Assembly (NCBI GenBank): GCA_048941265.1
Contig: JBHLNT010000092.1
Coordinates: forward strand, 1 to 15,953
Direction of reading: 5' to 3'
DNA: 15,953 nucleotides
DNA from: Promethearchaeota archaeon
Lineage (GTDB): Archaea; Asgardarchaeota; Lokiarchaeia; Sigyniarchaeales; SOKP01
Positions 1-15,953 of this stretch are shown here, one piece after another (within the stretch, counting starts at the first letter, position 1; every line of letters starts with the position of its first letter). A model generated the notes under the pieces. The model was not told the origin of the DNA. It saw only the letters and a list, made by a program, of their open reading frames with translations, and did not search any database. The position numbers and the translations under genes were made by a program.

Positions 1-176
1 GGATCATCTAGCTCTGGAACTTTTCTTCCCATTTTTGGAAATGAGTTTAATTTTTCAACTTTTTCTTGCAGTTGTTCGAAAAATAATGATGCATATTGAG
101 GTGAGTCTTGAGCAATATAATCAATAATTTCAAGCAAATCGTTTTCTGCTATGGCTGCCCATTCTATTTCGACCAT
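1..176 (-). CDS. ParE/RelE-family type II toxin, runs off the window at its 3' end (not in the ORF track)
   Basis: Manual translation from ATG at 176: MVEIEWAAIAENDLLEIIDYIAQDSPQYASLFFEQLQEKVEKLNSFPKMGRKVPELDD. This is the typical ParE pattern (W...A..DL..I..YIA.D.P..A...L..FP.MGR.VPE). It overlaps the upstream small gene by 13 nt. Confidence 0.9.
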   Translation of the reverse strand, partial: MVEIEWAAIAENDLLEIIDYIAQDSPQYASLFFEQLQEKVEKLNSFPKMGRKVPELDD

Positions 177-364
177 TTTTCTAGTCTCTTCTTAACATTA
201 TCCATAACTTGTTCATGAGGAATTGATTTGCCTTGCTCAACTTCTTGAAGACCTATTAATATTTTTTTTTTAACATAAAGATGATACATGATATCATCTA
301 AAGTAGCGTCTTCAGGTAACTTTTTTATTAGGTCAATGACTTCTTCTTTTAGATTTGTAGTCAT
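164..364 (-). CDS. Antitoxin of the ParE/RelE pair
   Basis: 66 aa, immediately upstream of and overlapping the toxin. LPEDATLDDIMYHLYV...GL.EVEQGK.IPHEQV resembles small antitoxins that precede ParE. Confidence 0.8.
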   Translation of the reverse strand: MTTNLKEEVIDLIKKLPEDATLDDIMYHLYVKKKILIGLQEVEQGKSIPHEQVMDNVKKRLEKWSK

Positions 365-542
365 AAGTTATCACTATTTAAATGGTTTTTTGTACTTTTA
401 TAATTTCTGATTTTATTCATTGTATCATATTCAATTTTATAATTAAATTATAGTATTTTAAAAAACCTATTATGAAGACGTTTTTTTGTTAGAGATAATA
501 ATAGATTGGTGAATAATTAATCCTATATTCTTTAAAAACCCA

Positions 543-577
543 TCAGAAGGAGGCAAGCACGGCGGGAGGGAAGTAAT
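543..577. repeat. GC-rich intergenic repeat, copy 1
   Basis: tcagaaggaggcaagcacggcgggagggaagtaat; 31/35 identical to 8972-9006. Confidence 0.85.
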
Positions 578-630
578 AGAGTAAATTACAACTTTTTTAT
601 AGTTTCTAATTATCCTTCCATTTTTTTTCA

Positions 631-1017
631 TTAAAAATCTTGATATTTAATTTTAGATAAATAAGGTTTAAATTCTCCAATACTCTTAAAATCTTTAATT
701 TTTTTTTTTATTAAAATAGCACCAGCTTCGTTTTTTGTGTATTCTTCAGGATCAAGCTCAGTATCTAAAATAGTTTTAGAGGGATCTATTTCTTGTGATT
801 CAATTAATCTTTCCATCACCTCTTTTTTAAAAGTAATAGTAATTAAAGCAGCTAAAATTTCTCCTTCCTTTCCAAATACCTTACCATCTCTATAACGCAG
901 ATTACCGTTAATTATTATATAGTTACCAGGATATATATCTTCATGTTCCATAATAGTATTCCAAACTTTTTCAAAATCATTTTTTGAATTTATAATATGT
1001 ATCCATCCGTATACCAA
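631..1017 (-). CDS. Hypothetical 128-aa protein, candidate cognate immunity protein for the Ubl-nuclease
   Basis: TTG start with GGTGA 6 nt upstream. It lies directly downstream of and co-oriented with 1100-2347. The function is inferred from position only. Confidence 0.6.
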   Translation of the reverse strand: MVYGWIHIINSKNDFEKVWNTIMEHEDIYPGNYIIINGNLRYRDGKVFGKEGEILAALITITFKKEVMERLIESQEIDPSKTILDTELDPEEYTKNEAGAILIKKKIKDFKSIGEFKPYLSKIKYQDF

Positions 1018-1099
1018 ATTTTTTCACCAATTAATTATATATGATTTCGATAACGCAAATTCTATTAATAAAATTATTTTTTAACATTTTTTTTTTGTA

Positions 1100-2347
1100 T
1101 TATAATTTTCTCCAATTTTTATATGGTACATCTTTTGTCTCTATTGTAATTCCAGTTAGTTCTTTAAATTTATTAAATTCAGCAATAATATAATTTTGTC
1201 TTTCATGAGGTTCTTTGCTGTATGGTACTTCAATTAAATAATAACCTTCTATATTTTTGTCTTTAAACATATTACGTTTAAAATTATCTCTTCGTAATAA
1301 TTCTTGCCATTTTTTATAAAGCAGTTCATATTCAGTAGAACCAGCTTCTAGATTAAATTGTCTCGAGACTGCTTTATAAGCTTCAAATCCTATTTCCTCC
1401 TTAGGATCATGTTGTTGACCTTGAAATTCTATTGCAAGTTTAATATAATTACCATTTTTATCTTTGATATTTAATTCAAAATAACCATCAACATGAACAG
1501 CATGATGGATTCTGCCTTCTAACTCTGGAAATATTTTTATAAGGCTGTGTTCTGTTTTATAATTACCTTCAATATAACCTAAATAATCAAAAACATATTT
1601 AGCAATAGCATTTGTAATTTTCTGATTAACTAATCGACTATCACATATCGGACACGCCCCTATATTTCTTTCAATATTATGACGTGTATTCTCCCACACA
1701 TGCCCGCATGGATCTCCATTCTTTTTAGCACCATGTTTCCATTCTAGAATTGCATATCTTTTTGGAACTCCATTTTTTAGTTTTTTTAAGGCTTGTTTAA
1801 ATTCAAATTCATCGGATATTAATATTAATCCTTTTTCTTCTGCTAAATTTAGAGCTTTATTATATTCTGCTAGTTCTTTTGAATCTAATATTGGGCGATT
1901 TAAAATTTTCGCCTGAGCGGCTTCAAAAGTATTAACACCATAGTGAGTTTGGAAGGATCTTTTAATTAATTCTTCATCTCCATCAAAAAGTTTAAATAAT
2001 TCTTCTTTCGTGAGACCTTCTTTGATCAATTTCTCAACTCTTTGTTTTTTGAATACGGGGGCAGAACCTGCTTGTTCACCTATTACCATAATAACATCAT
2101 CAGGTTTAAGGCGAAGTTCGGCAATTTTCATGGAGTTAGGTATCACTTTTCCGTTGATAATAAACTTATAATCTAAAATTTGGTTGAGTTCAAGTTCATT
2201 TATAATATCTTCCTTAATGTCTTCAAAGCTAGCTTTTGAATTTTCGATGGCGATTGCTCTTATTGCTTGACCTGGAGAAGCTCCTACAATTCTAAAATTA
2301 ATGGTTTTTCCATTGTTTTCGGATAGGAAATTTACCCTTCCATTCAC
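1100..2347 (-). CDS. Ubl-domain fusion with Zn-ribbon and PD-(D/E)xK (DUF559/Vsr-like) nuclease; candidate toxin
   Basis: GTG start with GGTGA 4 nt upstream. Residues 1-95 show a beta-grasp pattern (F.I.NGK.I...I.EL.L...D.I.VI.EQAGS). CGHVW...CPIC is a Zn ribbon. HVDGYFEL...LAIEFQGQQH...RDNFKR...LIEVPY are restriction-fold nuclease motifs. Confidence 0.75.
   Translation of the reverse strand: MNGRVNFLSENNGKTINFRIVGASPGQAIRAIAIENSKASFEDIKEDIINELELNQILDYKFIINGKVIPNSMKIAELRLKPDDVIMVIGEQAGSAPVFKKQRVEKLIKEGLTKEELFKLFDGDEELIKRSFQTHYGVNTFEAAQAKILNRPILDSKELAEYNKALNLAEEKGLILISDEFEFKQALKKLKNGVPKRYAILEWKHGAKKNGDPCGHVWENTRHNIERNIGACPICDSRLVNQKITNAIAKYVFDYLGYIEGNYKTEHSLIKIFPELEGRIHHAVHVDGYFELNIKDKNGNYIKLAIEFQGQQHDPKEEIGFEAYKAVSRQFNLEAGSTEYELLYKKWQELLRRDNFKRNMFKDKNIEGYYLIEVPYSKEPHERQNYIIAEFNKFKELTGITIETKDVPYKNWRKL
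2298..2336. repeat. 39-bp perfect direct repeat, copy 1 (candidate attL)
   Basis: ttaatggtttttccattgttttcggataggaaatttacc, identical to 13096-13134. Confidence 0.85.
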
Positions 2348-2370
2348 GTTTTCACCGGATTTCAGAGAGA

Positions 2371-2378
2371 TTTAAATA
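2371..2378. promoter_or_regulatory. Archaeal TATA box in the 72-bp divergent intergenic region
   Basis: TTTAAATA (TATTTAAA on the minus strand). The same octamer occurs in the paralogous intergenic region at 13169-13176. Confidence 0.55.
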
Positions 2379-2419
2379 CTTGTGTCCCGTTCATTTCGTA
2401 AAAAGCTATATGGAAAAAA

Positions 2420-2938
2420 ATGAGGAAGAAAATGAAAACAAAAGGAGAGAAGTACAATTATGTATACATGCAATTTGCGGTTTCTCCAAGTGAGAGAAAT
2501 TTGATAAAATCAATGGCAGAAAAGGAAAGATATAAAACGACTTCTGAATTTTTAAGAAGACTTATTTTTGATTATATCAGAAGAGAAGAGAATCCCGAAC
2601 TTATCAATGGTACCAATGATGGCAATTTAAATTCAATTATTTTAGAAGATATCTCAAAAAATATCAGAGAAGCTCTGAAAAACCAGGAAATCATACTGGA
2701 CCGGGAGGACGCATTTGAACAGATGAGAAAAATGGTAGTAAATATCCATAAACTCGTTGAGGCAGGTTCGTTAGAGGAAGAACGTAATATTATCACTCAG
2801 TTGTTAAAAGAACATAATTCTCTTACTATACATATGATTCAAGAAGAAACTGGATTACCCAAAGATGTAATCTTCAAAATTATTTCCGATATGAACATTT
2901 TTAAATTAACTACAACAGGGAGGTTTACCCTCCGATGA
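2420..2938 (+). CDS. Ribbon-helix-helix + coiled coil + winged-HTH DNA-binding protein
   Basis: N-terminal YMQFAVSPSERNLIKSMAEKERYKTTSEFLRRLIFDYI is CopG/RHH-like. C-terminal LTIHMIQEETGLPKDVIFKII...TTTGRF is wHTH-like. ATGA overlap with the integrase; paralog of 13208-13726. Confidence 0.75.
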   Translation: MRKKMKTKGEKYNYVYMQFAVSPSERNLIKSMAEKERYKTTSEFLRRLIFDYIRREENPELINGTNDGNLNSIILEDISKNIREALKNQEIILDREDAFEQMRKMVVNIHKLVEAGSLEEERNIITQLLKEHNSLTIHMIQEETGLPKDVIFKIISDMNIFKLTTTGRFTLR

Positions 2939-3849
2939 CTAAAGTCACCAATCAACAAATCATCGATCGTTATTTGGATAGGTTTAAACACTCCAAGCCA
3001 TCAGTAGCGTCTAGAAAATACTCACTTCAATATTTCTTCCAGGATCGGTATTTTGGCTATAAGGGTCATGTATTTGATATTAAAAAGCAGGATGTTATAG
3101 ATTACTTTGATTATTTGAATGACTTGGACACAATCTGCTTAGTAACCAAGGAACATAAATGGACTTATTTTAGAACATTTCTAAAATTTGTAATGGAGTA
3201 TTACGATGATTTTATCATTGTAATTCCCCATTATAGTATAAAGTGGAAACCGATTCATAAAAAACCTGATTCTAATAAAGATGTTGTGATGAGTAAAGAT
3301 GAAGTAAAACAAATTTTGGAACATTCATATCAGCATAATTACCAATATTACATCATGGTTCGTCTTTTAACAGAAACGGGGATGCGCCGTGGAGAGCTCC
3401 TCAGCATTAATACTCAAGATGTAGACGTTAAAAGAAGATTTATAGAAACCCAAGGAAAAACGGGAAGGAATGTTTATTATTATTCAATAGGACTAGCGAA
3501 GCATTTAACCATCTATTTAAAAGAGAGAATATTAAAGGATGTTCCCAATGAAGCACTATTTCTCTCAAAATATAAGGAAAGGTATTCACCCCGCTCTATA
3601 AATAATTATTTATCCAATTGTACGGACCGATTAAATATCAATAAGCGGATTTCAACCCACACCTTTAGGAGAACATTAAATACATTAAGAAAATTGATGG
3701 GATGTCCTAGTGAAGACCGTAAAATTCTATTATGTCATAAGGTCAATGACGTGAATTTCAGCTGTTATGTGAAGTTGAATTACAATGACTATATTAATCT
3801 CTATGATAAATGGAACCCCTACAAAAACTTATTTGAATCCAGTTCGTGA
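2935..3849 (+). CDS. Tyrosine recombinase/integrase (XerC/D-like fold)
   Basis: Full catalytic set visible: ETGMRRGEL (R), QGKTG (K), HTFRR (HxxR), LLCH (H), SCYVK (Y). 304 aa including an N-terminal core-binding region. Confidence 0.95.
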   Translation: MTKVTNQQIIDRYLDRFKHSKPSVASRKYSLQYFFQDRYFGYKGHVFDIKKQDVIDYFDYLNDLDTICLVTKEHKWTYFRTFLKFVMEYYDDFIIVIPHYSIKWKPIHKKPDSNKDVVMSKDEVKQILEHSYQHNYQYYIMVRLLTETGMRRGELLSINTQDVDVKRRFIETQGKTGRNVYYYSIGLAKHLTIYLKERILKDVPNEALFLSKYKERYSPRSINNYLSNCTDRLNINKRISTHTFRRTLNTLRKLMGCPSEDRKILLCHKVNDVNFSCYVKLNYNDYINLYDKWNPYKNLFESSS

Positions 3850-3868
3850 AACATCACTCTTTGCAAAC

Positions 3869-3887
3869 AGCGCCGGTATCCGGCGCT
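3869..3887. other. GC-rich hairpin downstream of integrase 1 (terminator or recombination-related)
   Basis: agcgccgg-tat-ccggcgct is a perfect 8-bp stem. A third arm, gcgccgga, lies at 3896-3903. Confidence 0.5.
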
Positions 3888-4063
3888 ACTCAAGGGCGCC
3901 GGAAAGTCCCACAATGATAAATGTAGGACAATATTAGTTCAATTATCTGGATTAAGTTATTCTCCGCACGTGTTAGTATTATATTATATATAATAAAATT
4001 CCGTATAAAAAAAATTAGGAGCGTTGGAGGATTCTATTTAATTTTTCGATCAAATTATAACCG

Positions 4064-4261
4064 TCAGGTTTGGGGATTATCGAAATATTCATCAATAAAA
4101 TGAGTTTTAGACTGCTTAATTATCTTCCATGCTTTAATTAGGTCTTTTTGTAGCCTCTTCCTCTGTAAGTTATCTTTTTTCAATTGAACCAATAATTTAG
4201 CTCGCTTTAAACGTTTCTGATCAAACCATTTTCTAAAGTTTTTTTTCTCTTCGTTGCTCAT
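4064..4261 (-). CDS. Small basic hypothetical protein
   Basis: 65 aa, ATG start, K/R-rich and helical; 23 nt downstream of 4285-4707. Confidence 0.55.
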   Translation of the reverse strand: MSNEEKKNFRKWFDQKRLKRAKLLVQLKKDNLQRKRLQKDLIKAWKIIKQSKTHFIDEYFDNPQT

Positions 4262-4284
4262 CGAAGTGTAATCTAAAATGTCTA

Positions 4285-4707
4285 TTAATCCCTCAACTCA
4301 AATTTGTAATCTGTACTGAAATCTCCTCCCAGCTTTTCCATAGTAAACTTATGTGTATTTAAATTTTCGAAATTAGACACTAAGAATTGGGCAAATTTCT
4401 GTGATGCTTTATTACCTAATTCCAAAAAACAAATATTATCACCTTTAATCGAGGGAATTCTTCCATGGTTCTTTTCATTTGTCATCTTAATATAATATAA
4501 TATTGTTCTAGTCGTAATCTCGAAGTCCATGAATTCAATGGCAAATTGCCATCTTGCACCTGTTAGTTTGCCATCATAAGTTTTTTCTATAAGCATTGGT
4601 GGTTGATTAATATCTAGAAGATGGAAGCTATATTTAATTCCACTAGAAATGGGGATGAAAATGCCATTTTCAATTTTTAAATCATTTAACTGCTTTAAAT
4701 ATTCCAT
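4285..4707 (-). CDS. Hypothetical protein, possibly a phage-type OB-fold ssDNA-binding protein
   Basis: 140 aa, beta-rich. C-terminal FTMEKLGGDFSTDYKF resembles the (R/K)xGxG..T.Y motif of gp32-like SSBs. AAAGGA lies upstream of the ATG. Confidence 0.45.
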   Translation of the reverse strand: MEYLKQLNDLKIENGIFIPISSGIKYSFHLLDINQPPMLIEKTYDGKLTGARWQFAIEFMDFEITTRTILYYIKMTNEKNHGRIPSIKGDNICFLELGNKASQKFAQFLVSNFENLNTHKFTMEKLGGDFSTDYKFELRD

Positions 4708-4778
4708 TATTCCTTTCTCCGATTTTTATTTTTTCTTTGTTCGATTGTAGTTATGATAAAATCTATTAATTTTATTAA

Positions 4779-4812
4779 TAGTACAAACTAATGTATTTAA
4801 CTTTTTGTACTA
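4779..4812. promoter_or_regulatory. Inverted repeat (operator-like) upstream of 4285-4707
   Basis: tagtacaaa-N16-tttgtacta; the spacer contains the TATA-like tatttaa. Confidence 0.45.
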
Positions 4813-5474
4813 CACAAGCCATGTAACTAATTTTAATTATGATTGCATAATGCTTTCCTTTTACAAAGTAAATAATCTAATGAATCCTTTTTGATAAAAC
4901 TGAACGGAAATGTAAATCTTTTGAGAATTGGTCTATTGATTCACGAAAATTGAATGTAGTGTAAATCTTAATTGCCGTACGAAAACAGTACTTCAAGAGA
5001 AATCTGTTGATCTCTATATAGAATTAACAAAACTCAAGTAGTATTTTAACTCGTAGTGTCAAAGAGCGTACTTAATCTCTCAAAAAGTGAATTTATTTTT
5101 GTGCGTACATTGTAGGGACAACTTCTTATAATATTAATTTCGGATGATAGGAGTTTCACGAAAAAAATGTTCTTTTTGAATTTTCACGTTTACATAAAGC
5201 ACGGAAAATTGGTTTTATTTAGCAATATTAACCCGATCTTGATTGCGAAGATTTTTAATAATCTTTTTTTTTGTTTATTATAATGTTATCAAAAATATAT
5301 CTCTTAATGAAATTAAGAAAAAAACATTGTTATATAAAAGATTATTATTTGAGTGAATGCTAACTTTTTGTGCTGATAATGTTTCAAATGTATGGAAAAA
5401 ATTTGAGGATACGAAATAAGTGAGCAAATGCTCTTTAATATAGAATTTAGAGAGGTATAAGGTGAAGAACAAAT

Positions 5475-6191
5475 ATGACTGAACCAGAGTCAAATAAGGA
5501 AGAAATGAGTATTGATTTAAATCCAGAATTCAGATTTATGATGACTATGAATTTAGATGTATTTTTTAAGTCATGTAAAGTCAACTTTTTTGTCGAAACG
5601 GCACGCGACCGATTCATAATATGGTATCAAACGCCGGACCGTCAAATTTACAGCCCTCTAATGATTACCTTTAAACAAGTCCTAAGAGGTGATTTAACTC
5701 ACAAGCATTGCGATTTGAGGTACAAAATAAGGGGTAATTTGATTTCGATATTCAAGAAATGGTATCCCGAAATGAACATTAAAAAATATCAGAATGAAAT
5801 CGTGGAAAAATTCGCATTTCAAATTAATAATTTAGCCCTTAATTTTATTGAAGCTAGACAACAAATTGAACTTGAACTCGGACCGCTTCCCCAAGCTTTT
5901 TCAACTTTTCTAGAAATTAATTTGCCCAAAACGAGCGAAAGATTAGATATCATTGATAGGAACGCGCTAAAAATGTACAATGAAAAAGCCCAAGCCAACC
6001 GATGGTTAAAAATTAGAGATCTTGATGAGTTGGCATATTATATATCACAAAAACTCCCCGAATATAAATGTAGCGCCGCCCGAAAGGTCTATCGAGACAT
6101 AAATGAAATTAGGCAAAGAAGAAAGATAGTTATGTGCGATTTTCAATCCATCGCCAATGAAATCAGCAATAGATTAGATCAATTAAAGTAG
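5475..6191 (+). CDS. Hypothetical 238-aa protein
   Basis: ATG with GGTGA upstream (aaggtgaagaacaaatATG). No family recognised. Confidence 0.7.
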   Translation: MTEPESNKEEMSIDLNPEFRFMMTMNLDVFFKSCKVNFFVETARDRFIIWYQTPDRQIYSPLMITFKQVLRGDLTHKHCDLRYKIRGNLISIFKKWYPEMNIKKYQNEIVEKFAFQINNLALNFIEARQQIELELGPLPQAFSTFLEINLPKTSERLDIIDRNALKMYNEKAQANRWLKIRDLDELAYYISQKLPEYKCSAARKVYRDINEIRQRRKIVMCDFQSIANEISNRLDQLK

Positions 6192-6239
6192 TGATCCTCC
6201 CATCTTATCATGGAATTAGTGAAGAAAACCAAGAAATGT

Positions 6240-6412
6240 AAATGGCGTTTTAAAACAAAAAAATTAAAAAAAAATTGCGGGAATAACATTTCATTTTTTC
6301 AACAAAAAATCATTACTCATACAAAAAATTAAAAAAATTGTTATCATTAAAAAATACCCTAGATGTGATATTTTCCATTCTTTTTTTTTTTCTTAACTTG
6401 AAAACGCCATTT
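6240..6412. repeat. 173-bp segment bounded by 12-bp perfect inverted repeats
   Basis: aaatggcgtttt (6240-6251) and aaaacgccattt (6401-6412), with an internal A-tract direct repeat at 6255-6277 and 6321-6340. Confidence 0.55.
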
Positions 6413-6531
6413 TAAACTAGAGGGCTTGGTTCATTATTCTAATCTAGTTACTGTTATTTGATAAAAAGATAAAATACATATTTTTGAATCATTTTTTATA
6501 TATTGAAAATAAATTCTACTTGTGAATAATA

Positions 6532-7194
6532 ATGAAAATTGAATCTTATGAACCATTCCACATTGGATCTAAATTCATTTACTATGTCGATAAAGCTCAT
6601 TTACTAGCAAAATTATATGAGTACTACGTAACTAATAAGGATAAAGGTTTTGAATTATATTCTGATATTCCTAGAGGAGATCAGCCTTTTTTACCCATTC
6701 TTAATATCTTATCAAATCCTAAAGAAAAATTAACCCTTCAAATGAATCTTACTGCTAACGCATTAAATGTTATTGGTAATGATCCAAAAAAGGTAGTAGA
6801 ATTCTTTATTAAATTAATGAGAAATTTACCAGATTTAGGTTTTGAATTAGATTCAACATTTACTTTTTATGAAATTCTTACAAATATAATATTATTATTA
6901 GACGCAGAAGATAAGACCCCTGTTGAGATATTTAATAAATTTTCTTCAAATATTTTTGAAAACCTAGAAGATCTTCCAAATTTAAATGTAAATTATATTA
7001 GATTTTCAGACGAACTAGTATCAAAAGAAAGTGACGAGCGATTTAATTTTGAAATAATCCCTAATCAAACTAGTCCAAATAAGAGAATTATTTTAAAAAT
7101 TCTTAAAAGAGTTAAAGATTATCAAGAATTAATAAAGTTCCAAGAAAGATTAAATAATATAGTACAAAAGATTTTTGAAAAGTTGGTGAAATAA
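6532..7194 (+). CDS. Hypothetical 220-aa alpha/beta protein, first gene of a three-gene operon
   Basis: ATG start; its stop abuts the next ATG (TAAATG). Only vaguely reminiscent of TIGR04255-like proteins. Confidence 0.7.
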   Translation: MKIESYEPFHIGSKFIYYVDKAHLLAKLYEYYVTNKDKGFELYSDIPRGDQPFLPILNILSNPKEKLTLQMNLTANALNVIGNDPKKVVEFFIKLMRNLPDLGFELDSTFTFYEILTNIILLLDAEDKTPVEIFNKFSSNIFENLEDLPNLNVNYIRFSDELVSKESDERFNFEIIPNQTSPNKRIILKILKRVKDYQELIKFQERLNNIVQKIFEKLVK

Positions 7195-7932
7195 ATGGAT
7201 ATCTGCCAATTTGACGAACCTCTAATTGCAACAAACCAGAAACCCAATCCTCTAATTGTTAAGCACGAGTCGAGTACATCGACTCGAAAAGATTTTCAAT
7301 ATCAGAATAATACTTCATCAACGACTCTTTCCTTTGAATTAGAAACTAGTGGTATAAGAGAAGATCCAATACCTACTACTGCCTCATTTGACTATAAAGA
7401 ATTTACAAGTAATTTGGAACCAATCATAACATCCATGTACAATATAAATGCGATCCTAAAACCATTACTACAGATACAATGTGCTTTAGAACCTTTAATA
7501 GAGATACAGAGATCGCTAAGACCTATGCTTGAAATGCAGAGGCAATTAGAACCGTTAATAGAAATAAATTCATTTCTTGAACCATTGATTAGGATTCAAA
7601 CATCAATCGAAAATCTTATAAAATTATCACATTTAGGAATTGATGAAACTAATGATTCTCAGGAAAATGAAGTACTTGAAAAGACTTCAAAAATTAATTT
7701 GGAGCCAATGATCAAAGATCAGCAGCACTTTAAAAATTTTTATGATCGTGAAAAATGGGTTGAAAACCAAAGAAAAAACTACCCTAAAGAACTGATTGCA
7801 TATATCAAAAAGAATGGAGAATTTGTGTTAATTGCTCATTCTAAAATTGAAAAAGAACTTCTTAAACAAATAGATATGCTCTTTGAAAAAAATGTTATTG
7901 ATCAAGAAGATATTATTTACTTTGATAGTTAA
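7195..7932 (+). CDS. Protein with 10-aa tandem repeats and a DUF5678-like C-terminus
   Basis: L(E/K/R)P(L/M)xxIQxx repeats with a 30-bp period from 7456. C-terminal WVENQRKNYPKELIAY...LIAHS resembles the small domains that precede clan AA proteases. Confidence 0.65.
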   Translation: MDICQFDEPLIATNQKPNPLIVKHESSTSTRKDFQYQNNTSSTTLSFELETSGIREDPIPTTASFDYKEFTSNLEPIITSMYNINAILKPLLQIQCALEPLIEIQRSLRPMLEMQRQLEPLIEINSFLEPLIRIQTSIENLIKLSHLGIDETNDSQENEVLEKTSKINLEPMIKDQQHFKNFYDREKWVENQRKNYPKELIAYIKKNGEFVLIAHSKIEKELLKQIDMLFEKNVIDQEDIIYFDS

Positions 7933-7945
7933 GGTTAATTAAAGA

Positions 7946-8449
7946 ATGGAAATTGATATTGATAAGTTAAAAGAAAGTTCTTTGGAATTTAATAAAAAAT
8001 TACGGCTTCCTATAAATACATTAAATATAAAAATCGAAGATAATTGGAAGAATTTTACAAATTTCATATCTGAATTGATTGAAATTGATTCAGGTCGCAA
8101 ATTTAAGACTGAATTAAGTATGGTCCTAATCGACACGGGTAATGAAGCTAATTTCATTGTAATGAGTGCTTATTATCTTAATACCTTTAAATCTAAAATT
8201 AAGGAAATCGATTTAGAACAAAAAATAATAGAAGATTTTGTAGGTAATGAAAGATTGACTGAGGTAACAACTGAAAGTTTTGAATTTAAGATTTTTAATG
8301 CTCTTTTTAAATCGAAAATTGGTTTTACTTACCAAACGAATGTTAATGCATTGGATATCATTAATGTAGGGATTAATGCTATTCGACAATATCTTAATTT
8401 GATTTTTTTAGCTGGTTCTAAAAATTACTATTATTGTTCTAATATCTGA
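7946..8449 (+). CDS. Retropepsin-like (clan AA) aspartyl protease
   Basis: Catalytic motif VLIDTG and a C-terminal hydrophobic-Gly motif IINVGINAIRQY. Confidence 0.7.
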   Translation: MEIDIDKLKESSLEFNKKLRLPINTLNIKIEDNWKNFTNFISELIEIDSGRKFKTELSMVLIDTGNEANFIVMSAYYLNTFKSKIKEIDLEQKIIEDFVGNERLTEVTTESFEFKIFNALFKSKIGFTYQTNVNALDIINVGINAIRQYLNLIFLAGSKNYYYCSNI

Positions 8450-8476
8450 TTGGAACCAAGAAATCCCTTAGAAGAA

Positions 8477-8504
8477 TCAGAAAAAGGAAAGCATAGTGGG
8501 AGGG
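8477..8504. repeat. GC-rich intergenic repeat, copy 2 (degenerate)
   Basis: tcagaaaaaggaaagcatagtgggaggg; 22/28 identical to 543-570. Confidence 0.65.
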
Positions 8505-8563
8505 TGTCCATAAATTAAAATAAAGGAGTATTTTAAATTAGCATATACTTAAATTTTAAAAAT

Positions 8564-8905
8564 CTAAAAATCAATTTCCATTTCTCTATATTGAAAGTAT
8601 TTTTCAAGGAATAGATCTAAACAACAAATTACTATTTTTCCTTTAGTATCTTCATTGATATTAAAATATTCTTGGTTGTTATCTAATAATGGGATTATTA
8701 TTTTATTTTTGATATAATTTAAAAACTCATCTGAAAAGAAATGATCTACTACTATCCTTTTATTATAATATTGCTTAATGAAATCATTGATAATATCCTC
8801 TTGATTTTTAGTTGGATTTTCTTCAATATTATCGATAAAACGCTCAATGAAACTGAAAATGCGTTCCCTAACAGGTTCTTCAAATTCTGGATGTAATTTT
8901 TTCAA
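8564..8905 (-). CDS. Acidic helical hypothetical protein, candidate orphan immunity cassette
   Basis: 113 aa, TTG start with GAGATGA upstream, flanked on both sides by the GC-rich repeat. Confidence 0.6.
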   Translation of the reverse strand: MKKLHPEFEEPVRERIFSFIERFIDNIEENPTKNQEDIINDFIKQYYNKRIVVDHFFSDEFLNYIKNKIIIPLLDNNQEYFNINEDTKGKIVICCLDLFLEKYFQYREMEIDF

Positions 8906-8971
8906 TTTTTCATCTCTAGTTATTATTATATTGTTTTAAATAATACAACAGATAAGATAAATTAATATTTT

Positions 8972-9006
8972 TCAGTTGGAGGCAAGCACGGTGGGAGGGA
9001 GGTAAT
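8972..9006. repeat. GC-rich intergenic repeat, copy 3
   Basis: tcagttggaggcaagcacggtgggagggaggtaat. Confidence 0.85.
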
Positions 9007-9023
9007 GGAAAGATAAGATGTAA

Positions 9024-9836
9024 TTAGTAATAAAAAAATCCCACGGACCTTTCAAACTCATTAAGCATTTGAATTACTTCGGCAGAAAATTTCTTCTTTA
9101 ACTCAGGATTGAATTCTAAAAGTTTTAATTTTTTTAGATTCTTCAAAGTTAAGGGTAAGTTAGATATTTTATTATATCCAAAATTAAATTTCTGTAAGTT
9201 CTTCAAATTTCCTATTGAATCATGAATTAACTCGATATTATTATAAGAAATATTAAACACTTCTAGGTTTTCTAAGTTCCAAATTGAAGAAGGTAAGTCG
9301 TTTAAATTGTTATACATCAAATTTAATTTTTTTAAAGCTTTCAAATTGCCAATTGATTCAGGGATTTTTTTTAAATTATTATAAGATAGATCTAAGTATT
9401 GGAGATTTTCTAATTGATTTATTGATTCTGGTAGGAATTCTAATTTATTACGTTCTAAAATTAATGCTTTTAAATTTTTAAATTTGGATATATCTTGGGG
9501 GATAATATCAATTTGATTTCCGGATATATCTAAGACAGTAAGATCTTTTAATTCAAGGATTTCATCAATAAAGCGGTTTAATTCAAGAGATACTAAAACT
9601 AAATGTTTTATTCTCCCGTCTCTAACATTTATTCCATTTAGAAGCCCTTGACCTATGATTTCAAATTCTATTTCTCTTTCATCCTTTCCAGATTCAATTT
9701 CATATAAATATAAATCATTTGGATTCTGAAATTCATTCTTTTTTAATAAGACAATATTTCTTCCAATTTTTTTTTCCAAAATTTTCAGAATTTCATAATC
9801 CCTTTCATTTAATAAAATATTCATAAAATTTTTCAT
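9024..9836 (-). CDS. Leucine-rich repeat protein (23-aa repeats)
   Basis: About 6-7 LxxLxLxxNxLxxLPxSIxNL repeats. The start is probably the ATG at 9836 (GAGATGG upstream) rather than 9869. Confidence 0.9.
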   Translation of the reverse strand: MKNFMNILLNERDYEILKILEKKIGRNIVLLKKNEFQNPNDLYLYEIESGKDEREIEFEIIGQGLLNGINVRDGRIKHLVLVSLELNRFIDEILELKDLTVLDISGNQIDIIPQDISKFKNLKALILERNKLEFLPESINQLENLQYLDLSYNNLKKIPESIGNLKALKKLNLMYNNLNDLPSSIWNLENLEVFNISYNNIELIHDSIGNLKNLQKFNFGYNKISNLPLTLKNLKKLKLLEFNPELKKKFSAEVIQMLNEFERSVGFFYY

Positions 9837-10006
9837 TTTTACCATCTCTATATGTAGCTTAGTAATCAATAATCTATTAAGAACCTATTATTTTTATTAA
9901 AAAAAACTGTTTATACTTCTCGTACATTAATTACTCTAGGTATCTTTATTTGTGGATAATATTGTTCAAATAAATCTAAAGAATACAGGCAAGAATCACA
10001 GAGCAA

Positions 10007-10026
10007 GCAAGCACGGCGGGGAGGGA
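10007..10026. repeat. GC-rich intergenic repeat, copy 4
   Basis: gcaagcacggcggggaggga, the core of copy 1 with one extra G. Confidence 0.8.
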
Positions 10027-10131
10027 AATATAGAATAAATATAGAAAAGAGTGAATTATTATTAAAAATTTAATATTTATTCAGGATTCATCAAAAAATG
10101 AGTATTGAAAGAATTGAAATCTGCTAAAAAA

Positions 10132-11469
10132 TTATAAATCATAATAGTGACGCCACCATTTTAATCTATCCTCTTCATTCTCCAAATCTGGATTTAAATA
10201 AAAGTATTTTTCATAAGGTTCTAACTCTTCTTTTGGAATTAGGGGATCATTATAAAAATCTTTTCTCAACACAATATATTGAATACTTTCAAGTACCTCC
10301 AAACCCTTAGTGCTTGTAATGAGGTTTCCACATAAATAAATTTCCTCAAGATTGTGAAGGGCTTCTAAACCAGAAATTTCCTTGATTTGATTATGGGTGA
10401 GATCTAATTTTTCTAAATCCTTTAAATTCTCTAATCCTTTTATCTCTTTTATCTTGTTATGGTCAAGAATTAAATATTTTAGGTTAGAAAGTGCGTTTAA
10501 ACCCTTGATTTCATTAATTTCATTTTCTCCAAGATCTAAAGAAACTAGTTTTACACACTTATCTAATTTACCAATCTCTGAAATATTATTCCCAACTAAT
10601 AATAAAGAATTGAGCTCTGATAGCGTTTCAAGCCCACTTATTTCATTAATTTGATTATAATGCAAGTATAAAAATTCTAAGAGATTCTGAGATTCAAGCC
10701 CTTGAATCTTTTTAATACTATTATTTCCAATTCTAAGATCTTTTAGGTTAATAAGAGTTTTTAATCCCTTGAGTTCTTTAATTCGGTTATTATTCAAGTA
10801 AAATTCCCTTAAATTAGTTAAATCTTCGATATTCTTGATTTCCTCAATTTGATTATGGCTAAGGTGTAATTCTCTTAACTTCTTCAAGTGTTGGATTCCC
10901 TTAATTTGTGTGATGTTATTGTGGCTTAAATATAAGAATTCTAATTGATTTAGATTTTCAAGTCCCTTGATCTCCTTAATTTGATTATAATTAAAAGATA
11001 TTTTTTCTAAATTCCTGAGATTTTCAAGTCCCTTAATTTCCTCGATTTTATTTCCAGATAGTTCTAAAATTGTTAAGTTTTTAAGATTTTCAAGTCCGCT
11101 AATATTTTTAACCTGATTATTATTTAAACTCAGATACTTAAGCTTGGAGAGATTTTCAATTCCAGTCATCTCCTCAATTTTATTATTATATAAGTACAAA
11201 TATTCTAAATTTTTAAGGTTTTCAAATCCTTTAATTCTTTTTATCATATTATCATTTAAGGATAAACTTTTAAGATTCACAAGTGTATCGAGACATTGTA
11301 CTTTTGAAATGTGATTGTGATGAAGACTTAAGCCCTTTAATTCCTCAAGTGATTCCAAACCCTCAATTTCGGAAATGGTCTTAATCTCCCTATCATTTAG
11401 AAGCAATTCACCTTGATTAACATATACCTTGTGTCCTTTTATAGTTACATAATCTCTATTTCTTTCCAT
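10132..11469 (-). CDS. SDS22/internalin-like LRR protein (22-aa repeats), candidate cognate immunity protein
   Basis: Roughly 16-17 LxxLxLxxNxIxEIKGLENL repeats. ATG with GAGATG upstream; 65 nt downstream of the Ubl-deaminase gene. Confidence 0.92.
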   Translation of the reverse strand: MERNRDYVTIKGHKVYVNQGELLLNDREIKTISEIEGLESLEELKGLSLHHNHISKVQCLDTLVNLKSLSLNDNMIKRIKGFENLKNLEYLYLYNNKIEEMTGIENLSKLKYLSLNNNQVKNISGLENLKNLTILELSGNKIEEIKGLENLRNLEKISFNYNQIKEIKGLENLNQLEFLYLSHNNITQIKGIQHLKKLRELHLSHNQIEEIKNIEDLTNLREFYLNNNRIKELKGLKTLINLKDLRIGNNSIKKIQGLESQNLLEFLYLHYNQINEISGLETLSELNSLLLVGNNISEIGKLDKCVKLVSLDLGENEINEIKGLNALSNLKYLILDHNKIKEIKGLENLKDLEKLDLTHNQIKEISGLEALHNLEEIYLCGNLITSTKGLEVLESIQYIVLRKDFYNDPLIPKEELEPYEKYFYLNPDLENEEDRLKWWRHYYDL

Positions 11470-11534
11470 TTAAATTACATCTCGAGAATATTTTATTCTT
11501 AAAACGCTTACATATTATAAAAATCTTTTTTACT

Positions 11535-13136
11535 CTATAGGAACATGTAATAAAAACTAATTTCAGGATACATCTCTCTAAGATTATTCTCAAATTTATT
11601 AATATTTTCATTGCAATTAGGACAAAAAGACTCCTCTGATGTAAGAACAATGGTTCCTGCGTCTATATCATCCATCAGCAAGTTCTCTAAATTAATAATA
11701 GATATTCTCTCTCCACATAGCGGATTAAAATATCTATCATCGGGCTGTTCTTCTAAGCTGTTTATGATATATTCTTTTCCTGTATCTGGATCTTTAGCCA
11801 ACCATTCAACGGGATATCTTTTTGAATAGTAGTTCGAATAAATATATACTAAACCCATTCTCGTTGCATCAGGGACGCGCAATCCAGGAATGGGAGTTTT
11901 ACTAGAACGAGTTACCGTAATTCCTAAATTAACAGAACCTCCTGGTTTTTCAAATTCAAAATAGGTTAGAGTGAATTTTCCACCTATCAAATTTCCCCTA
12001 TATCCTCTCATAATTTTATCATTGGTTACTTTATCTCTATCTTTTAATTGTTTGACGACATCATCGTTAGCCCCAAAATTAAAATTATCCCTAAGAAATT
12101 CATTTAAATCATTTATCATGGTTTGTTTGGAATTCTTATCGCCAATAAGATTTATAATTTGGGCACGAGCACCAGGGTAATCATAGATATCCTGAAATTC
12201 AATTCGTCCATCTTGATTTCTCGTTTCTTTCAAAAGTTTTTTAAAATGATTATCAATAAGTTTTCCGACCTTCCCTGGTAAATTCTCTTTGAAATCTAGT
12301 ACGATACTTTTTAAGTAAGATAATTCATAAACTCCAAGTTCTGTGGGATTTTTAAGAATATCCATAATATTAAAATCTGTTGCACTTTGTATGGCACCAT
12401 CTTCAGTTTTTATAAATTTCCTGAAACCTTCGTTTCTAAGCTCGTTATTCAATTCAATAAAACTAACGAAATTCTCATCATTTGCATCTGAATATAAAAA
12501 GGCTATTTCCTTAAACATTTCAAATAATTCTCTTGAATTATCAGAAATTAATTCTTGTTCAATAAGTAAATCTGTGATTTTATCTATAACTTGTTGTTTT
12601 TGCCCTTCAATATTACCTAGATCAAACCCTAGTCTCCTAGCCATAGTACTATCGATCTTACAAATATGATACATTACTTCAAGGATTAGATTGAGTTTAC
12701 CTACATCATTTGCATCCTGGAATCTGTTTATAAAGCCATTTTCTGAATTACTCCAATAATTTCTATCTCCTGTTATTTCTCTGAAAAAGTTGGTAATTCC
12801 ATATCTATAATCAAATATTGAATTTATCTCATAAGCAATAACTCCAAGTTCGCCTCCTTCGCCTAGGTGTTTGGAGATTACAGTAATGATATCCTTTTTA
12901 AGATTAAAACCGAGTTCTTTCAGCGTTTTTACATCAGTAATTAATTTTCCGTTGAAAATTATTTCAATATCTAAGAGGGGGTTGAGTTTAAGCTGATTTT
13001 GAATTTCATTCTTGATATCTTTTATATTGGCTTTAGAATTTTCGATGGTTATAAGCTTGATAGCTTGGTCCGGAGCAACTCCTAATTGTCTAATTTTAAT
13101 GGTTTTTCCATTGTTTTCGGATAGGAAATTTACCAT
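11535..13136 (-). CDS. Ubl-domain fusion with helical linker and C-terminal Zn-dependent deaminase-like toxin domain
   Basis: Residues 1-95 are about 53% identical (46/86 by manual alignment) to the Ubl of 1100-2347 and end in LGEGG. The C-terminus LCGERISI...GTIVLTSEESFCPNC...INKF...MYPEISF fits the toxin-deaminase signature. Confidence 0.7.
   Translation of the reverse strand: MVNFLSENNGKTIKIRQLGVAPDQAIKLITIENSKANIKDIKNEIQNQLKLNPLLDIEIIFNGKLITDVKTLKELGFNLKKDIITVISKHLGEGGELGVIAYEINSIFDYRYGITNFFREITGDRNYWSNSENGFINRFQDANDVGKLNLILEVMYHICKIDSTMARRLGFDLGNIEGQKQQVIDKITDLLIEQELISDNSRELFEMFKEIAFLYSDANDENFVSFIELNNELRNEGFRKFIKTEDGAIQSATDFNIMDILKNPTELGVYELSYLKSIVLDFKENLPGKVGKLIDNHFKKLLKETRNQDGRIEFQDIYDYPGARAQIINLIGDKNSKQTMINDLNEFLRDNFNFGANDDVVKQLKDRDKVTNDKIMRGYRGNLIGGKFTLTYFEFEKPGGSVNLGITVTRSSKTPIPGLRVPDATRMGLVYIYSNYYSKRYPVEWLAKDPDTGKEYIINSLEEQPDDRYFNPLCGERISIINLENLLMDDIDAGTIVLTSEESFCPNCNENINKFENNLREMYPEISFYYMFL
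13096..13134. repeat. 39-bp perfect direct repeat, copy 2 (candidate attR)
   Basis: Identical to 2298-2336; offset 10,798 bp. Confidence 0.85.
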
Positions 13137-13168
13137 TTCATCTCAAAAATCACTAAAAACACAAAGAG

Positions 13169-13176
13169 TTTAAATA
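13169..13176. promoter_or_regulatory. Archaeal TATA box in the 71-bp divergent intergenic region
   Basis: TTTAAATA, conserved with 2371-2378 while the flanking sequence diverges. Confidence 0.55.
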
Positions 13177-13207
13177 ATGCCGAAGCTTGTGTGCGATATA
13201 ACAAGAT

Positions 13208-13726
13208 GTGATTAATATGAAAGAAAAACAAAAGTCAACCAAAAGCAGCTACGAATACAGATACATTCAATTCGTTGTCAGTCCGAAAGAAAAGGAAAAG
13301 ATTGAGGAATTTATGACAAAGGAAAATTTTAAGACACAGAGCGATTTTATTAGGAGGATTATCTTTACGCACATTCGCAAACAAGAAAACCCTGAACTAT
13401 TCATCTCAAGCAATGATTCAAATATAAATCCAATTGTACTTGAAAGGATTGCAAAAAATACAAAAGAAATTCAAGAACTCATATCACAGAGAGAAGATTC
13501 ATTAGAAGAAATGAGACAAATGGTTTTAAATTTACATAAGCTCGCCGAACAAAACGCCTTAGCAAAAGAAAGAGAAATTATTATAAAACTATTAGAAAAA
13601 CACACTTCATTATCACTTAGACAAATTGAAGAAGAAACTGGTTTAGCCGAAGATGTAGTCTTTAAAATCATATCCGATATGAATATATTTAAAATTACAA
13701 CATCAGGTAGATTCGCATTACGATAA
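13208..13726 (+). CDS. RHH + wHTH DNA-binding protein, paralog of 2420-2938
   Basis: YIQFVVSPKEKEKI...KTQSDFIRRIIF (RHH). C-terminal EEETGLAEDVVFKIISDMNIFKITTSGRFALR is nearly identical to copy 1. The start may be the ATG at 13217. Confidence 0.75.
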   Translation: MINMKEKQKSTKSSYEYRYIQFVVSPKEKEKIEEFMTKENFKTQSDFIRRIIFTHIRKQENPELFISSNDSNINPIVLERIAKNTKEIQELISQREDSLEEMRQMVLNLHKLAEQNALAKEREIIIKLLEKHTSLSLRQIEEETGLAEDVVFKIISDMNIFKITTSGRFALR

Positions 13727-14634
13727 CTAATCAGCAAATTATTGACAGGTATTTACAGAGGTATAAGCATTCAAAATACTCAGTATATTCCCGCAAATAT
13801 GCACTCGGCTATTTTTTTGAATCAAGATACTTTGGTTTTGAAGATCATGTATTTAATATAAAGAAACGTGATGCAATTGATTATTTCGACTATTTAAACC
13901 ATAAAGAAGACCTCTGTCTTGTAAGTAAAATGAATAAGTGGAATTATTTTAGATCATTTCTCCAATTTTGCATGGAATATTACGATCTGGTAGTGGTTAT
14001 CCCTAAATATTCCGTGAACTGGAAGCCACTTCACAAAGAAGCTGATTCTAACAAAGATGTGGTAATGACTAAAGAAGAAGTAAAACGGATACTTAAGCAC
14101 AATTTAAACTATAATTATTATTACTATATTCTTTTAAGAATATTAACCGAAACAGGCATGCGTGTTGGGGAATTTCTCAGCATTGACATTGAAGATGTGA
14201 ACGTGGATAAACGATATGTTGAAACTCAAGGGAAGACAGGAAGGAAGATCTACTACTTCTCAAACGGATTAGCCAAACACTTAGCAATCTATCTGAAAGA
14301 ACGGGAATTGAAAGACTGTGAATGCAAAGCGTTGTTCCTTTCCATCCAGCGACAAAGATACAGACGCAGGAGCATTAATAATTATATACAAAGATGCGTT
14401 AGGAAAATAGGGATCGACAAGCGGATTTCATGCCATACTTTTAGACGAACCTTAAACACGCAGAGGAAAAAGATGGGATGCCCAAAAGAGGATAGGAAAA
14501 TCCTACTCTGTCATAAAGTCAGCGATGTCAATTTCCAATGCTATGTAAAGCTCAACTATGATGATTACATCCGCTTATATGACAAATGGAATCCGTATAA
14601 AAACATCTTAGACGGTAGATCTCGGAATATTTAG
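13723..14634 (+). CDS. Tyrosine recombinase, paralog of 2935-3849; full-length frame begins at ATA 13723
   Basis: The frame is open for 69 codons upstream of ATG 13930 (ITNQQIIDRYLQRYKHSKYSVYSRKYAL...) and matches the N-terminus of integrase 1. Catalytic ETGMR, GKTG, HTFRR, LLCH and CY are intact. Confidence 0.9.
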   Translation: MTNQQIIDRYLQRYKHSKYSVYSRKYALGYFFESRYFGFEDHVFNIKKRDAIDYFDYLNHKEDLCLVSKMNKWNYFRSFLQFCMEYYDLVVVIPKYSVNWKPLHKEADSNKDVVMTKEEVKRILKHNLNYNYYYYILLRILTETGMRVGEFLSIDIEDVNVDKRYVETQGKTGRKIYYFSNGLAKHLAIYLKERELKDCECKALFLSIQRQRYRRRSINNYIQRCVRKIGIDKRISCHTFRRTLNTQRKKMGCPKEDRKILLCHKVSDVNFQCYVKLNYDDYIRLYDKWNPYKNILDGRSRNI

Positions 14635-14916
14635 TTTTTATTAAAATACAGCTATATATTATTATTTTTTCTTTTTTTATTGCTATTTATTATATCAGTC
14701 TATTTTAGAAGTGACTAATGTAATATAACTGTGAGCTGAACCATACCCCCCTTCTTCGATTTTCTGTTCAAAAAGCATTCTTTTTGTAGATGGGGGTGAC
14801 TGAGCTGGTCTGTGGATTGATGGCATTTTTTTTAAGAAAAAGTGTATTAAAATTCATTAATTATAAAATTCCGCTAATATTTTTAAAAAAAAAAGGAAAA
14901 TAAAGATTTTAATCTG

Positions 14917-14961
14917 TTATTTTCCCTCTTCTATATATAAAGAAGAGTAAAGGGAAAATAA
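14917..14961. terminator. Bulged hairpin just past the stop of the helicase-like gene
   Basis: ttattttccct-cttct...agaag-(agtaa)-agggaaaataa, ending 17 nt from the stop at 14979. Confidence 0.4.
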
Positions 14962-14978
14962 GAGAATTGGTAGGGCAT

Positions 14979-15953
14979 TTAGTCGATCATTCGCAGTTTC
15001 TTGCCCCTTCCCTTCATGTCATCTATCTTTCCCGTGTTTTGCAAAGTGTCAATTGCTCTAATCTTATCTTTCATCTTACCCTTGATTTTCTTATAAATCT
15101 TACTTTTAGGTAAATTTTCAATGTCTCCATCGAGCATTTCAACGCCCATTTTCAAGCTGTTTAAGTTAATGAAATCCGTTGGATCGACAACATCCTTGAG
15201 AGAGTTTGATAATAGATAGATACTTTTGTTTTTATCCCTTATAGGTCGGATTCTATGCATGGCTTGAAGTTCTTCTGCCTTTTCAAACCATTCTACTTCT
15301 TTCATGTTATATCCTCTTAATCCCAGCAACATTTGAACCGCTGGTGTGAGTCCAAATCTTCCAAAAACAATGATATTTTCGCAATCTTCGTGCTTATTAT
15401 AACCTCTGCTGTCTCCATAATGACCCGTCTTTACTTCGGGAAATTTCTCAATGAAATGACTTTCAAATTCCTTTTTAGTATAAATCAAAGTTTTATCATT
15501 CATTGGGATGTTTAAAACTCGAAAGTAATTTTCCGCATTTTCCAGTTCTTCTTCAGTTTTCACCTTAGTCATTAGGTCTTCCAGTAGAAATATTCTGTTT
15601 TCCAGCGTTTCCCCATCTAAGATAACAATATCAAATTCCCGATTGAATATTTTCTGAGCAACGGATAATTTCGTTGTAGCACAGTTAAAAACAACTGTTT
15701 CAACTTGCTGTAAGAAATTTAGTGGGGTATCTCCAATAATAACATGATTTCCGTTATCATCTTCTACAGCATAAATATTGTCTAACGTATCATAATTGTA
15801 TTTGAAAAAATGTTCTTCTAAGGATTCAGGTTCAAAATCATCCATTTCAAGCGTTTTATAGAGGGTAAAATAACAACCCCTCTGTCCTCTGTGTTCTTTT
15901 CGCCAGTCTGAACACTTATTTCTACAAATGCATGTATTACAGTTTACCCTTTC
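14979..15953 (-). CDS. SF2 helicase-like protein of mobile-element type; its 5' end lies outside the window
   Basis: The frame stays open from 15845 to the window edge (ERVNCNTCICRNKCSDW...GCYF). VVFNCAT is motif III-like, HYGDSRGYN...IIVFG is motif V-like and EELQAMHRIR is motif VI-like. Confidence 0.65.
   Translation of the reverse strand, partial: ERVNCNTCICRNKCSDWRKEHRGQRGCYFTLYKTLEMDDFEPESLEEHFFKYNYDTLDNIYAVEDDNGNHVIIGDTPLNFLQQVETVVFNCATTKLSVAQKIFNREFDIVILDGETLENRIFLLEDLMTKVKTEEELENAENYFRVLNIPMNDKTLIYTKKEFESHFIEKFPEVKTGHYGDSRGYNKHEDCENIIVFGRFGLTPAVQMLLGLRGYNMKEVEWFEKAEELQAMHRIRPIRDKNKSIYLLSNSLKDVVDPTDFINLNSLKMGVEMLDGDIENLPKSKIYKKIKGKMKDKIRAIDTLQNTGKIDDMKGRGKKLRMID

Follow-up and report, generated by a model that had tools for sequence, protein, structure and literature searches.

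A candidate family of asymmetric G-rich sites at the junctions of stacked toxin-related, antitoxin, defence and integrase-bearing units in Loki-type archaea

Polymorphic toxin loci (CDI, Rhs) join a conserved N-terminal part to variable C-terminal domains and are followed by a partner gene, with further partner-like genes downstream. Integrons with canonical attC sites are described as enriched in Asgard MAGs in the accessible part of one report (PMC9668308), and the tycheposons of Prochlorococcus, in the available text of their description (bioRxiv 10.1101/2020.12.28.424599), target tRNA genes and leave partial tRNA copies behind. The locus considered here lies in a stretch of 15,953 nt (the window, meaning the whole of the DNA analysed) in which a G-rich repeat, R, recurs. 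R belongs to a family of asymmetric G-rich sites, ~37 nt long and not described before, that was found only in Loki-type Asgard archaea, where the motif may mark the joints at which toxin-related, antitoxin and defence cassettes as well as integrase elements are stacked and swapped.

The original prediction of four co-oriented copies was borne out by core search, repeat finder and profile alike, all four lying on the + strand (Table 1). The core matches this strand at 553-570 and 8982-8999 (0 mismatches each), 10007-10024 (two) and 8487-8504 (three), i.e., four times in 16 kb as against 0 expected from 200 dinucleotide-preserving shuffles, and the repeat finder delimits a 38-nt family (543-580, 8477-8514, 8972-9009 and 9997-10034) with 66-87% identity to the first copy. 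A search profile built from six copies, applied to the window and the whole 5.0-Mb genome, retrieved the four at E values of 1.8e-11 to 5.6e-06, with no other copy in the window (as had been claimed) and no further clear copy elsewhere in its genome; beyond the four, it reported a single copy on another contig, degenerate and shortened (C140:9857-9896, E 0.021), so that the motif is not scattered genome-wide. A core match on contig C78 was rejected as a copy, as nothing aligned outside the core. As predicted (17-105 nt), each copy has a minus-strand gene on its right and lies downstream of that gene's stop codon, the distances for R1 to R4 being 54, 60, 18 and 106 nt when counted from the repeat limits originally proposed; this layout needs one correction, in that R2 also follows the tail of a convergent + gene (7946-8449) at 28 nt. 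As expected, the intervals that separate the Ubl-fusion genes from their first partners (1018-1099 and 11470-11534) hold no copy of R.

Table 1. Features of the 15,953-nt window
Feature	Coordinates	Strand	Remarks
ParE toxin, cut by contig end	3-176	-	Pfam ParE_toxin, E 9e-10
Putative antitoxin	164-364	-	With ParE forms the unit left of R1 (3..364)
R1	539..583	+ (G-rich strand)	48-54 nt beyond stop of 128-aa partner gene; left boundary of integrase element A
128-aa partner gene of Ubl-fusion A	631..1017	-	Homologues in G052 and G101
Ubl-fusion protein A, 415 aa	1100..2347	-	N-terminal ubiquitin-like part; C-terminus nuclease-like (lead only)
RHH (NikA-like) + winged-helix protein	2420-2938	+	Conserved core of element A
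Xer-like tyrosine recombinase IntA	2935-3849	+	Conserved core of element A, with RHH protein
Element A cargo	4064..8449	both	65- and 140-aa minus genes; 238-, 220-, 245- and 167-aa plus genes
R2, degenerate	8475..8517	+	Right boundary of element A; between tails of + gene (26-28 nt) and 113-aa minus gene (47-60 nt)
One-gene cassette, 113 aa	8564..8905	-	Between R2 and R3
R3	8969..9011	+	13-18 nt beyond stop of 281-aa LRR gene
One-gene cassette, 281-aa LRR protein	9024..9869	-	Between R3 and R4
R4, one extra G	9995..10042	+	90-106 nt beyond stop of 445-aa LRR partner gene; left boundary of integrase element B
LRR partner, 445 aa	10132-11469	-	Element B
Ubl-fusion protein B	11535-13136	-	Element B; C-terminus deaminase-like (lead only)
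RHH protein B	13208-13726	+	Element B
IntB	within 13208..14634	+	Frame open from 13711
Conserved ~200-nt non-coding stretch after Int	14635 to ~14832	.	Element B
~500-aa P-loop protein gene, 3' part	14979-15953	-	Cut by contig end

The Ubl-fusion proteins A and B are ~50% identical over their first ~95 residues and show no similarity beyond. Their ubiquitin-like matches are weak (Pfam E 0.0016; PDB E 0.08-0.5) and the C-terminal assignments are language-model leads only (nuclease-like, 0.94, for A; deaminase-like, 0.85, for B), on which basis both genes are putative toxins. No family was found for any of the six cargo genes of element A. In IntB, ATA stands at the position of the IntA ATG, the first ATG being at 13930, and the right-hand site of element B is not visible because the element continues past the contig end. 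A homologue of the 113-aa gene (40% identical) lies directly after a Ubl-fusion gene at locus L058 and the 281-aa LRR gene is similar to the LRR partner of Ubl-fusion gene B, which makes the proposed orphan immunity cassettes plausible. The description of R as punctuating single-gene cassettes downstream of toxin genes suits these two genes and is incomplete, since whole integrase-bearing elements are bracketed as well: 7-11 kb long, they lie between direct, co-oriented sites in the window (R1...IntA...R2, 539-8517), at L081 (sites 111-155 and 7372-7416 around Int 2925-3833) and on the contig of L073/L087.

Type R occurs in the window's genus, and a sister type, R', which differs from it by single-base indels, was found in 27 of 100 sampled family genomes, where the reversed control pattern gave 0 matches. 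The exact R' pattern occurs at 26 loci on 21 contigs (genome_contigs), whose titles name Promethearchaeota, Promethearchaeia, Hermodarchaeota or an uncultured archaeon and in no case a bacterium; in metagenomes, 31 of 34 matches are AT-rich and profile-confirmed. The 128-aa partner gene is followed by R in the window's genus (L008 of G052) and by R' in another genus (L144 2580-2966 of the complete chromosome G101). In 33 of 43 copies a gene tail lies on the 3' side of the G strand, which speaks for a junction site, as does the co-orientation of neighbouring sites in 22 of 23 pairs (spacing 480-8430 nt). The conservation profile of 67 copies has sharp edges at -15 and +21, beside unrelated genes. 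The repeat was predicted to be non-palindromic and to lack attC-type ends, and neither a palindrome nor such ends were found; no dyad symmetry or inverted repeat is listed at the R copies, and eight folds (four copies, both strands) gave no hairpin (-0.9 to -3.4 kcal/mol, z -0.58 to +1.06 relative to shuffles). A site with neither dyad nor hairpin is unusual for a tyrosine-recombinase core and speaks against a joint.

Comparison between genomes places exchange at the sites. One VapBC cassette, which retains its own conserved promoter-like region, occurs in four genomes and four neighbourhoods (L085, L076, L075 and L068) at 84-88% nucleotide identity, with identity at ~0.9 between the sites as against 0.4-0.5 outside them, and a second cassette is common to L072 and L084. 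Internal homology-block ends fall within 40 nt of a site in 28 of 125 cases, a zone covering 1.8% of bases, so that the breakpoints between relatives do coincide with the repeat. The homology of window 537-845 to L008 1485-1797 begins at R1; L079 and L082 have a host block in common to one side of the site and differ on the other, with a VapC tail in one and an integrase element in the other. Furthermore, integrase-less segments stand between sites in the window (8517-8969 and 9011-9995), in L085, L076 and L075 (VapBC) and in L084 and L072 (toxin-antitoxin genes). Mosaic-block boundaries also fall at the RHH-Int core and at the start of the Ubl-fusion genes, and boundaries at such other conserved segments fit homologous exchange. 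In G103, a ~375-nt spacer is replaced by a 2.2-kb insert whose right breakpoint lies 28 nt from a site; because none of 11 relatives (three of them clean empty sites) has a site there, the insert brought it along and no such target stood there beforehand. Neither an excision circle nor an excision joint at the sites was found among the assembled contigs of public runs.

The genome-level link between R' and the IntA/IntB family is weak. With presence of the family called at E<=1e-30, the 100-genome sample contains both in 6 genomes, the integrase only in 6, R' only in 21 and neither in 67, and the complete chromosome G101 holds three R' copies without this family. Moreover, stops lie inside several integrase copies, and three integrase loci with 8-15 kb of sequence (L154, L057 and L058) have no site. 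IntB is 72-74% identical to integrases of R' genomes as against 68% to IntA; therefore, site type does not track integrase type. The window's integrases may act on R, yet 21 of the 27 R' genomes are without the family and the empty sites are without the motif. In the PDB, the integrase matches XerA (E 4e-14) and IntI4 (E 6.7e-4). An archaeal XerA/dif system was rejected, as the XerA model NF040815 gave 80.4 and 90.4 bits (cut-off 220) and the site has no dyad.

On balance, we tentatively favour a reading in which R is where cassettes are joined by recombination: units would accrete in tandem, in an integron-like manner, with the linked Xer-like recombinase running the system. Accessory genes would be stored as head-to-tail stacked units with R as the junction site, each unit ending in an asymmetric G-rich site of ~37-40 nt, placed a few tens of nucleotides past the last stop of its one or few genes. 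A unit would be a lone immunity-like or LRR gene, a toxin-antitoxin pair, defence genes or a whole 7-11-kb element; elements of this size combine a Ubl-fusion (toxin-like) gene and its partner with an RHH/winged-helix protein and an Xer-like tyrosine recombinase. Recombination within the site would insert, delete or exchange units; integrase-bearing elements would most likely enter an existing site by site-specific recombination, giving a site at each end (tandem accretion), and integrase-less units would be decayed or cis-/trans-mobilised (CIME-like) derivatives, the outcome being an integron-like array. The linked recombinase, with the RHH protein, would serve as the enzyme, and the reaction would be site-specific instead of homologous. 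The cassette-accreting joint originally proposed agrees with the comparative data (cassettes moved, block ends at the repeat). Membership in the integrons fails on every defining feature tested (hairpin, ends, IntI).

The main rival, which we regard as rather unlikely, treats R as an insulator or terminator that each cassette carries along, a portable linker exchanged by homologous recombination with no dedicated recombinase. A U-tract and, behind it, a block that resists melting (G-rich, prone to forming a G-quadruplex or triplex, or protein-bound) would halt archaeal RNA polymerase from either side; being present in many cassettes, the linker would also offer ordinary homologous recombination a short stretch of shared sequence. 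Such a linker would suit the position of the site just past stop codons (33 of 43 copies, median ~44 nt, 4-111 nt in 31 of these, the tail lying on the 3' side of the G strand) and its sandwiching by two convergent gene tails in 17 of 41 copies (9-47 nt away in 11 of them). It would also suit the T-run that 42-56 of 67 copies show at -14..-10 of the G strand, with the pyrimidine-rich, U-rich sense-strand tract on the opposite side (where the G strand has C in no more than 5 of 67), the lack of an integrase in most R' genomes, the empty sites without R and the mosaic boundaries at other conserved segments. Nevertheless, GC-richness alone would not hold ~30 positions of the 67-copy profile nearly invariant next to unrelated genes and across genera, and 1-6 copies per genome (family sample) or 3-8 (five further genomes) do not amount to most operon ends. 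A hairpin is absent, the gene's sense strand after the site has only an A-run and no U-run, and a stretch of 37 nt gives homologous recombination little to work on. A linker acting as promoter fails as well, given that the next start is 57-765 nt away, that no gene lies downstream of 17 of 41 copies and that the VapBC cassette has a promoter-like region of its own. An RNA-level 3'-UTR element acting solely on the stability, processing or translation of toxin, antitoxin or immunity mRNA, with no role in DNA rearrangement, appears improbable. The C-rich strand is always the mRNA sense of the upstream gene (the G-rich strand being antisense), its two or three CCUCC units resemble the 16S rRNA 3' end, and toxin-antitoxin pairs and the like need balanced expression; however, the homology-block ends at the site and the bracketing of whole integrase elements are left unexplained, neither structure, covariation nor an Rfam family supports an RNA motif, and the pyrimidine- or U-rich tracts precede the site, transcription into which is only presumed. 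The RNA-processing or termination signal that the original prediction had offered as its alternative retains the stop-proximal position and the T-/U-rich tracts in its favour, against which stand the missing hairpin, the few copies per genome and the block ends at the site.

Two further readings would make R a trace of a familiar system. A classical att scar, i.e., the duplicated 3' end of an integrase-targeted tRNA, RNA or protein gene as in tRNA-linked islands, is hinted at by a distant integrase relative (45% identity) directly after tRNA-Gly(UCC) in L160 and by a fixed-offset stop codon, alternating between TAA and TGA, on the C strand of 48 of 70 R' copies. It is largely refuted and very hard to credit, as no copy examined matches a tRNA or Rfam family, frames running into that stop have a median length of only 21 codons (maximum 101), the single-base indels between R and R' would shift any reading frame and no full-length gene ends in the site in the genomes searched. 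Least probable of all, to the point of being nearly negligible, is a canonical integron with R as a divergent attC and IntA/IntB as integron integrases, even though the integrase is divergent from a co-oriented array with one site per cassette and TA-rich cargo, and the accessible part of PMC9668308 reports the enrichment of canonical-attC integrons in Asgard MAGs. It was rejected on the defining features tested: there is no folded single-strand structure and no inverted repeat, RYYYAAC/GTTRRRY ends are absent from the four copies and the 67-copy profile, and the integron-integrase model TIGR02249, which covers no more than residues 101-199, scores IntA at 42.8 and IntB at 49.4 bits (cut-off 265), without the IntI-specific domain.

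With CDI/Rhs loci, the present locus would share an arrangement in which the Ubl-fusion genes, putative toxins, have a common N-terminal part, vary C-terminally and are followed by a partner and then by more partner-like genes; unlike those loci, its putative orphans are free of toxin-coding remnants, the joint does not code for protein and the locus includes integrases. The tandem-accretion joint that we favour is closest to accretion of the ICESt1/ICESt3 type with CIMEs, as portrayed in the available sections of the source (PMC5704250): segments with and without an integrase follow one another head to tail, the same co-oriented site marks each joint and decayed integrases are present. Here, too, an integrase element stands between direct site copies and integrase-less segments between the same sites. 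In contrast to that type, so far as these sections describe it, R is not a tRNA or host-gene end and empty sites are without R (no pre-existing attB-like site was found, given 0 of 11 relatives at the G103 locus, no tRNA/Rfam match and short frames into the site), units are as small as one 113-aa gene with the site fixed after the last gene, conjugation genes are absent here and the hosts are archaeal. Tycheposons, in the accessible preprint text (bioRxiv 10.1101/2020.12.28.424599), are similar in having small cargo elements, a lineage-specific tyrosine recombinase, islands formed by repeated integration at one kind of site and observed tandem junctions, and differ in that no tRNA is involved here and the cargo consists of conflict genes instead of nutrient-uptake genes. 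With chromosomal integrons and integrase-less attC clusters (CALINs), among them those reported in Archaea, as presented in the part of PMC9668308 available, the locus shares short co-oriented cassettes with one site after each, TA-rich cargo, a site sequence that is similar within a lineage and many arrays without a nearby integrase. Unlike integrons as characterised there, R is a 37-nt asymmetric G-rich duplex without a hairpin, the recombinase is without the IntI hallmark, the integrase lies within a site-bracketed unit instead of beside attI and the cassettes appear to keep their own promoters. The layout resembles that of a bacterial integron, built around a site of a different kind.

The G-rich repeat of the window, termed R (a site of about 37 nt), is present on the + strand in four copies (R1 to R4), with 0, 3, 0 and 2 mismatches to its 18-nt core; none were expected from 200 shuffles. 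The original prediction had placed all four copies in one orientation, which is borne out by the core scan, a repeat finder and a profile search. The predicted distances from the repeat to the upstream stop codons agree with the called open reading frames, and its absence between each ubiquitin-like (Ubl) fusion gene and the partner gene likewise holds by core scan and profile. The contig (C31, spanned in full by the window, 15,953 bp) is AT-rich (GC 22-37% in 400-nt windows) and comes from a genome (G000) of 5.0 Mb in 361 contigs, 91% complete. A whole-genome search with a profile from six copies returned the four window copies and one degenerate match on contig C140, a shortened R (E 0.021) adjoining a VapBC-like pair, which is the sole R-like sequence beyond the window's contig in this genome.

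The window holds a pair of paralogous modules, offset by about 10.8 kb. Each has, on the + strand, an RHH (NikA-like) plus winged-helix protein followed by a Xer-like tyrosine recombinase (IntA and IntB, 68% identical) and, divergently on the minus strand, a gene with an N-terminal ubiquitin-like domain followed by its partner gene. The Ubl-fusion proteins A and B share about 50% identity across the first ~95 residues and none beyond. The left half is ordered as ParE/antitoxin, R1, a block of partner A, Ubl-A, RHH, IntA and six unknown genes, and R2; the right half proceeds from R2 through a 113-aa gene, R3, a 281-aa LRR gene and R4 to a block of LRR partner, Ubl-B, RHH, IntB and a P-loop protein at the contig end. 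Therefore, R brackets a whole 7.9-kb integrase element and two one-gene units. PADLOC, applied to 13 window proteins, gave no match at E ≤ 0.001 and one weak match (E 0.0034).

Coordinates of the sites, genes and neighbouring features in the window, the window's genome and loci of relatives (L-numbers)
Feature	Location	Strand	Remarks
R copies (38-nt repeat family)	window 543-580, 8477-8514, 8972-9009, 9997-10034	+	repeat finder
R-bracketed integrase element	window 539-8517
Ubl-fusion A	window 1100-2347	-	C-terminus treble-clef/DUF723/DUF559 nuclease-like; language-model look-alike (0.94), lead only
GC-rich island after IntA	window 3863-3914
36-nt inverted repeat	window 6240-6275 / 6377-6412
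Ubl-fusion B	window 11535-13136	-	C-terminus toxin-deaminase-like; language-model look-alike (0.85), lead only
IntB frame, start region	window 13708-13935
Post-integrase non-coding stretch	window 14635-14832; L081 3834-4046; L073 1520-1734, 13965-14163; L056, L062, L082, L058
P-loop protein gene	window 14979-15953; L081 4190-5665; L087 6140-7657; L066 3031-4503
Degenerate R	C140:9857-9896
VapBC-like pair	C140:10019-10666
Copy with parts of R' and R	L145 2672-2701
ParE and VapBC insert	L084 9422-11645
tRNA-Gly(UCC) site with an RHH-integrase pair downstream	L160 10454-10525

Various further features accompany the elements. The IntB frame is open for 307 codons without a stop, with ATA at the position of IntA's ATG and no ATG, GTG or TTG ahead of 13930; judged from the sequence, the gene may be inactive or use an unconventional start. 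In several elements, the gene after the integrase encodes the P-loop protein (~490-505 aa, motif GTGKS/T, no Pfam family; 40-86% identity), a candidate for a role in the element's replication or packaging. The ~200-230 non-coding nt directly after the integrase gene are conserved in eight loci (82-90% within one genome), give no convincing fold and could serve for regulation, as an origin or as a site belonging to the element itself; the sequence after IntA differs from this stretch. The GC-rich island after IntA holds a perfect 7-bp palindrome (GCGCCGG TAT CCGGCGC) and is unrelated to R, and a 36-nt inverted repeat (78% complementary, arms 101 nt apart) sits in element A, in the gap that separates its 238-aa gene from its 220-aa gene.

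Of 100 additional genomes in the source genome's family, one from the same genus (G052) has R, with three copies in a gene-R-gene-R layout, and one more has a doubtful match. Its 18-nt core gave 43 matches in genome_contigs, comprising 42 single matches in bacterial records and the G052 contig. A sister site type, R', was found at loci retrieved with IntA as query (11 in number); its consensus, (CC)TACTTTTTTAGGAGGGGGCACCACGGGGGAGGGAGGTAA, aligns to R with two single-base indels and few substitutions. The exact R' pattern occurs at 26 loci on 21 contigs of a 185,579-species collection (titles all archaeal) and on 34 metagenome contigs, 31 being AT-rich and profile-confirmed and three being chance matches (58-63% GC). 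When up to two mismatches are allowed, 27 of the 100 family genomes carry R', each with 1-6 copies (reversed control pattern, 0), and five further genomes carry 3-8 copies, co-oriented and clustered within contigs. Matches in viral_contigs to R (1) and R' (2) are rejected as chance because the host contigs have 60-67% GC, and no integrase relatives were found in that collection. One copy from the window's genus (L145, G044) has CACCAC of R' joined with CGGCGGGAGGG of R and, on its sequence, could be a recombinant of the two or an intermediate form. No description of this site was found in the main texts of the literature searched.

Conservation across 67 distinct R' copies extends from -15 to +21 relative to the core, with background levels on either side. 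Counted outside the positions fixed by the search pattern, the conserved features are a T-run at -14..-10 (42-56 copies), AGGAGGGG at -8..-1 (46-63 copies) and GGTAA at +17..+21 (46-64 copies; T at +19 in 46), beyond which lies a ~20-nt purine-rich stretch with C nearly missing. Read by eye, the G-rich half is a near mirror repeat, GGAGGGGG-CACCAC-GGGGGAGG, with four GG(G) runs separated by one-base loops; structure was computed for hairpins only, and folding gave none on either strand of the site. An attC identity is rejected, there being no attC fold. An RNA-gene origin is likewise rejected, as no tRNA or Rfam match was obtained at the window copies, L067, L084, L085 or other loci. The C-rich strand, which is the mRNA sense of the upstream gene, has a stop codon in the same place in 48 of 70 R' copies (26 TAA, 20 TGA, 2 TAG); the frames ending there are short (median 21, maximum 101 codons), and the 3' end of a host gene is therefore rejected. 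A scar of a gene or tRNA retains very little probability. On the G-rich strand, the same stop-codon bases of R' (-10..-8) form a pyrimidine run plus YAG, a splice-acceptor-like left edge, which is put down to chance, neither a 5' partner nor an intron-like context having been seen; no support was found for a coding or splicing role of these positions.

The sites coincide with breakpoints. A VapBC cassette (138-aa PIN and 76-aa genes) has 84-88% nucleotide identity across four genomes (L085, L076, L075, L068), and its neighbourhoods are all different (proteasome gene, LRR gene, deacetylase fragment, unknown genes), mean pairwise identity being ~0.9 between the sites against 0.4-0.5 outside; the left site is decayed in L075, and L068 has none. 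A second toxin-antitoxin (TA) cassette is common to L072 and L084, with the site as its end in both. Further, L079 and L082 have 2.8 kb of host DNA in common up to the site, beyond which one has a VapC tail and the other an integrase element. When 75 loci were compared all against all, 28 of the 125 internal homology-block ends fell no more than 40 nt from a site, against 1.8% of bases, the pairs not being independent because one cassette in four genomes yields six pairs. The block common to the window and G052 (537-845, 69.5%) starts at R1; weak similarity extends ~55 nt further, after which the contents diverge.

Between two hdr operons of G103 (L084) lie ParE and VapBC genes bracketed by two sites. 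None of 11 relatives has a site at the orthologous locus (nhmmer, E ≤ 1), and three have adjacent hdr operons with a ~375-nt spacer, which the G103 insert replaces, one site being 28 nt from the right breakpoint. Therefore, the site came with the insert, with no pre-existing target there. In eight relatives, synteny with the G101 proteasome locus is lost directly after the gene, and the relatives' neighbour gene was not found in G101. Assembled contigs of four public runs (of five listed) gave no joints at R copies; the joints listed have 21-34-nt sides within AT-rich repeats. The listed pieces of run X2 leave a gap between 8476 and 9000, with a depth of 2.98 in bin 8513-9044 against 9.22 and 21 alongside, which is only a hint because no contig joins across the gap. 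R is probably a joint where units are exchanged, by whichever recombination mechanism.

In 33 of 43 copies with called neighbours, the gene on the 3' side of the G-rich strand has its end facing the site, at a stop-to-site distance of 4-111 nt for 31 of the 33 (median ~44). The opposite flank holds the start region of the next co-oriented gene in 24 copies (57-765 nt off) or a convergent gene tail in 17 (11 of them at 9-47 nt); such distances to the next start, and the 17 of 41 copies facing a convergent gene, lead to rejection of a promoter reading. In the main rival reading, R is a portable insulator or terminator linker, exchanged by homologous recombination; we consider it possible, if rather unlikely. 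A purely RNA-level element, set against the breakpoints and the hairpin-free folding, appears improbable. Neighbouring site pairs are co-oriented in 22 of 23 cases, with a spacing of 480-8430 nt. Genes next to the sites encode PIN/VapBC and MazE-type pairs, ParE, LRR proteins, DUF2695 partner proteins, AbiJ, SIR2, an MmeI-type enzyme and large proteins that begin with Ubl- or S24-like heads. Among 129 proteins scanned, none from a different recombinase family was seen within 4 kb of the sites.

In favour of the integrase as the enzyme, its elements have co-oriented sites at both ends in the window and in L081, as also happens three times on the L073/L087 contig, and in L062 and L082 a site lies ~5 kb downstream of the integrase. 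Against it, none was found within 8-15 kb of the integrase in L154, L057 and L058, and the two are often apart by genome: both R' and integrase (E ≤ 1e-30) are present in 6 family genomes, integrase alone in 6, R' alone in 21 and neither in 67. Also against it, the complete chromosome of G101 has R' three times together with no more than a truncated RHH gene, and several integrase copies contain stop codons. Tandem accretion by the linked candidate tyrosine recombinase, leaving integrase-less derivatives, is tentatively favoured at slightly under even chances. Scores against curated models place the enzyme outside both XerA (80-90 bits, cut-off 220) and the integron integrases (43-49 bits, cut-off 265), and a canonical integron is left with very little weight. 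A 45%-identical RHH-integrase pair lies ~140 nt past a tRNA-Gly(UCC) in L160; at the same host site in L146, from another genome, a solo R' is found ~270 nt past what appears to be the same tRNA with an insert, not called by ARAGORN. No direct repeats were found around two distant integrase relatives (G025, G096).

In its broadest and more doubtful form, the accretion reading would give Loki-type Asgard archaea their own gene-capture platform, with the function of an integron and a different construction. The site would be a duplex, non-palindromic, G-quadruplex- or triplex-prone 37 bp, read by a Xer-like tyrosine recombinase and its RHH/winged-helix partner; one reaction would move both recombinase-bearing elements and integrase-less one-gene cassettes, yielding arrays that combine genes for toxins, immunity, TA pairs and defence. 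Such a site would add a non-hairpin, non-palindromic substrate to those known for tyrosine recombinases, and one 20-nt motif provides a simple sequence handle on such accessory genes in Asgard metagenomes. Under the rival reading too, R offers a clearly delimited and testable regulatory element in hosts with almost no known transcription signals. Aloposons (PMC8813620), which have giant proteins and target tRNAs, are rejected as something different. The closest known systems, none of which uses such a site, are tandem accretion of integrative elements with CIMEs, integrase-less segments at an att site (PMC5704250), integrons and CALINs (integrase-less attC clusters), archaeal ones included (PMC9668308), and tycheposons (bioRxiv 2020.12.28.424599).

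Follow-up and report, generated by a model that had tools for sequence, protein, structure and literature searches.

The contig analysed here raises the question of why two genes that begin with a common ubiquitin-like domain (Ubl) and end in unrelated sequences are each opposed by a recombinase gene, and by what route such ends might be exchanged. The window is the whole contig of 15,953 nt and belongs to a Lokiarchaeial genome of 5.0 Mb that is 91% complete; homologs of X1, the first of the two genes, are named Promethearchaeota, Lokiarchaeota or Odinarchaeota in the sources. We regard as probable that the system consists of polymorphic toxin/immunity cassettes exchanged by site-specific integration of elements at a short leader sequence. 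Insertion of the elements appears to take place within toxin genes, thereby swapping their toxic ends.

Layout of the two modules

The earlier note had described two paralogous modules, each with small or LRR genes, a Ubl-toxin gene and, facing it, an RHH-wHTH gene with a tyrosine recombinase gene. This arrangement was recovered (Table 1), and the duplication of the module is confirmed by the DNA repeats D2, D3 and D5, which share 71–79% identity about 10.8 kb apart. As the note had also stated, the common part of X1 and X2 is restricted to aa 5–96 and 2–94, respectively (51% identity, E 3e-22), the rest being without significant match, and the genes following them (p128 and LRR445) are mutually unrelated. 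The short toxin gene facing an RHH-recombinase pair recurs in other genomes.

Table 1. Positions of genes, protein parts and repeats in the window.
Feature	Position	Strand	Remarks
ParE-like toxin	3-176	-	Pfam ParE_toxin E 9e-10, 39.4 bits vs cut-off 23; cut by contig start
66-aa antitoxin-like gene	164-364	-	
Cassette-end motif (CEM), copy 1	543-580	-	repeat family D6 and its alignment
p128, predicted X1 immunity protein, 128 aa	631-1017	-	
X1, 415 aa	1100-2347	-	
X1 end, aa ~165-415	1103-1855		zinc ribbon and PD-(D/E)xK-like nuclease
X1 Ubl, aa 14-91	2075-2308		
Leader core, copy 1, 39 nt	2298-2336	-	
X1/RHH1 divergent intergenic region	2348-2419		conserved A/T box ~30 nt before X1 start (junction alignment, 8 loci)
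RHH1, 172 aa	2420-2938	+	
Int1, 304 aa, Xer-like tyrosine recombinase	2935-3849	+	start overlaps RHH1 stop
Cargo ORFs, function unassigned	4064-4261, 4285-4707	-	
Cargo ORFs, function unassigned	5475-6191, 6532-7194, 7195-7932, 7946-8449	+	
Array of p113 and LRR281	8477-10034	-	proposed orphan cassettes, bounded by CEMs
CEM	8477-8514	-	
p113	8564-8905	-	
CEM	8972-9009	-	
LRR281	9024-9869	-	LRR_8 E 4e-22
CEM	9997-10034	-	
LRR445, predicted X2 immunity protein	10132-11469	-	LRR_4 E 4e-66
X2, 533 aa	11535-13136	-	
X2 end, aa ~370-533	11538-12029		deaminase-like
X2 Ubl, aa 11-90	12867-13106		
Leader core, copy 2	13096-13134	-	identical to copy 1
RHH2, 172 aa	13208-13726	+	54% identity to RHH1 (pairwise)
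Int2, full-length recombinase frame	13723-14634	+	start codon ATA; 68% identity to Int1 (pairwise)
Conserved non-coding block after Int2	14700-14850	+	
p324, C-terminal 324 aa of a ~490-505-aa element protein	14979-15953	-	open at contig end

The N-terminal ribbon-helix-helix of RHH1 matched the Pfam families NikA-like (E 8.7e-5) and RHH_1 (E 0.026) without reaching either cut-off, and its C-terminus, a probable wHTH, was covered by weak HTH-type matches only. Of 161 genomes of the class, 24, all in one family, have RHH homologs, often in several copies; this patchy and multi-copy distribution is proposed to count for mobility of the element. Int1 is an integrase by Pfam (Phage_integrase, E 2.5e-21) and PHROGs (PHROG 1, E 2e-30) and stays far under the XerA cut-off (80 vs 220 bits). 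The N-terminal truncation of Int2 that had been assumed was not borne out: its N-terminal coding region is intact and in frame, with 66% identity to Int1 aa 4–95, and the ATG overlapping the RHH stop is now ATA (13723–13725).

Other parts of the element recur as well. Int1 is not followed by the block found after Int2, which has weak structural support and is shared with loci L102, L103 (two copies), L104 and L117; p324, which matches no Pfam, NCBIfam, PHROGs or PADLOC family, has homologs in L102 (86% identity), L103, L151 and L152 that are convergent with the recombinase gene; and a pair homologous to the ParE-like and antitoxin-like genes adjoins the recombinase in L071 (genome G275). The six cargo ORFs had no Pfam match reaching a cut-off and no homolog among the related loci compared, the four on the plus strand had no NCBIfam or PHROGs match, and ORF 4285–4707 had none in PADLOC. 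Each cassette is closed by the CEM, a C-rich motif of about 35 nt that is also present in other genomes and whose first copy lies 51 nt past the p128 stop. Thirteen of 16 good copies in other loci lie 9–110 nt past a co-oriented stop codon, and genomes contain 3–7 copies, compared with 0–1 for a control pattern.

Predicted toxins and immunity genes

In X1 the leader (aa 1–12) and the Ubl are followed by a helical linker and the nuclease-like end, where a CxxC motif precedes D287, E307-x-Q309 and Q312-H313, located on neighbouring strands of the model. A DUF4379 match (E 0.0011) in P0005 counts for the same identity, and the X1 tip (aa 165–415) reached an atlas score of 0.92–0.94; the two lists of solved-structure matches for the X1 model were both filled by Ubl matches. 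X1 is predicted to be a nuclease toxin of the zinc-ribbon/PD-(D/E)xK type. Tips of this type stand behind a Ubl in X1, L067 and L069 and behind an S24-like domain in 8 or 9 of the 12 homologs in A1, and the remaining ones have other N-termini upstream.

The expectation of a toxin with an adjacent immunity gene held for X1 and p128. The gene immediately downstream of an X1-type nuclease end is a p128 homolog in seven other loci (L123, L124, L127, L129, L130, L131 and L142); p128 itself matches no family of Pfam, NCBIfam, PHROGs or PADLOC. The X1-p128 complex model, computed from alignments made for this analysis, passed with a score of 0.82, the best of three controls scoring 0.00; among solved complexes 58 of 80 attain this mark, among mismatched pairs 2 of 110. 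Three runs gave 0.85, 0.82 and 0.00, with a contact agreement of at least 0% and a partner pLDDT of at least 76. The predicted interface (aa 273–284 and 342–363) falls on conserved nuclease positions. The model supports binding of p128 to X1, and p128 is predicted to be the immunity protein of the nuclease.

X2 consists of the leader, the Ubl, a helical middle and its deaminase-like end. Its AF2 model has a pLDDT of 79–88 in the Ubl part and is poor elsewhere, falling below 50 in the C-terminal part. CxE and CxxC motifs are kept in its single homolog, and atlas features pointed to Toxin-deaminase clusters (0.91), with a TM of 0.52 to deaminase clusters of the BURPS668_1122 type; no deaminase match was found in Pfam. 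We treat X2 as a predicted deaminase-like toxin. Its sole relative, in genome G154, is likewise followed by an LRR gene, whose product best matches LRR445 among nine LRR proteins (41% identity, collinear from the N-terminus). This shared pairing agrees with the adjacent-immunity logic, and LRR445 probably neutralises X2; since LRR genes follow toxins of several kinds, its specificity for X2 is a candidate assignment. LRR281 and p113 are proposed to be orphan immunity genes, and a p113 homolog (40% identity) lies directly 3' of a Ubl-toxin gene in L071. Tips of related elements show HNH-like, HExxH and Toxin-deaminase (E 0.0014–0.0045) features.

The ubiquitin-like domain, the leader and the proposed exchange of toxin ends

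Model and structure comparison confirmed that the N-termini of X1 and X2 have a beta-grasp/ubiquitin fold, and, as anticipated, the C-termini of Ubl homologs vary, 28 fused representatives falling into 20 post-Ubl clusters. The claimed role as a conserved N-terminal trafficking domain did not hold. Long relatives (1,000–3,600 aa), which have membrane helices, carry the Ubl internally (aa ~980–1060 or ~2780–2860), behind the helices and directly before the variable tip. L069 and L070 of genome G168 are 71% identical over aa 1–1082/1091 and unrelated beyond, six G168 proteins have the pre-Ubl stretch and the Ubl in common and differ in their tips, and L061 and the 3,621-aa L062 are 49% identical up to the Ubl and divergent after it. 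In paralogous proteins the same position is taken by an S24/S26-like peptidase domain. The Ubl is therefore proposed to be a pre-toxin module between carrier and tip, and because it holds the peptidase position its probable role is in processing or docking the tip, not in exporting it. In agreement with the earlier note, X1 and X2, and likewise p128 and the LRR proteins, lacked any hydrophobic segment in a Kyte-Doolittle scan (19-residue window, threshold 1.6), and neither a signal peptide nor a membrane segment was found in short-form toxins. As tblastn recognised no long carrier in the 91%-complete host genome, an exit route from the cell is not evident here.

The leader is a short constant segment at the toxin 5' end, comprising the first ~15–20 codons (peptide NGKVNF...). 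Its core is 100% identical between the two copies against a background of 50–75%, and 27 nt of it occur only twice in the 5.0-Mb genome. It is kept at the toxin starts of other genomes, with a core of about 45 nt conserved at eight junctions with unrelated downstream sequence, and DNA similarity between elements ends 42–64 nt into the toxin ORF. In 26 of 34 loci (9/12 assessable in genomes, 17/22 in metagenomes) the distance between leader and RHH start is 42–77 nt. The leader frame stops after 14–37 codons in 9 of these 17 metagenome loci; six of the nine have an unrelated converging gene next, no ORF was found in L153 and L168, and only divergent ORFs in L157. Direct repeats of the leader (16–39 nt), 3.7–10.8 kb apart, flank the element in six loci: the window (39 nt), L104 (31 nt), L151 (30 nt), L157 (20 + 15 nt), L152 (18 + 14 nt) and L102 (16 nt), the two L102 leaders being about 75% alike. 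The distal copy is in frame inside a long carrier ORF in L104 and L102, and L151 contains tandem elements, as does the window. By abutting the RHH gene and flanking the element as direct repeats, the leader shows the signature of an attachment site and is the most likely location of that site. The breaks at 2327 and 13125 in the contigs of public runs fit the core being a repeat; no empty site or circular junction was seen in these runs.

The contig would accordingly represent two tandem copies of a Lokiarchaeial integrative element, whose core would comprise a promoter, for which the A/T box upstream of X1 is the candidate, the RHH-wHTH gene and the recombinase. Because integration would fall inside a toxin gene, the tip and immunity genes of the element would be fused to the upstream sequence, and the resident tip would remain downstream of the promoter of the element, forming a short gene that is expressed. 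Segment 2298–13134 could then be one element, carrying X2, LRR445, LRR281 and p113, with its insertion in the leader of the X1-p128 gene belonging to a second element; p128 would neutralise X1, as LRR445 probably does X2.

The same leader and motif could also be handles for homologous recombination, with tips exchanged through leader and CEM, the element residing in a variable island and the recombinase a mere bystander. The homology of X1 and X2 spans the entire Ubl (more than 200 nt; 74% in DNA), so that gene conversion could likewise account for the leader repeats; the leader lacks the classical core-site shape, having no usual inverted-arm pair around a 6–8-bp spacer; and bacterial polymorphic toxin tips are described to recombine with stand-alone cassettes (Zhang et al., 2012; PMC3482391). 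We nevertheless consider this unlikely, given the fixed leader-RHH spacing, the nine loci where the leader stays with the RHH-recombinase unit without a toxin after it, and the toxin-less elements L152 and L157, which are still flanked by leader repeats. There is a similarly small chance that the cassettes act only intracellularly, without delivery, as a toxin-antitoxin-like addiction or abortive-infection system stabilising or defending the element. The missing export signals of X1 and X2, the carrier gene not found in this genome, the ParE/antitoxin pair on the same element and the conserved A/T box of the short forms would fit. However, the same tips with p128 immunity end membrane-helix proteins of 1,100–1,500 aa (L069; L102, 1104 aa), orphan immunity arrays are typical of intercellular toxin systems, and PADLOC gave no match at all.

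The explanation of the earlier note, a Ubl that as conserved N-terminal trafficking or activation tag defines an integrase-linked toxin system, is quite improbable. Both window toxins do begin with a true ubiquitin fold, 12 of 25 assessable fused Ubls retain the GG tail, and the host has six Prok-JAB and five ThiF proteins above the cut-offs. Yet the same RHH and integrase do not accompany each Ubl toxin: none of ten other recombinase-adjacent toxin ORFs screened with the Ubl profile (L102_448, L103_449, L104_576, L116_410 and metagenome ORFs of at least 100 aa in L150, L151, L155, L156, L159 and L167) had a Ubl, and the richest Ubl-toxin genome, G168, of the same genus as the window and with six such toxins, entirely lacks an RHH homolog. 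The internal position and the S24/S26-like substitute also contradict a tag, and the X1 Ubl ends in AGS instead of GG and therefore speaks against classical deubiquitinase cleavage. Least credible is that X1, instead of being a toxin, is a selfish endonuclease gene of the homing type as in phages or giant viruses; most neighbours of aa 165–415 in the atlas are viral DUF4379, DUF723 and DUF559 proteins, but the conserved partner p128 with its passing complex model, the fusion of X1-type ends to carriers, Ubl or S24-like domains and the location of X1 in cassette arrays all oppose it.

Comparison with known systems

Integrative exchange of toxin cassettes, the reading preferred here, shares traits with several known systems. 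According to Zhang et al. (2012; PMC3482391), bacterial polymorphic toxins such as CDI, Rhs and MafB are likewise long proteins that resemble one another through most of their length and have unrelated nuclease, deaminase or peptidase tips. The cognate immunity gene is directly downstream, a pre-toxin or releasing-peptidase module precedes the tip, stand-alone tip cassettes and arrays of orphan immunity genes occur, and Imm-LRR is a named immunity class. The present host, in contrast, is an Asgard archaeon, and the same text reports a general paucity of such systems in archaea. The proteins found here carry no known secretion or trafficking domain, their pre-toxin position is occupied by a Ubl or S24/S26-like domain (the terms 'S24', 'LexA' and 'beta-grasp' do not occur in the available part of that paper), and the short forms have a recombinase linked to them at a fixed spacing.

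Zhang et al. (2012) also mention XerC/D genes next to polyimmunity loci, and the mobile recombinase-associated acquired interbacterial defence clusters (rAID-1) of Bacteroidales (Ross et al., bioRxiv 10.1101/471110) likewise have an Xer-type tyrosine recombinase beside an immunity-gene array, with intergenic repeats 'reminiscent of integrons'. The rAID-1 recombinase is co-directional with an array of mainly orphan immunity genes, whereas here the recombinase and its RHH-wHTH partner are divergent from a toxin gene that is intact, the conserved leader is inside coding sequence and leader repeats flank the elements. Integrons share with the window a tyrosine recombinase facing away from a co-oriented cassette array, a conserved site beside it and a repeated motif at cassette 3' ends; they differ in that Int1 stays far under the integron-integrase cut-off (43 vs 265 bits) and that the CEM is conserved in sequence and forms no hairpin (z-scores -0.33 to +1.49).

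A ubiquitin fold in frame ahead of another protein is familiar from eukaryotic ubiquitin-fusion precursors and integral UBL-domain proteins, and a stand-alone Ubl paralog with a GG end exists in nearly every genome of the class. Here the partner is a toxin tip, and of the fusions only about half keep the GG tail, which X1 lacks. Some phages and integrative elements insert into a gene and bring a replacement 3' end that keeps the target functional, with the integrase gene beside att and direct repeats flanking the element, the same arrangement as proposed here. What is brought in here would, however, be another toxin tip together with its immunity gene, and integration would thereby alter the weapon instead of restoring the target gene.

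Layout of the window and its host genome

The arrangement in two modules of the same build, as proposed in the earlier note, was confirmed by the ORF map and by the paralogy of the toxin genes (X1 and X2), the RHH-wHTH genes facing them (RHH1 and RHH2), and the genes of Xer-like tyrosine recombinases (Int1 and Int2). X1 and X2 share 51% identity (E = 3e-22) over their first ~95 residues only, which comprise a short leader (the first ~15–20 codons) and a ubiquitin-like domain (Ubl). RHH1 and RHH2 are 54%, Int1 and Int2 68% identical. Int2 is not truncated: the coding part of its N-terminus is intact, and only the start codon overlapping the RHH stop codon is changed (ATA instead of ATG). The six ORFs between the modules had no family in Pfam, the four of them on the plus strand none in NCBIfam or PHROGs, and ORF 4285–4707 none in PADLOC. 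PADLOC gave no match for 10 proteins, the integrase was the sole match in PHROGs, and NCBIfam returned only generic Xer-type matches. A tRNA scan of the window found no tRNA, and a search of the whole window against Rfam yielded a single sub-threshold snoRNA-like match (28 vs 60 bits) and none for the motifs described below. The window has a G + C content of 24–34%; one inverted repeat was observed between two of its cargo ORFs (see table).

The window comprises the entire contig C31 (15,953 nt), and the genome containing it has a size of 5.0 Mb in 361 contigs and is 91% complete. Since the homologs of X1 are labelled Promethearchaeota, Lokiarchaeota, and Odinarchaeota by their sources, the host is an Asgard archaeon, in agreement with the earlier note. 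Five public DNA sequencing runs from two studies contain part of the window, and no RNA run is listed.

A conserved non-coding block of ~150–200 nt, immediately adjoining the recombinase stop codon, was observed behind Int2 and in four related loci. It contains a short inverted repeat with a 6-nt spacer, plus a T-run; its consensus folding was weak (−10.7 kcal/mol, with an unfavourable covariation term), and it might be a terminator or a recombination site, or else encode a small RNA. Behind Int1 the block is absent, and a GC-rich palindrome is found instead.

Positions of the features in the window and in related loci (coordinates refer to the window unless a locus is named; LRR445, LRR281, p113, and p128 are predicted immunity genes)
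Feature	Location	Strand	Remarks
ParE/antitoxin pair	left window end		Pfam
p128	631–1017	−	module 1, ORF map
X1	1100–2347	−	module 1, ORF map
Leader run, X1	2298–2336		perfect 39-nt run common to both leaders
RHH1	2420–2938	+	module 1, ORF map
Int1	2935–3849	+	module 1, ORF map
GC-rich palindrome	3861–3915		behind Int1
Inverted repeat	6240–6275/6377–6412		36-nt arms, 78% complementary, 101 nt apart
p113, LRR281, LRR445	8564–11469	−	module 2, ORF map
X2	11535–13136	−	module 2, ORF map
Leader run, X2	13096–13134		perfect 39-nt run common to both leaders
RHH2	13208–13726	+	module 2, ORF map
Int2			module 2, ORF map
Post-recombinase block	14700–14850	+	behind Int2
Post-recombinase block, other loci	L102:3905–4050; L103:1592–1738, 14036–14170; L104:5857–5990; L117:1452–1595
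p324	14979–15953	−	3′ gene part, right window end
p324 family, other loci	L102:4190–5665; L103:14274–15791; L151:7679–9157; L152:7731–9248		family length 490–505 aa
Stand-alone ubiquitin-like gene	L003:1480–1743 (G000:C323)	+	87 aa, end ..QAGGI
Ubl-bearing ORF	L066:7755–9629 (G168:C48)	−	end weakly similar to LAGLIDADG_3
Giant Ubl-bearing ORF	L062 (G274:C1:39000–58900), ORF 2–10867		at least 3,621 aa
Carrier-type ORF fragment	L071:1–1709 (G275:C234)		reaches leader of Ubl-toxin gene
RHH-facing gene, L102			448 aa, HNH-like tip
RHH-facing gene, L103			449 aa, HExxH tip
RHH-facing gene, L104			576 aa, S24-like + deaminase-like tip (Toxin-deaminase E 0.0045)
RHH-facing gene, L116			410 aa, S24 + HNH-like tip
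Exact leader repeat, L104			31 nt, distance 9.3 kb
Exact leader repeat, L151			30 nt, distance 6.3 kb
Exact leader repeat, L157			20 + 15 nt, distance 3.7 kb
Exact leader repeat, L152			18 + 14 nt, distance 5.1 kb
Exact leader repeat, L102			16 nt (about 75% identity over 60 nt), distance 6.9 kb

Variable tips and their predicted immunity genes

We consider it quite likely that the cassettes encode toxins and cognate immunity proteins. The C-terminal part of X1 (aa ~165–415) contains two CxxC-type pairs as well as the residues D287 and E307-x-Q309-G-x-Q312-H313, which are located on two neighbouring strands of the model. The treble-clef family DUF4379 matched below its cut-off in both X1 (E = 0.34) and protein P0005 (E = 0.0011), and in the protein atlas the X1 end was placed with DUF4379, DUF723, DUF559, and DUF2726 clusters, mostly viral (0.92–0.94; 165–187 of 256 features). 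These features fit a predicted restriction-endonuclease-like (PD-(D/E)xK) nuclease. In fold searches with the full X1 model both lists were filled by Ubl matches, none of which informed on the nuclease part, and a search of PDB sequences with the X1-family profile gave chance-level matches only (the best, gyrase B, with an E-value of 0.024 in the linker).

Homologs of p128 occur in 27 of the 161 genomes of the class. In seven loci (L123, L124, L127, L129, L130, L131, and L142) such a homolog directly follows a co-oriented X1-type end, and the X1-type ends preceding p128 homologs carry different N-terminal parts, one of them being that of the 1,495-aa protein L069. A complex model of X1 aa 165–415 with p128 scored 0.82 (0.85, 0.82, and 0.00 in three runs; contact agreement at least 0%, partner pLDDT at least 76), whereas the best of three controls scored 0.00. 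Of 80 solved complexes, 58 attained that mark, as did 2 of 110 mismatched pairs; these counts are only rough owing to the use of own alignments. The modelled contacts involve aa 273–284 and 342–363, conserved positions beside the putative catalytic strands, and support binding of p128 to the nuclease end of X1. The idea of an adjacent immunity gene is thus borne out for X1 by both the recurrent gene order and the complex model.

For the X2 end a single relative was found in the class, a 537-aa ORF of genome G154 with 30% identity; a near-length homology search with X2 retrieved only X2 itself. The G154 ORF starts with a leader-like peptide followed by a stretch ending in ..IGGSG, and CxE and CxxC motifs with a spacing of 31 residues are conserved between it and X2. 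It too is followed by an LRR gene, as expected if X2 has an adjacent immunity gene; in a comparison with nine LRR proteins, its product came closest to LRR445 (41%, collinear from the N-terminus), by a small margin over the next match (40.5%). LRR proteins form a named immunity class, Imm-LRR (Zhang, 2012; PMC3482391). Two types of LRR genes were observed behind toxins in L103, L104, L071, and the window: one with 22-residue repeats almost from the start (LRR445, the 278- and 289-aa proteins of locus L104, and the G154 protein), and one with a conserved N-terminal domain ("EEDY..L..LE...G") before the repeats (LRR281, the 340-aa protein of L103, and the 290-aa protein of L104). A p113 homolog (40% identity) lies directly behind the Ubl-toxin gene of locus L071, and p113 in the window looks like an orphan immunity gene. 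Pfam detected no deaminase in X2, including Toxin-deaminase (PF14424). The C-terminal half of the X2 model had a pLDDT below 50 and was unusable; the placement of the X2 end in the protein atlas next to BURPS668_1122-type toxin deaminases (features 0.91; TM 0.52) provides a lead to a deaminase-like tip of this type. For the tips in general, motifs, sub-threshold Pfam matches, and atlas neighbours, all below family cut-offs, agree with a putative toxic function.

A GC-rich repeat (D6) is located 15–98 nt after the stop codons of p128, p113, LRR281, and LRR445, and a closely related C-rich motif of ~35 nt, which closes cassettes, occurs in other genomes with the core CCTCCCTCCC..CCGTGGTGCC on the gene strand. 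A pattern search in 33 sources identified 18 places, 16 of which were good (at most three mismatches); 13 of these 16 copies lie 9–110 nt behind a co-oriented ORF of at least 60 aa. Four genomes contained 3–7 copies each, compared to 0–1 for the reversed control. The closed genome G188 has only three copies, two beside an RHH remnant and one behind a nuclease/p128 pair. The motif was rejected as a genome-wide repeat; its 18-mer (at most three mismatches) was found three times on the contig of the window and once on one other contig. Folding of both strands in four regions was no better than that of shuffled sequences and no inverted repeat was found, and attC-like hairpins were therefore rejected. 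The cassette-end motif may function in termination or processing, or as a 3′ handle for recombination.

Domains located in front of the tips

The postulated beta-grasp fold of the shared N-terminus was corroborated. The AlphaFold2 model of X1 (mean pLDDT 88.4) has the order strand-strand-helix-strand-strand-strand at aa 14–91, and Foldseek searches with it retrieved SUMO and ubiquitin (E-values from 5e-4; TM by target 0.64–0.79). In the X2 model, the Ubl is likewise predicted with confidence (pLDDT 79–88). The Pfam ubiquitin family PF00240 matched X1 and X2 with 15.0 and 18.6 bits, respectively, below its gathering score of 25.4, which is passed by the relatives L062 (30.2 bits) and L060 (28.9 bits). 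A profile built from the X1 and X2 domains and a third copy from the same genome matched 137 of 400 genomes of the phylum. All matches were confined to the class of the window (136 of 160 genomes besides its own), with none in 239 genomes from other classes of the phylum. Most matched genomes contain one stand-alone gene of ~85 aa, whose product ends, as in ubiquitin-type modifiers, with ..QAGG plus 0–3 residues; for one such gene, on contig C323, a ThiF (E1-like) gene was observed 7 kb upstream. The shared N-terminus of X1 and X2 is a ubiquitin fold derived from this housekeeping GG-ended paralog.

When run against 1.84 billion representative proteins, the profile matched 194 of them at E ≤ 1e-3, including multi-repeat polyubiquitin-like proteins. 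The best 150 of these 194 were re-scanned locally, and 111 exceeded the local threshold: 60 stand-alone proteins (at most 135 aa), 24 with the Ubl near the N-terminus and at least 100 aa behind it, 4 with an internal and 9 with a C-terminal Ubl, and 9 with several Ubl stretches (106 of the 111; the remaining 5 fall outside all five classes). The 28 proteins among the best 150 of 194 with at least 100 aa behind the Ubl, three of them polyubiquitin-like, split into 20 post-Ubl clusters, and the expectation that many different C-termini follow the Ubl was thus borne out.

The earlier note had considered that the Ubl may be a delivery or activation tag. A role as a conserved N-terminal trafficking tag is contradicted by its position in long relatives, where it is internal and directly precedes the variable tip. 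Genome G168, of the same genus as the window, contains six large ORFs with a Ubl. Two of them, L069 (1,495 aa) and L070 (1,593 aa), are 71% identical over the first ~1,085 residues and unrelated past the Ubl (aa ~980–1060), and each has two hydrophobic segments. The other four (L065–L068) have a common pre-Ubl stretch and Ubl (52–91% identity) and then diverge. The end of L066 weakly matches LAGLIDADG_3 (E = 2.3e-4; 21.8 vs 22.5 bits) in which case a fold of the homing-endonuclease type would serve as the toxin tip. In the giant ORF of locus L062, which has one hydrophobic segment, an internal Ubl (Pfam score above the cut-off) is located at aa ~2,780–2,860, ~750 aa before the end, and no family besides the ubiquitin domain was found; the 770-aa protein L061 is 49% identical to this ORF up to the Ubl and divergent beyond. 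In these proteins the Ubl is thus a module preceding the tip rather than an N-terminal trafficking tag.

That X1 and X2 possess no signal peptide or membrane segment was confirmed. In the long relatives, which have one or two hydrophobic segments, no known trafficking domain was found. Lacking a signal peptide, membrane segment, and trafficking domain, the window genes represent stand-alone tip cassettes and not full toxins. A tblastn search (E = 1e-5) of the window's own genome revealed no carrier, i.e., no long N-terminal protein part as found upstream of the Ubl or S24/S26-like domain elsewhere, and no S24-type toxin. On a contig of genome G275 (L071), a Ubl-toxin gene of 413 aa is preceded by a carrier-type ORF fragment, which extends in a different frame up to the leader, its stop codon overlapping the leader, and may represent a long form broken by a frameshift; this contig also carries a truncated recombinase gene and a ParE/antitoxin pair.

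The X1-type end occurs also behind other N-terminal parts, and most of its 12 database homologs have an S24/S26-like barrel ahead with the motifs GxSM, GD-hydrophobic-F, and V-H, which we take to be the catalytic boxes of this domain. Pfam Peptidase_S24 scored above the cut-off in the 410-aa protein of L116 (28.3 vs 23.3 bits) and weakly in four further relatives. In these architectures the Ubl and the S24/S26-like domain thus take equivalent places, between a short leader common to both and the variable part. Known polymorphic toxins have "pre-toxin domains" or "releasing peptidases" there (Zhang, 2012, PMC3482391, available part), and the terms "S24", "LexA", and "beta-grasp" are absent from the text in that part.

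The Ubl tail is ..QAGS in X1 and ..GEGG in X2, and the GG is retained in 12 of 25 assessable fused Ubls among the best 150 of the 194 proteins. Six Prok-JAB and five ThiF proteins of the host scored above cut-offs, and two of these form adjacent pairs. The genes of the six JAB-domain proteins are located on contigs C241, C258, C177 (two of them), C137, and C39. Given this set, cleavage of Ubl-toxins in trans could occur; the missing GG argues against it for X1. Any specific role assigned to the Ubl remains doubtful.

The leader as candidate attachment site, and known systems

Homologs of the RHH protein occur in 24 of the 161 genomes of the class, and these genomes all belong to a single family; the patchy distribution of the homologs across genera, with up to four copies per genome, is typical of a mobile element. 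The toxin-related parts are found in 24–27 of these 161 genomes. Searches of the IMG/VR viral contigs with the RHH protein and the p324 family retrieved no relatives. The p324 family had no counterpart in Pfam, NCBIfam, PHROGs, or PADLOC; its genes converge on the recombinase gene in several elements, and it probably belongs to the core genes of the element.

A short toxin-like gene, in many cases with LRR genes behind it, also faces the RHH gene in the closest relatives (L102, L103, L104, and L116). The Ubl profile detected no Ubl in these four, which have the start peptide NGKVN(F/S)..S..N in common with X1 and X2. On the DNA level, a core of ~45 nt, with an A/T box ~30 nt upstream, is conserved at eight junctions with unrelated downstream sequence. 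The leader is located 42–77 nt from the RHH start in nine of 12 assessable genome loci and was not found in L106, L064, and L107 (L117 ends at a contig edge). In the metagenome data, 27 contigs carry an RHH relative, 22 of them with upstream sequence, and the leader is present in 17 of the 22 (one doubtful, with three mismatches). A long ORF follows it in seven of the 17, one frame runs off the contig, and nine encounter a stop after 14–37 codons. The inspected N-terminal part contains an S24-like motif in four of the seven long ORFs (L150, L151, L165, and, in a looser form, L155), and the metagenome ORFs tested contain no Ubl. Next to the nine short frames lies an unrelated converging gene in six cases (L152, L154, L166, L169, L171, and L174) and only divergent ORFs in L157; no ORF was found in L153 and L168. 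Because DNA similarity between elements stops 42–64 nt within the toxin ORF, the leader belongs to the RHH-recombinase unit. Of the suggested linkage between toxins and integrase, the recurrence of toxin genes facing an RHH-recombinase pair holds; the link is, however, made by the leader and not by the Ubl, which the tested RHH-linked ORFs lack.

Outside the perfect run common to both window leaders the flanking alignment drops to 50–75%, and the 27-nt leader core occurs nowhere else in the genome of the window. Gene conversion could also have made the two window copies identical. In five further loci, exact repeats of the RHH-proximal leader are present beyond the recombinase gene as well. 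An integrase beside a candidate attachment site with flanking direct repeats, as in integrative elements, is thus seen in six loci, the repeats being 16–39 nt long and 3.7–10.8 kb apart. In L104 and L102 the distal leader copy is in frame within a long carrier ORF, followed by the carrier's tip, immunity genes, the cassette-end motif, and then the remaining element genes. L151 is a tandem of two window-like units with S24-plus-nuclease tips and p128 homologs. This pattern is to be expected from recombination between a circular element and the leader of a toxin gene already in place. In its circular form, such an element would comprise, in this order, promoter, leader, its own tip, immunity genes, cargo, recombinase, and RHH gene; integration would join its tip to whatever lay upstream, and leave the resident tip as a short form behind the element's promoter. 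In the window, the region 2298–13134 would accordingly be one element (X2, LRR445, LRR281, p113, six ORFs of no known family, Int1, and RHH1), inserted in the X1-p128 gene; the latter would belong to a second element, the integrase of which has lost its start codon. Contigs of four public runs aligned to the window revealed no empty site and no circle junction; they break at positions 2327 and 13125, that is, in the repeat, and the contig joints were not trusted since their sides measure 21–34 nt in low-complexity sequence. The leader does not resemble a classical core site, and we incline slightly towards regarding it as the attachment site; integration at the leader in the window is one of our inferences from the sequence.

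Taken together, these are very probably Asgard polymorphic toxin/immunity cassettes with a Ubl as pre-toxin module, carried and probably exchanged by elements that target the toxin frame. A more far-reaching combination, in which the elements re-arm their host and the Asgard ubiquitin machinery reads the Ubl, appears improbable to us. Tyrosine recombination at the leader inside the frame of a membrane-anchored polymorphic toxin would fuse a new tip and immunity gene to the resident carrier, with the old tip expressed from the element's promoter; the Ubl would then either permit release of the tip by a JAB-type protease or, as a built-in ubiquitin signal, sort carrier and tip into ESCRT-made vesicles. 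Cassette toxins distributed family-wide in an archaeal lineage bear on antagonism between archaea, and a ubiquitin fold would here be a swappable module before toxin tips, in the same place as a self-processing-type peptidase domain. With the Ubl-tip fusions, it can be tested whether the recognition or cleavage of ubiquitin is linked to the release or sorting of proteins in Asgard archaea. If true, an integrase attachment site inside a toxin frame would be a new route to diversify toxins and accumulate immunity genes. Three new and clearly delimited parts, namely the leader, the cassette-end motif, and the p128 immunity family, can be used to find further cassettes.

In the literature searched, no account was found of a Ubl as pre-toxin module, of an S24/S26-like domain there, of the p128 family, of the leader as candidate attachment site, or of the cassette-end motif, and no paper joined Asgard archaea, polymorphic toxins, and immunity proteins; Makarova et al. 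(2019), on archaeal polymorphic toxins, and its supplements lay outside this search. An integron was rejected based on the score of TIGR02249 (42.8 bits vs a cut-off of 265) and a motif free of attC-type hairpins. Aloposons (Wu, 2022; PMC8813620) were rejected as well, being elements of another kind that have giant twin genes and show tRNA integration. According to Zhang (2012; PMC3482391), polymorphic toxin systems are rare in archaea, and XerC/D genes occur beside polyimmunity loci. The window genes follow the logic of these systems in their variable tips and adjacent immunity genes, but lack the N-terminal trafficking domain. With its Xer-type recombinase, its array of immunity genes, and a repeated motif between them, the window recalls both these polyimmunity loci and the rAID-1 loci of Bacteroidales (bioRxiv 10.1101/471110); the XerD-like recombinase of rAID-1 lies 5′ of and co-directional with the array, whereas that of the window is divergent.

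Follow-up and report, generated by a model that had tools for sequence, protein, structure and literature searches.

A 39-bp coding repeat as the probable att-like junction of tandem integrative toxin-cassette elements in an Asgard archaeon

Two toxin-like genes of a Lokiarchaeia-type Asgard archaeon share a perfect 39-bp repeat at their 5' ends, and from sequence comparison we consider this repeat to be probably the att-like (attL/attR-like) junction of tandem integrative toxin-cassette elements. The DNA analysed, here called the window, is the whole 15,953-nt stretch of contig JBHLNT010000092.1 (assembly GCA_048941265.1). Within it, one presumptive unit is bounded by the direct repeats with a regulator-integrase operon beside one of them, and the same layout is found in 10/16 related units.

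The repeat is identical at 39/39 nt (2298-2336 and 13096-13134, spaced by 10,798 bp), as originally noted, and is the longest exact repeat of the whole window, the runner-up being 17 nt. Only these two copies occur in the 5.0-Mb genome, whether searched with up to 3 mismatches or up to 10 substitutions, and the 39-mer is absent (up to 3 mismatches) from 153 other genomes of the order. Read on the minus strand, it comprises the last base of a prior codon, 12 full codons (VNFLSENNGKTI) and 2 further bases in the same reading frame of both genes, such that copy 1 follows GTG-AAT-GGA-AGG of tox1 and forms its codons 5-16, and copy 2 directly follows the ATG of tox2 and forms its codons 2-13. All 12 of these codons are the same (12/12), which bears out the claim that the repeat holds no synonymous change, whereas in the neighbouring regulator and integrase paralogues only 39-48% of conserved residues are encoded by an unchanged codon (43/89 conserved degenerate residues for reg1 versus reg2; 76/197 for int1 versus int2), in line with the many synonymous changes first described there. 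For the rest of the ubiquitin-like domain (Ubl) the same-codon count was 23/35, and protein identity, first put at about 53%, came out at 50.5% over 93 aa with the leader and about 42% (35/83) without it. Ungapped identity in 30-nt windows was 63-73% left of the repeat, 100% inside it and 40-60% to its right. Because of this sharp identity profile and the codon test, the repeat is not a chance match. The imperfect dyad TTTCC-N14-GGAAA, with 5-nt arms, can be read from both copies as described and is the sole dyad in the window's site. Six folds (three regions, both strands) were no better than shuffles (z -0.99 to +0.28). The proposed proximity to each integrase operon, within about 85 bp, agrees with the measured distances to the regulator start of 84 bp from copy 1 and 74 (GTG) or 83 bp (ATG) from copy 2.

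Both genes begin at this junction, and a long N-terminal trunk or delivery region is absent. The first, tox1 (1100..2347, minus strand; 415 aa, possible GTG start at 2347), consists of the leader, a Ubl and a C-terminal part for which a treble-clef zinc finger and a restriction-endonuclease-like domain are leads (Atlas: treble-clef plus DUF2726/DUF559). The second, tox2 (11535..13136, minus strand; 533 aa), consists of the leader, a Ubl ending in GG and a C-terminal domain nearest to Toxin-deaminase PF14424 (an Atlas lead, 0.91), a family to which related bodies give weak matches. Pfam returned no match on tox1 or tox2 except weak ubiquitin, and the earlier "nuclease" and "deaminase" payload labels are kept here as Atlas leads. 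Leaders of the VN(F/S)xS type stand before unrelated bodies, i.e., a conserved junction with a variable part after it, and precede Ubl fusions in three genera, with a leader sequence that varies among homologues of other genomes; among 5.8 billion proteins, the only leader-Ubl protein of 293-933 aa was the window's own. Directly downstream of tox1, a 128-aa ORF (631..1017, minus strand) with no family match is by its position a candidate immunity gene, and G059 and G144 retain it together with the C-terminal part of tox1. Two leucine-rich-repeat (LRR) genes downstream of tox2 (9024-9869 and 10132-11469, together spanning 9024..11469; minus strand) are positional candidates for immunity proteins as well, and an LRR gene also follows a site-led body in G081:C129.

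On its other side, each repeat copy adjoins a divergent intergenic region (2337..2419 for copy 1, 13135..13207 for copy 2) holding a TATA-like TTTAAATA (2371-2378 and 13169-13176, respectively), and these regions presumably serve as promoters; in the first, the 10 nt beside the site agree with the flank consensus derived from relatives. Beyond them lie two regulator-integrase modules on the plus strand. The first regulator, reg1 (2420..2938; 172 aa), has a NikA-like ribbon-helix-helix (RHH) N-terminus below the Pfam threshold (23 bits versus a cut-off of 27), such that the original RHH assignment finds a Pfam match of the right kind at a sub-threshold score. Its paralogue reg2 (13208..13726; 172 aa) is 54-56% identical to it and has its nearest relative in G145:C59. 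The integrase int1 (2935..3849; 304 aa) is an Xer-like tyrosine recombinase with catalytic R, K, H, R, H and Y all present, and int2 (13708..14634) is an open frame homologous to int1 from 13723 that retains intact catalytic residues and has no ATG, GTG or TTG before 13930 and no canonical start codon, a state shared by its sister integrase in G145:C59. Both match PF00589 (E 2.5e-21 and 4e-23), with R151, K175, H242, R245, H268 and Y278 invariant in 11/11 aligned integrases, and the best PDB match was XerA (4e-14; IntI4, 6.7e-4). In the trees, int2 and reg2 cluster with the G145:C59 module (support 100/99 and 96/96), apart from int1 and reg1; on this phylogenetic evidence the two modules come from different lineages and therefore did not arise by local duplication. 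Seven ORFs with no family match fill the region after int1 (4064..8905), and gene X (14979..15953, minus strand), cut by the contig end, adjoins the integrase in related elements and has a homologue in G081:C129 with a weak P-loop-like stretch. A tRNA scan of the window returned none, Rfam gave nothing beyond a sub-threshold snoRNA match, and the SSU rRNA is missing from the metagenome-assembled genome (MAG).

We propose that each element would comprise the site, a divergent regulator-integrase operon, cargo and a far-end toxin-like body that reads into the next site. Unit 1 would span 2337-13134 (reg1, int1, cargo, LRR genes and the tox2 body), unit 2 would run from 13135 past the contig end, and the tox1 body would be a displaced or previous cassette. 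As the translatable site lies a short way past a start codon and a TATA-like box, both on its regulator side, a circle would carry a complete gene, with start and leader joined to a toxin body. On integration into a resident site, two bodies would then be swapped in frame, with the incoming body placed under the resident start and promoter and the displaced body read from the element's own start. The geometry read from the sequence is as predicted, in that recombination between the copies would generate a circle of 10,798 bp together with two hybrid genes, both in frame and with starts and promoters exchanged. That the integrases catalyse this exchange, that the crossover falls within the site and that exchange still occurs are what we infer from this arrangement.

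Related modules place a comparable site at the same position. In the sister genus g11, a conserved site of about 75 nt lies upstream of the regulator and co-oriented with it in 7/7 modules (50-100 nt away in six and about 240 nt in L038), and the same holds for 9/10 metagenome modules, which were counted where the integrase was at least 60% identical to int1, a regulator was detectable and at least 150 nt of upstream sequence was present. The site thus has a near-fixed place beside the regulator-integrase pair in 16/17 modules of the clade, and homology between modules that are 84-90% identical begins at the site, the DNA beyond it being unrelated. The right end of the window's repeat together with the copy-1 flank matches the site consensus at 17/18 positions, a score reached by only 0.25% of random genome windows, and its left 30 nt were placed in the site family by hand alignment (17/26). 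The g11 site profile itself gave no match in the window and only weak matches in the same genome (best E 0.0037), and a recognisable site was absent from G145:C59, nearest relative of module 2, and from 4 other non-g11 modules.

Units with at least 3.5 kb of available sequence possessed a second co-oriented site 3.7-10.8 kb downstream in 10/16 cases and none in 6/16. Partner sites are perfectly identical for 39 bp in the window, for 31 bp in G051:C168 and for 30 bp or more in L180, and the G081:C122 pair shares a 16-nt run only. A variable central triplet is common to 4/7 partner pairs, the window included, and we rejected it as a pairing signal because TCT is so common that 4/7 is not above chance. 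Two further tandem stacks were seen (G081:C129 and L180), and in L180 each of the two sites heads a body that is S24-like, in frame and equipped with a tox1-like nuclease part. In L039, L037 and L183 a longer ORF encloses the far site in frame (1008, 727 and 214 codons upstream, respectively; the 727- and 1008-codon ORFs have no family match), and for L039 and L037 the near-site body shares the frame of the far-site ORF, such that exchange would keep the ORFs open. Of the regulator-proximal sites, 11/17 are followed in frame by a body of 300 aa or more, and by our own reading of the comparison the three sites with mixed half-site types are all regulator-proximal. Comparison thus supports the repeat as the boundary of elements that stack in tandem, through the recurrent site position, the 10/16 closed units, the two additional tandems, the different clades of the modules and the three loci with an in-frame far site; the integrase action behind it is predicted.

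Searches for the recombination products themselves covered reads, metagenomes and related genomes, and yielded neither an excised circle nor an empty site. Logan contigs (k=31; five runs, two studies) end inside the 39-mer, such that none of the four junctions was phased, and the joints listed in them have sides of 21-34 nt and lie elsewhere than the repeat. In two samples of a single study, the sequence on either side of each copy is covered by independent Logan contigs that show 0 differences. Metagenome contigs held 0 matches to the exact 29-mer, and viral contigs held 0 integrase relatives. When related genomes were compared for filled and empty sites, as suggested, site-bounded units recurred, and no orthologous empty site was found among 54 g11 genomes with both flanks of the G051:C168 unit as query; in that search the trunk had no orthologue, and the left flank matched almost only via the site. 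Window positions 1-411 were rejected as a conserved host anchor: by its translation this segment is a multi-copy ParE/RelE-type toxin-antitoxin pair, and therefore useless for finding an empty site.

Other processes could give such a repeat. The leader might be a conserved junction akin to those known in bacterial polymorphic toxins (VENN, Rhs), across which homologous recombination or gene conversion swaps cassettes, with the 39-bp identity a recent conversion patch and the integrases using another site or being irrelevant. We regard this as unlikely. In its favour, the site family has a far wider distribution than the integrase, the site elsewhere (e.g., G098:C13) links a large upstream ORF to a toxin-type body, Ubl or S24-like, where no integrase lies beside it, and synonymous identity is raised in the adjoining Ubl codons (23/35 versus 119/286 in regulator plus integrase). 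However, 39 bp (30-31 bp at the other two loci) is a short stretch for homologous exchange between sequences of about 65% identity, and the sharp drop of identity at both repeat edges, the near-fixed site beside the regulator-integrase pair and the onset of module homology at the site all speak against this reading. Selection on the 39 bases as an operator or 5' leader element, acting through the RHH regulator, the integrase or the mRNA on the divergent toxin and regulator-integrase promoters and involving no recombination, appears still less probable. RHH proteins bind small dyad-type repeats, and the site holds small dyads and lies at the toxin transcript start, about 35 nt from the TATA-like box common to both copies, yet it is 100% identical where the regulators are only 54-56% and the promoters 40% identical, copies recur at far unit ends and as solo sites with no regulator nearby in relatives, and neither strand folds better than shuffled sequence.

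That the window arose by local tandem duplication and divergence of a toxin-regulator-integrase block, with the 39-mer left by chance or strong peptide constraint, or that it is an assembly artefact, is very improbable. The two blocks are collinear paralogues and the genome is a 361-contig MAG, but module 2 falls with a module of another genus, the identity of all 12 leader codons far exceeds that of neighbouring genes, the leader differs between homologues elsewhere, and Logan contigs from two samples reproduce the flanking sequence of each copy with no difference.

Evaluating the site family beyond the integrase modules, we found the site in up to 49/54 g11 genomes, this integrase in 6/54 and the regulator in 11/54, and therefore its conservation cannot rest on this integrase alone. 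Far-end and solo copies occur in relatives with no regulator nearby, and g11 also has arrays in which the adjacent pairs listed all share one orientation (24/24) and are separated by GNAT or hydrolase genes. It is conceivable, if doubtful, that these sites constitute a hairpin-free, integron-like system of translatable recombination sites of about 75 nt in Lokiarchaeia-type Asgard archaea, in which Xer-like integrase platforms with a promoter and start codon at the primary site would capture ORF bodies in frame, and the g11 co-oriented arrays (up to 49/54 genomes) would be cassette arrays or scars.

If the site is active, integration would do more than add genes, as it would rewire which toxin body stands behind which promoter, would maintain expression of the displaced body through the start that the element brings, and would offer a site-specific route to turnover of toxin and immunity together. 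To our knowledge almost no biochemistry of Asgard mobile elements exists, and the 39-bp site with its 304-aa integrase offers a concrete recombination substrate for these archaea. The widespread repeat family of about 75 nt may further indicate where gene-gain hot spots lie in these genomes. The literature searched, with supplementary attC lists and element tables of Asgard mobile genetic elements (MGEs) outside its scope, contained no archaeal description of such in-frame toxin exchange.

Several known systems share parts of this arrangement. Archaeal integrative plasmids and viruses of the SSV and pNOB8 types are flanked by perfect att repeats some 40-60 bp long, most often within tRNA genes, and resemble our units in an intact integrase at one end, perfect direct repeats of similar length and a size of 6-12 kb; in contrast, the window has no tRNA, its att-like site is in frame in a coding leader and its integrase is Xer-like. 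The orphan toxin and immunity cassettes of bacterial polymorphic toxins (CdiA-CT, Rhs, MafB) have a conserved junction before variable toxin domains, with exchange thought to be homologous, and likewise have displaced bodies next to the gene that is expressed, followed downstream by candidate immunity genes, whereas our junction is accompanied by a dedicated integrase-regulator pair and, in the window, lies at the gene start with no trunk. An Xer/dif resolution system does not fit (XerA equivalog NF040815, 80.4 and 90.4 bits versus a cut-off of 220), the dif-like layout being 28 bp with 11-bp inverted arms and the window's site having 5-nt arms only. Aloposons were rejected as a similar system since they are giant-gene elements at tRNA sites. 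An integron proper does not fit on three counts: the integrases are not IntI-type (TIGR02249, 42.8 and 49.4 bits versus a cut-off of 265), the site is no attC-like hairpin (folding z within the range of shuffles given above), and with two site copies only, neither the window nor its own genome holds a cassette array. Integrons are nonetheless alike, in the portions of Ghaly et al. 2022 (PMC9668308) consulted, in an integrase divergent from a primary site whose promoter and start face the first cassette, and the sister genera here have co-oriented sites between single accessory genes; our site differs in having no hairpin and being translated in frame, and our mobile units carry their own integrase. 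Integrated MGEs of Atabeyarchaeia, likewise Asgard elements, as covered in the consulted portions of Valentin-Alvarado et al. 2024 (PMC11529989), combine unrelated tyrosine integrases with one attachment motif of 11 bp, which parallels our two diverged modules at one 39-mer, and in those portions the motif is not described as coding and no toxin swap is reported. The dusA islands (Farrugia et al. 2015, PMC4482086), judged from the consulted parts of that study, are alike in being tyrosine-integrase islands in the 5' end of a protein-coding gene. Their target is a housekeeping gene, whereas here it is a toxin-type gene or a dispersed site in an archaeal host with tandem stacks in three loci, and the element would bring its own gene body, such that both products would be complete and their payloads swapped.

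The repeat that the original prediction reported is exact, with positions 2298-2336 and 13096-13134 identical over 39 nt, and it is real rather than a chance match, being the longest exact repeat of the window (the runner-up spans 17 nt). The window is one entire contig (15,953 bp) of an Asgard archaeal MAG (5.0 Mb, 361 contigs, G+C 30.5%), which contains no third copy with up to 10 substitutions allowed, and 153 other genomes of the order contain none at ≤3 mismatches. The copies lie in the toxin-like genes tox1 (1100-2347, minus strand, 415 aa) and tox2 (11535-13136, minus strand, 533 aa), which diverge from the regulator-integrase pairs reg1/int1 (2420-3849) and reg2/int2 (13208-14634), respectively, each on the strand opposite to its toxin gene. 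As predicted, no synonymous change occurs across the repeat (12 of 12 full codons identical between tox1 and tox2), and the flanking genes do differ synonymously, the regulators keeping the same codon at 43 of 89 conserved residues and the integrases at 76 of 197. Outside the repeat, identity is 63-73% leftward and 40-60% rightward; the ubiquitin-like (Ubl) parts of tox1 and tox2 are 50.5% identical, the regulators 54-56% and the integrases 68%. Because the repeat is read in the same frame in both genes, exchange would keep both ORFs open, so the in-frame geometry of the proposed swap holds. Local duplication of a module is very unlikely, as int2 and reg2 group with G145:C59, a contig from another genus (support 100/99 and 96/96), and not with int1 and reg1.

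Evaluating the genes themselves, we found a PF00589 match in each integrase, nearest to archaeal XerA yet far under the XerA cut-off and short of the integron-integrase cut-off by even more, with six catalytic residues invariant in 11 of 11 aligned relatives. No ATG, GTG or TTG precedes position 13930 in int2, which may represent unusual initiation rather than decay, because its sister in G145:C59 (locus L044) likewise lacks a canonical start. These two share in-frame upstream residues IRIT that overlap the reg end (window 13708-13930 for int2), and translation there could begin at a rare start codon, or int2 could be fused to reg through a frameshift. Both regulators gave a sub-threshold NikA-like RHH match. 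Of the order's 154 genomes, 127 encode a small free Ubl that resembles the toxin domains, and because it aligns only from residue 14, the 13-residue toxin leader is an addition to the Ubl. The tox2 Ubl ends in GEGG (window 12852-12860, residues 93-95), the host free Ubl (G000:C323 9209-9442) in AGG and the equivalent tox1 stretch in AGS; a protease cleaving after GG could release the tox2 toxin domain. The closest clusters to the C-termini were Toxin-deaminase for tox2 (score 0.91, 183 features in common) and treble-clef plus DUF2726/DUF559-type for tox1, which we treat as leads rather than family assignments.

Among the family's 134 other genomes, 22 carry a regulator homologue. In a sister genus of 54 genomes, all seven modules with upstream sequence have reg preceded by a conserved ~75-nt site, always in one orientation, 50-100 nt away in six and about 240 nt in locus L038. 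On the opposite strand the site translates in frame as VNSESDFNEN... Integrase alignment added 63 metagenome loci, and the site was found in 9 of the 10 modules with an integrase ≥60% identical, a detectable reg and ≥150 nt upstream; the lower-identity loci L191-L215 had none, nor was a site recognisable in G145:C59 and four further modules outside the sister genus. Among modules of 84-90% mutual identity, homology begins at the site and the DNA beyond is unrelated. The sister-genus profile found no match in the window; the 39-mer's right end, taken together with the flank of copy 1, agrees with the site consensus at 17 of 18 positions (the copy-1 score is reached by 0.25% of random genome windows, the copy-2 score by 2.8%), and the remainder at 17 of 26 by hand alignment. 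Ubl fusions in G098:C13 and G146:C234 have a site-type junction at their start built from different codons, and the leader thus varies between genomes and is identical within the window. In the latter fusion (L167, 351-500), the upstream ORF's TAA sits inside the site's GGTAAAT, one frame off the following Ubl body, which would make this a junction that has shifted frame or else an orphan cassette that is silent. Three hybrid sites (L036 12413, L037 2276, L177 2352) join a left half of one subtype (TTTCATTG...) to a right half of another (...TTGACC or GTGACC); by our reading all three are reg-proximal, as would be expected of recombinant joints, in a small sample.

Of the 16 units with ≥3.5 kb available, 10 have a second, co-oriented site 3.7-10.8 kb downstream; the remaining six had none in the 3.7-11 kb available. 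The window's partner sites are identical over 39 bp, those of G051:C168 over 31 bp and those of L180 over at least 30 bp (two masked bases adjoining); the G081:C122 pair has no more than a 16-nt run in common, and four of seven pairs have a common central triplet. Further two-module tandems occur in G081:C129 and L180, the latter with in-frame S24-like bodies at both sites (404 and 381 aa), which resemble tox1 in their C-terminal parts (47-52% identity). In L039, L037 and L183 a longer ORF contains the far site in frame, with 1008, 727 and 214 codons upstream, respectively. An in-frame body of ≥300 aa follows 11 of 17 reg-proximal sites; at other sites, mostly 9-46 codons follow. Truncated integrase remnants also occur close to a site, at a distance of 30-220 nt and without an intervening reg (L220 488-980, L221 9783-10276, L218, L227), those of L220 and L221 beginning at the identical residue (164).

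The most likely reading, which we consider somewhat probable, is that the 39-mer is an att-like core common to two tandem integrative elements carrying toxin bodies, at which integration or excision would swap these bodies in frame between starts. The in-frame geometry, the site beside reg-int in relatives and the tandems support this cassette-swap claim; against it, no recombination product was seen, among read contigs (k=31) that end inside the 39-mer. Homologous exchange at a conserved junction seems unlikely, and a purely regulatory site less likely still. Also to be set against an att-like core, the site occurs in up to 49 of the 54 sister-genus genomes versus the integrase in just 6, the site does not fold, the central triplet is common to only four of the seven partner pairs, G145:C59 and the four other modules outside the sister genus show no recognisable site, an exact 29-mer of the site had 0 matches in metagenome contigs, and viral contigs held 0 integrase relatives. 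Adjacent sites in the sister-genus arrays were co-oriented in 24 of 24 pairs among those listed, with GNAT, hydrolase and esterase genes between them and no integrase nearby.

Such arrays comprise 3-5 co-oriented ~75-nt sites spaced 0.5-3 kb apart (G089:C37, G059:C1 853-856 kb, G061:C26, G049:C79 and others, L162-L165), with single accessory genes inside (GNAT acetyltransferases, alpha/beta hydrolases, one beta-helix protein) and no integrase within about 7 kb; one adjoins a class I (LeuRS-like) aminoacyl-tRNA synthetase gene. They might be what repeated rounds of integration and decay have left behind, or else form a separate cassette system. Elsewhere in the window, a G+C-rich 38-nt motif (core GGCAAGCACGGCGGGAGGG) stands in four copies of one orientation (543-580, 8477-8514, 8972-9009, 9997-10034), each directly downstream of a minus-strand gene (immunity or LRR candidates), and is absent from the rest of the 5-Mb genome and from every fetched locus. 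As we read the six-frame translation, a ParE/RelE-type toxin-antitoxin pair further lies at 3-364 on the minus strand, in a 411-nt block 75-83% identical to blocks in many family genomes, sometimes several per contig.

Our literature searches listed no earlier description of such a system. Elements that pair an integrase with att repeats are a known kind, and so are toxin cassettes that can be exchanged; what is new here is their combination, the in-frame position in a 5' leader and the archaeal host.
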